Shown: one piece after another, positions 1 through 64,000 of the stretch | Position numbering within the stretch: position 1 is the stretch's first letter | How the letters are laid out: each line of letters starts with the position of its first letter | IMG/VR virus record: IMGVR_UViG_3300037297_000386 | Strand: one strand, 5' to 3' | Source: a virus | Taxonomy: Duplodnaviria > Caudoviricetes | Length of the DNA stretch: 64,000 bases | Notes under the pieces: model-generated | What the model was told of the DNA's origin: nothing | What the model saw: the letters and a program-made list of their open reading frames with translations, nothing else | Database searches by the model: none | Program-made: the position numbers and the translations under genes

Positions 1-1827
1 AATTCTAATACTTGATGAATTTGTTAGTTCATCGGACACCAATAATATTTCTTGTGGAACCCGAGAAAAAGTAACACGTTCCCTAGTTACATCACGTTGT
101 CTTGGGGCATTCCTACCGGAAAAAGAAACAGATGTGTTATTAAAGCGATCTAAAGTATATAACTCACCAGTTGTTTCGTTTAAAATTCTAAAGACATCTG
201 TTACGGGGAAATGGTTAGTTTCAATTTTAAAAGAGTCAATTAATTTATTATTAACCCTTTCATTAAGAACCTCAACATGAGATAATACATTATAATCTGT
301 TCCTTCAGCAAATGTATCTTCATAACTAAATGTTATCTTAGCTTCAATTCCAGAAATATTTCTAGTAGATCTTATTGCTATTTCATCTCTATCACTATTA
401 AATGTATAATCCAAATCTTCGGAAAATATTTCACGATATGTATAGTTAGCAACAGGAGCGTTTTCACCAGTACCAGAATTATGTTCATCTTCACCATATA
501 CATACACTTCACCAGTGTTATGGTTTATTGTATATTCCCCAACTTTTGATGGCAATCTAGTTATATCGTAAGGTAATTCTTTTTTGAAGGCTGGGTGTAC
601 AGTTGTAAATGCAAGCTTCCCATTAGATGACTGTGTGTTGAGAAATTCTACAGAATTTGTGGAAGCTATTTCATCCAATTGTGTAACTATTGGAGCATGG
701 TTAAGCGAAAATTTGTTTATAACTGGAGGCGTAGCTTCACGTACAACATTTTTCATTCGTGTAAATAAAATAGATTCTGTGTCCACATCGCGTCCTAATT
801 TTTTATATATATATGATATATATATTTCATCCCCAGATCTTGGGATTAAAAATCCGCCTTCCGATCCAGTAACTGAGCTTAATGATAGTTCTATTTCATT
901 ATCATCAAAATTTACATTACTAGATGCAGAATTTGTATCATACCTATTGTTTTTCAATGTATACCCAAATCTTTCTATATCATACTCAATATATTCTCCA
1001 TCTCTAAATAGGGAAACCGAAATAACCTGAATAACTGGTAAATTTGATACCTTGATATTGAGTCCATTAAAATGATTTGTAATATCTATATCATCAGTAA
1101 TTTTTTCATTTATAACATCAATAGACTGTAAACTTATGGGATCGGATGTAACGGTCGACACTATTGAGTTTACTATTGTAGAACTCCTAATTTTAAAAGA
1201 TTGAGATCTATTCGCATTAAACTCAATATATGTGATTTTGTTGGACCCAGTAGGCGTTCTAGCAACACGAAGTATTTCAAAGGCGCCACCATTATCTAAT
1301 TTGTCTATTGGACCATCATCTCTTTCTTTTAATTCATCTGTCACTAGAACAGATAAATAATTACCTGAACGTACAGTTTCTATAGAATCTCTTGCTTTTT
1401 GTAATTCGTCAGCAGTAGATGAAATTAAATCTCTAACTAGCGTTGTTTCTCCTGTCTCATACAAAGTAGAAACATCATTAAACATTGCATCTCTAATATC
1501 ATTTTGTTCTTCCCCAGGACTATTAAAAAAGAATGAATTTCTGTTACCATCCTCAGTAATTATTTCTCCATTAACTGTTTGAAAAGGAGTAGTATTGGTA
1601 CTACTAAATGTTATTTTATATTGAACGTTTGGGAACAATGGTCGAAATGTTATTTTTACTATATCATTTTCAACGCTAACAGATTTTATCTCTGGGTTGT
1701 TAATGCTATCAATTCCAGACACAATAGATATATTATTGACACCGATATTTGTGTCTACATCATCGTTAAATAGTATCTGTATACTTGATACCGTCAGTTC
1801 AAGTGTACGCACATAAGCAAAAGCCAT
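1..1827 (-). CDS. Baseplate wedge-type structural protein, runs off the window edge (not in the ORF track)
   Basis: ATG at 1827, one base after the TAA of the upstream gene. Translates MAFAYVRTLELTVSSIQILFNDDVDTNIGV..., and the same frame is open at both ends checked (last codons ...LTNSSSIRI at base 1). Lies directly downstream of the J-like gene, where wedge genes usually sit. Confidence 0.7.
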   Translation of the reverse strand, partial: MAFAYVRTLELTVSSIQILFNDDVDTNIGVNNISIVSGIDSINNPEIKSVSVENDIVKITFRPLFPNVQYKITFSSTNTTPFQTVNGEIITEDGNRNSFFFNSPGEEQNDIRDAMFNDVSTLYETGETTLVRDLISSTADELQKARDSIETVRSGNYLSVLVTDELKERDDGPIDKLDNGGAFEILRVARTPTGSNKITYIEFNANRSQSFKIRSSTIVNSIVSTVTSDPISLQSIDVINEKITDDIDITNHFNGLNIKVSNLPVIQVISVSLFRDGEYIEYDIERFGYTLKNNRYDTNSASSNVNFDDNEIELSLSSVTGSEGGFLIPRSGDEIYISYIYKKLGRDVDTESILFTRMKNVVREATPPVINKFSLNHAPIVTQLDEIASTNSVEFLNTQSSNGKLAFTTVHPAFKKELPYDITRLPSKVGEYTINHNTGEVYVYGEDEHNSGTGENAPVANYTYREIFSEDLDYTFNSDRDEIAIRSTRNISGIEAKITFSYEDTFAEGTDYNVLSHVEVLNERVNNKLIDSFKIETNHFPVTDVFRILNETTGELYTLDRFNNTSVSFSGRNAPRQRDVTRERVTFSRVPQEILLVSDELTNSSSIRI

Positions 1828-1828
1828 A

Positions 1829-4800
1829 TTATCGTTCCTCTACCTCTATAGTAACTGTTCCAGCATCTAAATACTGATTTTTTTCTGCAGTAACACTTAA
1901 CAAATTTCCACTGTTTCCGACACTAAAATTAATAATTCTTACGCGATCAATTCCATTAACTGAATACAATTTATTAATAACATCAGACGCATCCACTGTT
2001 GTTCCAAGACTACTAGCTGTCAGAAAACTTGTTACAGCTTCTATAGCATCTTGTACCACTGTTAATGACTGAGTTTGGTATTCTGATAATAACACAATTT
2101 TTGAATATACATTAATAATAACCGGCTCAGCAATTTTCACTAAGACGTCAGCAGTAATAGGCCTGACATTTTCAATAGCATTGGTAGCATCATTTGCCAA
2201 GGTATTATGATTAAATGTAACTGTTATACGTTCATTTTCCTTAGGTGCGGTATAATCATAGCTTACATTATATACTGTATTATTAACAGGTTGATTAAAA
2301 TTTGACACAGTTATATTTCCAGATATACTGCCAGAAGAATCTTTGAATCCTGATGCAAGTGATACTCTGCTTATATCTATAAAATATTTATCAGTAATAT
2401 GTGTTCCATCTTTTGAAAAATATAATTGTTCATAATTATTAGTATAAATATAATAGAATGTTGCTCGAACAATATCTCCAGTATTCAATCTAGCTTCAAC
2501 ATTTTCGGATGTTTGTGGTAAGACTACTTTCGTCTTACTGATAGATGAATTTTCTAGTGACACATCTAAATCATACGAATTATTTTTAAGATAATAATTT
2601 ACTATATCATAATTATTATCTATATAATCTACTTGGCCAGAATTATCTAGTAGTACTCTTTCTAGACTAACTAACTTCATAATCTGAATATTTGACGATA
2701 TTGAGGTTGTATTTAGATCTGTCTTAATTGCTGACTGCAAATCTATTTCGTATCCGGATCCAGATGTTACAACTACTAATGCGTCCGTTACTTTATGTAC
2801 AGTTGTACCTGATATAGTTATTATTCCTTCTGACGGAATTGATGAAACAGCCACTTTAATGTTGGATCCGGCTCGGCGTAGATTGCTAGTGAAATTATTA
2901 TCATCATCAATTAAATTGGATGTTGGCTGTTCCCCACTCACTTCTCCGGCTACTAGAAATTTATTATTATTTTTAGTGAACGGTAAATTACTTAATTCAT
3001 CTTCTGGAACTAGAGTTAATACATTTGCTATGTAATTAACCAAAACACTGGTGCCGAACGATGTCACATTTTCTGGTAATATTATCGTTGTACCAGTAAA
3101 TGTACCTTCATTATACCCATCTGGAGCAAACATGTCAGATGCATTGAATCTAACCTTTACTGTATCACCATCTTCTGCAATTGAATCGGTTGGCAACACA
3201 ATGGCTGATGTGCCAGATAATGTTCCACCTCTAGCATCTGTATTAAACAATTCTGCATTATCTGATATTCGTCTTATGTCGACAACATTTGTTACTGTAT
3301 CATTTGTAGTTACCGTACCATTACTAATATTAGTAATACTAGTATCGAATGAATTTACTGATAATACTTTGAATATTGGGTGTGTAACTGTAATAGCCAA
3401 ATTACCATAGCCATCATCTACAACGGTTGACGGCTCGTTCTTTACTAAATTACCAAAGCCCCAATCAACAGAATCTTGAACCCGGCGAGACTCATTATAG
3501 TTACCTAGGCTATCGAAATCAAACACATTATCAAAGTTTTTAACCCATGTATAATCTACTTGCAATATATCAGTACCAACTGGAAGTGTACTACCGCTGA
3601 TCATAATTTTCCCAGTAGTGTTTAAACCACCTTCTTCACCATCCGGGTTTTGATATTCAACAATATATCTTTCTCCAGTTGTAAGATTTACTATCCTACT
3701 AACATTTCTGATTGGAGTATGACGTAATGTAACATAACTTCTATTAGATGTACTTGTAATAGAATTTTCATTAGTAACTAAATAATCCTGAGTTATGTCC
3801 CTAATTTCACCTACATCCGAAAAATTTAATGAATCTATTCCATTGAAAACACCTTTTGTAACGTTTTCATTATCTAATTCAATATAATCTGATACCCAAT
3901 GTAATTTATCAAAACCAAACGGACTACCACTAAAATTTCCCGTGTCCGTTACAAGTTCATAATTACCATGTTCGCGGCCTTGTTCATCAGTATACTTTTC
4001 TACAAAATTAGCACCCGAAGAACTGCCACTAACGCTAATTATATTATCAATTGGTTGATATGGTAAATCATTAGAAGAAATTAAAGTAACCCGGCGTTGG
4101 GCAGCATTCAGTGTTGTATCTTGCCCTTTTTGTCCTAATATGTAATCATTGGATGGATCGGTTGGATCATTTTTACCACTTTGATCATTAAATATAAATG
4201 AATCTATCTGACTTTCTAAATTACTACCGAGAATATATATATCTACTTTCCCACCACTACCAGGGTCAGATACAACCAAATTCCCATCACTATTTGTTGA
4301 AACTTGTGTGCCATCCCGAATTAATAATGGATCCCCAGGAACTACTATTTCTGAATCTAATATACCAGGAACAATACCAACAGCATTTGTATAACCGAGA
4401 GATGTTCCGGTATTACTGCCAGCAAAAATACTAAGAATACGGGATCTAAATTCATCATCACTCTCAGAATTACTACCTCCACTGAACGAATTTAGATTAG
4501 TTACATTTGAGATAGAATCTATATTATGTGATGTGATAGAGAATCTACCAATATTTCCAGAAGTACCTGCAGTTAGTGATTGAACAGTAATTTCTACAGC
4601 AAATTCATCTGTAATACCAGCAAGTTCAAGATCGGCGCGTAAACGGGTAGCTGTAGCTCTATACACATTAGCATTAGTTGCAGTCATAATTACGTTTTCC
4701 TGGGTAGCAAAATTAACGCCATTACGTGCAGTAACTATAGATCCGCTGGAAATTAGTATATCTACATCCATATTGTTTGTAGTAAATACCACAGTCCCAC

Positions 4801-5059
4801 TAGCGCTACCGCCACTAATGCGAGAGACACTATAGTTAGATGCCAATTTGTTTAGATCTGTCCCAGATATAGAAAATATTGATGATAAATTTGATATAGT
4901 TCTAAGTTGTGAATATAAATTAGCGATTTGTTGGGATGGTGTGTCCACAAAAACATCACGCGATACCGTTCCAGGTTTTGTATCTAGCTCAGGTTGTACA
5001 AGTCGCAAATATTCTATAGCTGATATAACCAAATCGTTAAAAGATTTAAAAATAGCCAT
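1829..5059 (-). CDS. Baseplate J / T4 gp6-like wedge protein with large inserted domains (1076 aa)
   Basis: J-like N-terminus (ELDTKPGTV.RD; ASGTVVF; TAGTSGN; FSGGSNSESDDEFRSR) and C-terminus (LGTTVDASDVINKLYSVNGIDRV). Follows the gp25-like gene. Confidence 0.85.
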   Translation of the reverse strand: MAIFKSFNDLVISAIEYLRLVQPELDTKPGTVSRDVFVDTPSQQIANLYSQLRTISNLSSIFSISGTDLNKLASNYSVSRISGGSASGTVVFTTNNMDVDILISSGSIVTARNGVNFATQENVIMTATNANVYRATATRLRADLELAGITDEFAVEITVQSLTAGTSGNIGRFSITSHNIDSISNVTNLNSFSGGSNSESDDEFRSRILSIFAGSNTGTSLGYTNAVGIVPGILDSEIVVPGDPLLIRDGTQVSTNSDGNLVVSDPGSGGKVDIYILGSNLESQIDSFIFNDQSGKNDPTDPSNDYILGQKGQDTTLNAAQRRVTLISSNDLPYQPIDNIISVSGSSSGANFVEKYTDEQGREHGNYELVTDTGNFSGSPFGFDKLHWVSDYIELDNENVTKGVFNGIDSLNFSDVGEIRDITQDYLVTNENSITSTSNRSYVTLRHTPIRNVSRIVNLTTGERYIVEYQNPDGEEGGLNTTGKIMISGSTLPVGTDILQVDYTWVKNFDNVFDFDSLGNYNESRRVQDSVDWGFGNLVKNEPSTVVDDGYGNLAITVTHPIFKVLSVNSFDTSITNISNGTVTTNDTVTNVVDIRRISDNAELFNTDARGGTLSGTSAIVLPTDSIAEDGDTVKVRFNASDMFAPDGYNEGTFTGTTIILPENVTSFGTSVLVNYIANVLTLVPEDELSNLPFTKNNNKFLVAGEVSGEQPTSNLIDDDNNFTSNLRRAGSNIKVAVSSIPSEGIITISGTTVHKVTDALVVVTSGSGYEIDLQSAIKTDLNTTSISSNIQIMKLVSLERVLLDNSGQVDYIDNNYDIVNYYLKNNSYDLDVSLENSSISKTKVVLPQTSENVEARLNTGDIVRATFYYIYTNNYEQLYFSKDGTHITDKYFIDISRVSLASGFKDSSGSISGNITVSNFNQPVNNTVYNVSYDYTAPKENERITVTFNHNTLANDATNAIENVRPITADVLVKIAEPVIINVYSKIVLLSEYQTQSLTVVQDAIEAVTSFLTASSLGTTVDASDVINKLYSVNGIDRVRIINFSVGNSGNLLSVTAEKNQYLDAGTVTIEVEER

Positions 5060-5072
5060 TGCGTGTCTCCAA

Positions 5073-5501
5073 TTATAATTCTAATGAAAATATTTCTTCT
5101 ATTTTTGTTAATCGTCTGGAATATACCTCAACCCTTATCTTTATCTGTCGTGGATCGCTTGGATCTCGATATACATCAATATTTCCTATACTATTTATAA
5201 GTTCAGCCAAACTAACCTTTTGAGTTGTTTGTTGTTGCTGTTGTAATTTTTTTAATTTATCTAAACTCTGAAATATACTAGTGCGTATATCATTTAAAAT
5301 TATATTATCTGGCAAATTTTTACCTATTATATTGTCTGATAATACGCATCCATACCATGGATGAAATCTGTTTGACCCAAGTAATGTTATTAATATCTTT
5401 AAAATATCTTGTCTGAGCTTATCTGTGTCTTGAACAGTTTTTATACTACCATCGGATATAATTTTCAAATCACCATTAATAAGTGCCAAATCGAATGACA
5501 T
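5073..5501 (-). CDS. Baseplate wedge subunit, gp25/GPW-like
   Basis: 142 aa with DL...GDL, KLRQDILKILIT.LGS..FHPWYG and a terminal DPRQIKIRVEV strand. Directly upstream of the J-like gene. Confidence 0.85.
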   Translation of the reverse strand: MSFDLALINGDLKIISDGSIKTVQDTDKLRQDILKILITLLGSNRFHPWYGCVLSDNIIGKNLPDNIILNDIRTSIFQSLDKLKKLQQQQQTTQKVSLAELINSIGNIDVYRDPSDPRQIKIRVEVYSRRLTKIEEIFSLEL

Positions 5502-6824
5502 TTATTGTTCTCCTTCTGAATATCTATTACGTACTTTGTCTTCATGTTTAATAGTTTTTATGTATCCAGATAATTCATCAAATATTTTAGTAATTTCAGT
5601 TTGTAATTTATTAATTGACTCACTTAAGCCTTTAGCATTTGTTACAGCAGGAAGATTTTGTCCTTTTATATCTTTCAATCTGTCTTGCGATTTTTTATTC
5701 AACAAACCCGTCAAATATGTTGAGTCTAATTCAAAAAGTGCAATTATTGTAACTAATATATCAATTCCAGAGATTCCACTAAATGTTCCGAACATAAGAT
5801 CCATAGATCTAAATATTTCTTTAATTTCCAAGTGAACCTTATCTTGCTGAATATTAAGATTGCGTCTCTGTTTCTTGGTCCTATTTTGGGGAACTAACAT
5901 TTCAAGGAATAAATCAACCAAACCTTCCCCTTGTAAATTACGAGTATCAAGGTTTATATTGTCGTCGAACTGAAATAAAGATAAAACAGAATTTTGAAAA
6001 CTTTCTTTTATTGTTTGTTGATTTATTCTGTAATCTAATAGTCCAATTTGTTCATCAATACTTTGCATACTTAGGTTTTGCTGCGCAATATTAGGAACGT
6101 TAGGAATAACAACTTTTCCACTTAATCCTCTTAAATAATTTATCTTTTGAACAGTTCTTTCAAATGTATGAGAGACAGTATACAAGGTTTTGCGCAACCT
6201 TATCGATGCATTATTGCTTAGGTCTCCTAATGCAATATTTTGAAAAGCAGCACTTGTGTTGACCTGTTTAGAACTATCAATAGAATTTTCCCCTTTCAAT
6301 TTAAAATATAATATTGATTCTATGAATGGTTTTTTATATTTTATCATCTCATGCTTTAAATCTCTATTCGACATAAAAGCTCCGCCAACTCGTCTACTCT
6401 GTGGAAATATATTTATTCTACCATCCACAATCATAGGAAATAATACTCCACGATATCTATAATTGCTTTCATTTTTTGATAAACTAGATTTAATATTTTG
6501 TCTATTTAAATCTAAAAAGTTATTAATTTCTTCATTTGTCGCCTTTCTATCGAATAATCCGATACGTTCATCTAAATCAGCCTTATATGAAATAAAATTC
6601 AAATTATTGATATTTCCATTGTTAAATTCATCTGTTTTTCCATCAATCCAATCTCGTTCATTTTCTGGAATGACAGTCGGAAGGCCAAGAGCCCTATAAA
6701 AAGCATTAATTCTAGATTCATTTGGTTTAGTACCTGACTTACCAAATGACCTTAACGAATCTATATAACGAATAGCTCGAACAGAAAAGTTTTCAAAGTT
6801 GAAATCATTATTTTGATTAGACAT
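5502..6824 (-). CDS. Hypothetical baseplate-region protein (440 aa)
   Basis: Long ORF translationally coupled (TAATG) to the upstream gene, between the spike module and gp25. Confidence 0.65.
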   Translation of the reverse strand: MSNQNNDFNFENFSVRAIRYIDSLRSFGKSGTKPNESRINAFYRALGLPTVIPENERDWIDGKTDEFNNGNINNLNFISYKADLDERIGLFDRKATNEEINNFLDLNRQNIKSSLSKNESNYRYRGVLFPMIVDGRINIFPQSRRVGGAFMSNRDLKHEMIKYKKPFIESILYFKLKGENSIDSSKQVNTSAAFQNIALGDLSNNASIRLRKTLYTVSHTFERTVQKINYLRGLSGKVVIPNVPNIAQQNLSMQSIDEQIGLLDYRINQQTIKESFQNSVLSLFQFDDNINLDTRNLQGEGLVDLFLEMLVPQNRTKKQRRNLNIQQDKVHLEIKEIFRSMDLMFGTFSGISGIDILVTIIALFELDSTYLTGLLNKKSQDRLKDIKGQNLPAVTNAKGLSESINKLQTEITKIFDELSGYIKTIKHEDKVRNRYSEGEQ

Positions 6825-8785
6825 TATCTATTTCCAGGCTCCCTCTCATTAATTATGCCAGAGCTCACTTTCCTGTTATGAGATGGTCTAGATATAGTAC
6901 GTCGTTTAGGCATTATAGCATCAGCAACAAACTTGACGCGTTCAGTCTTAATCGATTCATTTTCACCGTCAAAATTAGTTATAAAATCCGTGTTTACTTT
7001 AGCTGTTATATTGGCTATTCCAGGGAATGGAGATATTAATTCAGCAGTTATCATACCGGTATTGTTATCTCTATACTGGTTTTGTAAAGTACCAAAATCA
7101 GTAAATATTTCAACGCTTATATCTGAACCAGTAGGTAAATTCTGAGCGACAGCAACGCCACCCGCTTCTCTTGGTACTATTTGTATAAGCGCTTTATCAA
7201 TACCACCAGCTTTTACTATATGTTTATCAACCTCAAATGTACTTGTTATTTTATCGGTAATCCTAGATAATAATATGTTTAATCTATCGGTCATCTTTCC
7301 CACAACAGCAAATAATAAATTCACCATTTCATCTCCTAATTCTTCAATGATTGGTATATCATCTAATGATGGGTCTTCGACCAATGATTGTACTCTTTTT
7401 AAATTATTATTTAATTTATCTGACATATCTGTATATATTTCAGGAATATCTCCAAGCTCAGGGTATTTCGACAATCCAGATATCTCTAAATTATCGAATC
7501 GCTGTTGTATATTGTTTTTCACGCGCAATACGTCTGGATGACAACCAACAGCAATAATATTTCTGCCAACTAATTGTTCATAATTTGGTTCAATACAATA
7601 ATCCACTATGCCACGATAAGATGTTAAATTTACATTATTTACTAATACTTTTCCTTTACTTGTAATAGATGCTATTGGTACGACAATACTGCCAATTGGT
7701 TCTGTTGGTGTTGTCGATGTTACACAATATTTTTGTCCACGTCTACCAAGAATTCTTAATCTAAAATGAGCAGCGTCATATTTTGATCCTACTGGTACAG
7801 CCTCATCTATTGGCTCATCTAATTGTGGATTAAGCTGAGATTTTAAATCTTGTAAATAGGGTCTAAGTTTTTTTATATTACTATGCCCAGTTATTGGAAC
7901 TAATTGCCAGCACCACAATGGTGGTGCATCACCAAAAAAGGTAGGTGTTAGCACGGCTCTACCACTCGGTGGATTTGCGATTTCTGGTGGACATTGTGAA
8001 TTATTACAACACGAAGTATCTTCAATAGTTTGGTCAAAAGATGGTGTTCCTTGTGTCATTACGGGTAATTTCTTACTAGATGTTTTCCCACTCCCACACG
8101 GAAATCCAGATACTAATCCTAAAATTAAAAATACTAGGTCAAGCAATGGTTTTGCTACAGATAGAATACCTATCCTATTCAAGAAATCAATTAACAAAGC
8201 GGCAAGTTTTTGTTTACCAGCATTAGCTTTAGCTTCATTACCAGAAGAAAATGCCTCTACAACCATTCTTATATTTTTGATTACTAACTGGATTGTTGGT
8301 ACTATTTCAGTCAATATAAAATACACCATAGCCAATATTAATTTAATTGTACTAGCAATAATTACTGCTCCAGCAATTGGCGGAAACAATGAAATGAATG
8401 GTGGTATCCATTTGGTGAATAGCCTAATAACGGCCGGAATTACACAAAATGGATTCATCAAGCAACACAAAATCTCTATTATACCTCGTATCACCCCAAG
8501 AATTGGCAATAATAATCCATAGGCCGAAATAACTGGTCCTAAAGATGTCAACAAACTACTTATTACCCATCCCATAGTAGGCGTAGATGCTGGATTTGAC
8601 ATACTACGAATTGTAGTTCCGCCAGGACAATTATACTGTGTTAATGATTCATCACTTTTGGCTACTCCATCTGTCGGTTGAGCAGACGAATCGTAGGGAG
8701 CATTAAAGTTAGGACCAGCCATATTTAAAATGGTTGCTATTATTTGTAATGCTGTTGGATCATCGATAAAATGAAAATCTCCCAT
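6824..8785 (-). CDS. Baseplate-region protein with long hydrophobic helical N-terminus and C-terminal Ig-like domain
   Basis: ATG at 8785 with AAGGAG 7 nt upstream (the track start at TTG 8791 is too close to the SD). Residues ~75-230 are strongly hydrophobic. C-terminal TDFGTL...TAELIS..PGIANITAKVN resembles invasin-type Ig domains. Confidence 0.65.
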   Translation of the reverse strand: MGDFHFIDDPTALQIIATILNMAGPNFNAPYDSSAQPTDGVAKSDESLTQYNCPGGTTIRSMSNPASTPTMGWVISSLLTSLGPVISAYGLLLPILGVIRGIIEILCCLMNPFCVIPAVIRLFTKWIPPFISLFPPIAGAVIIASTIKLILAMVYFILTEIVPTIQLVIKNIRMVVEAFSSGNEAKANAGKQKLAALLIDFLNRIGILSVAKPLLDLVFLILGLVSGFPCGSGKTSSKKLPVMTQGTPSFDQTIEDTSCCNNSQCPPEIANPPSGRAVLTPTFFGDAPPLWCWQLVPITGHSNIKKLRPYLQDLKSQLNPQLDEPIDEAVPVGSKYDAAHFRLRILGRRGQKYCVTSTTPTEPIGSIVVPIASITSKGKVLVNNVNLTSYRGIVDYCIEPNYEQLVGRNIIAVGCHPDVLRVKNNIQQRFDNLEISGLSKYPELGDIPEIYTDMSDKLNNNLKRVQSLVEDPSLDDIPIIEELGDEMVNLLFAVVGKMTDRLNILLSRITDKITSTFEVDKHIVKAGGIDKALIQIVPREAGGVAVAQNLPTGSDISVEIFTDFGTLQNQYRDNNTGMITAELISPFPGIANITAKVNTDFITNFDGENESIKTERVKFVADAIMPKRRTISRPSHNRKVSSGIINEREPGNR

Positions 8786-8796
8786 ATACAATCTCC

Positions 8797-10770
8797 TTAC
8801 ATGTGATCAGGTATTCCATTACGCAATACCATTCGTTCAAATCCTGTTGCAGAACGTGTTCCATCAACGGATGAATCAAAAGATCCATAATTCCAAATTA
8901 ATTCTCCTGCTAATGTTAATAATCCGCCGGCCCCAAGAGTCAAGTTTCCGCTAGACGATAATAACATATTCCCTTGAACATCTATAGTCATACCATCTTC
9001 ATCAATAATTATTTTTTGGCTTGGTTTGTTTTTCCCAGTGTTCAAATGTATTTCAAGTCTACCAGGATTATTGTTGTTACCAATTTGCATAAGAACGTCC
9101 CCATCCGATTGATGTATGAGGCTCCTTCCTCTATTATCAGTGCCATAACAAGATATTACTGCCCCTTCCAAGTCTAATACAAGAGATTTTTTGTCTGCCG
9201 AATCTGATCCTATAGATATTTCGGCACTACCATCTAAATTAGTGTGCAAACTTTTTCCGCCCGCATTGGCCTGATTAGATCCAATTTTATTATTTATAGA
9301 TGATGTCATACGATCTCCAGAACTTTTCCATTTTCCTTCGGAAAATATCAATGAAGCAATTGTCATTAAATCATGATAAGCTGTCCCAGCAGTAGTAATA
9401 TTACTATCGTTTATTGTAGTTGGTGAATATTCTGAATTTAAAATTTGTTGTGTTTTTTGTCCAAACGGAATAGCACGAATATCAATAAAATCTTCGTCTT
9501 TAAAACTTCCGCTATTCCGATCCGATTCTATGGCATTCCCATCTTTATCGGACGAAACAGAGTTTAAATATCTAGCTAACAAAGGTATATTTCCGGTATT
9601 AGAAGAGGCCGGGATATTAATTTTTGTCAAACCTTCACCATCAACATCAATACTCCAGCGACTGTGTTCTCGCCCATATTCTGAGATATTATCTATAGTT
9701 CTAGGTGGTTCATTGCCATCTATTTCTTTTCTTGAATTAATTTCAAAATGATATTTTATAGATCTTCGCATATATCTATATAAATTTTGCAATGATTTTG
9801 TTGTACCATTTTTTGTATCAAGTGTATTAACATCAGGTATATTAATGATATTACGATTAATATCCAATACATTACCATAAATATCTACTACAGTACCAAG
9901 TACATGCTCTGCAAGATGGTTATAATTGAACATGTTAAGGTTTAACACGTCTGTTCTTCGATTAGATCTGTCACCATTAACAACTACTAGATTTTCTGTA
10001 CCATCGGTATTCTCCATTGTAATCATGGCCTTAGCTTCCGATGTAATATTTCTAACACCAAAACTATTGGCATATTCATATATTATGCTACGTTTTTCTA
10101 CAAGAGCAGGATTACGTATAAAATCTCTAATTATTGTTGTAGTTCGATTCTGCACTTCATCTGTCGGGGATCGACCTATAGGACTTAACAAATCATCATA
10201 CAGATCGCCAGATAAAAAATTTAATATACTAGTGTCAAACTCATATTCTGTCTTATTTTTATCTCTTTTTATTATTCCATCAATTGATCTACCAGCTTCT
10301 GTAAATTCATATTTATTATTGGACCTTGAAAACAATGCCTTAGCTGAAGTAGATAATTCTAAATCACCTTCATCATCTCCAGATCTAGCATCTAAGATAA
10401 TATTACCATACGATGGTAAATCTATAAAAGATCCGGAACGACTAGAACGAATCATTAATTCGCCTTCTTCTAATTCAGGAATAGGTTGTTGATAAAATGG
10501 AACATCTTGGACGCCGTCCATATTGTAATAAGTAGTTCGCCATGGCAAATAAGATACAATAAACTTTTCTTCGCTTGGACCAGTTCCTATTAACACTAAA
10601 GTTCCAATTTCAATACCTTGTAGAAAACCCCCACCATTACTGATATATGGGTAGGATATTGGACATCGTATTGTTTTCTCTCCAGTATTACCGAGATAAT
10701 CACATTGTACAAATGTACGTGTAACACTACGAACCATTGCCACACGTAAGCTTAATATAGGAACTCCCAT
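8797..10770 (-). CDS. Baseplate central spike, gp5/gpV/VgrG-like
   Basis: N-terminal OB-fold-like segment (GGGFLQGIEIGTLVLIG) and C-terminal short beta repeats (KIIIDEDGMTIDVQGNMLLSSSGNLTLGAGG). Follows the hub gene. ATG at 10770 with a GGAG SD. Confidence 0.65.
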   Translation of the reverse strand: MGVPILSLRVAMVRSVTRTFVQCDYLGNTGEKTIRCPISYPYISNGGGFLQGIEIGTLVLIGTGPSEEKFIVSYLPWRTTYYNMDGVQDVPFYQQPIPELEEGELMIRSSRSGSFIDLPSYGNIILDARSGDDEGDLELSTSAKALFSRSNNKYEFTEAGRSIDGIIKRDKNKTEYEFDTSILNFLSGDLYDDLLSPIGRSPTDEVQNRTTTIIRDFIRNPALVEKRSIIYEYANSFGVRNITSEAKAMITMENTDGTENLVVVNGDRSNRRTDVLNLNMFNYNHLAEHVLGTVVDIYGNVLDINRNIINIPDVNTLDTKNGTTKSLQNLYRYMRRSIKYHFEINSRKEIDGNEPPRTIDNISEYGREHSRWSIDVDGEGLTKINIPASSNTGNIPLLARYLNSVSSDKDGNAIESDRNSGSFKDEDFIDIRAIPFGQKTQQILNSEYSPTTINDSNITTAGTAYHDLMTIASLIFSEGKWKSSGDRMTSSINNKIGSNQANAGGKSLHTNLDGSAEISIGSDSADKKSLVLDLEGAVISCYGTDNRGRSLIHQSDGDVLMQIGNNNNPGRLEIHLNTGKNKPSQKIIIDEDGMTIDVQGNMLLSSSGNLTLGAGGLLTLAGELIWNYGSFDSSVDGTRSATGFERMVLRNGIPDHM

Positions 10771-10782
10771 AAATATCTCCAA

Positions 10783-13700
10783 TTATTCCAACATTAATAC
10801 TATTTCTATTATATTAGTTGGATCTCTATCATCCTCTGGTAGAGCGTTATATACTTCTTCACTTGGTATTCTAAATCTTTCTAAATCTTCACCCTCAAGT
10901 TCTTTAGATAAATTAACCGGCTCTACCGGCTTCTTACCTTCTTCTTGAGTATTTTTAACAATATGGTTATATATTTGGTTATTTTCTAGCTTTTTGTATT
11001 GATTACCAATTACAATATATCTTGATCTATCATCTCTTTCAAATTTAAGCCATCTCCCAACTGGTTGGCCAAACCATGTAACAACAGCATCCATACGTTT
11101 TTGGACTTTATCTATATTGGCTTCATCTAAACACCACCCGCGTATTTCTATTTTTGGAAATATATCTTTATCATTCGATACAATATAATTATGCGCTGTA
11201 AGTAAAGAGCGCTTTAATTCACGTATATTGAATCTTGCGAACCTACTAGATAACATAGATTTATGTTCATCATCACTTTCTTCGTTCTCAAAAATTACCA
11301 TACCTAAATGAACTCCAAGGTCAATACTAGAGGTCTCCCTGGACATTATTACTTTGTTAAACCTTTTTTGATTCCGGATTAATGACTCCCCTATAATATC
11401 AAACGGAGTAGGTATATATTCTCCAAGAGGATGCCCATATCTTAAGTCTAATGTTGTTGTGAAATTACCACTACTATAATCAAAACTATGTGATACATTA
11501 TTTACATAGAATAATAAATCTTTTGCGTTTATGTAAACAACATCTCCGAGCTGATAATATTCATTTCCATATAATGTAATACGCCCTCGTAATATATCCT
11601 TGCGAGCGCGAGATAACAAGAATAAGGCATAAGGAGCACATTGGCTTTGGGCATCTTTTAAAAACGGTTTGTTTTGTGTAGGTAAGGAACGATAACCGTA
11701 TTGTCTCCACATATCAAAATCGGTTGCTCCAGCCCATATATTAGGCATATTTTTGGTTAGAGATCCTGGAGATCCAACTAAATTATGTTGCCCAGTAACA
11801 TCTGCTCTACAAGTAGCATTCTGTTCATCTTCAGTAAATTCGAAACTTATAATTTGATCATCATATATTATAAATCTGCTAGCTGATCCGGGGCCTAAAA
11901 AGTCTGTATAATCGTCCTCTATCAAATTACCAAATGGAGCCAACAATTCATTTAATGAATCTTGTGAAGCTGGCGAGAAATCAGCAAAATTGATTTCATA
12001 TGCCTTTCCTTGGGCATCCAGTTTATCTTTTAAATCACTAAGTTGTTGTTTTCTGCTTAACAACATCTTAATTTCATTAGCAAGTTTTAATCTCATAGAA
12101 TTGACATTGGGCGTCGCTGGATTATTGTACTTTTCAACTTCTAATTCAACCTGATCTTCATTTTGAAATTTCCCTTTAAATCCCGTCTTCAGTTCTAGAC
12201 TATTAGATAATTTGATTATTTCTTTGGATATTGATTTCGAATCTATGTTTGTAGACGATGTTAAATATTGCCCACGCACAATTTGGTCACTAGCTGATTC
12301 ACTCTTTACAGTGCTTAATAAAACATCGGTATCTTGGTATTCAGAACCAAGATTCAATAAATATGCTTTTATCCTTATCTCGATATCAACTATATCTATT
12401 TCTTCTCTGGTAGTTATTTCTCTACTTTTGAACAATTGTTTTAAAAAATCTGGATACAATTGTACTCCTTTTCTGTCGTTCAACATAAACATTTTCAATA
12501 TTAATGAAAGAGGAATCTTGTTATACTGTTGTGGTCTAAATCTTAAATGTCCTTGCGAATCACAGTAGAATTCCATATTCAATGTTTCCGCAACGGTCCT
12601 ACAAATTTCAATTGGATGCTTAAACTCACTATTAAATAAACTGAATGGTTGATTTTGTAATCCTACCACAAATGCCTGTATATTAGCGTTAGTATCATAT
12701 TCATCTGATACAATTAATAAATTTTTATCTTCATTAAATTTACATGCATACTGCGACCGGACCTGTAAAAATTTATTTTTAAGCCTAACATTTTTATTTT
12801 GCTCCGCATGAGCACTAGTTTCTATACCGCTCGACAAAGAAGCTAAATTAAAAACTACATCATCTACATCCCTTATTATACCTTGTTCTTTAGCACTTTT
12901 TAGGTTCTTATAAATAAATTCTTCTTCCGAATCTATTTGTTCAACAAGGTTGTCTCTATATGTCTCCCACGCTTTTTGGCTTCTTTGCCTATCCTGTTCG
13001 TCAATATCATTGCTTAATCGATTGGTCTCTTTATCATGAATACTTCTATTTATACTTAAAAGATAGTCTTGTGCTTTAGCTAACTCTTTTCTCAAACGTT
13101 CTATTTCTGAATAACTTTTTTGTATTGTCCCACGTAAAGCTAGTTGTTTGGTAAAAGCCATACCATCTGTTACAATTTCTCTGAATGGTTCAAAGTTTCC
13201 TAATGCTTTATTTGTTGACCTCGTTATATCAAAAAAAGAATGAAAAAAACTTGGGCTAGCATTAGAACCGGTTGCTTTGAATGTCCCAACAGTATTGGCG
13301 GCTTTATAAAATCTTTCAGCGCTATGTGGATATCCAGTGACTAGAAGACTTATTATATCAGCAGCATCTAGTCCAGCAAATGGATTTTCTACTACAGTCA
13401 ATCCAACATACCTTTTAAGTGCCTTATTATCATCTTCACTCCCTTGTAAAGATTTATCTAAATTGGCATCAATAGTTGCAACCATAGTTCCTGGTTTCCA
13501 CTTGTATATCATTCCAGGCGCATGTTTCCAAATCGGTGTAAGCCCACTTTCTATTTTTGCATAATCTTGTTCCCAATTATTCAGAGAAACTAATTTACAT
13601 TTATTGGTACCGGATTTGAATCTTAATCTTGCTACATTTGCAGTTTCAGATGTTTCACTTTCCTTTTCCGATGCCATAACTGCAGAATTACCTGGTAATG

Positions 13701-15558
13701 GTTCTGGTTTTTCTGATATTAGTCCAGTTGCGGGATCTATTTTATACGAAAATGCTGTAAGAGGATCTTCTAATAATCCTTGTGGTTGGCTTAGACTTGG
13801 TTTGATATTAACTCTGGATAAATTTAACCATCTAGCATTACTTTTACCAGAAACATTTGTAATGTATACTCCACTACCAGCATCATATCGTTCGTTAACT
13901 GATGTAACTAATCCGCCAAATACATGCATTCCAGCATTACGCATAAAACTTCCAGTTCTAATAGTTCTATAAAAATCTACATCTAATCCAAGGTCATCTA
14001 ATCCAAATTGTCGCATTTCTTCTATAAGTACAGCATCTGTTGCATTTGGATCATTGGCGGCATTTTTAATAAAAGCTGATCCATTCAACAAATGACTAAG
14101 AGGCCCAACAACTTCTCCATGTTTATATGTATTACCACGAATATATATGTGTAAGCCATCCATTGCTTGTATAATTGATTTACCAAGATAATGTAATCGT
14201 AAATTACGTCTAGCGTGTTTTACATGTTCGTTAGAATTTAATTCCATTAAATCATTATTAAGATGTTCGACAGCTGCCGAATATTCGCCTAATAACTTAA
14301 AAATTTCACCAACAAGCTCTCTTTCCTCTACAGTAAGTTGTTGTTCAACTGGAAAGTCTATCATAGATAGTACTAACTGATCTCTATTATAAGATGGTTT
14401 TGCTAAAGATGTTGTATATGCAACAACCTTATTTTGTGCATAGGATGTTGGACTTATCTCAAAAATTATTTCCGATATATTCGAAGAACCTATAATACTT
14501 TTATTCGTGCCAAGGAGCTCCGCAATTCTATTTTCTCTGATATCACGAAGAATTTTTTCTTTATTACGTGCTTGTTCTAATATAGTCTGTGGCCCTTTTA
14601 ATGATACCCAATTTCCAGAACTATCTGTATTTTTCATACTTTCTATTTCTGAATGAGCTGAAGATAATGACATCTCTATATCATCAGTAGTAATTTTCAT
14701 TAGGTTGTATGGATCCTGTATGCTAAAACTTACTTGGCCCTCAATATTATCGAAGCCTAATGACGTAGACAAGTTATTAAACATAGTTAATTCTATCACA
14801 CCGCTACCACGACCGATGTTAAAAATATCTAATTGATCTGGGTCTATTACCCAGTTTGTATTTACAGCTTGTTTTAATTTATTCTGTTTTTGACAGATTT
14901 CTCTTAAAGCGTCAACAATCGGAGAAATTTTTGTCGTATTATTTTTTAAATCATTTAATTGAGTAATTATTTGTTCATTAAAAGATATATTATTTGGGTC
15001 AATAGAAATTGCAGTAGCAGCATCTTTTTCAAGATTGTATAGTCTATCTTCTATGAATTCGTCTAACAAGTCAATAATTTGTTCTATCCTAATTGCATCT
15101 AAGTCGGCATCTTCAGATACGAGTTTAGAAACTTTTGTCAAAGCTTCATAAGAGGCAAGTTGATTACACTTTTTTTCAAATAATATTTTTGTTGCACGTA
15201 AATATAATTTTTCTCCTTTATCCATAAACCGTGTATCATTTTCATCAGCTAGTCCCCAAAAAGCGCGCTTTTTAATGTATATAGTTGCATGCGGTTCCTG
15301 AGAGGAGATTCTTCGTTGTTTTATATCATCAACATTATCTATTGTAGACCCAACATACGATGTACCAGGGACATTTTCAAAACCATCGTCAATATGTACC
15401 TTTTCTAATATTGGCGCTGGAGGAGGCCAATTATCTGGACTGTATAATCCTTGGTTTAGTGTATTTACCAGATCATCAAATTTTTTACTAATCTCTGATA
15501 AAAAACCATAATATGAATTTTCTACAATTCCAGCATCACCACCAAAAACGATTGCCAT
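10783..15558 (-). CDS. Baseplate hub protein, gp27/gpD-like with large insertions (1591 aa)
   Basis: Hub-type motifs MEFYCDSQGHLRFRP and GRITLYGNEYYQLGDVVYI...FYVNNVSHSFDY...FTTTLDL. Sits between the tube initiator and the spike. Confidence 0.75.
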   Translation of the reverse strand: MAIVFGGDAGIVENSYYGFLSEISKKFDDLVNTLNQGLYSPDNWPPPAPILEKVHIDDGFENVPGTSYVGSTIDNVDDIKQRRISSQEPHATIYIKKRAFWGLADENDTRFMDKGEKLYLRATKILFEKKCNQLASYEALTKVSKLVSEDADLDAIRIEQIIDLLDEFIEDRLYNLEKDAATAISIDPNNISFNEQIITQLNDLKNNTTKISPIVDALREICQKQNKLKQAVNTNWVIDPDQLDIFNIGRGSGVIELTMFNNLSTSLGFDNIEGQVSFSIQDPYNLMKITTDDIEMSLSSAHSEIESMKNTDSSGNWVSLKGPQTILEQARNKEKILRDIRENRIAELLGTNKSIIGSSNISEIIFEISPTSYAQNKVVAYTTSLAKPSYNRDQLVLSMIDFPVEQQLTVEERELVGEIFKLLGEYSAAVEHLNNDLMELNSNEHVKHARRNLRLHYLGKSIIQAMDGLHIYIRGNTYKHGEVVGPLSHLLNGSAFIKNAANDPNATDAVLIEEMRQFGLDDLGLDVDFYRTIRTGSFMRNAGMHVFGGLVTSVNERYDAGSGVYITNVSGKSNARWLNLSRVNIKPSLSQPQGLLEDPLTAFSYKIDPATGLISEKPEPLPGNSAVMASEKESETSETANVARLRFKSGTNKCKLVSLNNWEQDYAKIESGLTPIWKHAPGMIYKWKPGTMVATIDANLDKSLQGSEDDNKALKRYVGLTVVENPFAGLDAADIISLLVTGYPHSAERFYKAANTVGTFKATGSNASPSFFHSFFDITRSTNKALGNFEPFREIVTDGMAFTKQLALRGTIQKSYSEIERLRKELAKAQDYLLSINRSIHDKETNRLSNDIDEQDRQRSQKAWETYRDNLVEQIDSEEEFIYKNLKSAKEQGIIRDVDDVVFNLASLSSGIETSAHAEQNKNVRLKNKFLQVRSQYACKFNEDKNLLIVSDEYDTNANIQAFVVGLQNQPFSLFNSEFKHPIEICRTVAETLNMEFYCDSQGHLRFRPQQYNKIPLSLILKMFMLNDRKGVQLYPDFLKQLFKSREITTREEIDIVDIEIRIKAYLLNLGSEYQDTDVLLSTVKSESASDQIVRGQYLTSSTNIDSKSISKEIIKLSNSLELKTGFKGKFQNEDQVELEVEKYNNPATPNVNSMRLKLANEIKMLLSRKQQLSDLKDKLDAQGKAYEINFADFSPASQDSLNELLAPFGNLIEDDYTDFLGPGSASRFIIYDDQIISFEFTEDEQNATCRADVTGQHNLVGSPGSLTKNMPNIWAGATDFDMWRQYGYRSLPTQNKPFLKDAQSQCAPYALFLLSRARKDILRGRITLYGNEYYQLGDVVYINAKDLLFYVNNVSHSFDYSSGNFTTTLDLRYGHPLGEYIPTPFDIIGESLIRNQKRFNKVIMSRETSSIDLGVHLGMVIFENEESDDEHKSMLSSRFARFNIRELKRSLLTAHNYIVSNDKDIFPKIEIRGWCLDEANIDKVQKRMDAVVTWFGQPVGRWLKFERDDRSRYIVIGNQYKKLENNQIYNHIVKNTQEEGKKPVEPVNLSKELEGEDLERFRIPSEEVYNALPEDDRDPTNIIEIVLMLE

Positions 15559-15569
15559 GATTATTCCTT

Positions 15570-16691
15570 TTATAACATATTAGCTATAGTAGAAGCAGAA
15601 TCTGTTCCTAGTTCAGATCCTCCAAAACTTAGTGGAGCTGATTCTGGGTGGAACTGTGGCGGGTTTTGTGCTTGTTCTGGTAACCCGACCGCACTTCTAA
15701 TTGAATTTCCAACGGCATTTAAAACACCAGATGCTAATTGAGCTCCAGGACTATCAGCCAGTGGCTCTTTATGCCAAGCCATAAAGTTTTCCCTCGTTCC
15801 TCTAATTTCTGTAACTACAAAAGTTATATTATAGTCAAACAAACCAAGTTTCGCTGTGCTCTCGGTCATAGTAAAATCAGTAAAAAATCCTTTATATTGT
15901 ATGCCTTGATAAAATAGCAAAATACTTAGTGCTAATGAAGCCAAAGAGGGACGTAAAATAAAAGAACTATTACGCAAATCATTAGCAAAATGCGATACTA
16001 CTGCTGAAGCATTATCAATAGTCAACCCATCAGAAATTAAATCGGTCAGTGAATTTATTTGAGTTGCCGCTATCAGTTCGAAAGCTCGATTTTCTGCCCT
16101 ATATATATCTCTTAATACTTGAATTCCCTTTATACCAGAAGATCCGGTAGTCCCAGATATAGTAAGTCTGGTTAAATTATCTCCCCAATATTGTACCACA
16201 AAACCACCTTTCGTACGTGTATGGTTTATTTGTTTACTTTCAGCAACAACAAAATTTTGTGGATTTATATACATTTGAACAGAACTTCCATTTGGCAATC
16301 TCCATGTCATTATCTGTTTATCCCTATTAGTAACACCTGATGCTGATCTATAATTTGGAGATTCTTCAAAATAATTTAAGAAAGATCCAATATCTTCTCG
16401 GACCTGTTCATGCCACTTTTTATTATCATCATTGGAAGTTGCCTTTTTTGTTCCATTATGCGTGCGTATTATATTATCTAATTTCTTTTTATCAATCGAA
16501 GATAACTCGTTACTATATGTAATAGATATATTGTCTCCATTCCTAGATGCAGAAACAAAATTAGCAACAATATTACCATACGACACTCTAGCAACACTAC
16601 TAGATCTGATCTCAACGTTTAAAGTACCTAAGTGCACTTTTTTATTTGGAAAATTAGTTGATATACTATATACATATGATTTGTAAGCCAT
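15570..16691 (-). CDS. Tail tube initiator-like protein with N-terminal extension
   Basis: MYINPQNF...KQINHTRTKGGFVVQYWGD.L..LTISGTTG and YKGFFTDFTMTES...LFDYNITF fit a tube-fold initiator. Immediately downstream of the tape measure gene. Confidence 0.7.
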   Translation of the reverse strand: MAYKSYVYSISTNFPNKKVHLGTLNVEIRSSSVARVSYGNIVANFVSASRNGDNISITYSNELSSIDKKKLDNIIRTHNGTKKATSNDDNKKWHEQVREDIGSFLNYFEESPNYRSASGVTNRDKQIMTWRLPNGSSVQMYINPQNFVVAESKQINHTRTKGGFVVQYWGDNLTRLTISGTTGSSGIKGIQVLRDIYRAENRAFELIAATQINSLTDLISDGLTIDNASAVVSHFANDLRNSSFILRPSLASLALSILLFYQGIQYKGFFTDFTMTESTAKLGLFDYNITFVVTEIRGTRENFMAWHKEPLADSPGAQLASGVLNAVGNSIRSAVGLPEQAQNPPQFHPESAPLSFGGSELGTDSASTIANML

Positions 16692-16703
16692 CGAAACCTC
16701 TTA

Positions 16704-19226
16704 TTAATCTATTATTTCTCCAGTCACCCTCTTAGCTACTTCAGCCATTCTTGCTTCATCCACTTCTATAGTTACAGTTTGCCTATCTGGCACGACTTTA
16801 AGTACAATCTTTTTTTCTATTGTTTCTGGTGTTTGGGTAATATTCTCTTTAGAAACATTTTTAATTTCGCGAGCAGCTTGTTGGGCCTCTTCCACTTGAA
16901 TGCGTGCCGGACGCCTAGCAACATGTCGTAGTTGCTCTTCCATATTATTAGCAATATTCCTATTATACATAGACAATTGTTTCTCAATTACATCATCTAT
17001 TCTTGGCTGTTTCAAAATATCTTGAGTTGGGACAGTTCGTCTTTCTAATGTAGCCATTTTCGGCATACGTCGATTAATGGTTGGAGGAAGATTATATTTT
17101 GTATATTGATTAACGTCGCCAACTTCAGATAAATTTATCCTCTTTTGTCTAGCCATGCCTTGTAATTGTTGTTCTGACTGTCTCAGTGTGACAAGTTTTG
17201 CGGCTTGGGCTTGCGTAAGATTTCCTGTCTGTTTAATCTCTTGCAGTTTGCTAATTTCTTGTGTAATTGCTTTAATAGTATTTTGTATATCTTTTTTAAC
17301 GAATCTTGTATTTATTTCTTGCCCAGCAGCCATTCGTGTAACCACATTAGGCCGTCCGCGCATTTCTTTAAAACCTCCTGGACCACCAGCAATAGTAACA
17401 TCACGCTTTCTAGCTAATTCTCCCATTAATTGATTAACAAATAACAAACCAGATTCTTTGCCTATTCTTATAATATCTGGTTCTTCTTTCATTCTAGTTC
17501 TTCTTCCAGTTAATCTTTCAACTTTTCCAGATATATCTGTTGAGCTAATATCTGTTATAAATTCTTTAATACCGCGCAATCCGCTAATATCTCCAGTAGC
17601 CATTTTAGTTGTAGCACGTTGGGCAGATCTAACAACTCTTCGGGCACCAGAAGATTTCATTAGATTATTTATAACATTTGCTATTTGTTTTCCTTGTGTG
17701 TGAATAGCAGCTTCTACTTTGAGTGTAGCATTTACCATATCATTGGTGGTAGCTTTTCTAGTATCCTCACCACTTTTTGTTAATTCATTAAGACGTTCTT
17801 TAGCGTTCTCAACACCTTCAATTCCATTTTCATCTATTTTTTGAAGTATTTCTATCATTTGGTTAGCTTCAGCGGTTGAGGAACCAGTCATTTGTTCTAA
17901 TAATTGACGTTGAATCATGAATTGGTTTTCTAGTGCCGGATTTTCTAAAACTTGTTCTCTAGTTAACATCTGTCCGCCAGTAAATTCTTTTATAGTATTG
18001 ATAAGTTTTTCTGACATTTCTGCCATTCCTTCCGGACCCTTTTCCATCAATGCTTCCATTTGCAATGCTGCACCAATAGCTGTGCCACCACCGCCACCAC
18101 CCATCCCAGCAGTTAGACCAATTAATGCTCTCATTTCAACTTGCATATCTCTAATACCTTGCATATATCTATTAAATAATGGTTCTACTAACCCTTTTCT
18201 TCCTTCACCAAGAGCATCTGAAAATGCCTTAAAGGTAGGAGTTACCGATGCAACAGTTCCTCCCCACAATTTCATATTATCAGTAGCACCCATAATAAGA
18301 TCAGCAACCTTGGAAAATTGCATACCAGAATTTTCAGCCGCTTGATCAATTTGCCCGAATATTAGAGCCGCAGTTTCAACAGATTCTCCTAGGTTCAAAT
18401 GTGCATTGGCCAACATATCAGCAGCTTTCGTAGCTTCCATTCCTCTGGCAGTACTAGCTAGAATAGCAATATTAGCTAGATTCATAGCTGAATGCATCTT
18501 ATTAGTACCATCTCTTAAATTTTCGATTCCAGTAAATGTATCTCTAGCCGAAAATGCCTGTTTAAGTGTTTCGCCAACTTCTAAAACATCCTTGCGCAAA
18601 GTATTAGTAGTTACCATTGTTTGGCCAAATTGTGTTTGTATATCTTCTACACTTCCTTGTGCGTCTCTAAATCCTTCGCCTATACCCATACTTGCCTGCA
18701 ATGCATACTTGTGAACATCGATTAAACTTTGTTGCAATTTAGAAAATACTTTTGTTCTAGTATCAATTCCTCCTAGTACTTTTTCTATCCCTATTAACAC
18801 ACCAAGAGCTGTACCAGAACCCAATATTCGGTTAAATTCATCAGCATGGTTTGATATACCCTTAAATGTCTTTTCAATTAATCTACCCATTGGCCCAGTA
18901 TTTTTAATAACATTCTGTAAACCACTTTCTACGGCAGTAAAACCAGGTGAATTTCTCATACTATCTAGTGTTCTTTTGAATCGATTAGCCCCGCGTTGAG
19001 CTTGTCTAAAGGCTTGATCAGTTCCTGGGGGTAATGGTAACTTAACATCTGGAGACTCAACTAACCTACCAAGCATTTGTGAATATTGCCCAGCAGATTC
19101 GCGCAAATTTATTGCTGCCTCTTTAATTCTAGATGTTTGATCAGCTAATTGCTCTGCACTTGCTTCAGGAATATTTATATTTACATTAATATCCTGCATA
19201 GTATTTGGCGCATTTTCATCAGCCAT
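16704..19226 (-). CDS. Tape measure protein (840 aa)
   Basis: Ala/Gly/Gln/Met-rich helical protein with a TMP-like core (AADMLANA..LGE..ETAA..FGQI..AAENSGM), directly after the chaperone pair. Confidence 0.8.
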   Translation of the reverse strand: MADENAPNTMQDINVNINIPEASAEQLADQTSRIKEAAINLRESAGQYSQMLGRLVESPDVKLPLPPGTDQAFRQAQRGANRFKRTLDSMRNSPGFTAVESGLQNVIKNTGPMGRLIEKTFKGISNHADEFNRILGSGTALGVLIGIEKVLGGIDTRTKVFSKLQQSLIDVHKYALQASMGIGEGFRDAQGSVEDIQTQFGQTMVTTNTLRKDVLEVGETLKQAFSARDTFTGIENLRDGTNKMHSAMNLANIAILASTARGMEATKAADMLANAHLNLGESVETAALIFGQIDQAAENSGMQFSKVADLIMGATDNMKLWGGTVASVTPTFKAFSDALGEGRKGLVEPLFNRYMQGIRDMQVEMRALIGLTAGMGGGGGGTAIGAALQMEALMEKGPEGMAEMSEKLINTIKEFTGGQMLTREQVLENPALENQFMIQRQLLEQMTGSSTAEANQMIEILQKIDENGIEGVENAKERLNELTKSGEDTRKATTNDMVNATLKVEAAIHTQGKQIANVINNLMKSSGARRVVRSAQRATTKMATGDISGLRGIKEFITDISSTDISGKVERLTGRRTRMKEEPDIIRIGKESGLLFVNQLMGELARKRDVTIAGGPGGFKEMRGRPNVVTRMAAGQEINTRFVKKDIQNTIKAITQEISKLQEIKQTGNLTQAQAAKLVTLRQSEQQLQGMARQKRINLSEVGDVNQYTKYNLPPTINRRMPKMATLERRTVPTQDILKQPRIDDVIEKQLSMYNRNIANNMEEQLRHVARRPARIQVEEAQQAAREIKNVSKENITQTPETIEKKIVLKVVPDRQTVTIEVDEARMAEVAKRVTGEIID

Positions 19227-19229
19227 AAT

Positions 19230-19637
19230 TTACTCCAGATTGAGATTTAACCAAAATTCATAATCTACAAATTTTCTTGGGTGTTCAGATTTTGATTTAT
19301 TCACTTTATAATTATCTGATCGTCTAATAGTAGATTTTGGATCTATATTATGCGTCTCCGAATTTTTACGCTTTTCTTTAGGAAGATTAATTTGTCTGCC
19401 AAAGAAATACTCAATACCAGCAACAAATTCATCATGAGGAACTTCTACTGATTCTTCACGCGCTTCTCTAATTTTACGTACAGCCTCGGGCTCCATAAAA
19501 CTAGCATGATATTCTATAAAGTCTCGGTATTGATTGTATTTCTCTTCTTCATCTTCGAAAAAATTATGATAATACCACATCCATTGAGCGGTATTGATCT
19601 CATTAAATTGTTCGTGGTCTACCGGCACATTCCACAT
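19230..19637 (-). CDS. Tail assembly chaperone, T (frameshift-extension) portion
   Basis: The frame stays open upstream to the slippery site at 19688 (KKLVKEPWHRLRWKLCKMWNVPVD), i.e. the -1 frame of the G gene. Confidence 0.7.
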   Translation of the reverse strand: MWNVPVDHEQFNEINTAQWMWYYHNFFEDEEEKYNQYRDFIEYHASFMEPEAVRKIREAREESVEVPHDEFVAGIEYFFGRQINLPKEKRKNSETHNIDPKSTIRRSDNYKVNKSKSEHPRKFVDYEFWLNLNLE

Positions 19638-19654
19638 TTTGCAAAGTTTCCAAC

Positions 19655-19688
19655 GGAGCCTGTGCCAAGGCTCCTTTACAAGTTTTTT
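19655..19688 (-). promoter_or_regulatory. Programmed -1 ribosomal frameshift signal: A AAA AAC slippery heptamer plus downstream hairpin
   Basis: Minus strand reads CTA AAA AAC TTG TAA A GGAGCC TTGGCACA GGCTCC: heptamer at 19688-19682, 7-nt spacer, 6-bp GC-rich stem. A -1 shift enters the 19230-19637 frame. Confidence 0.8.
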
Positions 19689-20248
19689 AGTTCTTCATCA
19701 TTTTTAGATATTTCTTCTTCTTCGCCAGTTAATTTTTCATATGCTTCATATAATTTGCTAACCACAGAAATTTGTAGATTATCAATTATAGAAGTTCGTT
19801 TATGAAAATCGCTTTCAAACTCACCATCAATATCTATATCATCAAGAAACATACCATCTATTTTCTTAACTGCATTTGCAAGTGTAAGAATTCTCAAAGT
19901 AAATAAATCTGCCGCATCCGAGAAATTGTACATCATCTTGACTATCTGATTATTTTCCCGATTCGTTAGAGTACTCACTTCAAATTTTATATTATCTATT
20001 TCCACTTCTTCTGTTAATCTTCCTATAAATATCAGTTTTTCTAGTGTTTTTGAAACTGGCTTTTTTGGAGGAAGAGGGAACCCTATTTCGGTTTTTTGTG
20101 GTTGTACAGGTGCTTCAAATTGCGCCATGCGTTCATCAATAGACGAAACAGATGGTTGTGTTGCATCATCAACAACATACGTATGTGGTTTAGTCTGTCT
20201 CGGCTCTTCTCTTGTCGTATTCATATCTTGATGTCTAAGTGTAGCCAT
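19676..20248 (-). CDS. Tail assembly chaperone G (190 aa)
   Basis: Between tube and tape measure, AAGGAG SD, acidic helical C-terminus (LQISVVSKLYEAYEKL). Confidence 0.75.
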   Translation of the reverse strand: MATLRHQDMNTTREEPRQTKPHTYVVDDATQPSVSSIDERMAQFEAPVQPQKTEIGFPLPPKKPVSKTLEKLIFIGRLTEEVEIDNIKFEVSTLTNRENNQIVKMMYNFSDAADLFTLRILTLANAVKKIDGMFLDDIDIDGEFESDFHKRTSIIDNLQISVVSKLYEAYEKLTGEEEEISKNDEELKNL

Positions 20249-20396
20249 GAACTTTCTCCTTTATAAAATTATTTTTCAATAATCCATTTTTATTATTTAC
20301 TATTTTTTATTCAAATATTTTTTTGTTTTCACATAATAAGTGATGCCATTATAGAATTTTGACAATTTTCTTTTTAAAGATATCTATAAAATTAAT

Positions 20397-20427
20397 ACAC
20401 AACGCCTGTGTTGTGACAGGCGCGTGT
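20397..20427 (-). terminator. Stem-loop downstream of the tail tube gene, possible terminator or processing site
   Basis: CGCCTGT/ACAGGCG 7-bp stem (20403-20422) extended by ACAC/GTGT. The U-tract is poor. Confidence 0.35.
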
Positions 20428-20498
20428 TTTGTGTTAATGTACCAATGGATAAAATCAAACGGAGGGAGCTTACTCATTTTGAACTTTATATAGAATTA

Positions 20499-21152
20499 CT
20501 ATGTCGATGGGTATTCAACAGCTTCTTCGCCTTCGAATAGAGAATTAACCAATCCTGCAGCATCAAGAGAGCCACGGCGATTTCCATAATTAACATCAGC
20601 CTCTATGCCGGCATTATCAGTCTGCCGTTCAACTGGACGCAATGAGCCATCTCGCCCGATTTGTACTAGATAAGCAGTTTCACACCATATAGTTGCAGAT
20701 TCAGTGATAATATAATTGTCAGCAGCATATGGCGTTTCGTATCTAGTAAACCAACAATTTTTATAAGTCGATACAACCTTATTGCTGTCATCATCCGGCG
20801 CGTTTGGATCTGTGCCGCTGATATCAATAACATCTATGTCAAATGGGACCCTCTGGGCTGCAATAAATCTAAATCCTCGTGAAAATGATTCAGGTAAGCG
20901 TAATTGGTCAAATACAATTCGATTAGCAGTTAATTCATACGTTGTTGCCGCATTTGGAACAATTTCAATTATACCGTCTGTGCCAATTTCTGGTATACGG
21001 TATAACGGTCTATTTTGAGCGACAGACAAGTTTTGTAGAGCACCTACTGGCGAATTATAAACCTTTATAATAATTTGTGTTGAAAGGCCCGAATTAGTAC
21101 GATTTCCGGCATTTATGAAGGTTCCGGTGTTTGGGAAACCATTATCAGTCAT
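20499..21152 (-). CDS. Tail tube protein
   Basis: VGALQNLSVAQNR.L.RIPEIGTDGIIEIVPN...ELTANRIVFD and YKNCWFTRYETPY.ADNYIITESATIWCE. Downstream of the sheath. Likely ATG at 21152 overlapping the upstream TGA (ATGA). Confidence 0.85.
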   Translation of the reverse strand: MTDNGFPNTGTFINAGNRTNSGLSTQIIIKVYNSPVGALQNLSVAQNRPLYRIPEIGTDGIIEIVPNAATTYELTANRIVFDQLRLPESFSRGFRFIAAQRVPFDIDVIDISGTDPNAPDDDSNKVVSTYKNCWFTRYETPYAADNYIITESATIWCETAYLVQIGRDGSLRPVERQTDNAGIEADVNYGNRRGSLDAAGLVNSLFEGEEAVEYPST

Positions 21153-21973
21153 TTCTTGGTACACTCCTGTAATTTATATTTTTTATATCTTTCATATTTT
21201 CTATCTAAACGAGTTTGTTCTGTTGAACCAGCATACAGCCAATCTAGAATTGAATAAGTTTGTAGACCAGAATATTCTAAATTGTGTTTGTTTCCAAGGC
21301 ATTTAATTTTTGGATTACCAGTAATGTTTTCTTTTTCAATTATACTTTTAAGCCATTTTATTATATATTTAGATCCAGAAACTATGTGTATTCTTGGTTT
21401 ATTACTATGTTTGTGCCAACCTATAGAACCATCACCATCAATATATCCACGAATATAATGATTAATCATATTATCAGGAATATTTGGAGGTTGTAAAACA
21501 AATGTTTTGTTTGGTACAATGTTAAATTTTTCAGCAACATCTTTGACAATTTTATTAGACACAATTGACATAGTTACATATTTAAATGTTTTTATTCCTC
21601 TTAATCTAGATCTTTCCCATAACATTGTATCCCGATTTACAAATCTGCATAGTTTTTCTAAATGTCTATAATCAGAATATTGCAATTCAACATGGATCAT
21701 GTTTTTAGAAACATTGCCATCTGCCGCTATAAAACCTGCCCAATAACATGATTCTTTTGTAAATTTATTAAAAGAATCATGGTTTACAAAATGGCGCATA
21801 TTTTTTCTTATACCAAGTTTTCTTAATCTGTCTAACACGGTCCAACGGGAAATATTGAATTTTTCGCCTATTTCTTTCATAGTAAGATTATCTACCAAAT
21901 ATAATCTTACTATTTCTTTGTTATCAATATTGTATCCTTTGCAACCGACCTTATTAAGATTTCTTCTATCCAT
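21149..21973 (-). CDS. Free-standing LAGLIDADG homing endonuclease with N-terminal HTH
   Basis: Two motifs, YWAGFIAADG and YIRGYIDGDG, plus an HTH-like MKEIGEKFNISRWTV. Inserted between sheath and tube. Confidence 0.85.
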   Translation of the reverse strand: MDRRNLNKVGCKGYNIDNKEIVRLYLVDNLTMKEIGEKFNISRWTVLDRLRKLGIRKNMRHFVNHDSFNKFTKESCYWAGFIAADGNVSKNMIHVELQYSDYRHLEKLCRFVNRDTMLWERSRLRGIKTFKYVTMSIVSNKIVKDVAEKFNIVPNKTFVLQPPNIPDNMINHYIRGYIDGDGSIGWHKHSNKPRIHIVSGSKYIIKWLKSIIEKENITGNPKIKCLGNKHNLEYSGLQTYSILDWLYAGSTEQTRLDRKYERYKKYKLQECTKK

Positions 21974-21989
21974 TTTATTCTATTGATTT

Positions 21990-24557
21990 TTATAACAATC
22001 CTACCGAAACATCGATAAAAATCCAATTCACAGGATAGTTAGGAGAAACCTCAACGGAAACATTAAATTGCCTTGGATCCACGTCATCGCGGCCAACGTT
22101 CAAATTCCTGAATGTAGTTAATATTCCTTGTGCAATCAGAGCCTGCAAAGCCTTAGTTACCATTGCAGCAATTGAAGCAACTAATGTTGGATCTTCTGGT
22201 TGACCGATAAATCCTTGAAGAACATTTCGTAATACTTTAGCAGTTCTATCTCGAATAAATACAATTGATAACTCTTCTTCTTCTGCCAGACCACTAGATG
22301 TAGTTGTCTTACCATGTAACATTTTACCGCCACCAACTATTGGCTGTACTACTATAACTCCATTGTCACCAAGTTCATTTAATTCAATTGGTCGTAAGAT
22401 CTTACTACGTAAAATCACAAATCCTGTCAAATTTTTCTTGGTTAGGGGCTGTGCAACATTCGGTTCTGATGCTAACAATCCACCAGCAGCAGCTGCCATG
22501 TAGAATCCAGGTATTGTAGTACGAGTACCACTAATTACTCTAATGATTTCATCTGGCCAGAAATATGCACATCTAAAAGTATGGCCATAATTGGTACTAA
22601 CGTCAAAATTTTGTAAATCTTCAATATTATTTGCTAATACTTCTTCAGCGTCGTCACCCTGTATGCCTTCAACAACGCCAATATCCTCAACCGCTACTAG
22701 TTCTCTGCCAGCTAAAGCCGCATTTGTAACACCAGGTTGAGCACCTATCAATGCCACTCGTTCATATTTATTTGCTGTATTACTCATCAAAATACAATGT
22801 GATACTGTAGCCTGTTGGATAGCACTATAACAACAATTTGGTAGCGGCACTACCATCTGAACATCAATTGCTTCAAGTGATTCAAGTGCAGCAGCCCAAT
22901 TATTGTCGTAAAAGTCAGCATCATCTTGATCAATATAACTAATTTTTAGACCATCTCGTTGCCTGATTGTTCCATTAGTATATAAATCACCAGTTAGTAA
23001 CAATCTAGCTGACTGATCAGCATCATCTACCAGTTCCCACCTAAGGTCAGTTAATGAAGCAGTCCACCCAGAGAACCCAGTTTTTGTAACTGTAATGATC
23101 GAGTCGTCACCAGCTCCATCACCAACTGCAGTAATAGTATATTCTCCGGCTACATCACTAGCATCATTTCCATATCTATCGCGACTCAAAATTCTTAATT
23201 TTTTAAGAGTATCAACTTCTCCAGCCTCTATATTATAAGCCGCAAAAGATGCCGAGTCGGCTTGAAAAGTGTATTGACCAGCAACAGTTATACCATCGTG
23301 CCCTTCGTCTTCAACTTGGCCATCTAAAATAACTGTGTAACTATACGTATAATTCGGATTATCTATGAAACCATTAAATGGATCAGATGTAATACCGGAA
23401 TTAAAAAATTCTACTTTAGTTGGAAATATTTGAGTTTCTGTGTTACTATCATCTCTATCTATCACAAAAATATTAACAACTGTATCTGTATCAGGTATAC
23501 CGCCATCAATAGTGTACCTAAAAGCATCTATGTCACTTGAAGACAGTGGGATTCCAACTGGAGGAAAACCCTCTGTCGAGGTTGACAATGGATTATCAGA
23601 CTCTAAGAGTACCTCAGTAGTTCTTCTCGGAATAGGAGGTTTTGTTTGTAATGCAAGAATACCAAAGGCACCGTTCTCAAAAGCCATTTCAGCGCCAAGA
23701 GACAAAGTATTCGTAGCAGATGGAGTACCATGTTTTGCATAAAGTTTATTCGAATCTACGAAAAATTGTGGATCCAATAAATCTTCATTGGCTATGTATC
23801 TAGCTTCCAACAGGTCTCCTTCAGATAAAACGCGACTTGAAACTCTAACAGTGAAACGGTCGCCACGTTCGAAGGCTACTGATCCCTCAGTAATTGCAAC
23901 TCTTAGGATTCCGTTGTCGCGAACTTCACCATCACTAATAAAAACGACTGGGGCCCCATAGGCATCAACTGGTTGGCCTGATTCTGACCCTGTAGCCGTA
24001 AATACAGTGACTCCTGGGACTGGGTCACCGTAAGCATCTCGTATTACACTCGTGGCTCTAAATGTCCATGTTTCGGTCGGAGCATTGGCATCAATGAGTT
24101 CAATAGTAGACATAGACCCATCACCAACATTTGACGTACCAGGAGGAGCATACATACCACCCTGGTCAACAAGAGAGGCTCGTTGTAATTCTAAACGACC
24201 AGTGGATGGTTCTAAACGATAGTCATATCTATTATCGAAAGGATCAGTATCTATCGTATCTTCAAATCCAGTCAATGGAATGCCATTTAAATATACCGAT
24301 GTTCTTTTAGATACTAGATTGATTTTAGATAGTTCAAAATGTCTTCCATCGGAGGCACTGGATCCAGAGAAATCTGGGTTTACACCGTCAGCACCATCGC
24401 CCTCAGCGCTGAGAACTACCGTTTCTTCACGTTCTCCTAGTCCTATAATAGCTAAAATACGTAAGCCTCCTGGTATCGATATACCACGTCTGAAAGTGCG
24501 CACACGTGAAAAGACTCCTATTTGTGAATAGCCAGCGAGTCCAGGGATATTTGCCAT
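21990..24557 (-). CDS. Contractile tail sheath protein (855 aa)
   Basis: N-terminal PG..GY.Q.GVFSR and C-terminal sheath domain (ELNELGDNGVIVV...GKTT...EELSIVFIRD...DPRQFNVSVEVSPNYPVNWIFI). Confidence 0.9.
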   Translation of the reverse strand: MANIPGLAGYSQIGVFSRVRTFRRGISIPGGLRILAIIGLGEREETVVLSAEGDGADGVNPDFSGSSASDGRHFELSKINLVSKRTSVYLNGIPLTGFEDTIDTDPFDNRYDYRLEPSTGRLELQRASLVDQGGMYAPPGTSNVGDGSMSTIELIDANAPTETWTFRATSVIRDAYGDPVPGVTVFTATGSESGQPVDAYGAPVVFISDGEVRDNGILRVAITEGSVAFERGDRFTVRVSSRVLSEGDLLEARYIANEDLLDPQFFVDSNKLYAKHGTPSATNTLSLGAEMAFENGAFGILALQTKPPIPRRTTEVLLESDNPLSTSTEGFPPVGIPLSSSDIDAFRYTIDGGIPDTDTVVNIFVIDRDDSNTETQIFPTKVEFFNSGITSDPFNGFIDNPNYTYSYTVILDGQVEDEGHDGITVAGQYTFQADSASFAAYNIEAGEVDTLKKLRILSRDRYGNDASDVAGEYTITAVGDGAGDDSIITVTKTGFSGWTASLTDLRWELVDDADQSARLLLTGDLYTNGTIRQRDGLKISYIDQDDADFYDNNWAAALESLEAIDVQMVVPLPNCCYSAIQQATVSHCILMSNTANKYERVALIGAQPGVTNAALAGRELVAVEDIGVVEGIQGDDAEEVLANNIEDLQNFDVSTNYGHTFRCAYFWPDEIIRVISGTRTTIPGFYMAAAAGGLLASEPNVAQPLTKKNLTGFVILRSKILRPIELNELGDNGVIVVQPIVGGGKMLHGKTTTSSGLAEEEELSIVFIRDRTAKVLRNVLQGFIGQPEDPTLVASIAAMVTKALQALIAQGILTTFRNLNVGRDDVDPRQFNVSVEVSPNYPVNWIFIDVSVGLL

Positions 24558-24572
24558 CGTTCAATTCTCCTA

Positions 24573-25496
24573 TTAATAGCTTATTTTTGATCCTTTTTTA
24601 AAATTATCTGTTGCCCATAATGGCTGTAAATTAGTATAATGACATGCCTCAAGAAATTGTTTTCTATCCGTCAAATCAAAACTCGCTAACGGACGAATAT
24701 GATCTATATGCCAACCGCCAAATCCATAATTTTCCCAAGTCATTCCATATTGAAATTTGGTTTCTAGATATTGTTTTAGATCTGCTATCGAACAACCCAA
24801 ATCTCGGACTGCTGATCCAGATTTTTGATTATTTCGTATAGCATCGCCTAATCTTGTCCGTAATCTGCATGCCAATTTATATTGTATATCGGTTCTTTCT
24901 CTATTATTACGATATTTACAAGCCCGAGATAAAATTTTAAGCTTATTTTTCTTATAATATTTTTTATTTCGTTCTATTATTTTTTCTTTATTATTGACAC
25001 GATATTGTCTGTCTCGTTCTATTATTTTTTCTTTATTATTACAGCGATATTCACTTTTTTGGGCATTTATTTTATTTCTATTTTTGGATCTATATATTTT
25101 TTGATTGATATTTATTTTTTCTTTATTTCTAATATAATATGCTCTTCTACTATTCTTAGAATTCTCATTTTTAGATATCTTATTATTTATTATATTAGTA
25201 CAAGTTTTACATTCAGACCTGTATTTCTTAGTATCTTCTCTAAAATAAAACTCAAATATAGGTTTTATTTCATCGCATTTTCGACACTGTTTACTTCCAG
25301 ACTCTACTTCTTCTCTATATTTCTGTAATTTTTGTTTCCTTTTAGCTCTTCTTTCATCTATATTTATACAATATTCTTTATGACGTATATTATCACATTT
25401 TTTACAACAATTACGATATTTACTTGTGTCCTTCCGAAAAGAGAAATCTAATAATGTTTTTATTTTACCACATTTTATACATTTCTTACTATCCAT
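24573..25496 (-). CDS. HNH-family endonuclease with N-terminal CxxC modules
   Basis: Two KxCxKC...F..RKD...CKxC modules, a basic coiled linker and C-terminal WHIDHIRPL...HYTNLQPLWA.DN.KK. Paralog of 53467-54351. Confidence 0.85.
   Translation of the reverse strand: MDSKKCIKCGKIKTLLDFSFRKDTSKYRNCCKKCDNIRHKEYCINIDERRAKRKQKLQKYREEVESGSKQCRKCDEIKPIFEFYFREDTKKYRSECKTCTNIINNKISKNENSKNSRRAYYIRNKEKININQKIYRSKNRNKINAQKSEYRCNNKEKIIERDRQYRVNNKEKIIERNKKYYKKNKLKILSRACKYRNNRERTDIQYKLACRLRTRLGDAIRNNQKSGSAVRDLGCSIADLKQYLETKFQYGMTWENYGFGGWHIDHIRPLASFDLTDRKQFLEACHYTNLQPLWATDNFKKGSKISY
24969..25040. repeat. 45-bp-period tandem duplication inside the HNH gene
   Basis: TCGTTCTATTATTTTTTCTTTATTATT is identical at 24969-24995 and 25014-25040, encoding NNKEKIIER twice. 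Confidence 0.85.
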
Positions 25497-25561
25497 TAAA
25501 TAAACCTCTATCTACACCTAATATGTAAATATTGATAGATTTTATACATTATTTGATAGGT

Positions 25562-26338
25562 TTATATTATATCAGCCATGGTAATCTGTTCATTAACAGT
25601 CAAAGCATCAGATGTTTCTCCATCTATTGTCCCAAATGCCAAACATACACCAATCCGCTCCACAATATTACTAATTGGTATATGCACTTTCCATTCACTT
25701 CTCGTATCCAAATTGACTGAAACCATATATAAATAATCATTAGCATATGGTTCTTCAATCTCACCAGATGTAGAAAGAGATTTTATAAATAGCCCTGCCC
25801 TTTGTAAATCCATGCGTTTTGTACCCATAAGAGTTACTTGAACAATATCAGCTATTTCTTCACGATCTATTTCATTCTCTGATACAATTTTAACTTCAAA
25901 TGTCTGATCCCAAGCTCCGACAAGTGTATGATAAGCAGGAGTATAAATAACAGAACTGTTGCCATAACCATCTGTAATTATTTCTTTTCTATTAATAACA
26001 CCTAATAAATTTTGGTTAAATGAAATAGGAACATATCTACTACCAGTATTTTTAACAATAATAGATGGATTAAATTTTATATCATATCTGTATGTACTTC
26101 CTATAAAAATTCGCGTAGTTTCTTCATCATCTAATCCGGCATTAGGATCAAGGCCTAAATGATAAGGAGTCTTGGGAAACCCAAAAACAGAGGAAACATA
26201 CTTATACTCTCTATCTTGTGAAAAAATTTCACGAAGTGTATCGATTAAAATACTTTTACCATGAAATATTCCAGTTTGTTGTACAACATGTTGTAAATTA
26301 AAAATATCAGATATTGCACGATGTGAAACAAGTGTCAT
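25562..26338 (-). CDS. Probable tail completion/terminator protein
   Basis: 258 aa upstream of the sheath. The pattern PSIIV...GAWDQTFEVKIVSEN..DREEIAD..YLYMVSVNLDTRSEW fits the tail-terminator fold. Assigned mainly by synteny. Confidence 0.55.
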   Translation of the reverse strand: MTLVSHRAISDIFNLQHVVQQTGIFHGKSILIDTLREIFSQDREYKYVSSVFGFPKTPYHLGLDPNAGLDDEETTRIFIGSTYRYDIKFNPSIIVKNTGSRYVPISFNQNLLGVINRKEIITDGYGNSSVIYTPAYHTLVGAWDQTFEVKIVSENEIDREEIADIVQVTLMGTKRMDLQRAGLFIKSLSTSGEIEEPYANDYLYMVSVNLDTRSEWKVHIPISNIVERIGVCLAFGTIDGETSDALTVNEQITMADII

Positions 26339-26352
26339 ATTTTCCTCAACAA

Positions 26353-26952
26353 TTATGTTATTTCTAATTCAGTTTGGCCATCTGGAAGTTTTTCTGGAAC
26401 TTCAAAATTAATATTTTGAGGAAGCAATTTCTTTCCATTAATTTCTCCTTCAAATAAAGCAACATATCTACCGGAAGGTAATTGGCTCATCCAATGCCCA
26501 GCCCTATTTGTTTTTGTTTGTTTTATCAATTTATCTTTTTCATCGTATATTTTTACTGATGCATTGGCTAATGGAACCGCACTTTCTCCTTTTGCAATTT
26601 TTAATTTTCCTTTTACCATAATACTTTTTGATTTTTTTAAAACAGGCCTATTTGTTTTATTTTTTATGCGATTATCTTTTAATTTTGCCGCGTCAACTGG
26701 TTCAAAATTAAAATTTTGAAATCCAGATTTTTGTTTTATTTTGTCTATCTTTTTATTTACATCAGATATACCAGGTGCTGTGGCTCGGGCCCACCCATCT
26801 AAAGGCGTATTGGTTGCTTTCTCAACCAACTCGGCCAAATTTGTACTATTTATAATAGTTTTTATATTATTATCCATTACATCTAATCTTTTTTCTAAAT
26901 TCACCAAATGAGATAATATTTCTTCTAACATATCAATTCCAGATCTTGTCAT
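26353..26952 (-). CDS. Protein with N-terminal coiled coil and C-terminal prealbumin-like beta-sandwich
   Basis: PLANASVKIYD...QTKTNRAGHW...LPSGRY resembles carboxypeptidase-regulatory/CnaB-type domains. Confidence 0.55.
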   Translation of the reverse strand: MTRSGIDMLEEILSHLVNLEKRLDVMDNNIKTIINSTNLAELVEKATNTPLDGWARATAPGISDVNKKIDKIKQKSGFQNFNFEPVDAAKLKDNRIKNKTNRPVLKKSKSIMVKGKLKIAKGESAVPLANASVKIYDEKDKLIKQTKTNRAGHWMSQLPSGRYVALFEGEINGKKLLPQNINFEVPEKLPDGQTELEIT

Positions 26953-26970
26953 TTCTTACTCTCCATAATA

Positions 26971-29900
26971 TTAATATCTAAATCTTATAGTAACCCCATA
27001 AACTCTAATATTATCCATACTTGTTGGATTCACGTAAAAATGTGTAATCCGAACATAATATCTAAAAGCGTTATGGTTAATAACCTCTGTTAAACCGCTA
27101 ATTTCTCCGGCGCCACCCGTTATATGGGCATATCCGAAATAACCACTAACATTCATTTCATTAGAACCAACTGTAGTTCCTATTACTTCGGATTCAAATT
27201 CGGATTCAAGTAATTTTCTCTTTATTATTTCTGCATTAAAATATTCACTGCCAGATTGTGGAGCGTTTCTTCCTTGTACTTGTATTCCAGTCAATGTTGA
27301 GCCATTCGGTATATTAGATATAGGAAAATATAAATATCGTGTATATATGCCAGAATTATCTGATATAGTCCAATAGTCTCTCGTACCATCCATTCTCCAC
27401 TGTGCTTCATATCCATCATATCCTGGGACCGCTGACGAAGCTGGTAAGCCAACAGCATCAGGTAAACCACGGTTTATTCCTATAGTATTATTGTTTGTAT
27501 AAAGTGATAATTGAGAAATGGTTGGCCCAATTTGCAAGCTACTAGCACTATACGTAGACGTATCTGGTAAACTATTTCCAATAAACATACATCCTGATAC
27601 TTCAACATTCGGCATTCTAATTGGGGCACCAGTTAAATTAGTCGTAATTATAGAATTATTTGTGATAGTGACATTTGTTACTTTGTTGGCCGCATATATA
27701 CCATGTGTCCCTTGACCTTCTAAAATATTTCCTGTTATTGTTGTACTGTCCATATTTTGTTCCATATTAATAAACACAGTATCAGCGGTTGCTTTACTAT
27801 CATTCTTTAATCTATTGCCAGAAACAATATGATAATTACCATTCAAATTAATAAGAACTGACATGGTTGTTCCTTCAATAGTATTACCAATTATTTTCAT
27901 TCCTTCGTTAGCCGTGCTTTTATTAGATATACCAACTGAATTCTCATTTACCATATCCATAATAGAATTATTCACAATATCAATGTAACTGGATTCAGCA
28001 TAAATACCATAATTGAAAGAATAATCAGTTGATGGGTCGGGCGTACTAAAATGATTGGTAGAAATTTTACTGCGTTCGCCTTTCCAATAAATTCCATAAT
28101 TTCCTGGGCCAATTAATTTATTGTCTGATATATTTGCCCTATGTGCATTACCATATATATATCTAGCATTAGTATTTCCGATTCTATCTAATGTATTACC
28201 AATGATTGACGCCAATGTAGAAGTATTCTTAACGTAAATACCATAACGAGCCTCACTGTTGATCAACATGTTATTTTCTATGTTAATAGAATCAACACTA
28301 TCGTCTATCCAAACAAGAGCTGTATTGTCATAATTTGAATCATAAACTATCGAGTTCGATATAGTATTACCATGCAACATCGCATGTTCGACATCTTCTA
28401 TGTAAATGCCATATACAAAGCTGTCTCGCAATTTAATGTTATTTATATAATTATTAAATAATGAAAGATATGATATTTTATTACCAGTTGCTGATTCACT
28501 TATAACCCTAATTCCATTAGATATTCGATTTTCTTCCCCACTATCTAGTTCCCCAGTTATAGTATTATTATTAATTCTTAATGTCTCTATACTTTCGCCT
28601 ATATCTACATAAATACCACGAATATCTGTATTATTTACATCAAGTGCCTTGATAGTGTTCCTGGTTATTTGTATATTATTGGATGATCGAACAGATGTTC
28701 CAACTTTTATCCCGTTAGAAACTCCAATTCCAGAAACATTAGTAATATTATTATTATCAATTATCATATTATTACATCCAGTATCACATATTATACCAGA
28801 ATAAATATTATCAATTTTGTTATTAATGATACTTACATTGTCTGATGCGTTTATTGTGATACCTATATCATAACTATTGGTCGATATTGTATCGCCAAAT
28901 CTAAACAGACATCTTTCGATATTAACATTTGAACCATCAATCAATATAAGTGATCCCTGCAAACCAACAGTAGCGCTTAGAATTTCGATATTTTCGAGAT
29001 TATTATTTCCCTCTAGAGTAATAAAATTATCACCATGTTCTAACTCATTTATTATTTGACTTTTCCCGTTTCCACCAAATGGTACATTTCCAATAATAGA
29101 AACACCATTTGGTACGACTAATGGATTTTTAGGATAGACTGGATTTATTATTCGTATTATTAACTTTTCTTTATTTGGATAATGGTTCGCATACAACAAT
29201 GCGCCTTCAAGACTTCTAAAGTTTCCAATTACATTATTTGTTTCATCAACTATGATATCTATTTTATCATCTAGATTGTTGGTAAATTTTCTAATATCTA
29301 CCACATTTTCAATATTACCATTATTTACGGTTATTTGATACAATGGCAATATTTTACCAAATGTTGCATCGGCATTATATCCATCAGTCAGTATTTCACC
29401 AAGTTCATCACTTAATACTTGTATAGATCCAAAATCATTTATTCCAACTATTCGTATAGAATTGTTTAATATTATTCCTTCTGAATCTTGCACATTTACT
29501 ATAACTTTTTGAGTCTCTATTGCTAAACGAACCCCATTGACATAGGCAATTCCACCACGCAACGGTAAAGCTGCCATATCAGTAACAGAATCATAATATG
29601 GAATATCAAGAAGATCGAAACCACGTACAATACCATTAGAGCGCAACTCAGATGTTGGCCTTTGACTGAATATCTCGATAAAGTCATCTCTTATTTCATT
29701 CGAACTAATATTACCAAATAAACGATTATCTATTATATTTGTAATCGAATGGGTACCATCAAAATGTACAGTAGCTAATAAAAAGGCCTCATCTGGTGGA
29801 ATAGACTCACTTATAGTTGCAATTTCTAATCCCCCTGGTATATTTCCTGGAATGATTTTAAAAAGCATATAATCTAGACCGTTTGGATGATATAATTTAA

Positions 29901-32040
29901 AACTACCTATAAAATTTTCATGTATCCTTACAGTTTCTCCAGAGACAGTATCATCTACAATATTAAAATCTACAAAATCACCGTCCAGGGTTACTAATAT
30001 CATTACATCGCCAATTGGAAATGAATCAGATATATTTATAATCTGAACGCCCGAGCCAAGTGTAGTTCCGTAGATTAATTTTTGATGAACAAATGTCTCC
30101 CCACCAGCACTAATAAGAACTTGTACTAGCCCCATATCAGTTTCTGTACTTTCTAGTATATCTAATGGAATATTAGAAGATGATACTCTAACATTAAAAG
30201 TTGTAGGATTATTAGGAGAATCAATTTTTTCTTTACTAAATAATGACACACTTGTTGAATTAGATGAAAGAACGACATAACTACCATTAGTATCTAATGT
30301 TGGGTGCCCAGTAATATGTAAAATCGACCCGGGCCCAATACCATATCTGATTGGATTCACAAGTAATCCATTTTTCCATAACATAAATGTACTTGATTCG
30401 CTAGTTATACTAGCGTATCCATCGAAGGTGTCAGATAATCCGGTCAGAGAAACGCCATTAATTGAATATTTGGTATTATTATTTCCATAAATCTTCTGAT
30501 CGACGATATTAGCACCATAGGCATCAAATCCTAATGGATAATTACCAGTATAACCATCAACTATTTCAAGTGTGTAATCTGGACCAATCCAATTGTGTGC
30601 AATAGCTAACTCATTTCCTATCCTAAATGCTGTAATTGGAAAATGGTACCCTAAATCAGGGTCACTCACATAGGCATTAATTCTTTCTGCTACAGAGCTA
30701 GAATCCACTGGATCTGCTTGACCAGTCCCCAATCGTTCTTGATGTAACCCAGGAATTATTATTTCTCTATAAAGAGAATTACCCATACCCACTTTAATAG
30801 CAATTTCATATCCATCGGAATTCAAAATAGATCCATTAAATCCTATACTCGTAGCTCTGGCAGAGCAAGGATTCATAATAGAAATCGTATCTACAATATT
30901 TTCATTACCAATTGAAGTACAAGCTAATGGGGCATATTCGCTAGAAATTGCTGATGGTTTGTATATGTTTACAACAACATTATCTCCATAGGATCTACTT
31001 TCAGAAAAAATGTGAAACACAAGTAATTCATCATTATCTAATTGTGGTAAATTACCAAGTGTTTTAGAACTGGTTAATGGGCCAATAGCACTAATTTGAT
31101 ATGTTCCACTATCAATTATACCACTTTGTTGGACAATTTCCAAAATATCGCCAGCTTCTACCCCTAAAGTAGCAAACGATGTTATATTAGGGATCTTAAT
31201 AACACTAGTCCCTTCAGTATAAGAGGCCCCAGATATAGTGTCAACCAAGCGACGATTAGAATTATAATAATTGCCAGAATTAATTTCTTTTAAAATTCCA
31301 TTCGAATGAAATTCGTCAATATGAGCAACACCAAGAGCCCCAGCACTTGCATCCATACTGTCTAATGCTTCTTGCACATTTATTGATGTTCTGTCTATGC
31401 TAACAAAATCGGTTGTATCAATGCCAATTTCAGATGCAATATGTTTAAATTGAGACGGTATGTTGCTATTAATATGCGGTACTATAGTATCGTTGCCAGA
31501 GATAATAATACCGGATAATTCGTTTATAGCATCTCCTATAGTAGTAGCTTCAAGTCCAGCAACGCCAATACTACTACCAACGTTTATTTTTATATTATAC
31601 CCATCATGATAATAGCCGCGCCCCAATGTGTGAATATTTAACATAGATGTTGAGCTAGACAAACCGGAAGATATGCCATTGAGATCAGTACGCATAGAAT
31701 CGACAAGATTTTTTAAATATGTCGTTCCATAATCTAATGCTAATTTTGATTCTTGTATACCAGCGGTTGCACCGATGTGTTTATTTAAAACAGGTAATGT
31801 TAGTAGTCCAATATTTTCAAGAGATGACGGTTTTATTCGCCCATTGGGATCTATTGATACATTAACTCTATCCACAAAAGATGAACGATTGCCTTGTGGA
31901 TTTAATCCGACCGTTTTTTGAATAATAAAAATCGCATCTCGCAGAGAATTAATAACATCGCCACTAATTTCACTGACATTTTGGTTAATGCGCGGTATTT
32001 CTAGATCACTATCTAATTCTAATGGATACGAAGTGCTCAT
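26971..32040 (-). CDS. Tail fibre/tailspike with C-terminal parallel beta-helix (1689 aa)
   Basis: N-terminal YP..LDSD.EIPR...INSLRDAI..I...G.NPQG anchor domain shared with the next gene. The C-terminal third is rich in I..N.I beta-helix repeats. Confidence 0.75.
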   Translation of the reverse strand: MSTSYPLELDSDLEIPRINQNVSEISGDVINSLRDAIFIIQKTVGLNPQGNRSSFVDRVNVSIDPNGRIKPSSLENIGLLTLPVLNKHIGATAGIQESKLALDYGTTYLKNLVDSMRTDLNGISSGLSSSTSMLNIHTLGRGYYHDGYNIKINVGSSIGVAGLEATTIGDAINELSGIIISGNDTIVPHINSNIPSQFKHIASEIGIDTTDFVSIDRTSINVQEALDSMDASAGALGVAHIDEFHSNGILKEINSGNYYNSNRRLVDTISGASYTEGTSVIKIPNITSFATLGVEAGDILEIVQQSGIIDSGTYQISAIGPLTSSKTLGNLPQLDNDELLVFHIFSESRSYGDNVVVNIYKPSAISSEYAPLACTSIGNENIVDTISIMNPCSARATSIGFNGSILNSDGYEIAIKVGMGNSLYREIIIPGLHQERLGTGQADPVDSSSVAERINAYVSDPDLGYHFPITAFRIGNELAIAHNWIGPDYTLEIVDGYTGNYPLGFDAYGANIVDQKIYGNNNTKYSINGVSLTGLSDTFDGYASITSESSTFMLWKNGLLVNPIRYGIGPGSILHITGHPTLDTNGSYVVLSSNSTSVSLFSKEKIDSPNNPTTFNVRVSSSNIPLDILESTETDMGLVQVLISAGGETFVHQKLIYGTTLGSGVQIINISDSFPIGDVMILVTLDGDFVDFNIVDDTVSGETVRIHENFIGSFKLYHPNGLDYMLFKIIPGNIPGGLEIATISESIPPDEAFLLATVHFDGTHSITNIIDNRLFGNISSNEIRDDFIEIFSQRPTSELRSNGIVRGFDLLDIPYYDSVTDMAALPLRGGIAYVNGVRLAIETQKVIVNVQDSEGIILNNSIRIVGINDFGSIQVLSDELGEILTDGYNADATFGKILPLYQITVNNGNIENVVDIRKFTNNLDDKIDIIVDETNNVIGNFRSLEGALLYANHYPNKEKLIIRIINPVYPKNPLVVPNGVSIIGNVPFGGNGKSQIINELEHGDNFITLEGNNNLENIEILSATVGLQGSLILIDGSNVNIERCLFRFGDTISTNSYDIGITINASDNVSIINNKIDNIYSGIICDTGCNNMIIDNNNITNVSGIGVSNGIKVGTSVRSSNNIQITRNTIKALDVNNTDIRGIYVDIGESIETLRINNNTITGELDSGEENRISNGIRVISESATGNKISYLSLFNNYINNIKLRDSFVYGIYIEDVEHAMLHGNTISNSIVYDSNYDNTALVWIDDSVDSINIENNMLINSEARYGIYVKNTSTLASIIGNTLDRIGNTNARYIYGNAHRANISDNKLIGPGNYGIYWKGERSKISTNHFSTPDPSTDYSFNYGIYAESSYIDIVNNSIMDMVNENSVGISNKSTANEGMKIIGNTIEGTTMSVLINLNGNYHIVSGNRLKNDSKATADTVFINMEQNMDSTTITGNILEGQGTHGIYAANKVTNVTITNNSIITTNLTGAPIRMPNVEVSGCMFIGNSLPDTSTYSASSLQIGPTISQLSLYTNNNTIGINRGLPDAVGLPASSAVPGYDGYEAQWRMDGTRDYWTISDNSGIYTRYLYFPISNIPNGSTLTGIQVQGRNAPQSGSEYFNAEIIKRKLLESEFESEVIGTTVGSNEMNVSGYFGYAHITGGAGEISGLTEVINHNAFRYYVRITHFYVNPTSMDNIRVYGVTIRFRY

Positions 32041-32085
32041 CTGGCTGCCTCATTAATTTTTTCTAAAAATCCAAATTTCATTGTA

Positions 32086-35000
32086 CTAAAATATTTCTCC
32101 CACAGTTGCTGCTATCGAAGTTGAATCTCCGTCTATTTCATTAATTGCTCCTGCTATACTATAACTTGAGGTTACTATTCTTACATTGTCGAATCTTATT
32201 GTTGGTTCCGGATCAGATCCTGGTCCACCATCAACATAATTAGAGTTAACTATCCTAACACGCGGAACTACATCGAACATAATATTTTCTGGGAGCCCAA
32301 GCTCAGATACTGGAATAGATACAACATATCGTTCTGTTTGAGATTTGGATGGAAGAACTCCAGTATAAATAGTCTTGACCGTAGCATACGCTTCTGAAAC
32401 AGTCAAATTTTCCATTCCTCTTTCAGTTGCTATCCCAACGTCGATATACACAGTGTCGCTGACACCAAATGGACCATTGATACCAGTCTTGATTCCTGTA
32501 TAAATTAATTCAATAAATACATTTAAATGGGTCAGACCAATGGCCCTAAAAATTGTAGTTTGCATGGTATCTGGATCACTAAATTCAAACCTTCTAGTAG
32601 TAATTATGGCACTACCGGCCCCAAACCCTCTAGCTGATAATGGTGTCTCATATTGACCTGGTATATAAGAAAATCCATTGTTAGATCCCATCTCAATACT
32701 AGCTAAATAACCATCAATACCACCAGATGCTTCAGTTACGGTAAATCCCCATGAACTGCCTTGCACTGTATTACGAATCTGTGTTACTTTTTGTTCTAAA
32801 TTAGCTTTCAAATCTACAATCTTTTTGTCCAACTTGTTAATCATTAAACGACGGTCTATAAAATATCCATCTATTGATGACCCATTTGCTTCGAATTGTC
32901 CTATTATAGCGACACCCCTATCGTCACCATACCCATCTCCGGATGTAAGTTCTTCAAATGTAAATCCAGAATCATACTCAGTCTTTATTATATAATTACC
33001 GTGATGGTCAAGTAGCAACAATTTTTGTGATGCACTAAGATCGTCTACTTCTACATCCTTCGTACTAACCTCTACAATTCTACCGTCTACTAAAGCCCGG
33101 CCGCCACGAATTTTAAGATAATTATCACCATGCGAAATATACTCAAATCCACGTATAATACCATTATTTCTTAATTCTTTCGTAATGTCTTCTATTGGAA
33201 CTGGATTAAGAGTATCTTCTGATATGTTATTAATACTAGTTCCAAGAGGACGATGATCTATAGCATATTTTAAGGTTTCAATGCTCCAATTCCCAGAATA
33301 ATGAACCGATGCTATATGTAATTTATCATCGGTACCCCCAAAAGCAAACACACTCATTGTCTCACGTGAGCTAGATGGAATACCAGTAACTTCAAATAAG
33401 GCACTATTAATATTATCTGGTGCATATGCTTTAAGTTCGCCTAGAAAACCAGATGGTATATTGGACGCAGTTCCACGATCGCCATTCTCATACAAATAAA
33501 TTTTAGTGGCATCACTTATCTGCCATTCCACTTCCGATGTCGGGAAATCTTTACTGATAACCTTAATGTCTACTCCAGATATTGGATGGTATTGTACTCT
33601 AAGAGACTTAGTAATTATGCCATATCCGTCGCCATCTGGTTCTATAAAAATATCAAAAATTTCACCATTAGCGCTATTTTCGAAATTAACAGCATCTGCC
33701 GGTATTTCAATATCAAATTCTCCCAAAGCAATGTCCGAACTTAGTACAATCGATTCATCGTTTGGAAATCCAAGAATGTAATGCGTACCATTATAATCTG
33801 AACTCGTACTGTGATTTGTAATATTGCATAAAAGGCGGCCCTCATTTCCTATAATAATTCCTAATTCGGATAAATCACCTAATCCAAGAGATAAAGTATT
33901 TAATGGTTTAGTGTTATGTACATAATGACGTTTTACAAGCGACTTTATATCAAATATTTTTTGCCCACCTATATAGGCTCCATTAACATCTTTAGTCCAT
34001 TCAAATACGGTACCAGTAACAGATCCAAACCCAAGAGCTGTCGCTGCAGAAAATTGCACAGAATCTAATACCTGGATCGTAAACTCCTTTCCTGGCATAG
34101 TATGTGCAATAGTAAGATGTCCACCAGTATTATAGGCCGAAATCGGATAATGCTCTTCGCACCCCTGCGCTTTTGTATTAATTGCATTAACGACTTCATT
34201 TAAATCATCAGTCGGTATAATAGCTTGTAGATTGACATCCAAATAAGATCTACCAATTCCGCCAGCCTGAATCCTTAAGTATTGAGCAGACCCAATGCTT
34301 AGCGCATGTAAATCTAAATTCTTACTGGTTACTCTGGCAACATTTGGCCGCATTACCTGAAAAATATTAGTTGCTTTACTTGTTTCAGTTTGAAATATAG
34401 TGCCAGCTAAAGTGGTTTCTTTTAAATTTCCTTGATCACCTTGCTCTCCTCTGTCATTTAATATAACACCCGTAGTATGTCCCTTATCTTGATGGTCTTC
34501 GGTAACAGTGGATCCCAAATTATCTAATTCTATCAGAGCGCTTTGTACATCATTAGCAGAAAAATTTATAAATTCATTATTAGTAGAGATACCATAAGCT
34601 TTATGAGCGCCAATAGAAGATTGTTCATGTGATGTAAATGCGTTATTCAATACATTTATAATTGTTTCAACATCTTCACTACTTCTTATTGGCTGTGTTA
34701 AGTCTATATGATAACCGTCGTGTTTATATCCAGTTCCGCCGAAATGTTTAGTGAATTGATTAATCAATATATTAAAAGTCGTTCTTAATGTGTTTATATC
34801 AACAATATTAGAAGAAATTTTCCCATTCAAAGTTGCAGTCGGATAATCTAAATCCAATTTTACTTCCTCAATGGCCGCACCTGCTGATATATGAGCGTTT
34901 GTTATTGGAAGAGTTACCAATCCACGTTCTTGTAAAGCAGATAATTTAATACGACCATTCGCATCAATAGACTCATTAATTCTAGTTACTAAATCTTCCA

Positions 35001-35157
35001 TATTACCTTGCGGATTTACACCTATCGTATCCTCTATTGAAAATATAGCGTCACGCAAAGAATTAATTGATTCGGCACCTATTTCGGTAATATTGTTTTC
35101 TACTCTTGGGATTTCAACATCCGAGTCAATTGTACCAGGATAACTGCTTCTACCCAT
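32086..35157 (-). CDS. Tail fibre/baseplate appendage protein, paralog of 26971-32040 (1023 aa)
   Basis: Shares the N-terminal ~110 aa, the HDGY motif, the H[FY]PI.A...L.IAH module and ELR.NGI.RGF...RGG.A.V.G with the neighbour. Confidence 0.7.
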   Translation of the reverse strand: MGRSSYPGTIDSDVEIPRVENNITEIGAESINSLRDAIFSIEDTIGVNPQGNMEDLVTRINESIDANGRIKLSALQERGLVTLPITNAHISAGAAIEEVKLDLDYPTATLNGKISSNIVDINTLRTTFNILINQFTKHFGGTGYKHDGYHIDLTQPIRSSEDVETIINVLNNAFTSHEQSSIGAHKAYGISTNNEFINFSANDVQSALIELDNLGSTVTEDHQDKGHTTGVILNDRGEQGDQGNLKETTLAGTIFQTETSKATNIFQVMRPNVARVTSKNLDLHALSIGSAQYLRIQAGGIGRSYLDVNLQAIIPTDDLNEVVNAINTKAQGCEEHYPISAYNTGGHLTIAHTMPGKEFTIQVLDSVQFSAATALGFGSVTGTVFEWTKDVNGAYIGGQKIFDIKSLVKRHYVHNTKPLNTLSLGLGDLSELGIIIGNEGRLLCNITNHSTSSDYNGTHYILGFPNDESIVLSSDIALGEFDIEIPADAVNFENSANGEIFDIFIEPDGDGYGIITKSLRVQYHPISGVDIKVISKDFPTSEVEWQISDATKIYLYENGDRGTASNIPSGFLGELKAYAPDNINSALFEVTGIPSSSRETMSVFAFGGTDDKLHIASVHYSGNWSIETLKYAIDHRPLGTSINNISEDTLNPVPIEDITKELRNNGIIRGFEYISHGDNYLKIRGGRALVDGRIVEVSTKDVEVDDLSASQKLLLLDHHGNYIIKTEYDSGFTFEELTSGDGYGDDRGVAIIGQFEANGSSIDGYFIDRRLMINKLDKKIVDLKANLEQKVTQIRNTVQGSSWGFTVTEASGGIDGYLASIEMGSNNGFSYIPGQYETPLSARGFGAGSAIITTRRFEFSDPDTMQTTIFRAIGLTHLNVFIELIYTGIKTGINGPFGVSDTVYIDVGIATERGMENLTVSEAYATVKTIYTGVLPSKSQTERYVVSIPVSELGLPENIMFDVVPRVRIVNSNYVDGGPGSDPEPTIRFDNVRIVTSSYSIAGAINEIDGDSTSIAATVGEIF

Positions 35158-35166
35158 CTACTTGTT

Positions 35167-35198
35167 CCGATCCTTTTTTGTTAATTTTTACTAATAAC
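35167..35198 (-). repeat. 32-bp copy of the putative IS607-like right end, 29/32 identical to 36240-36271
   Basis: Minus strand GTTATTAGTAAAAATTAACAAAAAAGGATCGG versus GTTGTTGGTGAAAATTAACAAAAAAGGATCGG. Confidence 0.8.
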
Positions 35199-35234
35199 AG
35201 TTGCACAAAATCGTATTTTTAATAAAAATATATG

Positions 35235-36233
35235 CTATTGGTGCAAATAAAATACCAAACCAGTATTAAATAAGTATTGATTAAAAGCTTTAGTAAAAGG
35301 CGTTCCAACAGATAATATTGCTCCTATATTTAAGTCTAGGTCAAATACTTTTGGATTAAAAGAAATACCAACATGCTGTGCTAAATTATCAACATCATTA
35401 AAACTTAATGATGTGTAAGTATGTACGCCTAGCCATTTCCATTCAAAAAATTGTAATCCGAGTCCGAAATTGGTATTACAGTTTGGTAATATATTAATTG
35501 CCCCTATTGCGGTTACACGTAGTTTAAATAGGTCCTTCCAACTAGATTCTGGATTTATAGTTGGACTGTTGTAATATTGAAATTCAGAATCTACTATTTT
35601 AGCTTTAGCATTAGGAATGGGTTTGTATTCACCTTCTTTATTCTTAAACATTTCCCTCAATATTAATCGACGTGTTTGTAAAAAACCTTCTTCTTGTTGC
35701 CAAATTTCACCATATATTTTAAATATTTGTTCACTTCTAAAGATTTCATTATTTTTTTGAAATATATTTGGATCCTCTAATCGGAATCGCTTAAGCGTGT
35801 CTTCCCAGTTATAACTTATAATGCAATTTCCCAAATCATCTAAACTATCACATTGTACAATATTTACCTCGGTTGTCCCACCATCTATTTTTTGTCTTAA
35901 TCTTGCTATAGTTATATCACGACTTTTGATCTGAAGGTCGTGCTTTTTCTTAAATTCTTCAAAATTTTTATCTACTTCTTGTTTATCCCTTTTAAGCTGT
36001 TCAATAAGATCGTGTTGTGTTACCAGTTTAGATCGCGATATTCCAAGTCCTATATTTAATTCTTGCAATTCTCTTTCATTATCAGTTAGCTTTCCTTGTA
36101 ATTGTCTATTATAGGTTTGTAATCTTTCATTTTCTTTCATTTGACAGCTTCTCATAAAAAATCCGCCGGAAACTAACAAACTTATTAAAACCCAAAGAAA
36201 ATATTTATTTCCCAATATTATTAAAGCTTTCAT
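35235..36233 (-). CDS. Membrane-anchored coiled-coil protein with C-terminal amphipathic beta-strands (spanin-like candidate)
   Basis: N-terminal TM helix (FLWVLISLLVSGGFF) followed by RSC, then a ~100-aa coiled coil and alternating beta-strands ending NTGLVFYLHQ. Confidence 0.55.
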   Translation of the reverse strand: MKALIILGNKYFLWVLISLLVSGGFFMRSCQMKENERLQTYNRQLQGKLTDNERELQELNIGLGISRSKLVTQHDLIEQLKRDKQEVDKNFEEFKKKHDLQIKSRDITIARLRQKIDGGTTEVNIVQCDSLDDLGNCIISYNWEDTLKRFRLEDPNIFQKNNEIFRSEQIFKIYGEIWQQEEGFLQTRRLILREMFKNKEGEYKPIPNAKAKIVDSEFQYYNSPTINPESSWKDLFKLRVTAIGAINILPNCNTNFGLGLQFFEWKWLGVHTYTSLSFNDVDNLAQHVGISFNPKVFDLDLNIGAILSVGTPFTKAFNQYLFNTGLVFYLHQ

Positions 36234-36239
36234 AATCTA

Positions 36240-36346
36240 CCGATCCTTTTTTGTTAATTTTCACCAACAACGCTACTGTTTAAGCAAGGTGAATCTCTCA
36301 ATGCCCTAAGTAAAATTCCTAGAGCTCCGTTTATATCTCGATCCAT
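36240..36346 (-). pseudogene. tnpB: 3'-terminal relic of a tnpB gene (IS607-associated type) plus putative transposon right end
   Basis: Mini-ORF 36346-36254 reads MDRDINGALGILLRALRDSPCLNSSVVGEN, matching the TnpB RuvC-III motif DRDxNGAxxI. It is followed by ...AAAAAAGGATCGG, and its last 32 bp recur at 35167-35198. Confidence 0.7.
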
Positions 36347-36366
36347 TTTCTTACCTCTCATATATA

Positions 36367-39300
36367 TTAAGTCGCTGCAGATGTCATGTTTGAACCAAAT
36401 GTTGTTCCTGTATTTGCGCTGGAACTATTACCCCATCCTATAGCATGGTTCGTGAAATTAATACCACTATAAGAACTAAACCAATTCAGTGCTATCATTG
36501 GATCGGATGTACCATTTAATGCCGGACAATCGTAATCACCTGCTGCAGATAATGATAAAGTTAAAGCTCCAGTCATAGAATTGGCTATTATCATGCAGCT
36601 ATCCATTTCTGTACCTGGACCAGTATAAATAGTAATATACCCCGGTCCAGAGTTACCAGTGATAGCAATTCTAGTATGTTCATTAGCAACCCCACTAGAT
36701 CCGAGAGCTAGCCCGGTTTGAAACACATTACCAGAAAAAGTGCTATGTATAAAATTGTCCGCGGTACCATCTCCTGTTTTTGCAAAATGTATAAGACCTT
36801 TACAATTATTTCCTTGAAATGCAACACGAGTAATACATGCCGTATCAGTTCCAGTATCTGTGACTGTTAATGAACTATTGAAAGAGTTACCATTGCAAGC
36901 AACATCGATCCATTTGCCTGATGTAAAAGTGCTATTGAAAATATTGTTTCCAATACTTGATTCAGTAATCGTATTACTACCAGCTGAAGCGGTACTATTA
37001 AATGTGTTTCCAGAACAAGAAACATCGGTCCAAGAGCTTGAATTAAAAGCCGCATTAAACACATTGGATGTTACACTTACAACATTCAAGTCATCCACGC
37101 TCAGTGTTGATGCTATCTGATTTCCAGTAACTATACATCGAACAAGATCACCATCAATTGTCACAGTATCGTCAAATTGATTACAAGAAATTGTACAATC
37201 CTGCAATGAAGTTGAAGTAGCATCAAAATTTACAACACTAGAAAATATATTATCTGTAATAACACAATCATTCAATACCCCAGTAAAATCTATATTATCT
37301 ACATAATTGCTTGAAAAGGTTGTACTAACGAGTGATGATAAAAAGTCTAATGCATCAGTTGATCCGCTAAAATTATTACCAGTTATGTTGGAGTTATAAA
37401 CAGCGCCCGTTATATCAACAGTATCTTCGAATTTATTATTATTTATAACTGAATAATAAATTTCCTCTAAAGAAGTATTATTACCGTTACCATATATCAT
37501 ATTATCAGATATTAATGAATCATATATACGATCAGCAATTTGAATGGCCCCATAGATATTATTCGAAGATATGGTCGATCTAACTATGGAATTATCACTT
37601 GAATATGTAAATGATAAAGTCTGATATAATTGATTGTCAGAAAACACACTATCTGTAAATGTCCCAGATAAAGTTATTGATATATACCCACTAATTCCAG
37701 ACATTATATTATTTTCTATAATACTTTTACTTACATTCCCTGAAATTGTTACATTATCTGAGAATACATTTCCGTTTAATACACAATTTGTTAAAGAATT
37801 TAACCCAACTGTAGAATCAACAATATTATTTCCCACAGTACTATTTGATAAAGGAGCAGCAGAAGCTGATATTATATTAAATTTATTACCAACAATAGAC
37901 AGCCTTTCTTTAGCACTTGCAGACAATGTGAATGTTCCATTAACATAGTTAGAAATTATATCAGCATAATCACAATCACCATTCATATTAAGATTGTTGC
38001 ATCGATTATTACTAATTACACAACCAGAAGATGCTGTTCCTCCCACAGCACCAGAAAATACCAAATCGGACGAATCATCTACAATATTATTATTAATAAC
38101 ACAAGAATCTAATGAATTTGAAAATGTTACAGTAGATGCTGAATGATTAGAGCTAAATGATGAATCTGATAATGTACCACTTATAGTGGATACTCCAACA
38201 ATATTATTATTATCAATTAGTGCATCGGTGATCGCTCCATCAATTGTAAATGTAGAATTAATAGTATTATTAATTATATTAGAACTAGACACATATCCAT
38301 CTTCAATACTATCATCGATCTCAAATGTTCCATTTACGATATTAGAGACACAAGTAGAATTTTGTGATAATCCACTTAATGTCAGATTTCCATCCCCATC
38401 CGATCCAATCATATTACTAGACATAACGGTACCACTTAATGTGCCTATAGTAACATTGTCTTTCATGACATTATTACTTATGGAACATCCGGCTAATGAT
38501 CCACTTATAGATATATCACTACCAAAAGAATTGTCAGAAATAACAGAGTTTTGATACGTTACTATGGTTCTACCACTTGGTCCAAGATTAAAATAACTAC
38601 CGATTCTATTTGAATTAAATATAGTATTATTAAATAAATTTCCACTCGTAGTTGTATTAAGATCTGTACCAATTGATAAATAACCGTCAAATTGATTATT
38701 AGATATAACTGAATCCAATACGTATGTAGAATAACTGGCCGAATCAACTCCAAGACATCCTAATCCGCTAGCAAATATATTATTACAAAAAGTTGAATCT
38801 AATAACAAGTAATGCCCTGACGAATCTTCATTCACATCCATAGTAACAGCACCAATTATAGTATTACCGTCAAAATGTGATTTTTCAAAAATTTTATCTC
38901 CGGATTGAATAACAAATGCGTTAGAGCTAGAATTAGTCAAAGTATTATAACCAAATGTAGAGTTTAAAAATATTGCGTTTGTTCCGGAATTGGTAAAACT
39001 GACCGCTCCATCAATTTCAGTATTTGTTATAGACGAATTATTTAACAATGTTCCGGCCAATGAAGGCATTGTGAACCCTGCATCTAGAACAGAGTTATCA
39101 ATCGAAGAAGATATCATAGATGTAACTTCAACAGAACTAGAAACAAATTTACAATCACTAATTTCTGTGCCTGTAATAGCACCGAATACTATTTTTTGTG
39201 AGGGTTCAGAAAATAGCAAATTACCAGAAAATGTTACATCACTACAATCACCAACTGAAATATCTGCAGTTGTTGAAGTTGATCTAAATATATTATTAGA

Positions 39301-42300
39301 ACAAGCGACATTAGTTAAATCACCTATAATTAGAGCTGCGTATGGTGCGAGATCATACCCATCAGAATCAACCACATTACCTATAATAGATGTATAACTG
39401 GTCGTACTTAGATTAAAAACTCTAGCGTTATTGTTATTTAATGTAGAGTGATTTCCTAAAGTTCCAGATATTATTAGGTCACCACTACAAGAGTTTCCAT
39501 TAATACATGACGAAGATACTGAACCAGATATACTAATTCCCCCGATTCCAGTATTTGTAAAATCACGTAGTATTGTATTATTCGATATACTTGAATTATT
39601 TATTGAACCAGTTATTTGTATAACATGTCCAGTTATAGATGCATTTCCAATTGTATTAGAGTCTATCTTAGTAGAAGTAACAGATCCGGCACCAAATGTG
39701 CCAGCAACCATGAGTCCAGTAATTGTTGACTTTGTTATATCACCCACAGATGTAACATTTCCTCTCACAGTGTTATTTCCAAACACAGAGTTAGACACGG
39801 ACGTTGACACATTCAAATTATTTTCTATTTCATTGTTTGAAAATACAGTATTACTCCACGTTGTTGACGATATACCAGATGATCCTAGGATACTATTGGA
39901 ATCGATTGTACTATTGCTAATTGCCACAATAGTAAGGTCACCTTCTAGGCGATTGTTGCATATTTTTGATTCATCACAAGAATCATGTAATTCGATTTTA
40001 CCAGAAGATGTGTTTTCAGAAATTATAGAGTTATCAATTGTGCCAGCAAAATCAAATCCTGTTGACCCAGCCATATTTGATGTAATACTTGTTTCATCCA
40101 AATCACCATTTAAATCTATCGCTCCTAATACGGCATTATTGGATATCATGGCGTTTGTAATATTACCATTTAATATTAAGTCAGACGAAACATGATTACC
40201 AGATATTTGTATTTTATTTCCAGTAGCAGCAGCAATTGCAACATTTCCACCAGTTACCCAGTTGTTTTTAATAGATAGATCATTAAAATTACTATCTGAA
40301 TCTAAAGTACCGCCTATGTTAATAGATCCAGCAACCAGTTTGTTTCCAGATACAGATAAATCTTCGAATGTATAATCATTAGCATCAGTCGTAGATTCCA
40401 TTACAATGATTGACCCAGTTGTATCAAACACATTATTTTCTATAGTACATCCTTGTAAAGTAAATCCACTACTATTTGCTATCATATCATGTAAGGTAAT
40501 ATTACTACTGCCCATCATTACATTATCTTTTATTACAATTATATCTGAACTGCTACCATCAGCCGAATCTCCTGCATATATATCGTAAAACAAATCGATA
40601 TGATTAACTCTATTATTCGATATAGAAATATTGTGCAATTTGTGAGAATACCAATATATTCCTTTCGATCCGACGAATGTGTTTCCAGTTAATTCAATAC
40701 CTTTAGTGTCCGTATCTAAGTATACACGTTCATTAAAAACCATGTCGCCATGCATTATATTGTTAGAGAAAATGCAAGCACTTAAATAGATACCAACATA
40801 GGCGTCATCCCCAAAATTAATTGAGTCAACTATGGTAGTATCAGCATCACCAATCATATTATTTGTAACTTTTAAGTCAGAATATGTAATATTGCCTCCC
40901 GCAGAATTGGCAGATGTGGCAAAATTAATTGACGAAGTTACAGAGTTATTATCAATGATAAGATTTTTGATATTATGTTGCCCAAATCCATGCAATGATC
41001 CAGATATATCTAAATCGTCATGGAATTTGTTATCAGATATATTAACATTATTAATTTCCCAATCTGATGTTGTATCATCAGCTTTAAAAAGTGCTTTACC
41101 GAAACAAATATTACCAACGAAATTAAAATCACTAACTGAATTATATATACCAAAGGAATTAATAATATTATTGTTGAATTGAGAATCCACAATATACCCA
41201 TCTAGGTGGATATCATTAAACACATTGTCTTTAATTATTGATCCAGATAAACCATTAATATATATATTCCTAAATTCTGAATTATTACAAATACGCACAT
41301 TTTCTAAAATTGTGTCTATATCTAATCCTATATCAGCTGTTAGTGCTATATTATTTTCTGTAATATGGATCTCTCGTATATTTTCTAATATACCTCCATC
41401 TGAAATACCGCTTTCAAAATATATTGCATATCCATCAACAGCCGATTCTGAAATTTTAAAATTGTTAGAAGTTATATTGATATTATCTATAGACACACTT
41501 GGAGTAACTGAAAGCCCGTCGATGATATAATTTCCTATATAAACTGGTCGATCGAATGATGGTGAATCGAAGATATTACTATATATATCGATATTTTTAT
41601 ATGTTGTGTTAATATGCTTGGGAGCAAATCCAATACCATAAGCATCATGTGTGGCCCACAATTCATTGTTTTTAATTTTTATATTCTGAATTGTTTGAGA
41701 GGCAGAAGTTGTTGTTATTTCTATAGCGGCCCGTTTTTCAGTTGATCCATTAGTTTTTATAGTGAGCCCACTAATTGACGCATCGCTTCCTTGCACTGAA
41801 AATGCGGGCAAACTATTCGGACGAGTTATTTCAGCTCGCTTACTTAAACCAATCACTTTGACATTCGAGGGTATATTAACAGTATCAGTATATACATAAT
41901 CTCCCTCTTTAAGATATACTGTCCCTCCATACGGTGATAATGAATCAACCGCCATCTGCATAACGGTACTTGTTTGACCATAATATGTTCCAAAACTATT
42001 AATACCATCACCAACTGTTACTATATTAACATCATCATTATCTATTAAAGTCGGACCTGTATATTGATAAAAAGTTGCGAACATAGTTAAGCGTCCTTCA
42101 TCTTCTGGACGCTCATATCCATCTATATCTCCGTATACTCCGAATGGATTCATTATACTATTAATGCCATTTAGCGGAGCACCAGTAAATCTTATTATAC
42201 CATTAGCATAATCTACAGTCCACCTTGCATTATTACCAATGCCATATTCAGCTGTTGGATCAGCGGTAATCGGAATAGAACCATACCCATCATAGGCATC

Positions 42301-42792
42301 CAAACTAGATCCGGTTGGAGATGACAAATCTGTCACAGAATGGGCTGGAAATAGCGCTAACTCAAAACCACGAAAATTAGGATCGGCATGAGCGGCATTT
42401 GTTTTACCTATTGATAAATCAGGTGGAACTATATGTTTTACACGTACAAATTCTATATCCTCTGGATTATCTGATGCAGGCGTAGAATGGACTGCAACAA
42501 AAGTCTGGATAGATGATAGCCCAGACATGCCAGATGTAGCTAAAGAATGTAAACGAATTTTTTGACGTCTGGATGCTACTGCGCCGTTTGGCCAATCACC
42601 ATATTCCGGAGATGTAAACAAAGTATCGGATGTAGGGGTTTCACTAAATATATCATTCCGTAGAATTATTTCCGAATTACCAAATGGCTCTTCAACATAT
42701 GATTTATCCGACCCTAAAGTATTAGCCTTTCGTTGCTCACACTTATCGGCTCCGGCAATTTTTTCTTGGTCTAAGTTTGTAAAAGTTGCCAT
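36367..42792 (-). CDS. Very long parallel beta-helix tailspike/fibre (2141 aa)
   Basis: Pectate-lyase-like cap (MQMAVDSLSPYGGTVYLKEGDY...VNIPSNVKVIG) followed by ~1800 aa of N/S/I/D-rich beta-helix repeats. Confidence 0.8.
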   Translation of the reverse strand: MATFTNLDQEKIAGADKCEQRKANTLGSDKSYVEEPFGNSEIILRNDIFSETPTSDTLFTSPEYGDWPNGAVASRRQKIRLHSLATSGMSGLSSIQTFVAVHSTPASDNPEDIEFVRVKHIVPPDLSIGKTNAAHADPNFRGFELALFPAHSVTDLSSPTGSSLDAYDGYGSIPITADPTAEYGIGNNARWTVDYANGIIRFTGAPLNGINSIMNPFGVYGDIDGYERPEDEGRLTMFATFYQYTGPTLIDNDDVNIVTVGDGINSFGTYYGQTSTVMQMAVDSLSPYGGTVYLKEGDYVYTDTVNIPSNVKVIGLSKRAEITRPNSLPAFSVQGSDASISGLTIKTNGSTEKRAAIEITTTSASQTIQNIKIKNNELWATHDAYGIGFAPKHINTTYKNIDIYSNIFDSPSFDRPVYIGNYIIDGLSVTPSVSIDNINITSNNFKISESAVDGYAIYFESGISDGGILENIREIHITENNIALTADIGLDIDTILENVRICNNSEFRNIYINGLSGSIIKDNVFNDIHLDGYIVDSQFNNNIINSFGIYNSVSDFNFVGNICFGKALFKADDTTSDWEINNVNISDNKFHDDLDISGSLHGFGQHNIKNLIIDNNSVTSSINFATSANSAGGNITYSDLKVTNNMIGDADTTIVDSINFGDDAYVGIYLSACIFSNNIMHGDMVFNERVYLDTDTKGIELTGNTFVGSKGIYWYSHKLHNISISNNRVNHIDLFYDIYAGDSADGSSSDIIVIKDNVMMGSSNITLHDMIANSSGFTLQGCTIENNVFDTTGSIIVMESTTDANDYTFEDLSVSGNKLVAGSINIGGTLDSDSNFNDLSIKNNWVTGGNVAIAAATGNKIQISGNHVSSDLILNGNITNAMISNNAVLGAIDLNGDLDETSITSNMAGSTGFDFAGTIDNSIISENTSSGKIELHDSCDESKICNNRLEGDLTIVAISNSTIDSNSILGSSGISSTTWSNTVFSNNEIENNLNVSTSVSNSVFGNNTVRGNVTSVGDITKSTITGLMVAGTFGAGSVTSTKIDSNTIGNASITGHVIQITGSINNSSISNNTILRDFTNTGIGGISISGSVSSSCINGNSCSGDLIISGTLGNHSTLNNNNARVFNLSTTSYTSIIGNVVDSDGYDLAPYAALIIGDLTNVACSNNIFRSTSTTADISVGDCSDVTFSGNLLFSEPSQKIVFGAITGTEISDCKFVSSSVEVTSMISSSIDNSVLDAGFTMPSLAGTLLNNSSITNTEIDGAVSFTNSGTNAIFLNSTFGYNTLTNSSSNAFVIQSGDKIFEKSHFDGNTIIGAVTMDVNEDSSGHYLLLDSTFCNNIFASGLGCLGVDSASYSTYVLDSVISNNQFDGYLSIGTDLNTTTSGNLFNNTIFNSNRIGSYFNLGPSGRTIVTYQNSVISDNSFGSDISISGSLAGCSISNNVMKDNVTIGTLSGTVMSSNMIGSDGDGNLTLSGLSQNSTCVSNIVNGTFEIDDSIEDGYVSSSNIINNTINSTFTIDGAITDALIDNNNIVGVSTISGTLSDSSFSSNHSASTVTFSNSLDSCVINNNIVDDSSDLVFSGAVGGTASSGCVISNNRCNNLNMNGDCDYADIISNYVNGTFTLSASAKERLSIVGNKFNIISASAAPLSNSTVGNNIVDSTVGLNSLTNCVLNGNVFSDNVTISGNVSKSIIENNIMSGISGYISITLSGTFTDSVFSDNQLYQTLSFTYSSDNSIVRSTISSNNIYGAIQIADRIYDSLISDNMIYGNGNNTSLEEIYYSVINNNKFEDTVDITGAVYNSNITGNNFSGSTDALDFLSSLVSTTFSSNYVDNIDFTGVLNDCVITDNIFSSVVNFDATSTSLQDCTISCNQFDDTVTIDGDLVRCIVTGNQIASTLSVDDLNVVSVTSNVFNAAFNSSSWTDVSCSGNTFNSTASAGSNTITESSIGNNIFNSTFTSGKWIDVACNGNSFNSSLTVTDTGTDTACITRVAFQGNNCKGLIHFAKTGDGTADNFIHSTFSGNVFQTGLALGSSGVANEHTRIAITGNSGPGYITIYTGPGTEMDSCMIIANSMTGALTLSLSAAGDYDCPALNGTSDPMIALNWFSSYSGINFTNHAIGWGNSSSANTGTTFGSNMTSAAT

Positions 42793-42806
42793 TTAAAATC
42801 TGCTCC

Positions 42807-45512
42807 TTACGGTAATAGTTGTAACATCGTCAAAATTTTCTGTTTAGAAATTTCTCGCTGTGCCAATGTAGACCCAAAATAAGTTACTTTAACGGCAATG
42901 GCATAATTATATGTATTATTAGAATCTTCAAATATAGCATCAGCAGTGTTTCTAGGACCAAACGTAAAAGGTACAGTAAAATCTCCTGAGTTACCGGTAA
43001 CTTCTCCATACAAAGCCCCATATCCGTCACTTTGCCCTGGTCCATAATATTGCCCGGTCTCGAACAAACGACTAATATCTAACCATTCTGTACTATTGGT
43101 CCCAGTTCCTGGAATTTTAACTTCAATTCTTCCGAATCTGTTCTGATTATTATGCTGTATATCCCAGAATGATATAGGTGATTCTCCATTACTAACGACT
43201 CTCAATTTCCCACTATTTATGGGATATCCCAGTGTAAATAATCTTCTATAAGACAAATCCCCTGTTTTGGTTGAATAATCCATGCTTGCTAAATCAACTT
43301 GATATGGACGTATTCGATGTCTGACATTATAATAATCAGTTTGTGGGTAAATTAGTCCTGGTATATTATATTCTGTATCGGTAAATCTACCACCAACTTG
43401 TAGACTATCTATTGGTAATGGTGACTGATAATCAAAAGAAGATAAATCATCATATCCATCTATAATCATAGTTTTTGTAAAACTTACTGAATCGGCCATG
43501 CGTTTAGATTCATCAGTGAAATACTCTGTGGTATTGGTTGATCTGGTAATAGAATGGCTATTTACTAATATACGATGAATAGATTCTGCACCAAATGCTG
43601 TGTATCCGTCTCCTGGCCCAAATGGATCATTCATTGTACCACTTATATAAGTATGAGTACTAAATCGATCTGACGCAGGATAAAGGCGACGACTTTCATT
43701 TGTAGCTGTTCCATTGATTAAAGTAGTATCATCTACTATATAATATGTTTGGTCACCAAAAGATGGAAGATTACTAGATGACCATTTCATATATCCGTCA
43801 TCAAGCAATTCTGTTACAGCAACGTTAGCCCCCCAGTATCCATCACTAATTCCATTCGGAAAATTGAGTACATTGGTTTCAAATGTCAAAATGTCATTAT
43901 ATTTATACGTTTTATTAAAAACATTATTATCACTTCTCAATTCGAATTCAAATAAATCATCTGCACCATTATAGTATTTTATACCTGATCTCATCGTTGT
44001 CCCATCTATTGATGGGGTATCAGACACAGGGCGCAAATTGATTAATTCTATCCCAGGTCTAGTTGGGCTACTATCAACGTATACATTAGAAAATCTTATC
44101 GGAGAATGGCCATCGTGATCATCTATTACCCATGTAGTATCTGTTGAACTATATAGATCAGTAGAAGCTGGATTACCTGTATAACTAGCGGTTGAATTTT
44201 CTTTAAAATGTAATATCCTATAGCTTGATATATTATCATTAGCTTCAACTTCAGTAATATCATTCGGTGATGATAAAGCTCCGCCAACAACATCATCATT
44301 GGAAATTGGTATTAAATATTTAGCAATCTGTAAACGTGTAAAATCATTTTCAAAATTATCATATGGTTGTTCTCCATCAGAATTTTCGTTTACTGATGAA
44401 TAATCTTTTTTTACTGGATATCTATCATATAATGTTATCGTATCAAAATTTTCTAACGTAGGGGTATAAACTTTTTGTCCTGTTGTACGAGTTGTGTTAT
44501 CAAATGCAGTACCCAAATCCAATACAGCAACTGGGAAAAAGTCGGACACTCCACGCAGTTTTCGTTGTAGTACTAGAGTTCCACGATCTGCCGGAAATAC
44601 CATTCCACCTATCATAGATTGTAATCGGCTGTTGCCAGATATATTGGTTGCCGTTCTTGTAATATATCGCGTAAACTTGAATCCCTCCGATGGAAGAGAA
44701 TAGTATCCATGTACAGATTCAAGGCCATAAATTTCGAAATGTTCTATCAATTCAACACCTTCACCTGGATTTACCAAAGATGTATTATTTCTGGTAACCC
44801 TTATTCTTTTATTCGTATCACTAGAGGTTAAGATCAAAACCTCACCCTGTCCGAGTTCCCATGTAGCATTTCTGACTACAACAGAATTTCCAAATGTAGA
44901 GTCGCCAGGGGCCATCCAGGATAAAGTACTAATACTGGAAGCATGTGCCATCTTTAAATAACCATCGCCATCCGGTGTATTTATACTAACTTCAAAAACA
45001 TGAATACCGCGAATACCAGGATCAACAGAAGACGGTTGAGTTCGTTTTTGAATGGTATCACTAGAAGAAATGTTAAATATAAATTTTGTTCCATATCCAT
45101 CGTAACTTGTTGGAATTCCATCATTGGGAACTTTACTATTATCTTCTCCAATATTGTCTGGTTGTGGCGGTAATAAAGATGACAATTCTTCTAGAGCTTC
45201 CTCTACATCATCGCCAAAGTAATGATCTTCTTCATCTAAGATAGAAATAGCACTTGCATCATGAGCATCTTCGGTGTCAGCAAGATGTGCTAATATAAGA
45301 GCTTTAGCATCTCCAATATTATCAAGCCGCGAAGCGACTGTTGCAAAAGTTCCACTGGGTTGCACTCCTAATTCATATTCGATTTTAATTATCGCATCGC
45401 GCAATCTATTTACATCTGCTGCAACTATTTCATGCACACCATCACGACGCAAAGGCATAGTACCATAGCTGTCTAAATGCTCAGGATATACCGAATATGA
45501 TTCGTTTGCCAT
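42807..45512 (-). CDS. Virion appendage/collar protein (901 aa)
   Basis: N-terminus YP..LD...VNRLRDAI.KIE.ELG.QP.G is related to the anchor domain of the two fibre genes. HLADTEDAHDASAIS is a fibre-type His motif. Confidence 0.65.
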   Translation of the reverse strand: MANESYSVYPEHLDSYGTMPLRRDGVHEIVAADVNRLRDAIIKIEYELGVQPSGTFATVASRLDNIGDAKALILAHLADTEDAHDASAISILDEEDHYFGDDVEEALEELSSLLPPQPDNIGEDNSKVPNDGIPTSYDGYGTKFIFNISSSDTIQKRTQPSSVDPGIRGIHVFEVSINTPDGDGYLKMAHASSISTLSWMAPGDSTFGNSVVVRNATWELGQGEVLILTSSDTNKRIRVTRNNTSLVNPGEGVELIEHFEIYGLESVHGYYSLPSEGFKFTRYITRTATNISGNSRLQSMIGGMVFPADRGTLVLQRKLRGVSDFFPVAVLDLGTAFDNTTRTTGQKVYTPTLENFDTITLYDRYPVKKDYSSVNENSDGEQPYDNFENDFTRLQIAKYLIPISNDDVVGGALSSPNDITEVEANDNISSYRILHFKENSTASYTGNPASTDLYSSTDTTWVIDDHDGHSPIRFSNVYVDSSPTRPGIELINLRPVSDTPSIDGTTMRSGIKYYNGADDLFEFELRSDNNVFNKTYKYNDILTFETNVLNFPNGISDGYWGANVAVTELLDDGYMKWSSSNLPSFGDQTYYIVDDTTLINGTATNESRRLYPASDRFSTHTYISGTMNDPFGPGDGYTAFGAESIHRILVNSHSITRSTNTTEYFTDESKRMADSVSFTKTMIIDGYDDLSSFDYQSPLPIDSLQVGGRFTDTEYNIPGLIYPQTDYYNVRHRIRPYQVDLASMDYSTKTGDLSYRRLFTLGYPINSGKLRVVSNGESPISFWDIQHNNQNRFGRIEVKIPGTGTNSTEWLDISRLFETGQYYGPGQSDGYGALYGEVTGNSGDFTVPFTFGPRNTADAIFEDSNNTYNYAIAVKVTYFGSTLAQREISKQKILTMLQLLP

Positions 45513-45541
45513 TTATTATCTCCAGATAAACATATTTACCG

Positions 45542-46921
45542 TTATATTAACGTTTCTATTGGAAATTGGTAGACTACGTCCGTTTTGTCAAGTCTTTTAA
45601 TTCTAAATGATTGTTTTCCAGTTTTTCCAAAAAATAATTTATTTCTGACTACATCTAAACATTCATAACGAAACTCTTCCGTACCATCTTCATTAAACCT
45701 AATTATAATAGATCTATCTTTAATTGTAGGTACATTAATGGTCCAACAATTTGGAATTTCTACTGATTGCCTGGCTCCTTGAGCAGCCATTAATTCCAAA
45801 TCATCTGTATAAGGAGGTATTCTAGCTAAAATAAAACCTTGCGTATTTTGGCTGTATTCTGAGATTGGTCTCGGATTAACATATCTATCATAACCACCAT
45901 CAAACCCAACATTAAAACAGTATGGGCATCTTGTGCGAGGATGTTCTCTTCTCAATCCTTGACATCTACAGCGCTTTCCAGTCCATTTTCGTTTTAATAA
46001 AATTACTGTTTCACCAGTAACCTGTAACATAGCATCCAATCTTGCTAGATTACGATCTTGAAAAAACAGACCTCTTCCGTTATCAAACTCTCCACCTACA
46101 TAGCTTTTAACACATTCTCCACTAAAAGTAGCTTGTAAACTTGGTCTATGATAACTATTATAATCATAACTTGGGAAATCTAATGTATTTTGATCAGATA
46201 CGGATAAGTCTGTTGTCAACAAATCCTGTGATTTTGATCTATATCCATCTTCATCTACATTATATTCACCAATAGCCTCTGTATTACGGGGTGTTCCGTA
46301 TGATTGGTGCCAGGCAGCAGTTTCTTGAAAAATTACAGTATTTTGCTCTTCAACGCCATGCCATAATTTTACTTCGGTTCCTGCAAGATGTGTATCTATA
46401 TATGTAATATAAGCACCCCGTTGTATGTCTTCAACTATAAATGCCGTATCTGTTTTTGTGCTATATTGTAAAATTTCAGTATCAATTAATAGGAACCCTT
46501 TGTTTGGATAACCTTGTGTACTACCAACTTCTACTGTTGCTCCGTATGCATCAATATCTTCCTGTAATATGACAGTATTAGGATATTGATATACATTATT
46601 ACTAATTTGATCTAGATCTTCTATGTCGAACTCTTCTATATCAAACTCAGTCGCTCTAACGGCAAAATAGTATAAATTGCCTGGGTCAACGTTGATCACC
46701 GCCTGTTTATCTCTCGTTATAGCCTGAGGCCAATTATCAAAAACTCCAAAACGAGTGTCAGAATAATATATATTATAATGTATTATGTTGGAAACGTTAT
46801 TTGGAGTTGCTTGGCCCCATGTGAGCTTTAGACCCATCCCGTTGCCAACATCCTCTACAACTCTAAGGCCAACATAAAAATCCCATGTAGGTTTTGGTCT
46901 GCATCCAACCGAACTTGTCAC
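45542..46921 (-). CDS. Head-closure/neck protein with N-terminal FN3-like domain and CxC...CxxC motif
   Basis: LTWGQATP...HYNIYY...YYFAVRA (FN3-like). C-terminal GETVILLKRKWTGKRCRC...CPYCF..GF.GGY and P.IKDR..II...EFRY fit head-closure proteins. Confidence 0.6.
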   Translation of the reverse strand: MTSSVGCRPKPTWDFYVGLRVVEDVGNGMGLKLTWGQATPNNVSNIIHYNIYYSDTRFGVFDNWPQAITRDKQAVINVDPGNLYYFAVRATEFDIEEFDIEDLDQISNNVYQYPNTVILQEDIDAYGATVEVGSTQGYPNKGFLLIDTEILQYSTKTDTAFIVEDIQRGAYITYIDTHLAGTEVKLWHGVEEQNTVIFQETAAWHQSYGTPRNTEAIGEYNVDEDGYRSKSQDLLTTDLSVSDQNTLDFPSYDYNSYHRPSLQATFSGECVKSYVGGEFDNGRGLFFQDRNLARLDAMLQVTGETVILLKRKWTGKRCRCQGLRREHPRTRCPYCFNVGFDGGYDRYVNPRPISEYSQNTQGFILARIPPYTDDLELMAAQGARQSVEIPNCWTINVPTIKDRSIIIRFNEDGTEEFRYECLDVVRNKLFFGKTGKQSFRIKRLDKTDVVYQFPIETLI

Positions 46922-46933
46922 AATAGGTCCTCG

Positions 46934-47455
46934 TTACTCTTCCATCAGCTCTTTTTTCTTCTTATCACGTTCCGTACCCACCAAATCATGATGGTCCAAC
47001 AGTTTTTCTACATAATCATCTGCTTCCTTTTCAGATTCTTCCCTCTTTTTAAAATTTATTTGAGTTTTAAATGCTTCTTCTTCTGTATCTAGGTCTAAAT
47101 AATCCTTATTTTTATTGTGTTTGCAATTTTGTCCAGTTGATTGTTGTAAATAGTGAACCAACTCATGAATTAAATAATGTGTAGGATCTTTAACATCGCT
47201 ATCATCATCTAACATTTTTTCATTTAAAAATATTTCTCTATTTTTTGTTTTAGCTGATACATCTAAATCGCAGAATTGTACAGAAACATCATCTATGTCA
47301 TCTATTGGGACATCATATTCTTTAAATTTTTTTATAATAGCAGGGTCTTGTTTGGCTTGTTCTTTCATTTCAATTATAAGTTTTTCAATATCTGGGTCCG
47401 ACCTGCTACTTATCTTTTTCAGTGTCAGATGCCTCATAGACAGCTTTTTCATCAT
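46934..47455 (-). CDS. Small zincin-type metallopeptidase (HExxH)
   Basis: THYLIHELVHYLQ plus downstream TEEEAF as a candidate third zinc ligand. Confidence 0.65.
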   Translation of the reverse strand: MMKKLSMRHLTLKKISSRSDPDIEKLIIEMKEQAKQDPAIIKKFKEYDVPIDDIDDVSVQFCDLDVSAKTKNREIFLNEKMLDDDSDVKDPTHYLIHELVHYLQQSTGQNCKHNKNKDYLDLDTEEEAFKTQINFKKREESEKEADDYVEKLLDHHDLVGTERDKKKKELMEE

Positions 47456-47642
47456 CTCCCTCTTTTGACATCGAAGATTTCATCATATTCTGTAATTTTA
47501 AACTTTGGTTAAGAACAGCAATTCGTTGTTTAGCAGCAGCAATAGCTGTAGCAAGTCCTAACAGTTCTAATTCTACTTCTTCCTCTGTCGATGGATTACT
47601 GTATCCAACATATTTAATTGACAAACTTTCTAGTTTTTTCAT
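47406..47642 (-). CDS. Hypothetical protein (78 aa)
   Basis: AAGGAG SD before the ATG. Helical composition. Confidence 0.55.
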   Translation of the reverse strand: MKKLESLSIKYVGYSNPSTEEEVELELLGLATAIAAAKQRIAVLNQSLKLQNMMKSSMSKEGDDEKAVYEASDTEKDK

Positions 47643-47654
47643 TTACTTTCTCCT

Positions 47655-48137
47655 TTAGGGTGCTGGCGATGGTACGTCTCCTGTTAACATTTTAATAATA
47701 AGAATTACAAGAGCTATAACTCCTGGAGCAACAACACCAGCTACTTTTAATTTTGCTAGCATTCGTTCACGCCTAAATTCTTTTTCTGTTTTTTGCTCCT
47801 GATCACGTAAAAGTTTTTCATTGTTTATAGCATCTCTTAATTCTTTAATAGATTTATGTACATCATCAGCAAATTTATCAAAATTATTTTCCATATCTTC
47901 TAATGATTTTTCCATTAAAGCTAGACGCGTAATCATAGAACCTTTACCATTTCCTTCGCGTACAATATGTGACAACGACTCAACACTACTGCTTAATGAA
48001 TCTAATTTTACTTTAACTAATACCAAAGAAGAAGCATTATCTTTTATATCACCTAACAAATTTTGCATCAAATTTGTAGCAGATTCTAAACTTTTAGCTA
48101 ATTCTTCGGCCAGCTTGTTATTTTCTGAAACAGTCAT
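47655..48137 (-). CDS. Coiled-coil protein with C-terminal transmembrane helix (holin/XhlA-like architecture)
   Basis: ATG at 48137 with GGAG SD. Heptad-rich body and C-terminal VAGVVAPGVIALVILIIKML. Confidence 0.55.
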   Translation of the reverse strand: MTVSENNKLAEELAKSLESATNLMQNLLGDIKDNASSLVLVKVKLDSLSSSVESLSHIVREGNGKGSMITRLALMEKSLEDMENNFDKFADDVHKSIKELRDAINNEKLLRDQEQKTEKEFRRERMLAKLKVAGVVAPGVIALVILIIKMLTGDVPSPAP

Positions 48138-48291
48138 CGAGTTCTCCAGCCAAACAAACAATCTCTTCACATTGCTTTTTTGTCTTATATATCTCTTCTG
48201 GAATTCTTGCTTTTAGTGTCCGATTTAATTGATCAACGTAAGCCTTAAGTATCATCAAAAATTTTTCAAAATTTTTATCATTAGTATCCAT
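48118..48291 (-). CDS. Small hypothetical protein (~57 aa)
   Basis: ATG at 48291 with GAGGT SD (MDTNDKNFEKF...). Overlaps the start of the next gene. Confidence 0.45.
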   Translation of the reverse strand: MDTNDKNFEKFLMILKAYVDQLNRTLKARIPEEIYKTKKQCEEIVCLAGELDDCFRK

Positions 48292-48570
48292 TTTTATTCG
48301 AACCTCATGTTTATTTGCCCTATCCATTACCCATTTGATACATAAGATGTTTCCATCCAATAACTACCAGTATAAACTAATGTTAATGCTCTACAAACAG
48401 ACACAGTGTGCCCAGCATTCAACACCAAATCATTAAGCTGTATCAGCTCCTAAGTTTAATGCTTCTGTTCTTGCATATGTTCTGTTATCTGTCCCAGAGC
48501 TTAGTTGCAGTGGGCGTGGATATATCTATCTCCAAGTTTCATGCGAGAAACTTTTTCCAGTTAATATCCA

Positions 48571-48810
48571 TCAGTCTGGTGTCCAGGTTCCTGCAAAACT
48601 AAAGGTCGCTGTTATCGCTGTTGTTGTCTCACCCATTACTAAGCTAACAACAGTCCCAACTTCAACTTCTCCCGAGCCAGGAGTTAATCCTAACTCATCT
48701 TCCGCAGCTGACATAAGAAAGCTCTTTACTTTGTCCCAAAAATCTTCGACATTTGGATTTGTATTGTTAACTTCTGTTGATACTGTTACTGATACAACTT
48801 GTGTTGACAT
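48571..48810 (-). CDS. Small acidic, Thr/Val-rich probable virion protein
   Basis: AAGGAG SD. Composition typical of structural proteins. Confidence 0.6.
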   Translation of the reverse strand: MSTQVVSVTVSTEVNNTNPNVEDFWDKVKSFLMSAAEDELGLTPGSGEVEVGTVVSLVMGETTTAITATFSFAGTWTPD

Positions 48811-48835
48811 TTGTTTCTCCCTTCCCCTTTTTTAT

Positions 48836-50068
48836 TTAAGGACTCCAGTACAAAATACCAATCGTACATTCGCCTGCAGAAACCGAAGTCCAGTCATTAT
48901 CAACTGTTATGGTGACAGTTACTGTTTTAGCTGCATCGTGCCATTTCGTTCCGCTAGGGTCACCCATATCTACGCCCGAAGCATTAGAAGTATATACATC
49001 TGGTGTGCCTGTATTGTATCTATCTACAACTGTACCATCACCTACTTGTATCGTTGCTGTAGAGTTAACTCCACCAGTAAAGCCAGTAAGTGTATGAAGA
49101 ATACACGCAACGACCACTGCGCCATCAGGTATTTGTTCATCTAAGTCTAATGTTCCTACAACTCCTCCACCGTCTGTAAAATCATCGTAGGCTATTGTTT
49201 GATTCACACAGCCAAGACCTGCGCCGTTGCCACCTAAAGCGAGGCGGTTCCAGGTCCACCGCGAATCTTGAGTGCTATCTGTTGCTGGATTTTCGCTTGA
49301 CTTCAATATAATCGTAGGGTCATCTGGTACAGAATAACCATAATTATATTCGTAATACGTCTGACTTCCGACAAGTAAGTGATTCGAACTAGGATGTAGG
49401 AAGAATCCGCCTGGATATGGTGAATATTCTGTAGAAAGGACAAGCCACATTCCCTCAGGACCAACGTATAGTAACTTATTTCTGGTCATGGTTAAATGAT
49501 TATAGAAACCTGTAGCGCTATAGAAAAGGGCATAATCATCAAAACTTGCAACCCCATCAACTTCTAACTTTCCGCCAATAAGTACATCTTCAGTAGTAAG
49601 TGAACGACTTGTAACCGCAGATTTTCCAAGGTTTAATGGTCCTGCGCCGTCAAAAATACGTCCATCTATTCTTAGATTTAATGCACCAGCACTTTCATCA
49701 GTAAGAGTTAACTGACCATCAGTAGTAGTATCAAAGATTACTCCTTGGTCGCCAGCGCTGTTGGATATTATTAGTTTACCTTCGGAATCGGATGTAAGCC
49801 ATGTATCATGTAATTTAACACCAGTCCCGCCAATCTCTAATCTGTTTGTTTCACGGTTCCACTTTAGGTCATTGTCACCAGCTATAGTGGGAGTGCCTGT
49901 GAAGAAAGCAACGTAACCATCGGCACCATAACCAGATATATTGCCATAACCATCTAAACCTTTTAATATATCCTGTATTGCCTCAGAATGTTGACTGTAA
50001 TGTTCAGACACTGTTGTATCTAAAACATTACTAGAAGATCCTGTAACAATTTTAATAAATCCAGACAT
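48836..50068 (-). CDS. Probable virion decoration/fibre protein (410 aa)
   Basis: GGAG SD, Gly/Thr-rich. C-terminal IPDGAVVV...TGF.G...ATIQVGD domain resembles decoration-type beta-sandwiches. Confidence 0.6.
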   Translation of the reverse strand: MSGFIKIVTGSSSNVLDTTVSEHYSQHSEAIQDILKGLDGYGNISGYGADGYVAFFTGTPTIAGDNDLKWNRETNRLEIGGTGVKLHDTWLTSDSEGKLIISNSAGDQGVIFDTTTDGQLTLTDESAGALNLRIDGRIFDGAGPLNLGKSAVTSRSLTTEDVLIGGKLEVDGVASFDDYALFYSATGFYNHLTMTRNKLLYVGPEGMWLVLSTEYSPYPGGFFLHPSSNHLLVGSQTYYEYNYGYSVPDDPTIILKSSENPATDSTQDSRWTWNRLALGGNGAGLGCVNQTIAYDDFTDGGGVVGTLDLDEQIPDGAVVVACILHTLTGFTGGVNSTATIQVGDGTVVDRYNTGTPDVYTSNASGVDMGDPSGTKWHDAAKTVTVTITVDNDWTSVSAGECTIGILYWSP

Positions 50069-50080
50069 TGTATTTCTCCA

Positions 50081-50368
50081 TTATCCCCATACTTCCACTC
50101 TTACAATGCAACTTGTGCCGTTAGAAGAAAGTCTCAACCATATTTTACACTCATGTCTATTATCAAACACAATTCCCGCCGATGGAAGATCAGGATCTAA
50201 TGTACCATGTACATTAACACCATCAAAACTATATTCTATAATTCTACCAGATGTAGTATTCTCATTTAACAAAGCTATACCAGCACTATTAAAACCCCAA
50301 GATAATTCGACATCTTCGAACCACACGGATGAGACTGTCACTCTTTCAAAAAAGTTATATTTACTCAT
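50081..50368 (-). CDS. Small probable virion beta-sandwich protein
   Basis: ATG at 50368 with GGAG SD. IEYSFDG..VHG.L.P...FDNR..KIWLR. Confidence 0.6.
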   Translation of the reverse strand: MSKYNFFERVTVSSVWFEDVELSWGFNSAGIALLNENTTSGRIIEYSFDGVNVHGTLDPDLPSAGIVFDNRHECKIWLRLSSNGTSCIVRVEVWG

Positions 50369-50477
50369 CAAGCTCTCCAAACACTATATTATATTTTCTA
50401 TTTAATTTTATAGTCTCGTCTTAATATAGGAAATTAGCTGTAGATTTTTCGACCAAATTTCCTCCGTACTCAAGAAT

Positions 50478-50606
50478 ATATAGTTCCCTAAAATATGGTC
50501 ATTTGTGACCAATAAGTTCTTGGGTAGAGGAGACTATAGGCTTCCTCCTTGAAACATTCCAATAGAAATCTTTCCTATTCCGATGTTCCAATCGTTGCTT
50601 CTGGCT
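50478..50606 (-). repeat. 129-bp structured element, copy 2 (inverted relative to 54667-54795); candidate TnpB omegaRNA scaffold/IS end
   Basis: 121/129 nt identical to the reverse complement of 54667-54795. Contains stems TTGGAACA/TGTTTCAA, GAGGA/TCCTC and TGGTCA-CAAA-TGACCA. Confidence 0.85.
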
Positions 50607-50678
50607 GATTACAAATTATTTATAGAAACCATAAATACTTAATATTACTCATAATATTCTCCTCAAATGTTTTTTCGA

Positions 50679-51530
50679 TTATGACAAGTTAATTGTTTGG
50701 CTTGAATATTTATTATAAATCTTCATAAATCTATCATACTTTCTTTCTAAAAATAAATCAGAATCATTATATAATATATTAAATAAATTTATATTCTTAA
50801 CTATTCCATTAACGGCCACATGGTATATTTTAGAACCATTTCTGTTTATATTATATACTTTGGCATCTATCCCTATCTTATTATATAACGACAATAAATC
50901 GTATGAAAAACCATTGCTTGTTGTAAATATAGTAGTTCGCGGCTTTTTTACTTGAACTGTTCCGTCGCCATCTATAACCCCTCGAAGAAAATCACCAATA
51001 CAGTTATCTGGAATCTTTGGGCACCTAAGTGTTTTAGTCTTTCTTAAAGTCATATTCAAGTTCATTAAATCTTTACATATTTCTTGATTTCTAATAACCA
51101 AACGTGACATATTTTTATTCTCATATATTATATAATTACTGTTCATCTTGTCATTTATTTTTTCAAGTATATATTTATCATCATGTTTAAGTCCCAATGA
51201 TAATATATAATAATCCCTATTCTTACGTTTTGATATACATCCATCAGTTAACAAAAGTCCCAGTATATATGCATTTTCTCTGGTCACAGCGGAAAAATAT
51301 TTAGAGTTAATATTATATTTTTTTGTTTTCCCTGTATTAGATTTCTTATGTAAATAACTTATTATGCTTTCATCTCTCCGTATTTTTAATACTTTATTAC
51401 CATATTGATATATTGCACTCCACTTTCTTCCTAACATTTTTTCTGCTTCTAATGGCATAACTGAAGCAAAATGGCTTTTCATATACTTGGTTTCGTCTTC
51501 AGACCATTTACGTTTCATTAACAGCCACAT
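50679..51530 (-). CDS. Free-standing LAGLIDADG homing endonuclease
   Basis: YILGLLLTDG and FLRGVIDGDG motifs, C-terminal LERKY. The start may be ATG 51518. Confidence 0.85.
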   Translation of the reverse strand: MWLLMKRKWSEDETKYMKSHFASVMPLEAEKMLGRKWSAIYQYGNKVLKIRRDESIISYLHKKSNTGKTKKYNINSKYFSAVTRENAYILGLLLTDGCISKRKNRDYYILSLGLKHDDKYILEKINDKMNSNYIIYENKNMSRLVIRNQEICKDLMNLNMTLRKTKTLRCPKIPDNCIGDFLRGVIDGDGTVQVKKPRTTIFTTSNGFSYDLLSLYNKIGIDAKVYNINRNGSKIYHVAVNGIVKNINLFNILYNDSDLFLERKYDRFMKIYNKYSSQTINLS

Positions 51531-51540
51531 CCTAATATTA

Positions 51541-52425
51541 TCATATTATCCGACGTTCTCTCAAATGTCGGAGGCGCAAATATGCTGGACTTATTGCTGT
51601 AACGCGAAATGTGCCGAGACCAAGAGGGTTTGGTTTAAGTGAACATTTTATCATTTTCAATTTTTCTTTATAATCCTGCAGTTGTGTACTATATTGCGTA
51701 TTTAATATTTCAGACACAGCTGGCGGCTGATAGGTTACGCCATTGTCTGTTATATTAAACTCCCGACCTTTTTCAATAAGCGCCTGAGCGGCAAGGGCCA
51801 ACAAAACAGCACCTTGTACAACTACTTCAGCAAATATTTCGTATATTTGTGGATCAGAAAATTTAAATTGACTAAAATGAGGATATTGGTTGAAACTCGA
51901 TAGACTATTTACTAAAAAACAAATAAGTTCAGTGTCCGTAAATATAGAACAGGGTACATCAACATATTCATTACCGTCTCTTACTTTTCGGGTTCCATCA
52001 TTTTTGACTCTACATTTTACCATTTTCAAAAGTATATTAATCCCATAAACTTCTTCTTTAGTAAAATTCCATGGCACCGGATCTCCAGGTGAAAAAATTG
52101 GTAAATCACTTTCTATAACATCACCAGAAGATATAACCATAAATTCGAAAGTATTCTCTACCTCAGTACCACCAATCTCAGCGACCCACCTGTGATACCA
52201 ATATCCATCCGGCGCATTCTCTGGAATATCATAATTTAAATAATATAATCCATCTTGGTTATCTGAAATCAAACCAACGCCAATATTAGACAACCTTCTT
52301 TGTATTGTTTCAGTAGAATCGTAAATCTCCACCTGAGGTGTATCATCAGCATTAACTGGGTTACCAACTGAATCTACAAATCTCACGTAAAGATCTACAT
52401 CTCTACCACGAATTCCGATGGCCAT
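51541..52425 (-). CDS. Probable head-tail adaptor/neck protein
   Basis: N-terminal beta-sandwich plus C-terminal helical region (EF.ITDNGVTYQPP.VSE.L). Located between head and neck genes; synteny-based call. Confidence 0.5.
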   Translation of the reverse strand: MAIGIRGRDVDLYVRFVDSVGNPVNADDTPQVEIYDSTETIQRRLSNIGVGLISDNQDGLYYLNYDIPENAPDGYWYHRWVAEIGGTEVENTFEFMVISSGDVIESDLPIFSPGDPVPWNFTKEEVYGINILLKMVKCRVKNDGTRKVRDGNEYVDVPCSIFTDTELICFLVNSLSSFNQYPHFSQFKFSDPQIYEIFAEVVVQGAVLLALAAQALIEKGREFNITDNGVTYQPPAVSEILNTQYSTQLQDYKEKLKMIKCSLKPNPLGLGTFRVTAISPAYLRLRHLRERRII

Positions 52426-52447
52426 ACAATGTGCCTCCAGCTAGAAT

Positions 52448-53221
52448 TTATTTTTCTTTGCTAGATTTTGGTCTTTTTATAACAACATTTTTATTTTCTT
52501 TTGGTTTATCTTCCTCTCTAATTTCCATAATCACTGAACCATCTTGCGTCTTAACTGCAACTTCATCAACAGATTTTATTTCTTCCTGTACTTCTTGATG
52601 ATTTTTATTATCCGCAATATCGGGGTCGATCACTGTAAACGGCTTTTCTGCAGTTACTACTGAAGATTTTGCAATAGGCCCAATAGGATTTACCATTGCT
52701 TCACGCGTGACTTTCATTACTACCTGTGACTGTTGAGATGTTCCATATTCGATCTCTGGTTTTAAAACAGCATCATCTTTTAATTTTTCTTCTTTTTCCG
52801 ATTTTGTGTTTGTCACTACGGAACCGTTTTCTTGTTTTTCATGTATAACCGGATTAAGATCACCTATACCATAATCAGCAAAATCAAAAACATCATCTTC
52901 ATTCCCACCATCAAAATTTGTCTCGATTACCACAGAGGTCTTAGTTTTTTTTGCATGAACAGTACCATCACTTTGTTTAATACGATTCAAATCTGGCGGA
53001 ACAGGATTAACTTGTTTACGCACAACATGTAATGTGTTAGAATCAAGTCGTCTACGCAAAGATCCATTTTTTATAGACAGATTGACTTGTGCAACAGTTA
53101 TATATGGATTAACCTTATACACATTAACAGTTTTTCCGGCTCGAACTTTAACACCCAAATCACTCAAACTAACATCCGAAGTACCTGGATTGCGCAACCA
53201 TAATTCTTTATTGTCTATCAT
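52448..53221 (-). CDS. Hypothetical protein (257 aa)
   Basis: Compact N-terminal domain and low-complexity acidic C-terminus. Confidence 0.6.
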   Translation of the reverse strand: MIDNKELWLRNPGTSDVSLSDLGVKVRAGKTVNVYKVNPYITVAQVNLSIKNGSLRRRLDSNTLHVVRKQVNPVPPDLNRIKQSDGTVHAKKTKTSVVIETNFDGGNEDDVFDFADYGIGDLNPVIHEKQENGSVVTNTKSEKEEKLKDDAVLKPEIEYGTSQQSQVVMKVTREAMVNPIGPIAKSSVVTAEKPFTVIDPDIADNKNHQEVQEEIKSVDEVAVKTQDGSVIMEIREEDKPKENKNVVIKRPKSSKEK

Positions 53222-53224
53222 ATC

Positions 53225-53470
53225 TTACTCCTTACTTTCTAATACTTCACCTAAAACTTTCACATTGACGGCTTGTGGCCCCTTATGGTTTTCTCCTAAT
53301 TCGAAAGATACTGGTTGCCCTGGTTTTAATGTTTTAAAGCCAGGCATATCAATATTTGTCCAATGTACAAACAAATCTTTTTCACCATTATCTCTTACTA
53401 CATATCCATAACCTCTACGGTGATCAAACCAAGCTACAAGCCCAGTTAAATCATTGCTTAATTCTGTCAT
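53225..53470 (-). CDS. cspA: Cold-shock domain protein
   Basis: G.V.WFD..RGYGY (RNP1), DLFVHWTNI (RNP2), GFKTLKPGQ.V.FE, KGPQA.NV. Confidence 0.9.
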   Translation of the reverse strand: MTELSNDLTGLVAWFDHRRGYGYVVRDNGEKDLFVHWTNIDMPGFKTLKPGQPVSFELGENHKGPQAVNVKVLGEVLESKE

Positions 53471-54351
53471 TTCTTATCTCCTTCTCTCGGGCATTTTGCC
53501 CACTTTTTTAAGTTATCTTCGGCCCACAATGGCTGAAGGTTTGTGTAATTACAGACTTTCTTAACATGCTCTCTATTAGTTAAGTCAAAACTAGATAGTG
53601 GAATAATATGATCTATATGCCACCTTCCATAATTATCCCAGGTCATGCCAATCTCGAATTTCTTTTCAAGATATAATTTTAATTCTTTTATAGAACATCC
53701 AAGATCTGCAACGGCTGAACCAGCACGATATCCTTTTTTAACTGCTTGATAGAACCTAGTTCTAAGTTTTTTCCTGATTTGTGCTGTTATACTGTTTTTT
53801 ATATACCGTTGCTCACGTGCTATTATTTCGTCTCTATTTTCTTTATACCGTTGTCTTTTTTCAGATAATATGCGTTCCTTATTTCTTTCATACCAATTCT
53901 TTTTTCTTTTAGCACATGCTTCTTTGTTTTTCTCGACATACTCTTTTTGTTTTATGGTCAATCTTGCCTTATTTTTCTCTCGATATTTTTTACTACCATT
54001 TTTTATAGATTCTTTGTTGTTTTCCCTATATTTTTTACAGCGGTCCTTATTCTTAGTGTGCCATTCAGCACTTTCTTTGCGTCTGCAATACTTACAACGG
54101 CTCTTTAACCCATCTTTAGTATTTTTACATCTACCAAAATTATCAACATCCAAAATTTTCATACATCTGCGACATTGTTTTTTATCATCTGAGTCTTGAT
54201 ATTCTATTTTGTTTGGGCCTTCTTTTTTCCATTTTTTAATATAATCGCGATGGCAATTTTTACATTGATTTCTAAGACCACTCGGACTGTCTTTTCGTCG
54301 ATAAAATCTAGAAAAATCTTTTAATTCTCCGCATTTACTACATTTCTTCAT
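53467..54351 (-). CDS. HNH-family endonuclease, paralog of 24573-25496
   Basis: KKCSKC and KQCRRC modules, WHIDHIIPL...NYTNLQPLWAEDNLKK. Confidence 0.85.
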   Translation of the reverse strand: MKKCSKCGELKDFSRFYRRKDSPSGLRNQCKNCHRDYIKKWKKEGPNKIEYQDSDDKKQCRRCMKILDVDNFGRCKNTKDGLKSRCKYCRRKESAEWHTKNKDRCKKYRENNKESIKNGSKKYREKNKARLTIKQKEYVEKNKEACAKRKKNWYERNKERILSEKRQRYKENRDEIIAREQRYIKNSITAQIRKKLRTRFYQAVKKGYRAGSAVADLGCSIKELKLYLEKKFEIGMTWDNYGRWHIDHIIPLSSFDLTNREHVKKVCNYTNLQPLWAEDNLKKWAKCPREGDKK

Positions 54352-54603
54352 GATTTTCCTCTTTATTAGAAAAATAGACCAATCCCTACATCTTAAATCA
54401 AAATATTAATAGAATTCTTAGATATTTCGACAGGTAGCATCCTTTCATCCTCCGATGCTAGCTCTAAAAGGATTGAAATAGCGCTTTTGATCGTTGAATA
54501 TCCGACTGACCAGAAATTATATAATCAGCACTACCGCTAAATTTGCTTATTATTTTGGCACGCTTTTTACGCACAAATGATCCCTCCATTTTAAGGTACA
54601 CTA

Positions 54604-54795
54604 ATGCCGAAGTGCGATTCGGATTATAACGCTGCCTGTAATATCGCTACGCCGTTGATGGCTATTAGCCAGAAGCAACGATTGGAACACAAAAATAGAA
54701 AAGGCTTTTATTGGAATGTTTCAAGGAGGAAGCCTATAGTCTCCTCTACCCAAGAACTTATTGGTCACAAATGACCATATTTTAGGGAACTATAT
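54604..54795 (+). pseudogene. tnpB: 3'-terminal relic of a tnpB/Cas12f-like gene overlapping copy 1 of the 129-bp element
   Basis: ORF 54604-54774 reads MPKCDSDYNAACNIATPLMAISQKQRLEHKNRKGFYW..., and DxDYNAAxNIA is the RuvC-III motif. 54667-54795 is repeated at 50478-50606. Confidence 0.65.
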
Positions 54796-54809
54796 TGGTG
54801 ATTTTTAGC

Positions 54810-55205
54810 TTAGATTGCAGCTAAATAAGAAATTAAATAAGAAGTTCTTAGAGATGAAATATCTCCATGCTCTGTATTGGTGGGCTCTAATAAAACTGTT
54901 CTTGCCGTAGGTATGCCAGTATAAGAATAATTTGACCGATGCGAATGATAGCGATCTTGGTTAGATAACCTATTTAAAAAATAAGTTAATTCTATATGAT
55001 TAAGTTTGCTATTAATTATTATATCGTCGCGCTGTTTGCATATATTAGCAGGTTTATGTTTCAATGAAGCAATAACTATTGGCACATAATTATCACACAA
55101 ACAACTATTTTTGTCTCTAACTATTTTAAATCCTTGAAAAAAATATAATTTTCCTAGGCCGTATTTCTTTTTAATCTTTTTTATAAGTTTATTTTTATAT
55201 TTCAT
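54810..55205 (-). CDS. Small paralog family member 6
   Basis: IKKKYGLGKLYF ... LRTSYLISYLAAI. Confidence 0.65.
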   Translation of the reverse strand: MKYKNKLIKKIKKKYGLGKLYFFQGFKIVRDKNSCLCDNYVPIVIASLKHKPANICKQRDDIIINSKLNHIELTYFLNRLSNQDRYHSHRSNYSYTGIPTARTVLLEPTNTEHGDISSLRTSYLISYLAAI

Positions 55206-55210
55206 AAAAT

Positions 55211-55579
55211 TTAAATACCAGATAAATTTATTACTAATAGGTCATGCCTTAAATCATTCAAATTATTATAGTTTTTCCCTAAATCTGAAAAATATATTTT
55301 TTCTTTACCTTTAGACAAATTTTTAAGAACCATGTTTAAATTATGCGAATTTAGATTGTTATCAGTAATATTCTTTGTTGTACTGCACACTAAACTGCAT
55401 AATAAATCATTAAATCCGGATAAAGATCCATATCCATCAAATCCAAGATATTTGTATGTAAAATACAAATTTTCTACTCCATAATGTCTTTTTATACCAT
55501 CACATACTGCTTCGTTGACTTCATCGATCGTAAAATTACCATTTGCTATACCATTTCTAATGTCTTCTAAACTATCCAT
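55211..55579 (-). CDS. Small paralog family member 5
   Basis: IKRHYGVENLYF ... KIYFSDLGKNYNNLNDLRHDLLVINLSGI. Confidence 0.7.
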   Translation of the reverse strand: MDSLEDIRNGIANGNFTIDEVNEAVCDGIKRHYGVENLYFTYKYLGFDGYGSLSGFNDLLCSLVCSTTKNITDNNLNSHNLNMVLKNLSKGKEKIYFSDLGKNYNNLNDLRHDLLVINLSGI

Positions 55580-55892
55580 TATATTCCCCTAACCCAGATA
55601 AATAATAAGATAATGCATCATGTTTTAGATTATCAAGATTTCCATAAAATTTACCTGTATCTATAAAATATATTTTCTTACCTGCCGGCTTTTCATCAAG
55701 TTCTTCTATAACCATTTCTAACTCGGTCCCATCAAGTACAAAACTACGCCAAATCATTTGACCATCTTTTGATTTAAATATATCTTGATGATCACAATTA
55801 CAAATGCAACATACATATAGATCTTTGTCATAAAGTCCAAACAACTTGTAAAAATGTAAAAAATAAATACCATATTTATCTTTAACTTTCAT
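55572..55892 (-). CDS. Small paralog family member 4
   Basis: VKDKYGIYF ... KIYFIDTGKFYGNLDNLKHDALSYYLSGL. Confidence 0.7.
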   Translation of the reverse strand: MKVKDKYGIYFLHFYKLFGLYDKDLYVCCICNCDHQDIFKSKDGQMIWRSFVLDGTELEMVIEELDEKPAGKKIYFIDTGKFYGNLDNLKHDALSYYLSGLGEYNG

Positions 55893-55896
55893 TTCT

Positions 55897-56232
55897 TTAC
55901 ACTATTCTTGTTGAAAGTCCGGCTATATCGGCAATAAAATAGTCCTTTTTAAGATCTTCATAATCTGTAATTTTATATCTTTTACCAGTTTCTGCAAAAC
56001 ATACTCCTTGTTTCAAAAATGTCCTATATATATCACACTCATCAGAAAATTTTCCACGATACAAGTGGTCTATATAATCAATTAACATCATATCATTAGC
56101 TGGGCAAAATGATTGAATACTATAAAAACCAACTGAATTATCTAATGTTATAAAGATTTCAGCTTTGCCATTAATACCGACTTCAAAAAAATTTACATTT
56201 GGTAATTCTTTGATTATATCCCAACGCTTCAT
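55897..56232 (-). CDS. Small paralog family member 3
   Basis: VCFAETGKRY...EDLKKDYFIADIAGL. Confidence 0.65.
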   Translation of the reverse strand: MKRWDIIKELPNVNFFEVGINGKAEIFITLDNSVGFYSIQSFCPANDMMLIDYIDHLYRGKFSDECDIYRTFLKQGVCFAETGKRYKITDYEDLKKDYFIADIAGLSTRIV

Positions 56233-56585
56233 TTTATTCCTGATAATTTTTTAATTAACACAAATTCTTTTATTTCATCCAAATTGTCCATACTTTTATT
56301 ATTATAAATAATTCTACAAGTTCCTGTTGATAATCCATATAAATATTCAGCAAGTTCGTCGAGATTTAATAAACGTCTATGAATTCTAAAAATATTATTT
56401 AATTTACCTAATTGGCCGGGGCCTTTTTCGTCACAATAAATTCGTCCAGTACTATCCTTCCAAAAATACATACCATCAACGCCATACACTCTTTTTAGTT
56501 CATCTTTTAGACGCGGTATGAGCCTGTGTAAACCACGATCTGCTATAAGCTTAGCCATTTCTTCTATAACTTTATTCGAATTCAC
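56229..56585 (-). CDS. Small paralog family member 2
   Basis: LKRVYGVDGMYF ... NLDEIKEFVLIKKLSGIK. Confidence 0.7.
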   Translation of the reverse strand: MNSNKVIEEMAKLIADRGLHRLIPRLKDELKRVYGVDGMYFWKDSTGRIYCDEKGPGQLGKLNNIFRIHRRLLNLDELAEYLYGLSTGTCRIIYNNKSMDNLDEIKEFVLIKKLSGIK

Positions 56586-56857
56586 AGTCCAGCCAACTTT
56601 ATTATTAAATAATGTCTTTTTAATTCATCGATACCAATACATAATTTACTGGCATCTTTGAAGTAAACAGATCCTTGTTGCATACTAAGTGCTTTTAATA
56701 TCCAATCTAAATCAATCATTTTAATATTATCATCAAAATCTGGTCTATTACCTATGTATTCGCATTCTATGACTTTTTTAGAAGCATCAAAGGACATACA
56801 TTCGAGACCATAAGCTTTTTTAAGTTGATATTTAGGTGTCATCTGTTGATTTTTCAT
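56582..56857 (-). CDS. Small paralog family member 1
   Basis: LKKAYGLECMSF ... VYFKDASK...DELKRHYLIIKLAGL. Confidence 0.7.
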   Translation of the reverse strand: MKNQQMTPKYQLKKAYGLECMSFDASKKVIECEYIGNRPDFDDNIKMIDLDWILKALSMQQGSVYFKDASKLCIGIDELKRHYLIIKLAGL

Positions 56858-59046
56858 TATATTATTTTGTAAAAATTAATTGGTTCTAATTTAGGTGTCT
56901 TATTTTTTGTAAAATGTGATTTTCTAGTTACCAAGTTCCACGAATCTACCAAACGGAATCCCTCTTCTTTTACTATATTATTTATATCATTGTGTATTTT
57001 CGTCATTTTTTTATTAGCAAAGTTTCCAGCATTAACAGCAAAAACGCCATTCTTTGCTAATGATCTCTTTATGTATTTTACAGTAATTCTCCAATAATTG
57101 TTAAGCCAATCTTCATAATCGGGGAATTTGTTATAACTTTGGGTATCTTCGTCAGTATAAATTTCATGATCATAATATGGAGGACTACTGAATGCAAAAT
57201 TTATATCGCAATCTGGTATAAAATTTTCCGATGGAACATTATATATATCAGCATTAATATTAAAATCATCGCACATTTTAATTAAACATTTATAAGTTTC
57301 AGTATTTGGGTCAGTTCCTATATATTTAGCTTTTACTCCGCTTGCATAAAATCCTAATAGTCTACCACCATATCCAGCACTATAGTCATAAACAATATCA
57401 CCGTCTTTGACCCAATGGGAATAAATTTCTTTGGCAACAGATGCTTTAAAAACAGATCCAGTTGCAGCCAACCCAGATGATTTTGCTCCTTGTGCTATCA
57501 TGGCTGGATGTATATTAAAATATTCAACACCATTTTTGTTTTTTATTCCGCTAATCCTATTTGTTATTATTTGTTCTAAGCTGTTTTTGTTAGTTATACA
57601 GTTATAAACGGATGGTTTTTTCTTAGTAGATAGTTTTAAAATGTTAGCAAAATAGCTTTTACATAATTTAGCACCAGCGTTATTATTGTTTGATAATTGT
57701 TTATTAGCTAGATCTAAACAGGAAGCGTTCAATAAGGCTTTCAAATCTTTTTTGATTATTTCTGTTTCCAATACTATATTAGAAAAATCATAATTAGAAA
57801 ATAATTCTAATAAATAATGTTTTATTTTATTTCTTGTTGTATTATTGGTCTTGCGTATAAATTCACTGGTTAATTTTTGTCCATTCCATACTACCACATC
57901 ATGAAAATGTTTAGGTTTATATATAATAATATCATGAACAGATTTTTTAATATTTCTATCAAATTTGACTATTTTTATATTAAAATTGTTGTTTTTGTAA
58001 TATTCTATTTTCTCGTTATCATCAGAATAAGAGTTAGTACGATTTTTACCCATTCCACCTGCTTCAATCCAAATTTTATGTTTGCCTGTACGAACCAAAA
58101 AATCACAAGACCAGTTTCTATTTTCACATATAGGAACCTCATATTTATAATCATCTATTATATATTTATTTTTAAATTCTAGAAGACAGTTTGCAACATT
58201 GGCTTCAAATTTAGACCTATAAATATTTCCATCATTTCCTACAACCGAAACGCTATTTCTCCACTGATTTTGTGCTGTATAATTAAATCCTAGAAATTTT
58301 AAAGCTTTTAAATAAGTCCCAAATCTGCCAGCATAAGTTTCTGCAGAAAATTTTCCATAATCTGCCATATCTTTATAATTAGGAACATGGCCTAATTCAT
58401 CTCTAAGGCGTATAATTTCATTTTTAAGATCTTCTTTTGGTATATTTTTAAGTGTTTGTGGTTCAAGTCCGCAAATTTCTAGCGTTTTATTCCAACTATC
58501 ACTATTAGATATTTTGTGACATGCTGTGACCCAAGAGCAAGTAGTAGAATATTCAGCAAAATCTGAAATAGTAGGAATTTTACCAAGTATTTTACTAACC
58601 CTTATTATATCTTTTATTATTTCTTCTTTAATATAGAGCATATTTAAATTATATGTATTATCCAAATTACACGAACCAACAGCAATACTAAATTTTCCAA
58701 AGGCTCTTTTATAAGCTCCAATAGGATACTTACCATGTTTACTAATTTCTGTCTGTGAAGGAACATGCCCTATATCTTTGTATACTCTTAATAATTCATC
58801 TAACAATTCTTGTTTAGAATATTTCATATCGGATCCAGATTTATTGGCATCTAGTTCGGCCTTTGTTTGTGCATTTTTTAGCTTACCAAATCTTTTTCTA
58901 TACAAGTGTACCCTTTTCGTTAAAAAACACCCATATTTTTTCATATCAGAACTACTGGGTGTTCTATTTAATTTAGTTGCGAGCTTTTTTAAAGCATCTA
59001 TTAATTGTTTATCAGTAATGGTTTTTGGATTAAAACTTTTTGTCAT
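56857..59046 (-). CDS. Fusion: four homing-endonuclease-associated repeats + PD-(D/E)XK-like nuclease + amino-DNA methyltransferase (729 aa)
   Basis: Four ~55-aa repeats (EL..L...G..P......G.......FG). Nuclease-like YRSKFEA.VA...YEV...CDFL...WIE. MTase motif I (YDYSAGYGGRL) and motif IV (FSSPPYY). Confidence 0.75.
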   Translation of the reverse strand: MTKSFNPKTITDKQLIDALKKLATKLNRTPSSSDMKKYGCFLTKRVHLYRKRFGKLKNAQTKAELDANKSGSDMKYSKQELLDELLRVYKDIGHVPSQTEISKHGKYPIGAYKRAFGKFSIAVGSCNLDNTYNLNMLYIKEEIIKDIIRVSKILGKIPTISDFAEYSTTCSWVTACHKISNSDSWNKTLEICGLEPQTLKNIPKEDLKNEIIRLRDELGHVPNYKDMADYGKFSAETYAGRFGTYLKALKFLGFNYTAQNQWRNSVSVVGNDGNIYRSKFEANVANCLLEFKNKYIIDDYKYEVPICENRNWSCDFLVRTGKHKIWIEAGGMGKNRTNSYSDDNEKIEYYKNNNFNIKIVKFDRNIKKSVHDIIIYKPKHFHDVVVWNGQKLTSEFIRKTNNTTRNKIKHYLLELFSNYDFSNIVLETEIIKKDLKALLNASCLDLANKQLSNNNNAGAKLCKSYFANILKLSTKKKPSVYNCITNKNSLEQIITNRISGIKNKNGVEYFNIHPAMIAQGAKSSGLAATGSVFKASVAKEIYSHWVKDGDIVYDYSAGYGGRLLGFYASGVKAKYIGTDPNTETYKCLIKMCDDFNINADIYNVPSENFIPDCDINFAFSSPPYYDHEIYTDEDTQSYNKFPDYEDWLNNYWRITVKYIKRSLAKNGVFAVNAGNFANKKMTKIHNDINNIVKEEGFRLVDSWNLVTRKSHFTKNKTPKLEPINFYKII

Positions 59047-59153
59047 ACTATCCTCTCTATATCAAGCCGGCCAGTCTCTTTCTAGCTGGACGGGTTATCA
59101 CTATAATACACAAAAATACACAAAATAAATTAGTAGAAGTGTGTGAAATATCC

Positions 59154-59181
59154 AAAAAAAGAGGGCCCTTTTTGGGCCCTC
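59154..59181 (-). terminator. Intrinsic terminator after the major capsid gene
   Basis: Minus strand GAGGGCCC-AAAAA-GGGCCCTC-TTTTTTT: 8-bp perfect stem plus U7. Confidence 0.9.
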
Positions 59182-59221
59182 AATTTATTCTAAGTAATCA
59201 ATTTTACTTAACTTTTAGTTC

Positions 59222-59758
59222 TTAACCAACGGCTACATCTTTACGACCAACTGATACACCGCGTGGATTTACAATCCCGATACCAATGATCTCGTTGACT
59301 ACCCAGCCTAATTTCAGCTGCTTCGGCTCGTCGGCTGGTAGAACTTCGATGTCTTGACGAACTGGCATTACACCAACAAATTCTGGATCAGCTACACCGA
59401 AAACAGTACCAGTTGGAACAACCTTACTAACGATAAGGTCGGCACCCCATAGATGTGCGAAAAGACCAGTCTGAAGAATTTCGCGCTGAGTGACCATATC
59501 TAGCTCACCGCCAGTTCCTGCAGACTGTCCACCACCGGAACCCCAGTTTAGAATATCATTAAATTCAACAATATTCATTAGGAACTTGGTTGTAACAAGG
59601 TCCCATCGATCTACCTGAACTTTGATTTCTGAAAGATCACGCTTTAGTAACCCAGCATCAGCAATATCCTGAGCGGTATTTTCGCCACCAAGATTTGAGT
59701 CACCAGCATAATCCAAAGCTGAGAAAATGTTAGCATCTTCTTGTGCTTGAATTTCTTG
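59222..59758 (-). CDS. Major capsid protein, exon 3 (178 aa + stop)
   Basis: QEIQAQEDANIF...LWGADLIVSKVVP.G..FG.ADPEFVG.MPVRQDIEV...LGWVV.E.IGIGIVNPRGV, an HK97-fold-type C-terminus. Begins right after intron-terminal AACAAATTG. Confidence 0.85.
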   Translation of the reverse strand, partial: QEIQAQEDANIFSALDYAGDSNLGGENTAQDIADAGLLKRDLSEIKVQVDRWDLVTTKFLMNIVEFNDILNWGSGGGQSAGTGGELDMVTQREILQTGLFAHLWGADLIVSKVVPTGTVFGVADPEFVGVMPVRQDIEVLPADEPKQLKLGWVVNEIIGIGIVNPRGVSVGRKDVAVG

Positions 59759-60935
59759 CAATTTGTTAATAGTTTTTATAAACTTACCAAATCATTTCTG
59801 TTTGGTTCTACACCTTTCGGTATAGTTCAGACTGTATCATCATCTTCTTTAGAAGAGCTTGGCATATCAGTCGTTGAGAATTGGAGTAATTTATATTTCA
59901 TACAATCTATAACATATGGTTTTATAAGTTTTGTAAGCTTAATGCCATTTTTTTTATTAAATGATAAATAATAATATTTTTTATTCCTATTATTATATTC
60001 ACATACTTTAGAACTTATATTAAAATTTACATATATGGCGTTTTGTAACCTATAGTTTTCTTCTTTTGTGAATCCCTCTGTAGATAATTTCATATCATAC
60101 TTTCTGGTATGTCCATCATCCATATACCAAATTGCCATCGCATAGGCCGAAAGCATATTTGATATATTCTTTTTTATAACCTTTTTTGTATTATCATAAA
60201 ATAATTTATGTAAATAATTTAATTCATGATGACAGATAGTAGTTAAATTGTATGTGACAGAATTCCTTGAATTCTGTTGTACATTCTGTCGTATCTTGTT
60301 CACAAAATTATTAAGCACCTGTTTTTTATAATGCAAGTATGGTAATTGTTTTTTACAATGATTAACAACAAATCTTTTTGTCTTACCATTATCTATATGT
60401 CCATCACCAAGCAAAGAACCAATTATAAACTCTTTCTGTTTTCGTGTGAATGGAATTTTGCGTAAATGATAATATTTTCTTTCTACACTTCTTATCGGTT
60501 TTATTCCATATTCTCTAAACCATCTATAAATTGTTCTTTCTCCGACTCCATAATATTCTGCTAAAACCTTTATTCCTTTGTGTGTAGTTTCATATGCATG
60601 TATCAATTCGCTCTTACAAGGTATTTTCCTTTTGCACACATATCCTCTTGATTCTATACCAAATTTTTTGAACCACTTTCTAACAGTTTTAACGCTCACT
60701 CCATAATAATCACCAATTTGTTGCATTGTTTTCATCTGATTATTGTACAAATCACACAGATTTTCTTTTGTAGGCACTTTGGATTACTCCTTTTCTGCTG
60801 ATTGCCCGTATCATTTAATTATTTTTAACTTAGTTTGATTGTAAATTATATTTCAATATAAATTATTTATGACTAAGTATAATTAACATTCGGGGTTTCC
60901 AGCATATAGCCAAGTTTAGAGCCCGCCGGAAATTA
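59759..60935 (-). ncRNA. Group I self-splicing intron B (1177 nt) in the capsid gene, carrying a LAGLIDADG ORF
   Basis: P1 GCCCGU|...GCGGGC with a U.G pair at the splice site; P AUGCUGGAAA; Q AAUCAGCAG; P3 CUUGGC/GCCAAG; R UCAACGACUG; S GAUACAGUC; P9 GAAA tetraloop; terminal G at 59759. Confidence 0.9.
59827..60777 (-). CDS. Intron-encoded LAGLIDADG endonuclease with two N-terminal HTH repeats
   Basis: FIIGSLLGDG and AIWYMDDG. GTG start with an AAGGAG SD just after Q. Its 3' end overlaps P7/P8/S. Confidence 0.85.
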   Translation of the reverse strand: MPTKENLCDLYNNQMKTMQQIGDYYGVSVKTVRKWFKKFGIESRGYVCKRKIPCKSELIHAYETTHKGIKVLAEYYGVGERTIYRWFREYGIKPIRSVERKYYHLRKIPFTRKQKEFIIGSLLGDGHIDNGKTKRFVVNHCKKQLPYLHYKKQVLNNFVNKIRQNVQQNSRNSVTYNLTTICHHELNYLHKLFYDNTKKVIKKNISNMLSAYAMAIWYMDDGHTRKYDMKLSTEGFTKEENYRLQNAIYVNFNISSKVCEYNNRNKKYYYLSFNKKNGIKLTKLIKPYVIDCMKYKLLQFSTTDMPSSSKEDDDTV

Positions 60936-61144
60936 ACGGGCTTTTTGCTGAGCACGGTCAATTACATTAAATCGACGCCTTTTAACTTCAGCAATACGAA
61001 CGGTCGGGTTAGAAACAACCTCGAATTCTGGAACACTTACACGATCTGAAAATGCACGTGATTCAGGAGCAGAACCGTTACTAGAAATAACAACGGCTGC
61101 CACATCGATATCTCTATCGTAGACAGGTAAAGCACCTTGTGGTA
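60936..61144 (-). CDS. Major capsid protein, exon 2 (209 nt; not in the ORF track)
   Basis: TA CCA CAA GGT... reads (L)PQGALPVYDRDIDVAAVVISSNGSAPESRAFSDRVSVPEFEVVSNPTVRIAEVKRRRFNVIDRAQQKAR, in phase with both neighbouring exons. Confidence 0.9.
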
Positions 61145-62191
61145 CAATTTGTTACTCATCGTTAAGATGGGCCGAATCATCTCTGTTCGGCTCTACATAT
61201 CTCTATGTAGTTCAGACTATATCATCACCTCTTTTTGAGGGTTTAGCATTTAGTCGTTGAGGGACGGCAAAATTTTATACATAAAATCTTTCAGTATATA
61301 TTGCCTAACCAAGTTAGATAACAATTGTGAGTTTCTCTTGTTGATTGATATATAATAGTATTCTTTCTGGTTTCTATTATATTTTGCAATTTTAGATCTC
61401 ACATTAAATTTTGATTTCAGCATACTCTGTAAAATCAACTGTTCTTTGTACGAGAAACTATCAGTCGAAAGCCTTATGTTACACCTATTGTTTAGTGTTC
61501 CGTCATCCATTATCCAATATGCTAAAGATCTTTCAGTTACATAATTGGATAGCTCTTGACGAATTACTTTTTTGTTATTTTCATAAAACAAGTGTCTAAA
61601 GAATCTGAAATCATTATGTACTACTGTGACAAAAGAATACATTACAGAATTTTTTCTTTTATCTTCCTTCTTGTTTATAGAATTAACTAAATTCCCAAGA
61701 ATTGCCTTCTTGTGTAACACCAATGATTTTTGTTTTTCGCAATGTCCTATTTGAAGCCTACAACTTTTGTTCTTTCTTCCATGTTCACCAACAAATCCAT
61801 CGCCAAGAAGAGTTCCAACAACCATCTCTTTTTGCTCTTTTGTAAGTGGGACTTTCTTAATTAGTTCATATTTTCTTTGTTTCGGATTAGCATCAATATT
61901 TAGAATATAGAACCATCGATTAATAGTCTTTCGACTAACCTGATATATCTCTGCTATTTCGTAAGTTGTAAGTCTTCTATCAACATAAAGTTTTATCAAC
62001 TCGTTTCTGCTTGGTCTCTTCATTCTACCTTCCCTGCTGATTGTCTGCGTATCAAAAGTTTTAACTTAGGTACTGTTTTAGATTATCTTCTGTGAGTAAT
62101 CTGTATTTTCCTAAGTATTTCGATCTTCCAGACTTCCCAGCATACAGCCAAATTTTTCCTAAAATATTGCTATTTTAGGCCGCTACCGTTA
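61145..62191 (-). ncRNA. Group I self-splicing intron A (1047 nt) in the capsid gene, carrying a LAGLIDADG ORF
   Basis: P1 CCGU|UA-ACGG-UAGCGG; P10 GGUA pairs with exon UACC; P2 with GCAA loop; P AUGCUGGGAA; Q AAUCAGCAG; R UCAACGACUA; S GAUAUAGUC; P9 GAGA loop; terminal G at 61145. Confidence 0.9.
61250..62023 (-). CDS. Intron-encoded LAGLIDADG endonuclease with N-terminal HTH
   Basis: MVVGTLLGDG and AYWIMDDG. Starts just after Q and its stop codon lies in the R element. Confidence 0.85.
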   Translation of the reverse strand: MKRPSRNELIKLYVDRRLTTYEIAEIYQVSRKTINRWFYILNIDANPKQRKYELIKKVPLTKEQKEMVVGTLLGDGFVGEHGRKNKSCRLQIGHCEKQKSLVLHKKAILGNLVNSINKKEDKRKNSVMYSFVTVVHNDFRFFRHLFYENNKKVIRQELSNYVTERSLAYWIMDDGTLNNRCNIRLSTDSFSYKEQLILQSMLKSKFNVRSKIAKYNRNQKEYYYISINKRNSQLLSNLVRQYILKDFMYKILPSLND

Positions 62192-62471
62192 ACGGATCCA
62201 CAACTAGAACTCTACGTCCAACGCCTTGATAATCTAAGTTTCTACGAATTGGATTAGCCATAGCTTGGCCTAATGCAACCTTACCTTCCGTGGTCATTAG
62301 AGCCCTACGAATTAGCTCATCTTTTTGCTCTTCTGTAAAAGAAGGCTGGCCAGCAAGACCCTGACTGGCCGATTGGTTATTCTGAATAATACTAGCATAC
62401 TTTACGATTTGTGCTAATGCATCGCGATCGCTAGCAGCATTCAGCTCACCATGGGTATTAAACAATGACAT
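62192..62471 (-). CDS. Major capsid protein, exon 1 (280 nt)
   Basis: AGGAGG SD. MSLFNTHGELNA...GKVALGQAMANPIRRNLDYQGVGRRVLVVDP. The in-frame stop at 62175 lies inside intron A. Confidence 0.9.
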
Positions 62472-62509
62472 GATTTTATGTCCTCCTGATATTATTTTTT
62501 TGCTATAAT

Positions 62510-63328
62510 TTATACAGCATTAATCTTTTCAAAGTCGGTATTACCGACAGGTTCACGAATTTGAAAATCGTTACACAATTTGTATCTCATGCTTTCTATA
62601 ACATAGAATCTTATTATATCTTGCATCTTTTTGGTTTCCTTAGAACTCAACCAAAGTCTATGAGTATTTTTATATGATACTATATTAGCATTTAAACTAA
62701 AATTATTCTTAAGCATCTTCATTAATTTAACATGTTCATCTCGTGTAAAACAATCTGTACACATGTAGGTGCTTTTATTTCTTAAAGAATATGTTCCATC
62801 CTCCATGAACCAAACAGCTAACGATATTTTTTCTGTAAATATATGGTCTATAGAATCTGGCACAATTTTCTTTCCGCTAGCATTATAAAAAGTTTTTCTA
62901 AAATAGTTTAATTCAGGAACAGATAAGGTGCTAAAATTATAAAATACATAACTTTTGTCATATTTTTTATTATAAGCGACTTGTTTGCTAATATTAGATC
63001 CCAAATCATCAAATATATCTTTAATCCAATGTATATAATCTTTCTGCTTTATAGAATGACTTGTCTTATAACTAGAAGTTCTATTATTACATTTTGTTAT
63101 GTGCCCGTCGCCAAGTAAAGACCCGATTAAAAAATTTCTTTGATAATCATTTAATTGTCTGTTTTCAACTATATCTCTTTTTTTCTGAAATCTGGTTTTT
63201 ATATCAAATTTCTTGAGTGCCTTACACACCGTACTTCTATGAACGCCCATTTCTTTAGCTATTTCATATGTACTTTTCAATTGGTCAACATATAGCTTTT
63301 GTATAAATTCTTTATTAATTTTTTCCAT
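62510..63328 (-). CDS. Free-standing LAGLIDADG endonuclease with N-terminal HTH
   Basis: FLIGSLLGDG, AVWFMEDG, YVIESMRYKL. Same subfamily as the intron ORFs. Confidence 0.85.
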   Translation of the reverse strand: MEKINKEFIQKLYVDQLKSTYEIAKEMGVHRSTVCKALKKFDIKTRFQKKRDIVENRQLNDYQRNFLIGSLLGDGHITKCNNRTSSYKTSHSIKQKDYIHWIKDIFDDLGSNISKQVAYNKKYDKSYVFYNFSTLSVPELNYFRKTFYNASGKKIVPDSIDHIFTEKISLAVWFMEDGTYSLRNKSTYMCTDCFTRDEHVKLMKMLKNNFSLNANIVSYKNTHRLWLSSKETKKMQDIIRFYVIESMRYKLCNDFQIREPVGNTDFEKINAV

Positions 63329-63345
63329 ATAACTCTTGGTTACAA

Positions 63346-64000
63346 TTAATTTAAAACAGACAATTTATATCTCATGCTTTCTATAATATAAGGCATTACT
63401 ATTTCTGATATTTCTTTTGATTCTTTTACATTAAAATATAAATTATATCGGCTATCTTTTATTCTAGATATTTTTGTATTAATTCCAAGTTTCGCTTTTA
63501 TCATAGATCTTAAAATTTCATGATCTTCTAAAGAAAAACAATTAGTACATAATATTATTTTGTTGGCTGCCTTTTTAAATGTACCGTCATCCATCAACCA
63601 TATAGCCATAGAAAAATCATCTAAATATTTCTCTATCTCTGGATTTATGTATTTTATATTATCTTTATAAAATAAATTTCTAAAATGCATGAATTCTGGA
63701 TGAGAATAAGATTTAAAACCACATGTAAAATGTGTTTTATTTTCTAAGACGGCTTTATTAAATGTTATATCACCAACATAACCAGACAATATTTCTCTTT
63801 TCCACTTAACATATTCAAATTGTTTTGTACTATGTCTAACTTCAAATCTTGCTGCTTTATTACTATTATTTAATGATATATGCCCGTCTCCAAGCAATGA
63901 GCCTACAATAAACTTTTTAATATCGTTAGTGAAACAAGTTTTAAATCTTTCTAAACATAATTTTGTATAGCCTGGAGCAATTCTTGATATATTATGTTTA
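63346..64000 (-). CDS. LAGLIDADG endonuclease, 5'-truncated by the window edge
   Basis: The frame is open to base 64000 (...FIVGSLLGDG...AIWLMDDG...YIIESMRYKL). Confidence 0.85.
   Translation of the reverse strand, partial: KHNISRIAPGYTKLCLERFKTCFTNDIKKFIVGSLLGDGHISLNNSNKAARFEVRHSTKQFEYVKWKREILSGYVGDITFNKAVLENKTHFTCGFKSYSHPEFMHFRNLFYKDNIKYINPEIEKYLDDFSMAIWLMDDGTFKKAANKIILCTNCFSLEDHEILRSMIKAKLGINTKISRIKDSRYNLYFNVKESKEISEIVMPYIIESMRYKLSVLN

Follow-up and report, generated by a model that had tools for sequence, protein, structure and literature searches.

Known glycosylation systems and recurrent motifs

The Campylobacter PglB sequon reads D/E-X-N-X-S/T, and the O-glycosylation motif of Bacteroidota reads D-(S/T)-(A/I/L/V/M/T). 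These sequons resemble the DGY tripeptide described here in being linear motifs of 3-5 residues that require an Asp one or two positions ahead of the acceptor, scattered over exposed loops of unrelated surface proteins, and gained and lost. They differ in the acceptor, which for DGY would putatively be Tyr and not Asn or Ser/Thr, the residues that, to our knowledge, known bacterial sequons target. Moreover, phage tails assemble in the cytoplasm, and an enzyme acting on them would therefore be a soluble glycosyltransferase (GT), not a periplasmic oligosaccharyltransferase. Maf-family transferases do act in the cytoplasm, where they attach pseudaminic or legionaminic acid to Ser/Thr of flagellin and need no sequon. 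A relative of the phage studied here, G006, has matches to nonulosonic-acid genes and a Maf-like gene (PF01973) beside its tail module.

Short recurrence is also a property of structural micro-motifs such as the sialidase Asp-box (SxDxGxTW), the tyrosine corner and the His-boxes of T-even tail fibres. Like DGY, these recur in beta-rich proteins and join an Asp-Gly turn to an aromatic residue or a metal ligand. However, they occupy fixed structural positions and are not bound to one clade, whereas DGY shifts position and is absent from the homologous fibres of other phages.

Among tailed phages, mycobacteriophage GTs glycosylate their own virions, with glycans at the C-termini of capsid and tail-tube subunits (Freeman et al. 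2023, as cited in PMC12619734). On that account, they offer a precedent for phage GTs modifying the phage’s own structural proteins in the cytoplasm and for glycan-coated tailed phages, and here, too, phage GT genes adjoin structural genes (79 nt after the last tail gene). Unlike the mycobacteriophage sites, DGY is internal and lies on fibres and outer baseplate, while the sheath and the ORFs called tube and capsid in an earlier sequence-only reading lack it. O-glycosylation of Tyr has been described for the S-layers of Paenibacillus alvei and Thermoanaerobacter (PMC2943079), where an O-oligosaccharyltransferase is thought to transfer a lipid-linked glycan during secretion, and for which that source gives no consensus motif; the likeness is that bacteria can attach glycans O-glycosidically to Tyr of surface proteins. 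A literature search found no publication describing DGY enrichment, and none of the matches listed concerned phages.

DGY enrichment in outer tail proteins

The window examined here is the whole analysed stretch of 64,000 nt from an uncultured huge phage (IMG/VR record IMGVR_UViG_3300037297_000386). Its five fibre-type ORFs, all on the minus strand (Table 1), hold 27 DGY in 6,164 aa of counted translation, reproducing exactly the per-ORF counts of 6, 5, 7, 7 and 2 in the sequence-only reading. Fewer than two had been anticipated there, and composition indeed gives an expectation of 1.62 (Poisson p 9e-24), with DGY the sole survivor in these ORFs of Bonferroni correction over 8,000 tripeptides. 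The enrichment persists against shuffled proteins, the check proposed with the original claim: none of 20,000 residue shuffles reached 27 (mean 1.63, maximum 9), nor did any of 5,000 first-order Markov simulations preserving dipeptides (mean 4.45, maximum 13).

Table 1. Proteins of the window discussed in the text, with the nucleotide positions of their DGY sites
Protein	Coordinates	Strand	DGY sites (nt)	Evidence or remarks
Wedge-like, 2186 aa (N-terminal 609 codons in window)	1..1827	-	3, beyond window edge	
Baseplate wedge (J-like), 1076 aa	1829..5059	-	2: 3407-3415, 3113-3121	PHROG baseplate wedge, E 2e-29
Tailspike-like, 1689 aa, C-terminal right-handed beta-helix	26971..32040	-	6: 31597-31605, 30808-30816, 30550-30558, 30415-30423, 29377-29385, 27409-27417	Pfam Beta_helix, E 8e-13; PHROG tail spike
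Fibre-type, 1023 aa	32086..35157	-	5: 34711-34719, 33622-33630, 32929-32937, 32863-32871, 32707-32715	N-terminus homologous to that of the 1689-aa protein
332 aa: N-terminal membrane anchor, coiled coil, beta-rich C-terminus	35235..36233	-	0	Between fibre genes
Fibre-type, 2141 aa	36367..42792	-	7: 42283-42291, 42115-42123, 41428-41436, 41194-41202, 39355-39363, 38680-38688, 38293-38301	No family match
901 aa: N-terminal fibre-anchor peptide, then chain of beta-sandwich domains	42807..45512	-	7: 45093-45101, 44958-44966, 43836-43844, 43791-43799, 43602-43610, 43452-43460, 43020-43028	AF2 model, pLDDT 86
Baseplate-wedge-like, 459 aa	45542..46921	-	1: 46241-46249	
Zincin-like, 173 aa	46934..47455	-		Within fibre cluster; invariant HExxH; weak Pfam matches Peptidase_M91, eCIS_core
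Small fibre, 410 aa	48836..50068	-	2: 49946-49954, 49913-49921	

The other 36 ORFs of the window contain 6 DGY against 2.1 expected: two in the J-like wedge and one each in the ORFs at 25562-26338, 45542-46921, 51541-52425 and 55211-55579. Within the window, the tripeptide is absent from the sheath (21990-24557), from tail proteins of 840, 1591, 661 and 655 aa and from the head-region ORFs. Among the ‘inner’ identities given earlier, homology confirms only the sheath and the J-like wedge. Genome-wide, nine outer tail proteins carry 51 DGY against 3.0 expected (17x) in 40 independent flank contexts, and the genome without them holds 9 against about 5.8. DGY is confined to fibres and outer baseplate; the virion-wide distribution suggested earlier does not stand.

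A strict motif at the protein level

The codons at DGY sites mirror genome usage (GAT 82% vs 83%, TAT 88% vs 86%), and the DNA pattern encoding DGY occurs 34 times on the coding strand vs 3 on the opposite strand, bearing out the view that the signal lies at the protein level. A DNA-level motif was rejected on this codon usage, and repeat hitch-hiking was rejected as a cause on the independence of the flank contexts; the flanks of the 27 fibre sites, noted before as unrelated, are all distinct. An artefactual origin of the enrichment, in composition, repeats or a DNA-level motif, is scarcely credible. Recent duplicated repeats do hold 12 of the 16 DGY in a 1273-aa fibre encoded outside the window, but the failure of every shuffle and Markov simulation to reach 27, the 40 independent contexts, the genome-like codons and the same excess in 71 diverged homologues of the 901-aa protein all speak against it.

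The motif is strict, D-[G>A]-Y. DGY stands at 17x, DAY at 3x (3-4x across sets) and DSY at 0.3-0.6x, and NGY, EGY, DGF and DGW do not exceed 1x in the phage’s own proteins, the 71 homologues or related loci. The earlier remark that D[AS]YG also recurs therefore applies to the mildly enriched DAY and not to DSY. Within the five fibre ORFs, NGY and DGF do not occur at all, Y follows the DG dipeptide in 27 of 59 cases, and D precedes GY in 27 of 40. The Asp carboxylate and the Tyr phenolic OH both matter.

The requirement for Tyr over Phe points to chemistry at the OH, which would also fit sulfation, phosphorylation, nucleotidylation or oxidative cross-linking by a host or phage enzyme. Tyr-directed enzymes typically have an acidic residue upstream of the Tyr, as the Asp of DGY would be. 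A screen for two enzyme families in five large clade genomes, however, recovered no sulfotransferase (PF13469) and sporadic protein-kinase-like matches in two of the five, and we regard such modifications as quite improbable.

Distribution across phages

Outer tail proteins of this phage and its clade carry DGY at about 15x over chance. Related-phage loci range from 14x to 26x, whereas unrelated phage fibre loci reach 1.8x in 161,000 aa, so that the comparison with unrelated fibres, proposed as a way to refute the enrichment, instead sets controls at 1.8x apart from this phage and its relatives at 17-19x. Loci picked solely by a shared N-terminal fibre anchor fall into two groups, at 14-26x vs 0-3x, and the conserved anchor peptide itself reads ‘IDGY..LP’ in DGY-rich phages and ‘ID[NTSG][ST]’ in the others. 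Homologues of the 1023-aa protein were found in the DGY-rich loci L015, L002, L003 and L005. D-[G>A]-Y looks like a linear tag of three residues, kept by selection on the fibres, tailspike and outer baseplate of a large clade of uncultured huge phages.

As a practical observation, and independently of what it does, DGY can be used to spot outer tail proteins when a huge-phage genome lacks annotation, and also as a clade marker.

Site turnover and placement in loops

The 901-aa protein gives the closest view of individual sites. Its 71 homologues contain 314 DGY against 22 expected, spread over 46-48 alignment positions. A few of these positions are conserved, three of them in over half of the homologues, and about 30 occur sporadically, in part within unique insertions. 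The number of DGY is conserved, not their positions. Many sites derive from earlier DG-x turns, which homologues show as, for instance, DGD or DGN. Furthermore, 43 of the 48 DGY positions (90%) lie in coil or insertions, vs 62% of other Tyr, and the tag Tyr is replaced by T, D, A or S, hydrophobic replacements making up 18% there vs 35% at other Tyr columns. The expectation of exposed loops is thus borne out as to placement, most sites falling in loops or in insertions peculiar to a lineage, at which Tyr swaps with T, D, A and S and not with F, while exposure itself is read from secondary structure and substitution patterns. In homologues of the 2186-aa wedge-like protein from many relatives, one loop bears tandem (DGYx)3-7 tracts of variable copy number, such as DGYDGYDGY and DGYVDGYADGYVDGYDGYSDGY.

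An intrinsic structural element without any reader, an Asx/type I’ turn with a strand-initiating Tyr or a helix C-cap in L-DGY repeats, would account for part of this picture. Foldseek matched the AF2 model of the 901-aa protein to nothing more specific than Ig-like or beta-sandwich folds; in this model, coil is the usual state of D and G, and the Y stands at the beginning of a strand or ahead of one. Similarly, DGY closes each helical repeat of the 1273-aa fibre, which shares with the 410-aa fibre the ‘...AIQxILKxL-DGY’ helical repeat and a ‘DGY-[LV]AFFTG’ motif, and both the descent of many sites from pre-existing DG-x turns and the three widely conserved sites fit a turn. Nevertheless, turnover, unique insertions and tandem tracts set DGY apart from fixed micro-motifs such as the Asp-box or tyrosine corner. 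A 10-fold gap separates clades whose fibres share motifs, NGY, DGF and DGW are not enriched, Tyr alternates with T, S, A and D, sporadic sites fall in unique insertions, and back-to-back DGYDGYDGY leaves no space for flanking strands. We therefore consider a purely structural role decidedly unlikely; because of the site turnover, the loops and insertions and the tandem tracts, a tag read in trans fits better than a structural turn.

Alternatively, each DGY could form a tiny ligand site, its Asp carboxylate and Tyr ring binding a host polysaccharide or a metal in multivalent, low-affinity adhesion. Confinement to host-facing proteins, loops, tandem tracts and the strict D and Y would suit such a role. 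The classical calcium context is a different matter: Asp stands at -2 (DxDGY) at 4 of the 27 fibre sites, and the sites do not follow the EF-hand-like DxDxDG pattern of calcium loops (Asp at -2 and -4). A Ca-binding turn accordingly explains only some sites, as had been foreseen, and was rejected as a general explanation. Nor do the data indicate a ligand, and the N-terminal anchor site, which is DGY in 61 of the 71 homologues (DSY at residue 14 of the 901-aa protein itself), probably faces the baseplate and not the host. Adhesion of this kind strikes us as improbable.

Glycosyltransferase neighbours and candidate readers

A GT4-like gene (399 aa) starts 79 nt past the last tail gene, and a GT2 gene (E 1e-23) overlaps its end. 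The GT4-like protein scores below the curated Pfam cut-off; it combines the predicted GT-B fold (AF2 pLDDT 89; Foldseek probability 1.0 to PglA, GlgM, BshA and GtfA) with the EX7E motif of GT4 retaining glycosyltransferases, intact here and with E274 and E282 invariant in 12 orthologues. Of the 18 DGY-clade contigs, 14 have an orthologue (own included; the four without one are 10-17% fragments), vs none of 18 other contigs, and no orthologue was found among cultured phages of the INPHARED collection. In 80 loci sampled by the GT gene, the 10 kb upstream hold 854 DGY vs 54 expected, and an enrichment of 5x or more is seen in every one of the 71 loci whose upstream sequence is long enough, whereas the 10 kb downstream hold 18 vs 33.7 expected. 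Conversely, loci sampled by a 941-aa tail protein have the GT4-like gene downstream in 68 of 68 informative cases, with no clade member lacking it among them.

The own genome record ends 3 kb into the GT cluster, and a relative gives a fuller view. Beside its tail module, G006 has matches to NeuB, a PseB-like dehydratase, two cytidylyltransferase-family proteins, a GNAT protein and an aminotransferase, and further to WbuX with HisH/HisF-like proteins, BFO_1060-like transferases and the Maf-like PF01973 at the Pfam cut-off. Judged from these matches, G006 has a predicted full nonulosonic-acid pathway. The Maf-like gene is present in only 2 of 36 contigs and is therefore not a clade-wide reader.

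A zincin-like protein of the tail module follows the same pattern, being encoded by 17 of the 18 DGY-clade contigs and by none of the 18 others. Its HExxH is invariant and its Atlas structural neighbours are metallopeptidases, making it a second candidate reader as well as a control on the GT association. Because it tracks the clade equally well, the putative link between GT and DGY is one of synteny and co-occurrence at clade level only. The search for co-occurring modifying enzymes recommended with the original claim thus yielded a GT4-like/GT2 pair adjoining the tail module, and a zincin-like gene distributed in the same way.

The tag could accordingly be a docking or recognition motif for a non-GT partner, for instance a fibre-assembly chaperone, an accessory or decoration protein, or the zincin-like protein. 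Docking would agree equally well with the clade limits, the turnover, the placement in loops and the tandem tracts, and the invariant HExxH protein follows the clade as closely as the GT. Docking before maturation would also suit the 1273-aa fibre, whose C-terminal Peptidase_S74 chaperone domain contains two DGY; only three such domains were found in the clade, and the other two have none. These two sites count against a mark on the mature virion, since characterised homologues cleave the S74 domain off. On the other hand, the 332-aa neighbour is retained only in closer relatives, and structural proteins are unlikely to be cut every 30-300 residues, as cleavage at DGY would entail. On balance, we rate docking as rather unlikely.

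A putative tyrosine glycosylation system

As a protein-level recognition tag, the earlier proposal survives the shuffles, the comparison with unrelated fibres and the loop analysis, though not in its virion-wide extent; modification, cleavage and docking are uses that such a tag might have. DGY looks like a surface tag, most plausibly a putative sugar-attachment site on Tyr. We infer three things: the existence of a reader for the tag, its nature as a glycosyltransferase, and Tyr as the residue that is modified. Two features recall known sequons, namely the over-representation of a short motif on the targets (17x in the nine proteins, 14-19x in relatives) and flexible sites with turnover (43 of 48 in coil or insertions, 46-48 positions in 71 homologues).

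Our leading, still tentative proposal is that DGY is the acceptor of a phage-encoded cytoplasmic protein O-glycosylation, with sugar placed on the Tyr hydroxyl by a GT4-like/GT2 core. DGY in exposed fibre loops would serve as acceptor site, the GT4-like/GT2 pair after the last tail gene would form the core of the system, acting in the cytoplasm, and a variable set of sugar-nucleotide genes would feed this pair; transfer to the Tyr hydroxyl would then yield glycan-coated fibres. We know of no GT4 or GT2 enzyme that glycosylates tyrosine. D-[G/A]-Y may, with similar reserve, be the first Tyr-directed glycosylation sequon, read by soluble phage GTs, by which hundreds of huge phages might coat fibres and outer baseplate with self-made glycans, including nonulosonic acids in some lineages.

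If true, this would be a new protein-modification code with a Tyr acceptor and a new phage way to shield the host-recognition apparatus or make it sticky. If DGY is a modification site, a widespread huge-phage clade chemically decorates its host-recognition machinery, which would matter for host range, for resistance to proteases and defence systems, and for the way such fibres are expressed in structural and applied work. DGY also gives a direct test of the purpose of huge-phage glycosyltransferase clusters.

A minor observation concerns the ORFs of the GT cluster downstream, where DGY stands at 0.57x and DAY at 0.55x (p about 0.008, uncorrected). These values hint at an avoidance of both motifs, but other xGx tripeptides are more depleted, and we place no reliance on them.

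DGY enrichment in the outer tail proteins

The tripeptide Asp-Gly-Tyr (DGY) occurs 27 times in the 6,164 aa of five fibre-type open reading frames (ORFs) of the window (see the table), exactly as the sequence-only reading had counted, against 1.62 occurrences expected from amino-acid composition (Poisson p 9e-24). It is the sole survivor of a Bonferroni correction across 8,000 tripeptides, the runner-up being IVD (p 2e-5). Within the five ORFs, Y follows 27 of 59 DG dipeptides, D precedes 27 of 40 GY dipeptides, and NGY and DGF do not occur. The excess also withstood shuffling, with a maximum of 9 DGY across 20,000 residue shuffles and of 13 in 5,000 dipeptide-preserving simulations; it is real and very strong. 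Site codons match genome usage, and GAYGGNTAY appears 34 times on the coding strand, minus for all window ORFs, versus 3 times on the other, so that the signal lies at the protein level, as had been proposed. The 27 sites have 27 distinct flanks, in agreement with the earlier impression of unrelated surroundings. Elsewhere in the window, 36 ORFs hold 6 DGY (2.1 expected), and the reported absence from inner proteins is borne out by the sheath and the large inner tail proteins, which have none.

The genome record, from a wetland sample, spans 162 kb, with the window at bases 87692-151691, and totals 60 DGY versus 8.8 expected. Three more DGY-bearing tail proteins lie outside the window, namely a 1273-aa fibre, a 2186-aa wedge-like protein and the 941-aa last tail protein. 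Pooled, nine outer tail proteins carry 51 DGY (3.0 expected), which represent 40 independent contexts, and the rest of the genome (~40,000 aa) carries 9 against about 5.8. In the 1273-aa fibre, 12 of the 16 sites terminate a ~30-residue helical repeat, '...AIQxILKxL-DGY', and the C-terminus is a Peptidase_S74 chaperone domain. The L-DGY-ended repeats form two clusters, residues 470-640 are rich in DGY, the fibre also has a DUF2793 domain, and the two DGY of its S74 domain sit in loops that are shorter among homologues. One DGY site of the 941-aa protein comes directly after a dockerin/EF-hand-like 'DVNGDGxIDxxD' pair (residues 609-683) that is almost invariant among homologues.

Locations of the tail-module features and loci discussed in the text
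Feature	Location	Strand	DGY	Remarks
Fibre-type ORF	window 26971-32040	-	6	
Fibre-type ORF	window 32086-35157	-	5	
Fibre-type ORF	window 36367-42792	-	7	
Fibre-type ORF, 901-aa protein	window 42807-45512	-	7	
Fibre-type ORF	window 48836-50068	-	2	
Fibre-anchor peptide	window 45350-45512; loci L001-L067 around position 10001	-		N-terminus of 901-aa protein
1273-aa fibre	L069:1845-5666; genome 1845-5666		16	Outside window
2186-aa wedge-like protein	window 1-1827 (N-terminal 609 codons)	-	3	Partly outside window
941-aa last tail protein	L068:6720-9545; genome 156519-159344		3	Outside window
Zincin-like protein	window 46934-47455	-		173 aa, invariant HExxH, inside fibre cluster
Homing-endonuclease-like genes	window 21149-21973, 24573-25496, 50679-51530, 59827-60777	-		
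332-aa protein	window 35235-36233	-		Between two fibre genes
Nonulosonic-acid gene region of relative G006	L070 (G006:48000-67500)			Adjoins tail module

Motif definition

Tripeptide variants were compared in four sets: the phage's own proteins, 71 homologues of the 901-aa protein, related loci and control loci. Enrichment was confined to DGY (14-19x) and DAY (3-4x); DSY, NGY, EGY, DGF, DGW and DGH did not rise above expectation in this comparison. The suggested recurrence of D[AS]YG therefore holds for its DAY form and fails for DSY, which is at or below expectation. From these sequences the motif can be written D-[G>A]-Y, and it requires the carboxylate as well as the phenolic hydroxyl. A literature search found no published description of it. 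Each site could act as a micro binding site for a glycan or a metal, but we consider this quite unlikely: the Ca-loop form DxDGY fits 4 of the 27 sites, consistent with the earlier expectation that calcium binding would account for only part of them.

Distribution among relatives

The 71 full-length homologues of the 901-aa protein (identity 40-64%) contain 314 DGY versus 22 expected, spread over 46-48 distinct alignment positions. A handful of these, shared by 61, 56 and 36 of the 71 sequences, are conserved and usually have DAY or DSY where DGY is missing; about 30 are sporadic, some within insertions unique to a single sequence. Scanning viral contigs with this family yielded 67 loci, most sharing the N-terminal fibre anchor only, whose DGY ratios are bimodal: six lie at 14-26x, a few at 4-10x, and high-GC loci at 0-3x. 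Pooled control loci reach 1.8x (60 DGY against 34 expected over 161,000 aa). Taken together, these ratios show that the excess is no general property of phage fibres, the comparison for which the sequence-only reading had called. The shared anchor reads 'IDGY..LP' in DGY-rich phages versus 'ID[NTSG][ST]' in others. More than 50 viral contigs, whose GC content varies widely, have the full anchor peptide, 'YPxxID..LP....NRLRDAIxAIExELGxxPSGxYxTVxxRL', on fibre genes that are unrelated in other respects.

Structural context

In a confident AF2 model of the 901-aa protein (pLDDT 86, pTM 0.76), the N-terminal anchor is disordered and leads into beta-sandwich domains, for which Foldseek returned generic Ig-like chains only. 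At most DGY sites, D and G are modelled in coil and Y starts or precedes a strand; two sites fall within loops modelled with low confidence. Of 48 DGY positions in the family, 43 lie in coil or insertions, compared with 62% of the remaining tyrosines. Where homologues lack DGY, the Tyr column is mostly T, D, A or S (hydrophobic 18%), whereas non-DGY Tyr columns are 35% hydrophobic, with F the commonest replacement. A single loop of the wedge-like protein also carries, in many relatives, tandem tracts of variable copy number such as DGYDGYDGY or DGYVDGYADGYVDGYDGYSDGY. Because coil or insertion sites, polar substitutes and tandem tracts speak against a purely structural turn, we regard a turn motif acting inside its own protein as unlikely, and favour selection on the motif itself and on how many copies there are. 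DGY is thus a clade-specific, protein-level, position-independent tripeptide on outer tail proteins, in loops.

Glycosyltransferase genes and candidate partners

Such a motif is probably read in trans by something, and the best single mechanism, which we put forward tentatively as possible, is tyrosine O-glycosylation by the phage's own transferases, which would attach a sugar O-linked to the DGY tyrosine. A gene for a glycosyltransferase of GT4-like type (399 aa, genome 159423-160622) lies 79 nt after the last tail gene and is overlapped by a GT2 gene (genome 160607-161365, E 1e-23); this cluster breaks off 3 kb after its start, at the end of the record. The EX7E motif of the GT4-like protein is intact in 12 orthologues, and its model predicts a GT-B fold with generic GT4 neighbours (PglA, GlgM, BshA, GtfA). 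Of 18 contigs in the DGY clade (related huge phages rich in DGY on tail proteins), 14 encode an orthologue, own contig counted, and the four without one are 10-17% fragments; none of 18 non-clade contigs has one, including five whose completeness is 90% or more, and the cultured phages of INPHARED have none. Each orthologue found has a cluster of DGY sites immediately upstream.

In a sample of 80 loci anchored on the GT4-like gene (identity 30-67%, GC 24-57%), the upstream 10 kb hold 854 DGY versus 54 expected (15.8x), with at least 5x in 71 of the 71 loci having enough upstream sequence, and the downstream 10 kb hold 18 versus 33.7 expected. Of these 80 loci, 76 have the 941-aa tail protein upstream, and GT2 follows the GT4-like gene in 50 of 77; a sample anchored on the 941-aa protein has the GT4-like gene downstream in 68 of 68 informative loci. 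In the downstream 10 kb of these GT-anchored loci (L082-L161), DGY stands at 0.57x and DAY at 0.55x, with DGF, DGT, NGY and SGY near 1x, a shortage that may hint, weakly, at tag avoidance in cytoplasmic enzymes (p about 0.008, uncorrected).

Beside the GT pair, the relative G006 has family matches to NeuB, a PseB-like dehydratase, two cytidylyltransferase-family proteins, GNAT and an aminotransferase, as well as WbuX with HisH/HisF-like proteins, two BFO_1060-like transferases and a Maf-like protein scoring at the Pfam cut-off. The nonulosonic-acid pathway in this region looks complete and includes genes for acetamidino and methyl tailoring. It also encodes a thymidine kinase and a fused double GDP-mannose-dehydratase-like ORF (705 aa), and the PseB-like dehydratase bears an N-terminal MerR-type HTH domain.

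The association between DGY and the transferases is that of a clade with its genes, not of independent events. GT2 counts by themselves do not cleanly separate clade from other contigs, and the Maf-like gene is present in just 2 of 36. Among S74 domains of the clade, one holds two DGY and two others hold none; characterised S74 homologues cleave this domain off. A control search found the zincin-like protein in 17 of 18 DGY-clade contigs versus 0 of 18 others, so that it fits the clade as well as the GT does. It has weak Pfam matches to Peptidase_M91 and eCIS_core, its families are phage-only in the ESM Atlas, and it is kept across the whole clade. By tracking the clade this closely, it becomes a candidate for the partner if DGY is a docking motif, a reading that we hold to be rather unlikely. 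Another modification of the tyrosine seems very unlikely; no sulfotransferase was found in five large clade genomes, and kinase-like matches are sporadic.

Other genes of the tail module

Four homing-endonuclease-like genes, of LAGLIDADG, HNH and endonuclease VII types, are scattered through the structural genes for tail and head. The 332-aa protein combines an N-terminal membrane anchor with a coiled coil in a spanin-like layout, yet its C-terminus is large and beta-rich, and it is shared with closer relatives only.

Follow-up and report, generated by a model that had tools for sequence, protein, structure and literature searches.

Among described systems, the IS607 elements ISXfa1 and IS607 of H. 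pylori come closest to the locus studied here. As in these elements, the relatives of our element have a serine-recombinase TnpA adjoining TnpB, end in CGG on the right and follow RGG on the left, were inserted at GG without target duplication and encode an RNA that shares sequence with the 3' end of tnpB and extends to the element boundary. Unlike them, the locus itself has neither TnpA nor a left end and retains only the last 30 tnpB codons. According to the published IS607 rule, the target motif is RGG/GGG and CGG marks the guide side (Yoon et al. 2023, bioRxiv 10.1101/2023.08.09.552727). The same study described 'pro-Fanzor' IS607 TnpBs, which were proposed as ancestors of the eukaryotic Fanzor2; their signatures are DPG and a shifted RuvC-II glutamate, and the clade was reported almost exclusively from Cyanobacteriota (Yoon et al. 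2023, bioRxiv 10.1101/2023.08.09.552727). Another IS607 TnpB, that of ISFba1, uses a RAGATH-18-derived reRNA (Ren et al. 2024, PMC11061315). ISFba1 shares with our element the IS607 context and a guide RNA at the right end, but the RNA fold differs. When the region was compared with Rfam, including RAGATH-18, no match was obtained at E up to 10. For related systems, scaffolds of 120-144 nt have been reported; with 115 nt the remnant described below is at or below this range.

The locus in the phage genome

The analysed stretch of 64,000 nt, called the window in the following, is the reverse complement of positions 87692-151691 in a 162,416-bp IMG/VR record. This record covers ~40% of the genome of a huge wetland phage and has a G+C content of 32.8%. 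All genes of the window are located on the minus strand. The following features define the locus:

36367-42792, minus strand: upstream gene, 2,141 aa, virion protein of the fibre/tailspike type
36366..36234, minus strand: gap of 133 nt between the stop codon of the 2,141-aa gene and the ATG of the 332-aa gene
36359..36354, minus strand: GAGAGG, 7 nt 5' of the relic ATG at 36346
36240..36354, minus strand: right-end remnant (115 nt) of an IS607-type (pro-Fanzor-like) TnpB element, delimited by the covariance model, the sample copies and the intact element L077
36254..36346, minus strand: last 30 tnpB codons, from the RuvC-III motif DRDxNGA to the natural stop region
36346..36254, minus strand: relic ORF of 30 codons from ATG to TAA, reading MDRDINGALGILLRALRDSPCLNSSVVGEN
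35235-36233, minus strand: downstream gene, 332 aa, with an N-terminal hydrophobic segment and coiled-coil-like sequence

The upstream gene matched no Pfam family. The ATG of the relic ORF follows its stop codon by 20 nt, and at the other side the gap closes with ...AAAAAAGGATCGG (…GGATCGG) at 36240, then TAGATT and the ATG of the 332-aa gene, the leader of which is now the IS607 relic. The earlier note had described 36240-36346 as a tnpB tail located 20 nt past the upstream stop and ending in GGATCGG, which is correct. In the JGI annotation a 30-aa gene was called for the relic ORF, on this contig only. A consensus scan of the two gaps on either side of the 332-aa gene revealed neither promoter nor terminator on the gene strand.

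Some features elsewhere in the window were observed in passing. A 173-aa ORF among the virion genes (46934-47455, minus strand) gave weak, below-threshold Pfam matches to Peptidase_M91, an eCIS core domain and SprT-like, and possibly is a candidate small zinc metallopeptidase. Furthermore, a 136-nt direct repeat with 71% identity (24585-24720 and 53494-53629) lies within two ORFs of ~300 aa (24573-25496 and 53467-54351), which are probably paralogous genes.

The relic ORF encodes the end of a TnpB

We regard it as secure that positions 36354..36240 on the minus strand derive from the 3' end of an IS607-type TnpB element. With the 55-residue stop-to-stop frame as query, 5.8 billion sequences were searched for longer proteins only. 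Four matches were found, three of them with TnpB domains. The best, P0002 (99 aa, PF07282), had 69% identity at E 3.4e-6, followed by P0003 (101 aa, E 9.4e-6); P0005 (543 aa) carries both PF12323 and PF07282, and P0004 is a 329-aa broken variant with no Pfam domains on record. In the alignment the window peptide keeps 17/17 invariant columns (D-R-D-x-N-G-A-L-G-I-L-L-R-A-L-x-D-x-P-x-L). Conversely, a tblastn search of the whole record with P0005 yielded the relic as the sole match (E 8.7e-6), and the TnpB of the intact L077 element aligned with it over 36 residues at 69% identity (E 9e-10). Altogether, the relic is 69-83% identical to TnpBs across 24-36 residues, including DRDxNGA, and only the last 33 residues exist. 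The claim of a TnpB RuvC-III tail is therefore borne out by the protein search (E 3.4e-6), tblastn (E 9e-10) and all 17 invariant columns.

With 30-35 codons remaining, the complete RuvC-I, -II, -III triad of an active enzyme is absent and Pfam PF07282 does not fire. Searches of the peptide and the region against Pfam, PDB sequences and Rfam gave no match; for Pfam and PDB this is due to the shortness of the peptide (35 residues), and for Rfam to the RNA not being a curated family. Neither tnpB nor tnpA was found elsewhere in the 162-kb record (~40% of the genome). A PF07282 match of 14 bits in a 459-aa ORF at 45542-46921 was rejected as chance, as Pfam shows no TnpB domains there. We also considered a C-terminal frameshift extension of the upstream gene, and rejected it; the frame is open for just 21 more codons, and TnpB homology explains the ORF.

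Family of the element

Relatives were drawn from species genomes (Candidatus Paraprochloron, Prochloron, Moorena and a proteobacterial MAG), from metagenomes (50 loci) and from viral contigs (L009, L010). The closest full-length proteins, with 76% identity to P0002, are encoded on two contigs whose gene content resembles that of jumbo phages (DnaJ, RecA, primase, sigma factors and an SbcCD-like pair). Intact IS607 elements in jumbo-phage-like or viral contigs are:

L077, 3925-5589
L078, about 3930-5591
L009, 1656-3329

In L009 and L077 a TnpA of 197-199 aa, consisting of a MerR-type HTH and a resolvase domain, is encoded immediately 5' of tnpB. Of L078, only the start of a similar TnpA is seen, and in L007 the TnpA C-terminus is followed by a 5'-deleted tnpB. 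These MerR-HTH/resolvase TnpAs in the relatives identify the element as IS607-type, in agreement with the earlier note; in the window and the 162-kb record, a serine-recombinase TnpA is absent.

By eye, the TnpBs of the relatives (P0005 and L077) have DPG in RuvC-I, EAYTSKT in RuvC-II and DRDxNGA. The EAYTSKT glutamate lies six residues before the zinc-finger site in relatives keeping that site. These motifs are shared with the pro-Fanzor clade, and the closest cellular hosts are likewise cyanobacteria (Paraprochloron, Prochloron, Moorena). On the basis of the motifs and the hosts of the nearest relatives, the family thus appears to carry the pro-Fanzor signature. Unlike that clade, the copies nearest to the window reside in jumbo-phage-like contigs and lack the zinc-ribbon cysteines: in L077, L078 and L009 all four are lost, with EAYTSKTNNFTG... 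replacing ...KTCxxCG. In the relic, the RuvC-I and RuvC-II region is deleted, leaving RuvC-III as the part that can be compared.

The right end is an element boundary

The following positions are relevant at the right end:

36240..36246, minus strand: right-end terminus GGATCGG, comprising the 3' strand of the long-range helix and the terminal GG
36220..36239, minus strand: would-be guide flank, TAGATT and ATG... of the 332-aa gene, positioned according to the IS607 reRNA rule (Yoon et al. 2023)

In every relative, similarity stops at ...A-rich-G(T/G/A)ATCGG, 14-41 nt past the stop codon, and the flanks differ beyond this point, so that the exact right end is common to >15 independent elements. 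Particularly clear are L012, L013 and L014, in which one and the same element occupies three sites. On the left, the flanking RGG precedes GGTTGACAC..., and on the right the element closes with ...GTATCGG, with unrelated DNA directly after ATCGG; both ends agree with the published IS607 RGG/GGG + CGG rule. Moreover, the window copy and the intact L077 element agree in all of their last 22 nt. The shared right end, the divergence of the flanks and the identity with L077 show that GGATCGG at 36240 is a true element boundary, as had been proposed. The relic joins the flank as IS607 right ends do, with ...CGG meeting the flanking DNA at GG and no target duplication. At the opposite side, the 12 nt between the upstream stop and the relic bear no likeness to a left end. 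Of the ~107 nt that the earlier note had assigned to the remnant, the right end at 36240 holds but the start does not, as homology begins at 36354, 8 nt upstream of 36346.

Every element has direct repeats of a TTGTTAGC-like 8-mer immediately inward of its right end, in two or three copies at a spacing of ~10-12 nt, with the following examples:

L004, 4633-4662: TTGTTAGC-like repeats
L012, 3307-3347: TTGTTAGC-like repeats
L015, L022 and L023: TTGTTAGC-like repeats also present

Motifs similar to these repeats occur at the left end of L009. We presume that the subterminal repeats are probably TnpA binding sites; they overlap the terminal RNA hairpin.

Two observations concern the flanks. The Prochloron copy L014 and the window (36234-36239) have the first six flank bases, TAGATT, in common, probably by chance. 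The leader of the ORF at 26353-26952, located at 26953-26975 on the minus strand (GGAGAGTAAGAA-ATG), closely resembles the relic junction (GAGAGGTAAGAAA-ATG); with their A-rich sequence, the K-K codons of tnpB thus mimic native spacer DNA.

A conserved RNA fold spans the remnant

We used RNAalifold on two MAFFT alignments of relatives. The elements of the fold in the window are:

36303..36325, minus strand: hairpin 1, a 10-bp stem in codons A-L-G-I-L-L-R-A, supported by covariation
36291..36295, minus strand: 5' strand GAUUC (D-S codons) of the long-range helix, pairing with GGAUC at 36246..36242
36251..36270, minus strand: terminal hairpin UUGUUGGU-GAAA-AUUAACAA, overlapping the subterminal TTGTTAGC-like repeats

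Across the family, hairpin 1 lies within codons A-(L/R)-G-I-(L/F)-L-(R/K)-A, where the choices of Arg and Leu codons covary across both sides; in the relatives up to 6/10 pairs are changed on both sides. In the window, nine of the ten pairs form and one is an A.A mismatch. The long-range helix of 5 bp joins GAUAC (D-T codons) with GUAUC at the right end, with compensatory changes in L007 (GAUUC/GAAUC) and L023 (GAUAA/UUAUC). In the phage subfamily, which includes the intact L077 and L078 and the window, the helix is GAUUC/GGAUC. An alternative outer helix between GAUAU (D-I codons) and AGUAUC appeared in several single folds, but it is uncompensated where the right end changes, and GAUAC/GUAUC was preferred. 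Single-sequence folds additionally contain the terminal hairpin in all copies, with differing sequences, a small GGN/NCC stem around GAUAC that would form a pseudoknot, and in every intact copy a third hairpin, the sequences of which are unrelated.

In the MAFFT alignment of 13 relatives, 96.2% of the cells were paired, compared with 82.2% in shuffles and 41-50% with slid partners. Nine pairs were changed on both sides, a number reached by one of 500 shuffles, and on the other four measures no shuffle out of 500 reached the observed value. For 32 model-aligned copies, 97.2% were paired and 10 pairs changed on both sides, in an alignment that leans towards the model. Over both alignments, pairing amounted to 96-97% vs 82-84% (shuffles) vs 35-51% (slid). 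Hence, at the level of the family there is a covariation-supported secondary structure as expected of an omegaRNA/reRNA, and the relic overlaps the 3' end of tnpB and terminates at the element boundary as such RNAs do.

A covariance model (R1) was built from the 13 relatives with the window left out. On held-out intact phage copies it scored 107-110 bits. In the 162-kb record its sole match was the window, end to end at 36349..36240, with 94.4 bits and E 3.9e-17. Since the retained piece coincides with the conserved, covarying RNA domain, the guide would be the start of the next gene, as the note had stated.

Compared with the end of the intact L077 element, the relic is 87% identical but lacks the 14 nt that form hairpin 3, and by this loss the ORF continues into the terminal hairpin. 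Hairpin 3 (~14-25 nt) is present in every intact copy and absent from the relic. The same short tail is found in P0002 and P0126, from which it follows that the loss of hairpin 3 predates the window copy. Of the small GGN/NCC stem, one of three pairs forms in the relic, and all element sequence 5' of 36354 is gone, TnpA and the left end included. Hairpin 1, the terminal hairpin and the long-range helix have survived in the relic, and no change is seen in this helix, in the final 35 nt or in any of the 17 invariant residues.

Insertion site and translation signals

The right end of the relic is located 6 nt 5' of the ATG of the 332-aa gene. In phage-borne copies the distance from the right end to a co-oriented ATG is 4-10 nt (6 and 9 in the window, 10 in L007, 8 in L009, 10 in L010, 4 in L077 and 4 in L078); intact phage copies lie 4-8 nt 5' of a co-oriented start codon. 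In part this pattern is to be expected, as these phages leave only tens of bases between genes. The left flanks of the intact phage copies are Shine-Dalgarno-like (GAAAGG, TAGGAGG, CAAAGG). In the phage, ribosome-binding sites follow the rule GGAG/GAGG at -13 to -7, which the spacing between GAGAGG and the relic ATG fits. Judged from this arrangement, GAGAGG at 36359..36354 presumably served the 332-aa gene as Shine-Dalgarno sequence in the ancestor, with its GG as the insertion target. The rebuilt uninterrupted site, GAGAGG-TAGATT-ATG, has the normal ribosome-binding geometry of the phage. At present, the 332-aa gene and the 1,023-aa gene have only AAGGA, at 10 and 13 nt upstream, respectively.

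Further copies and transcripts

A shorter copy of the same right end is located in the adjacent gap:

35167..35198, minus strand: second right-end stub, 32 nt; its last 22 nt are identical to 36261..36240 and it ends 9 nt 5' of the ATG of the 1,023-aa gene

In 100 shuffles no such match arose. The stub marks another insertion, in the neighbouring intergenic gap, that has decayed further, and it cannot fold.

We also checked the sequencing run that is the probable source of the contig. Two further contigs have a depth of 19.6, compared with 19.4-21.5 for the phage; similarity is confined to 36240-36354 in one (15.8 kb) and to 36240-36333 in the other (2.3 kb), and gives way to unrelated sequence thereafter. 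For two contigs, the upstream continuation reads ...LGSKEFIEVGS, the sequence of P0002, with differences mostly at third codon positions. The source sample therefore contains at least two further copies at phage depth, at least one of them longer than the relic, and the equal depth suggests that they belong to the same phage. P0126, a cluster mate of P0002, resides on a 311,797-bp JGI contig. Other truncated copies are P0002/P0126 (99-100 aa), L007 and L010, the latter being another short right-end relic in an unrelated, G+C-rich viral contig. In the RNA data, which consisted of assembled contigs of a single library, one contig (X3) extends from the upstream gene into the relic and stops inside the repeat, which could be DNA carry-over. 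Run X2 gave no cover over the relic.

IMG/VR contained no further close DNA copy of the relic. Neither the 332-aa protein nor the fibre C-terminus had relatives in IMG/VR or in the L009 and L010 records, and there was no exact match to the start of the 332-aa gene. In these searches for IMG/VR relatives and gene-start matches, no sister genome with an empty site was found. Likewise, the 162-kb record contained no second targets of the would-be guides.

Interpretation

The reading that we favour, and hold to be fairly likely, is that the stretch is a decaying, stranded relic which now serves as the leader of the downstream gene. The missing hairpin 3, the broken stem, the A.A mismatch, the absence of tnpA and tnpB, the 32-nt stub and the truncated copies together argue for ongoing decay. 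An IS607-type transposon with a serine-recombinase TnpA and a pro-Fanzor-like TnpB would have targeted the GG within the Shine-Dalgarno sequence of the 332-aa gene. The element would thereby have been placed between ribosome-binding site and start codon, as with intact relatives in other huge phages. A later deletion may have removed everything from the left end through 11 nt before the DRD codons. The last 115 nt left by it would comprise the final 30 tnpB codons, the exact right end and the larger part of the guide-RNA fold. Translation of the 30-codon leftover ORF would now start from the old Shine-Dalgarno sequence, and that of the 332-aa gene probably depends on re-initiation, on the AAGGA in the right end or on both. 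Any further deletion would harm the start region of the next gene; this, and not guide work, is probably why the remnant persists, and we infer that the relic lacks guide function.

Some observations count against this reading. There is an almost exact overlap between the remnant and the conserved RNA domain, at least two copies in the sample have the same depth, ~60% of the genome is unseen and could encode a trans-acting TnpB, and the RNA-library contig reaches into the relic, although this last point is weak. The main alternative assumes a functional orphan omegaRNA: transcribed together with the late virion genes, the relic would be bound and trimmed by a TnpB supplied in trans, either from an intact copy elsewhere in the phage, from a co-infecting relative or from the host. 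Its targets would be genomes with the uninterrupted site, RGG followed by TAGATTATGAAAGC..., and the activity would drive homing of the relic or exclusion of sister phages; a TnpB programmed by this relic would recognize AGG + TAGATTATGAAAGCTT. The match of the retained piece to the covarying domain up to the exact right end, the intact subfamily-specific GAUUC/GGAUC helix and the further sample copies at the same depth fit an orphan guide. The same is true for the intact cognate elements with identical last 22 nt in jumbo-phage-like contigs and for the reported scaffold lengths of 120-144 nt. In addition, the left junction has a TAM-like AGG but no target and would thus not be self-targeted. 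However, hairpin 3 is lost, no tnpB is present in 162 kb (~40% of the genome), the only other copy of known structure (P0002/P0126) is itself truncated, the neighbouring 32-nt stub is unable to fold and no empty-site sister genome was found. On balance we consider an orphan guide unlikely. The earlier note had left the choice between an orphan omegaRNA and a scar. With no tnpB in 162 kb, one conserved hairpin missing and a second copy reduced to a 32-nt stub, the scar is the better-supported reading.

An extended form of the trans-acting model appears less likely still. The relic and its sister copies would then be a set of late-transcribed guide RNAs without own TnpB, loaded by one TnpB from the unseen 60% of the genome and cutting sister phages with uninterrupted gene starts, i.e. 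RGG and the first codons of virion genes.

As another possibility, the stretch may be kept for control of translation, with termination of the 30-codon ORF 20 nt before the next ATG coupling or tuning expression of the 332-aa gene. GAGAGG 7 nt before the ATG at 36346 obeys the ribosome-binding rule of the phage, the 332-aa and 1,023-aa genes have nothing but AAGGA at 10 and 13 nt, and the 30-codon ORF is uninterrupted. This geometry is, however, a consequence of the deletion and not evidence of selection, and the ORF was called on this contig only; such a role seems unlikely. That the 30-aa peptide itself acts is less likely, as it is a nuclease fragment without a fold of its own. Finally, a chance likeness or a native phage regulatory repeat unrelated to transposons, to which the null results for Pfam, PDB and Rfam and the occurrence of the 22-nt repeat before two start codons might point, can be dismissed in view of the covariance-model match (E 3.9e-17), the tblastn match (E 9e-10) and the same end sequence closing intact TnpA+TnpB elements in unrelated genomes.

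Significance

The decaying relic provides a clean, well-delimited example of the life and death of an RNA-guided IS607 element in huge phages. The pattern is one of landing on the GG of a Shine-Dalgarno sequence right before a start codon, decaying from the left and leaving a right-end stump with most of the guide-RNA fold. TnpBs with the pro-Fanzor signature, reported almost only from cyanobacteria, occur here as intact TnpA+TnpB elements in jumbo-phage-like contigs, and in the pro-Fanzor-like RNA part of the RuvC-III coding sequence folds into a strongly covarying hairpin. If the guide-set model were true, a gene drive or exclusion weapon would have been made from pro-Fanzor-type IS607 parts, and the right end would also have evolved an AAGGA that replaces the Shine-Dalgarno sequence split by the element. 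If it is true that the stump guides a TnpB in trans, it would constitute a natural phage-against-phage RNA-guided system.

Follow-up and report, generated by a model that had tools for sequence, protein, structure and literature searches.

Inverted right-end copies of an IS607-type tnpB element with complete omegaRNA scaffolds in a phage genome

Introduction

A stretch of 64,000 nucleotides from the Caudoviricetes virus record IMGVR_UViG_3300037297_000386 contains the same 129-bp sequence twice. This whole stretch is called “the window” in the following, and all coordinates refer to it unless the complete 162,416-bp record is mentioned. The locus raises the question of what this sequence is, and whether its two copies are remnants of a mobile element or may still serve as guide RNAs. 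The initial annotation had suggested that the sequence is the C-terminal end of a TnpB nuclease overlapping its omegaRNA, and that one of the copies could be a stand-alone guide scaffold.

Results and Discussion

Two inverted copies of a 129-bp element

The reverse complement of positions 50478 to 50606 (copy A) aligned without gaps to positions 54667 to 54795 (copy B), with 121 of the 129 positions being identical, and no match was obtained when both were aligned in the same orientation. Copies A and B are an inverted repeat and not a direct one. Copy A is located on the minus strand, which is the sense of every sizeable gene in the window, so that its assignment to the operon sense in the initial annotation was correct, and copy B occupies the plus strand and runs antisense to the window genes.

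50478..50606, minus strand: copy A, omegaRNA scaffold and right end, 5′-truncated to the last 38 tnpB codons (alignment; nhmmer)
54667..54795, plus strand: copy B, complete omegaRNA scaffold and right end (alignment; nhmmer)
54604..54774, plus strand: tnpB relic open reading frame of copy B, last 54 codons including the RuvC-III motif (tblastn; identity to TnpBs)

All eight differences are positioned within 19 nt of the element (positions 24, 25, 26, 27, 33, 38, 39, and 42), and when eight differences were placed at random, no case out of 200,000 was as tightly clustered. The degree of identity and the 19-nt patch had both been noted before and were reproduced by the ungapped alignment of the reverse complement. 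All 110 positions outside the variable patch are identical, including the last 87 nt, which agree to 100%. A core of 42 nt was found at exactly two places of the window, with zero occurrences expected. On the 5′ side, the similarity reaches 2 nt (AT) beyond the edge of the element, which results in a repeat of 131 bp in total, and outside this repeat A and B share nothing. On the 3′ side, the similarity ends sharply after ...GGGAACTATAT in both copies, again as described in the initial annotation.

The search for further copies that had been proposed there yielded one more. Copy C is located outside the window, at bases 2 to 109 of the 162,416-bp record, is 95% identical, and ends at the same GGGAACTATAT boundary as A and B. 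A family profile (nhmmer) found exactly these three copies, A, B, and C, in the record, with E values of 6.7e-21 for copy A and 2.3e-21 for copy B.

Identity of the element

The interpretation of the 129-bp element as the 3′ end of an IS607-type tnpB gene together with the complete omegaRNA scaffold, or right end, is well supported. The RuvC-III motif C-D-S-D-Y-N-A-A-C-N-I is located in frame ahead of copy B, and the 56-aa open reading frame at 54604 to 54774 is 80 to 93% identical to the C termini of the related TnpBs P0001 to P0005. Among these, P0001, P0002, P0004, and P0005 are 405-aa TnpBs and P0003 is a truncated form of 189 aa; P0002 to P0005 all come from a single 311,797-bp contig, which thus carries three full-length tnpB genes and a truncated one. 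Each copy in the window consists of the terminal tnpB codons (38 in A, 54 in B) plus about 21 nt of noncoding right end.

P0002 matched PF07282 with 58 bits, above the cut-off, and the guided_TnpB model NF040570 with an E value of 1.6e-21. Its nearest solved structures in a PDB search were Cas12f and TnpB proteins. The C-terminal RuvC/TNB region matched Cas12f structures 8J3R and 7WJU with an E value of 1e-15 and the TnpB chain 9NZP with 1.4e-8, so that in this region the IS607-linked TnpB clade is closer to solved Cas12f than to the TnpB chain found.

When viral contigs were searched with P0002, 21 related loci with 34 to 61% identity were obtained, mostly on contigs of 100 to 330 kb. A homologue of the element was present at the tnpB 3′ end in all of these first 21 loci and in 3 further full-length loci, and nhmmer detected no extra copy in the flanks of the 21. 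A lack of linkage between homologues and tnpB had been named as evidence against the initial annotation; linkage was found at all 21 loci. Together with the RuvC-III motif in frame, the identity to known C termini, and the covariation described below, this location at the tnpB 3′ end sustains the proposal of a TnpB C terminus overlapping its omegaRNA. A gene for an IS607 serine transposase is located directly upstream of tnpB in five relatives, L015, L022, L024, L025, and L026, as judged by NF033518 (168.6 bits in L015), by PF00239 (L015, L024, and L026), and by a C-terminal motif recognized by eye (L022 and L025). This indicates that the family is of the IS607 type.

When one genome for each prokaryotic species was scanned with P0002, only one 1.9-kb contig of a Bacteroidetes metagenome-assembled genome (MAG) was obtained, versus about 30 viral loci, and the clade therefore looks predominantly phage-borne; this single short contig gave no firm clue to the host. 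With near-identical records excluded, an exact 26-mer of the scaffold was absent from viral and genome contigs and an exact 22-mer from metagenome contigs, and megablast of positions 50300 to 55000 found no match among GenBank phages.

The record both starts and stops inside tnpB elements (1 to 109 and 161779 to 162416). Its last 636 bases encode 212 residues, of which 211 are identical to the N terminus of P0002, and end just after the RuvC-I motif G-L-D-I-G. At the other end, the C-terminal residues of copy C read E-L-I-G-H-K, compared to E-S-S-G-H-K in P0002. The N-terminal half of tnpB at the record end, together with copies A to C, indicates that the lineage carries several tnpB copies. 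A multi-copy insertion sequence of this kind evidently breaks up jumbo-phage assemblies. Five related viral contigs (L033, L041, L043, L047, and L048) also end inside the element.

Predicted fold of the scaffold

The folding of the scaffold was evaluated with 18 nonredundant sequences that had been aligned with MAFFT, with no structure fitting, and the pairs of the structure derived from copy A were subsequently counted in this alignment. A portion of 83.9% of the cells formed standard pairs, versus 39 to 50% when the 3′ partners were slid by one to three columns. The covariation score was 0.42 versus 0.18 in shuffled alignments, none of 500 of which reached 0.42, and both sides had changed in 16 pairs. 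Two stems and a pseudoknot of the predicted fold are supported by this covariation, and the folding and covariation analysis suggested in the initial annotation came out in its favor.

50549..50591, minus strand: stem 1 of copy A (54682-54724 in copy B)
50526..50548, minus strand: stem 2 of copy A, GGAGGA / UCCUCU (54725-54747 in copy B)
50486..50524, minus strand: stem 3 hairpin of copy A, which holds the tnpB stop codon (54749-54787 in copy B)
50479..50484, minus strand: 3′ strand of the pseudoknot of copy A, ACUAUA, directly before the guide (54789-54794 in copy B)

The outer helix of stem 1 is formed by UUGGAACA and UGUUUCAA, with all six outer pairs changed on both sides, and its apical hairpin, AAUAGGAA-AGA-UUUCUAUU, is encoded by the codons for N-R-x-G-F-Y-W. 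The 19-nt variable patch falls into this stem. The changes of the hairpin between A and B, a G-C to a G.U and a G.U to an A-U pair, are as originally described and leave the hairpin in place; two of the eight differences lose a pair in copy B, and four are in unpaired positions. In stem 2, all six positions are paired in 18 of 18 sequences, with four of the six pairs changed on both sides. Its loop contains the 5′ strand of the pseudoknot, UAUAGU, at 50533 to 50538 in copy A. The pseudoknot UAUAGU:ACUAUA was paired to 88.8% and appeared in the covarying forms UACAGU:ACUGU and UGUAGU:ACUAC. A hairpin that closes immediately ahead of the pseudoknot strand, as stem 3 does, was predicted in 17 of 18 sequences, with that of L019 being weak, and had a z score of −2 or lower in 11 of 18. 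The sequence of stem 3 is unrelated between the members, even though the hairpin recurs in nearly all of them.

As the apical hairpin encodes N-R-x-G-F-Y-W and the pseudoknot loop I-V-P, a dual coding and RNA constraint is real in the intact tnpB genes. No family of Rfam 15 gave a hit above the gathering threshold for the window or for eight related loci, and a search around copy B at E values up to 10 returned unrelated weak matches only.

Orphan status of the two copies

A tblastn search of the 162-kb record with the five TnpBs found residues 352 to 405 in copy B, 368 to 405 in copy A, 378 to 405 in copy C, which is cut by the start of the record, and the N-terminal half at the record end, and no whole, intact tnpB within the record. 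A cognate TnpB nuclease in cis was not found, and there was nothing TnpB-like upstream of 54604. Candidate frameshifted tnpB traces upstream of this position were rejected, since the best Smith-Waterman local scores between 54352 and 54612 were 23 to 26, below the mean of 30.4 for shuffled sequences. A left end, tnpB 5′ sequences, or a tnpA relic were found neither near A and B, where only AT-rich matches of up to 14 nt occurred, nor elsewhere in the record. The lack of a left end, of tnpA, and of a start codon in A or B means that both are orphan right ends and not genes.

Copy A contains the last 38 tnpB codons only, which agrees with the previous statement that it lacks the nuclease motif. 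It possesses no start codon, a stop codon is located immediately upstream, and the sequence K-G-F-Y is changed to K-D-F-Y, which replaces by aspartate the glycine of the G-F-(Y/F/C)-W motif that is invariant in 21 of 21 related loci and in P0001 to P0005. There is consequently no coding constraint on copy A. The dual constraint proposed in the initial annotation applies to the intact genes but not to this copy, and, for the same three reasons, its suggestion that the differences preserve the reading frame carries no meaning for copy A.

With neither tnpA nor both ends present, A and B are fragments and not complete IS607 elements. They also differ from miniature elements or PATEs in that both transposon ends are not kept. 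Derivatives that retained both ends do exist among the relatives. An internally deleted element in L050 (8063-8470) comprises the first approximately 55 and the last approximately 78 tnpB codons plus the scaffold. The related phage G001 (IMGVR_UViG_3300025310_000077) harbors a miniature IS607 element of about 330 bp in two full copies with different flanks, and a third right end that is cut by a contig end (L052:1345-1673, L055, and L056). In this miniature, the left end and the first approximately 30 tnpA codons, which encode the helix-turn-helix, are fused to the last approximately 41 tnpB codons and the scaffold, and all three right ends stop at GTAACTAT, after which the flanks diverge. It represents a derivative of a serine-recombinase element that is PATE-like and bears a guide. 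The 5′ edge of its tnpB remnant is within about 3 nt of the edge of copy A, which hints at the scaffold as the unit that may be retained. Since the search pattern for relics required the scaffold, scaffold retention is no evidence of selection.

A second, unrelated TnpB relic was observed on the minus strand at 36250 to 36350. It reads ...G-K-K-M-D-R-D-I-N-G-A-L-G-I-L..., with a RuvC-III motif of the D-R-D-x-N-G-A type, and is located in operon sense in the gap between the genes for a 332-aa and a 2141-aa virion protein.

Gene order around the copies

The copies enclose a segment of 4.06 kb that contains an HNH-like gene, the gene for a cold-shock protein (CSP), two virion-type genes, and a LAGLIDADG gene. 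The positions of two of these are as follows.

50679..51530, minus strand: LAGLIDADG homing-endonuclease gene (Pfam PF14528, E = 1.7e-13)
53467..54351, minus strand: 294-aa gene with the HNH-like C-terminal motif H-I-D-H...N-L-Q-P-L-W...N (motif identified by eye)

In gene sense, the order is g91...g131, copy B (antisense), the HNH-like gene, CSP, g257, g294, the LAGLIDADG gene, copy A (sense), g99, g410, g171, and g173. The LAGLIDADG gene precedes the truncated 5′ edge of copy A by 70 nt and has a homologous endonuclease gene at the same position in L027 and L028. It is followed by g99, a 99-aa gene at 50081 to 50380, with copy A about 100 nt upstream of g99. The HNH-like gene is located on the truncated 5′ side of copy B and is oriented divergently from it; it gave no Pfam or NCBIfam hit and has no counterpart in L027 to L030. 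The right ends of A and B face outward, with B terminating 14 nt beyond the g131 stop codon and A pointing at g99. A possible stem, UGGCUG...CAGCCA, that would have placed the LAGLIDADG gene inside it was discarded as a mere 6-nt complementarity, with the upstream sequence being unrelated to tnpB.

In the four relatives L027 to L030, the order is g99, CSP, g257, and g294; in L027 and L028, the LAGLIDADG gene and g171 follow before g173, and in L027 a homologue of g91 precedes g99. The adjacency of g99 and CSP in these relatives is broken in the window. Copy B and the HNH-like gene are now directly upstream of CSP, and the block bounded by the HNH-like and LAGLIDADG genes is now upstream of g99 and g410 (50081 to 54351 compared with L027 to L030). 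Both 5′ truncations coincide with the new gene-order junctions. Judged by these positions, a change in gene order that caused the truncations would most simply account for the missing remainder of each element. The genes g99, g410, and g171 are contiguous, so that no rejoining at the repeats restores the order of the relatives, which means that the rearrangement is not an artefact of repeat assembly.

A region of about 400 nt without a convincing open reading frame, at 48170 to 48570 between a 79-aa gene and g171, is located at or near a third rearrangement junction; no trace of TnpB or an omegaRNA was found in it. The comparison with the relatives also showed that the major capsid protein, present in L028 (1257-2285) as one uninterrupted open reading frame of 342 aa, matches two separate open reading frame pieces of the window (59222 to 62471) with 82 to 86% identity, which fits a capsid gene split by introns in the window.

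Sequences at the guide positions

The boundary between scaffold and guide was set from the three copies in the record and the three in G001. For copy A, it is where the initial annotation had placed it, since GGGAACTATAT is the last sequence shared by A, B, and C before they diverge.

50458..50477, minus strand: guide position of copy A, the 3′ flank directly after ...ACUAUAU, about 100 nt upstream of g99
54796..54815, plus strand: guide position of copy B, which runs into the stop codon of g131 (54810-55205, opposite strand)

No second match to either guide was found in the genome, only their own flanks. The 16-mer of guide A had five hits in viral contigs, none of them extending beyond the seed, and the upstream region of g99 in the four relatives was too diverged for an “empty-site” match to this guide. 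A 17-mer of guide B matched one phage present in two records (L062:2774-2793 and L063). The match is exact over 20 nt, the last 2 nt of the scaffold of copy B and the first 18 nt of guide B, and is located in noncoding DNA of a contig of about 81 kb and 44% GC content that shares no genes within 12 kb. By chance, about one or two 18-mers are expected in a collection of roughly 1e11 positions, and the public guide matches of 16 to 20 nt in unrelated contigs are probably due to chance. The target search of the 3′ flanks suggested in the initial annotation, when made in viral contigs, yielded only matches at about chance level in unrelated contigs.

The left flanks of the five tnpA-bearing relatives and of the two G001 miniatures, which end in ...AAAAT and ...TTTTA, gave no usable consensus for a TAM. 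A promoter and terminator scan of this AT-rich DNA revealed no evident promoter for copy B, and the sole “terminator” was stem 3.

Sequencing data and the reality of the junctions

Two sequencing runs, both of DNA, contain the region, and one of them is a wetland metagenome that is possibly the source of the record. Logan contigs of this run cover each junction between flank and element with zero mismatches, which indicates that both copies are real. The summed depth of the element was 120- to 300-fold, versus about 19-fold for unique phage DNA, a factor of 6 to 16, and this points to many more copies in the sample.

Such a depth, and the fact that the JGI record as well as the Logan contigs break in the element, could also mean that the orphan junctions are an assembly artefact resulting from a misjoined multi-copy repeat, which had been named in the initial annotation as a finding that would speak against the copies. 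This is extremely improbable. Separate contigs carry each junction of right end and flank without a mismatch, one contig of 4,065 nt reaches from the variable patch of copy A itself, on the LAGLIDADG side, to the truncated RuvC-III edge of copy B, and no rejoining of the three pieces gives the order of the relatives. The orientation of the 4.06-kb segment between A and B is another matter, as it is given by the record alone with the contigs breaking inside the repeat. An inverted repeat with a perfect stretch of 87 nt may serve as a recombination substrate that inverts this segment, in which case the RNA capacity of the element would be irrelevant, and the broken contigs would be compatible with the alternative orientation. 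We regard this explanation as very improbable, since no joint and no strand-switching contig was seen among the Logan contigs, the five enclosed genes are co-oriented with the late region and would be antisense in the inverted form, and the same element occurs elsewhere as single copies.

Copies A and B carry the minority allele of the sample at three positions. At one of these, 54727 (Arg versus Gly in S-R-R/G-K-P), their allele is shared with the truncated P0003 and not with the intact paralogues. In the 19-nt patch, A encodes E-H-R-N-R-K like P0001, and B encodes E-H-K-N-R-K. This mosaic pattern of variants fits a patchy exchange among paralogous copies.

Origin and possible function of the copies

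Copies A and B are likely transposon scars that retained an intact scaffold. They would be the orphan right ends of an IS607-type tnpB insertion sequence that is present in multiple copies in this jumbo-phage lineage, and whatever DNA follows a right end would take the guide position. The left end and about 350 tnpB codons were most likely lost by illegitimate recombination or deletion, and this loss may have been tied to the local change in gene order because both relics are located exactly at two new junctions. The clustered differences between A and B would result from patchy exchange with paralogous copies and not from selection on the orphans. Even as scars, the orphan scaffolds could be transcribed and loaded in trans by the apparently intact TnpB paralogues of the lineage. 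A counterpoint to the scar interpretation is that the full scaffold was kept in both copies, with the last 87 nt being identical despite different truncation points; such identical scaffolds could indicate selection or recent gene conversion instead of neutral decay.

Alternatively, A and B may be working stand-alone guides that are loaded in trans by TnpB paralogues and cut relic-free alleles, consisting of a TAM and the same flank, in co-infecting relatives. Copy A, which is co-oriented with all genes, would then be transcribed by read-through of the late operon, and repair would copy the relic and its homing-endonuclease-rich neighborhood into co-infecting relatives. The scaffolds are complete, with the pseudoknot and all stems, and their identity to copy C and to the C-terminal ends of apparently intact TnpB paralogues is about 95%. 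Moreover, TnpB turns its own transcript into omegaRNA (PMC10278001), use of TnpB in trans has been proposed for omegaRNA-bearing PATEs, which encode no TnpB themselves (PMC10055086; Meers et al. 2023), a homing role has been shown for IS605 and IS607 TnpBs (PMC10690162), and a miniature IS607 element that kept the scaffold has multiplied in the related phage G001. A working guide is nevertheless unlikely at this locus. The matches in the genome are the guides' own flanks only, those in public contigs are at chance level, and the 162-kb record contains no whole intact tnpB. Copy B runs against the direction of all genes, with no promoter evident for it, and the minority allele that A and B share with the truncated P0003, and not with the intact paralogues, fits an old, dying sublineage. 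It is quite unlikely that the extra guides were retained and drive the rearranged, homing-endonuclease-laden 4-kb block into co-infecting relatives by cutting the relic-free g131/g99 and CSP-upstream junctions. If true, a gene block with no transposon left in it would be spreading by RNA-guided “homing”.

Comparison with known systems

The family resembles known IS607 TnpB-omegaRNA elements, such as the IStron of C. botulinum (PMC10690162) and the RAGATH-18 type (PMC11061315), in that five relatives carry the serine-recombinase gene tnpA immediately before tnpB, the scaffold reaches from within the 3′ end of tnpB to the boundary of the right end, the adjacent DNA takes the place of the guide, and the element is present in multiple copies. 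No Rfam family, including RAGATH-18, matches the scaffold, however. It ends with ACUAUA(U) and not with ...UCGG, making a G-rich TAM of the TGGG type unlikely. Loci of the clade are nearly confined to phage contigs, and copies A and B do not possess tnpB, tnpA, or a left end.

The cryo-EM structure of the ISDra2 omegaRNA revealed a 116-nt scaffold, a 16-nt guide, and a pseudoknot formed by nucleotides just 5′ of the guide (PMC10097598). The scaffold described here, with about 116 to 130 nt and a guide of about 16 to 20 nt, is similar in its several stems, the guide-proximal pseudoknot, and the location of part of the scaffold within the tnpB C terminus. It has no sequence similarity to the ISDra2 omegaRNA, however, and its pseudoknot strand pairs with the middle stem's loop, which precedes it by about 50 nt, whereas the partner is a segment near the 5′ end in ISDra2, an element that belongs to the IS200/IS605 (Y1 transposase) family.

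Like PATEs, A and B represent omegaRNA scaffolds without a nuclease gene in cis, and any activity would need a TnpB from elsewhere; unlike A and B, which have no left end, PATEs keep both ends and can be mobilized. Orphan and miniature omegaRNA loci are thus already known in concept from the PATEs. New are the covariation-supported fold of an omegaRNA outside Rfam, from a phage-borne clade of IS607-type TnpBs close to Cas12f, the location of the two relics at synteny breakpoints, and the miniature IS607 element with the same scaffold in a related phage. The fold should help to annotate jumbo-phage genomes and to mine them for compact, Cas12f-like RNA-guided nucleases, and this one genome shows the decay of elements to guide-only right ends at gene-order breakpoints.

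Follow-up and report, generated by a model that had tools for sequence, protein, structure and literature searches.

In a giant wetland phage we identified a short tnpB relic (relic A) that is probably a recent and largely inert remnant, truncated on its 5' side, of an IS607-type insertion sequence with a Cas12f-like TnpB. The phage is represented by an IMG/VR virus record of 162,416 bp with 33% G+C, estimated by CheckV to be ~40% complete; unless noted otherwise, positions refer to the window, the whole stretch of 64,000 nucleotides analysed, which corresponds to bases 87692-151691 of the record on the reverse strand (Table 1). The relic is real but a fairly ordinary transposon leftover, and omegaRNAs that rely on TnpB supplied in trans have been discussed before (PMC10055086). 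The locus adds a Cas12f-like TnpB family of IS607 type, multi-copy and active in this giant wetland phage, and gives the predicted guide-RNA scaffold of the family, which has covariation support and lies outside all Rfam models. The orphan scaffolds found here provide a natural test case for whether TnpB guides can come from loci that no longer have a nuclease.

Table 1. Positions of the tnpB relics, scaffold elements and neighbouring features (window coordinates unless stated)
Feature	Position	Strand	Remarks
56-codon frame of relic A	54604-54774	+	ATG-started; reads MPKCDSDYNAACNIATP... (full: MPKCDSDYNAACNIATPLMAISQKQRLEHKNRKGFYWNVSRRKPIVSSTQELIGHK); TGA stop 54772-54774
RuvC-III motif DSDYNAACNI	54616-54645	+	alignment via P0002 to AsCas12f; count compared with shuffles
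Predicted complete omegaRNA scaffold and right end	54659-54795	+	137 nt; fold, relatives, covariation, covariance model
Hairpin P1	54659-54671	+	short; in codons after RuvC-III
Hairpin P2	54682-54724	+	long; over NRxGF(Y/F)W codons
Hairpin P3	54725-54747	+	TA(T/C)AGT loop; over QExIVP codons
Hairpin P4	54749-54787	+	variable; around stop codon
Tail AACTATAT (AACTAT)	54788-54795	+	conserved; family form (T)AACT(A/G)T
Guide-equivalent flank TGGTGATTTTTAGCTTAGAT	54796-54815	+	first non-conserved bases past right end
Relic B, second orphan copy	50478-50609	-	93% identical to relic A; TnpB residues 368-405 and right end
Copy C	record bases 2-109 (outside window)		95% identical; last 28 codons and right end
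N-terminal tnpB part	record bases 161779-162414 (outside window)		residues 1-212, 99.5% identical to P0002; last 636 bases, cut by record end
Relic of different TnpB subfamily	36257-36361	-	MRGKKMDRDINGALGILLRAL... / MDRDINGALGILLRAL...; RuvC-III to end only
HNH endonuclease gene	53467-54351	-	
131-aa ORF	54810-55205	-	stop at 54810
Spacer without tnpB homology	54352-54609	strandless	contains AT-rich motif and 45-codon minus-strand ORF

The tnpB fragment and its parent nuclease

An earlier note on this DNA had described a plus-strand frame in a gap of ~460 bp, and we indeed found relic A in a 458-bp gap, bounded by the start of an HNH gene (54351, minus strand) and the stop of a 131-aa ORF (54810, minus strand). 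The genes flanking relic A are all on the minus strand, and its frame is thus antisense to them. Codons 3-56 of the frame (54610-54771) correspond to TnpB residues 352-405 and show 92.6% identity over 54 aa to the intact relative P0002 (tblastn); the ATG CCG that precedes them does not derive from tnpB. The homology sets in abruptly at 54610 and breaks off sharply at 54795. Searched against 5.8 billion protein clusters, the 56-aa peptide matched five longer proteins with PF07282 (Cas12f1-like TNB / OrfB zinc ribbon), four of them 405 aa in length, with 96% of the peptide covered at 80-93% identity (best E 3.6e-25). For the C-terminus of intact 405-aa proteins the identity was 91-93%; the four closest database proteins came from a single 311,797-bp contig. 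This homology bears out the earlier reading of the frame as a TnpB/Cas12f-like relic extending from RuvC-III to the end. The profile search that had been proposed as a check gave no Pfam or NCBIfam match for the peptide alone, even at E 10; the lack of a Pfam match is explained by the fragment spanning just the last few model positions. Used in a metagenome scan, the peptide brought up no relative.

The 5' side of the relic turned out differently from the degenerate sequence that had been thought to precede it. Within the spacer 54352-54609, tnpB homology was undetectable in every frame, which indicates that the sequence upstream of relic A has been replaced and is not degenerate tnpB, and tblastn of homologues against the record revealed no other TnpB parts, N-terminal fragments included, near the relic. 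One marsh metagenome and the probable source sample provided contigs for comparison. Among these, a phage-specific unitig stops at 54639 and picks up again at 54766, confirming the repeat boundaries, and the contigs of other copies part from relic A at 54613, upstream of which they read ...QCEACKYE. Judged from its sequence, relic A is a 5'-truncated tnpB pseudogene fragment with a predicted ncRNA-like right end and would be best annotated as such.

The RuvC-III motif of relic A is not a chance occurrence: six-frame translations contained exactly two matches to the loose pattern D.D.N[AG]A..I in the window, and two in the whole 162-kb record, whereas the mean over 40 mononucleotide shuffles of the window was 0.025. 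The two matches are relic A itself and the relic at 36257-36361. In relic A, the codon at 54622-54624 encodes the catalytic RuvC-III Asp (D356 of P0002). P0002 contains PF07282 at 58 bits, its OrfB_IS605 match being sub-threshold, and its best matches among solved structures were the AsCas12f chains 7WJU, 8J12 and 8J3R (E 1e-15), compared with E 1.4e-8 for the TnpB chain 9NZP. Its LKLEN and DSDYNAACNIATP blocks align with IQMED and NADYNAARNIAIP of AsCas12f (RuvC-II and RuvC-III, respectively), and its DSDYNAACNIA aligns with NADYNAARNIA (chains 8j3r/7wju), upholding the assignment of the motif. P0002 and Cas12f thus share a near-identical RuvC-III block, DYNAA.NIA.P; in contrast to Cas12f, the P0002-type protein has 405 aa and is multi-copy like an insertion sequence, its predicted guide scaffold is encoded by a transposon end, and there is no CRISPR array here (a search of the window revealed no tandem array).

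Only residues 352-405 remain in relic A. The RuvC-I Asp, the RuvC-II Glu and both CxxC pairs of the zinc ribbon are missing, CSNC and CEAC lying upstream of the breakpoint, and as the zinc ribbon is lost along with two RuvC residues out of three, the peptide cannot be a nuclease. That the 56-aa frame is nevertheless translated as a small protein, for example as a TnpB C-terminal fragment competing for omegaRNA, is barely credible to us: the frame is open, starts with ATG and has AAGG ~8 nt upstream, but no promoter was found, the corresponding frame of relic B contains a stop and lacks a start, none of the 5.8 billion clusters holds a match of similar length and no Pfam or NCBIfam model matches the peptide.

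The type of the parent element was read from its relatives. In the distant relatives L015, L024 and L025, a gene for a Resolvase-domain (serine-recombinase) TnpA ends at the start of tnpB, and we therefore read the element as IS607-type. No TnpA is found beside tnpB in the closest relatives, where, as in this phage, tnpB stands alone, and neither a serine nor a Y1 TnpA was detected in the 162-kb record (~40% complete). The 75 bp preceding the end-of-record tnpB had no co-oriented similarity to 54352-54609; the record contains just this one left end, and the sequences upstream of tnpB in relatives had diverged too far for comparison. As this leaves no left-end similarity upstream, relic A is a truncation and not a PATE-like mini-element, and without a left end, and without TnpA in the 162-kb record, it cannot transpose.

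The predicted guide-RNA scaffold and right end

For the RNA, we used as the comparison set 21 viral loci (L006-L026) with TnpB homologues 34-61% identical, the 3' ends of which align to the element. The layout of four hairpins and a tail recurs in 15 relatives; no helix upstream of P1 was consistently conserved among them. In P3, compensatory changes were found in five of the seven pairs (15 sequences). When P2 and P3 were analysed together in the two relics and eight closer relatives, 13 of the 27 pairs had changed on both sides and 83% of the cells were paired, a level of covariation reached by none of 500 shuffles; slid controls gave 4-10 pairs. Supported by this covariation, 54659-54795 is the predicted omegaRNA scaffold of the TnpB family, and its completeness in relic A agrees with the earlier proposal that the omegaRNA-coding region had been kept. 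The fold z-score of the relic A scaffold is modest, -1.9.

A covariance model built for the scaffold scored relic A at 130.6 bits and relic B at 123.5 bits, and the tnpB-attached scaffolds of the relatives at 100-125 bits. Applied to the 162-kb record, the model matched relics A and B and copy C only, all dispersed singles. In five related phage records (~820 kb) it found no orphan scaffolds, the copies there being all tnpB-attached. Orphan scaffolds are thus not a general trait of the family. The window gave no Rfam family at gathering score and the three copies gave none at E<=1; a SCARNA6 match in the Rfam search was spurious. An exact 24-mer from the scaffold had no match among viral contigs.

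The NRxGF(Y/F)W and QExIVP motifs are conserved in protein across relatives that are 34-61% identical, and the same codons build P2 and P3 (54694-54747). If the predicted helices form, these codons would be a clear case of dual protein and RNA coding.

The closest known counterpart in organization is the IS607 TnpB-omegaRNA of the Clostridium botulinum IStron (PMC10690162), with which relic A shares a PF07282 TnpB origin and a predicted scaffold that overlaps the 3' end of tnpB and extends to the right end. The guide position in the flank is likewise the same, and some distant relatives of the element have a serine-recombinase TnpA directly upstream. Unlike such elements, relic A consists of the last 54 codons and the right end only, has no TnpA, left end or intron, and its scaffold sequence has no Rfam match. 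The presence of IS607 elements in viruses has been noted and their maintenance driven by TnpB shown experimentally (PMC10690162). As in ISDra2 TnpB with its reRNA (Karvelis et al., PMC8612924), the predicted RNA would come from the right end, with the guide position immediately 3' of the boundary; the clade (see the 9nzp value of only 1.4e-8 above), the transposase type and the scaffold are different. PATEs, which are non-autonomous IS200/IS605 derivatives with an omegaRNA but no gene for a nuclease, have been proposed to be served in trans by TnpB from other copies (Meers et al., PMC10055086, Discussion). Relic A resembles them in encoding a predicted omegaRNA but no protein and in needing TnpB in trans; PATEs, however, keep both left and right ends and are TnpA-mobilisable, whereas relic A has no left end.

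Copies of the right end and their possible use

The right end of relic A is repeated in the record. The repeat comprises its last 129-132 bp (54664/54667-54795), spanning the final 36 codons and extending 21 nt beyond the stop, and the 129-bp element that had been described as following the frame is thus real but overlaps it. Relic B immediately follows a LAGLIDADG endonuclease gene. The 5' arm of its P1 is missing, a stop codon lies just before it and there is no start codon; in addition, the Gly of NRxGFYW that is invariant in all relatives has changed to Asp (G->D). The missing start and the Gly->Asp change at an invariant site imply relaxed protein constraint in this copy. Copy C is cut by the start of the record. 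All three copies have an identical last base (...GGGAACTATAT) and unrelated flanks, and the 5' limits of the truncated copies vary, from residue 352 in A to residue 368 in B. Among the three, 11 sites are variable; 7 of these are unpaired and 4 are in stems but still pair through G-U or G-C.

Both ends of the record fall in tnpB copies, and the record was probably cut at the multi-copy tnpB repeat. The C-terminal ending differs between copies: it is (E/K)LIGHK (window 54757-54771, 50502-50516) in the truncated ones, namely A, B, C and P0003 (189 aa), and ESSGHK in the four intact 405-aa proteins. An older sublineage of the element may be the source of the relics. Next to relic B, the LAGLIDADG ORF opens with ATG TGG CTG (window 51522-51530), and its TGGCTG is complementary to CAGCCA (50602-50607), the surviving 3' arm of P1. 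The LAGLIDADG gene may thus occupy the former place of the P1 loop; coincidence is also possible.

The relic at 36257-36361 shares 69-77% identity with the C-terminal ends of short PF07282 proteins (E 3e-6). The earlier note had placed it at 36240-36346, correctly as a trimmed TnpB C-terminus; contrary to what had been stated, its family is not unrelated to that of relic A, both being TnpB. A further PF07282 signal at 45917-46042 was weak and sub-threshold (14 bits); it lies in a 459-aa ORF (45542-46921, minus strand) without a Pfam family and is probably an unrelated zinc-ribbon-like stretch.

We propose that the element was inserted into the giant phage and that everything before TnpB residue 352 was lost later. 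What is left is 186 bp consisting of the RuvC-III codons, the C-terminal tail and the right end, with phage DNA then in the guide position. The constant right end and varying 5' breakpoints would be consistent with one-sided deletion or with aborted copying from the right-end side; for the latter, we infer cleavage by TnpB, repair synthesis from the right flank and an abort inside the element. Selection may also have contributed. The truncated copies all keep the 3' end and no 5'-only relic was found in the record, a pattern of retention that is suggestive of selection, as is the similar trimming of the second TnpB subfamily; the low divergence among the copies, with the helices spared, would fit purifying selection on the RNA as well. 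As there are only three or four copies, neither neutrality nor selection is established, and one-sided truncation and selection on the RNA are not separated.

The sequence following the right end is of interest as a guide. The guide put forward in the earlier note starts at the first non-conserved base past the right end and is therefore in the right place. In relic A the flank TGGTGATTTTTAGCTTAGAT overlaps the stop of the minus-strand 131-aa ORF. With 3 or fewer mismatches in 16 nt allowed, the flanks of A, B and C matched nowhere else in the record, so that no target appeared there beyond their own sites, and the nearest other 20-nt site for the relic A flank has 4 mismatches; any flank of an insertion sequence would be expected to lack a second match in this way. 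Within the LAGLIDADG gene, 54788-54805 had a 17/18 match that consisted mostly of scaffold letters and is at chance level. Upstream of relic A, no plus-strand promoter site exceeded chance. P4 is followed by UAUUUU and is thereby terminator-like, its stem being 6 bp and containing G+C.

If the plus strand is transcribed, the resulting RNA could be fit for loading in trans by a near-identical TnpB elsewhere in the phage, and the loaded TnpB could then target genomes with the uninterrupted site. A nuclease of the same family that would act in trans is plausibly present, as the same record holds the N-terminal half of a near-identical tnpB (residues 1-212, 99.5% identical to P0002), the kind of closely related gene that the earlier note had called for. 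The scaffold of relic A is complete and at 130.6 bits scores as high as the tnpB-attached copies (100-125 bits), the right end is kept in all truncated copies, substitutions spare the helices, the flank is in the correct guide position and the use of omegaRNAs in trans has been proposed (PMC10055086). These features are what one would see in a working orphan guide module, a plus-strand RNA bound in trans by the phage TnpB that would cut co-infecting relatives or repaired genomes at the uninterrupted site and promote both the retention and the spread of the relic and its neighbourhood. We nevertheless regard such a module as unlikely, as no plus-strand promoter-like site rises above chance, relic A is antisense to every neighbouring gene, P4 and the U-tract form a terminator-like structure ahead of the guide, relic B lacks half of P1, orphan copies are absent from the five related phage records and the guides have no further match in the record. 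Relic A is a possible candidate guide RNA, with no sign of use so far.

A still bolder version, which we consider quite doubtful, has the phage keeping orphan omegaRNA modules purposely, to be transcribed and then loaded by its intact Cas12f-like TnpB, each of them marking a genomic junction so that co-infecting relatives with the uninterrupted site would be cut and converted. If true, the giant phage would possess a system for gene drive or competition that works with several guides and no array, by which neighbouring homing-endonuclease genes could be carried along. More generally, a dispersed array-free RNA-guided system can be hypothesized, as in the earlier note; if true, phage TnpB would form dispersed multi-guide systems, intermediate between transposon guides and CRISPR arrays.

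The gene neighbourhood

The neighbours of relic A are named by PHROGs only as a LAGLIDADG-type endonuclease, a cold-shock protein, HNH/endonuclease VII and a methyltransferase-like protein. No tRNA genes were found, and none of 50,697 phage records matched the gap in a blastn search. The 45-codon minus-strand ORF within the spacer 54352-54609 had no family match.

The orphan copies are both positioned immediately 3' of a gene stop: in the minus-strand sense, relic A begins ~15-35 nt past the stop of the 131-aa ORF, and relic B follows the LAGLIDADG gene. Such placement, and the terminator-like 6-bp G+C-containing P4 hairpin beside a T-run, could mean that the hairpin-rich right end has been recruited by the abutting phage operons to mark the end of their transcripts, either as a terminator or as an RNA-stabilising structure. 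We find this very improbable, since relics A and B are oriented oppositely relative to the operon, the T-run is 3' of the hairpin in the element's own sense only and the fold z-score is the modest -1.9. The reading of relic A as an insertion-sequence remnant is in line with its surroundings in other phages: L027 and L028 keep the synteny CSD-g257-g294-LAGLIDADG without the HNH gene and without either relic, and as they share the synteny but not the element, the relic insertions are recent and lineage-specific.

An AT-rich motif, TCTATTAATATTTT..., located at 54393-54428 in the minus sense, 5' of the HNH gene, recurs widely in the record. The same motif is found at record bases 161736-161752, 27-43 nt before the ATG of the end-of-record tnpB. 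From its placement, the motif looks like a phage promoter motif, and transcription of tnpB would then be controlled by the phage.

Relics A and B lie in inverted orientation, right ends outward, and enclose a 4.3-kb block (window 50478-54795). The block contains the LAGLIDADG and HNH genes, both of homing-endonuclease type, a cold-shock gene and two unknown genes. In L027 and L028, the homologue of a 99-aa gene is located on the opposite side of the block.
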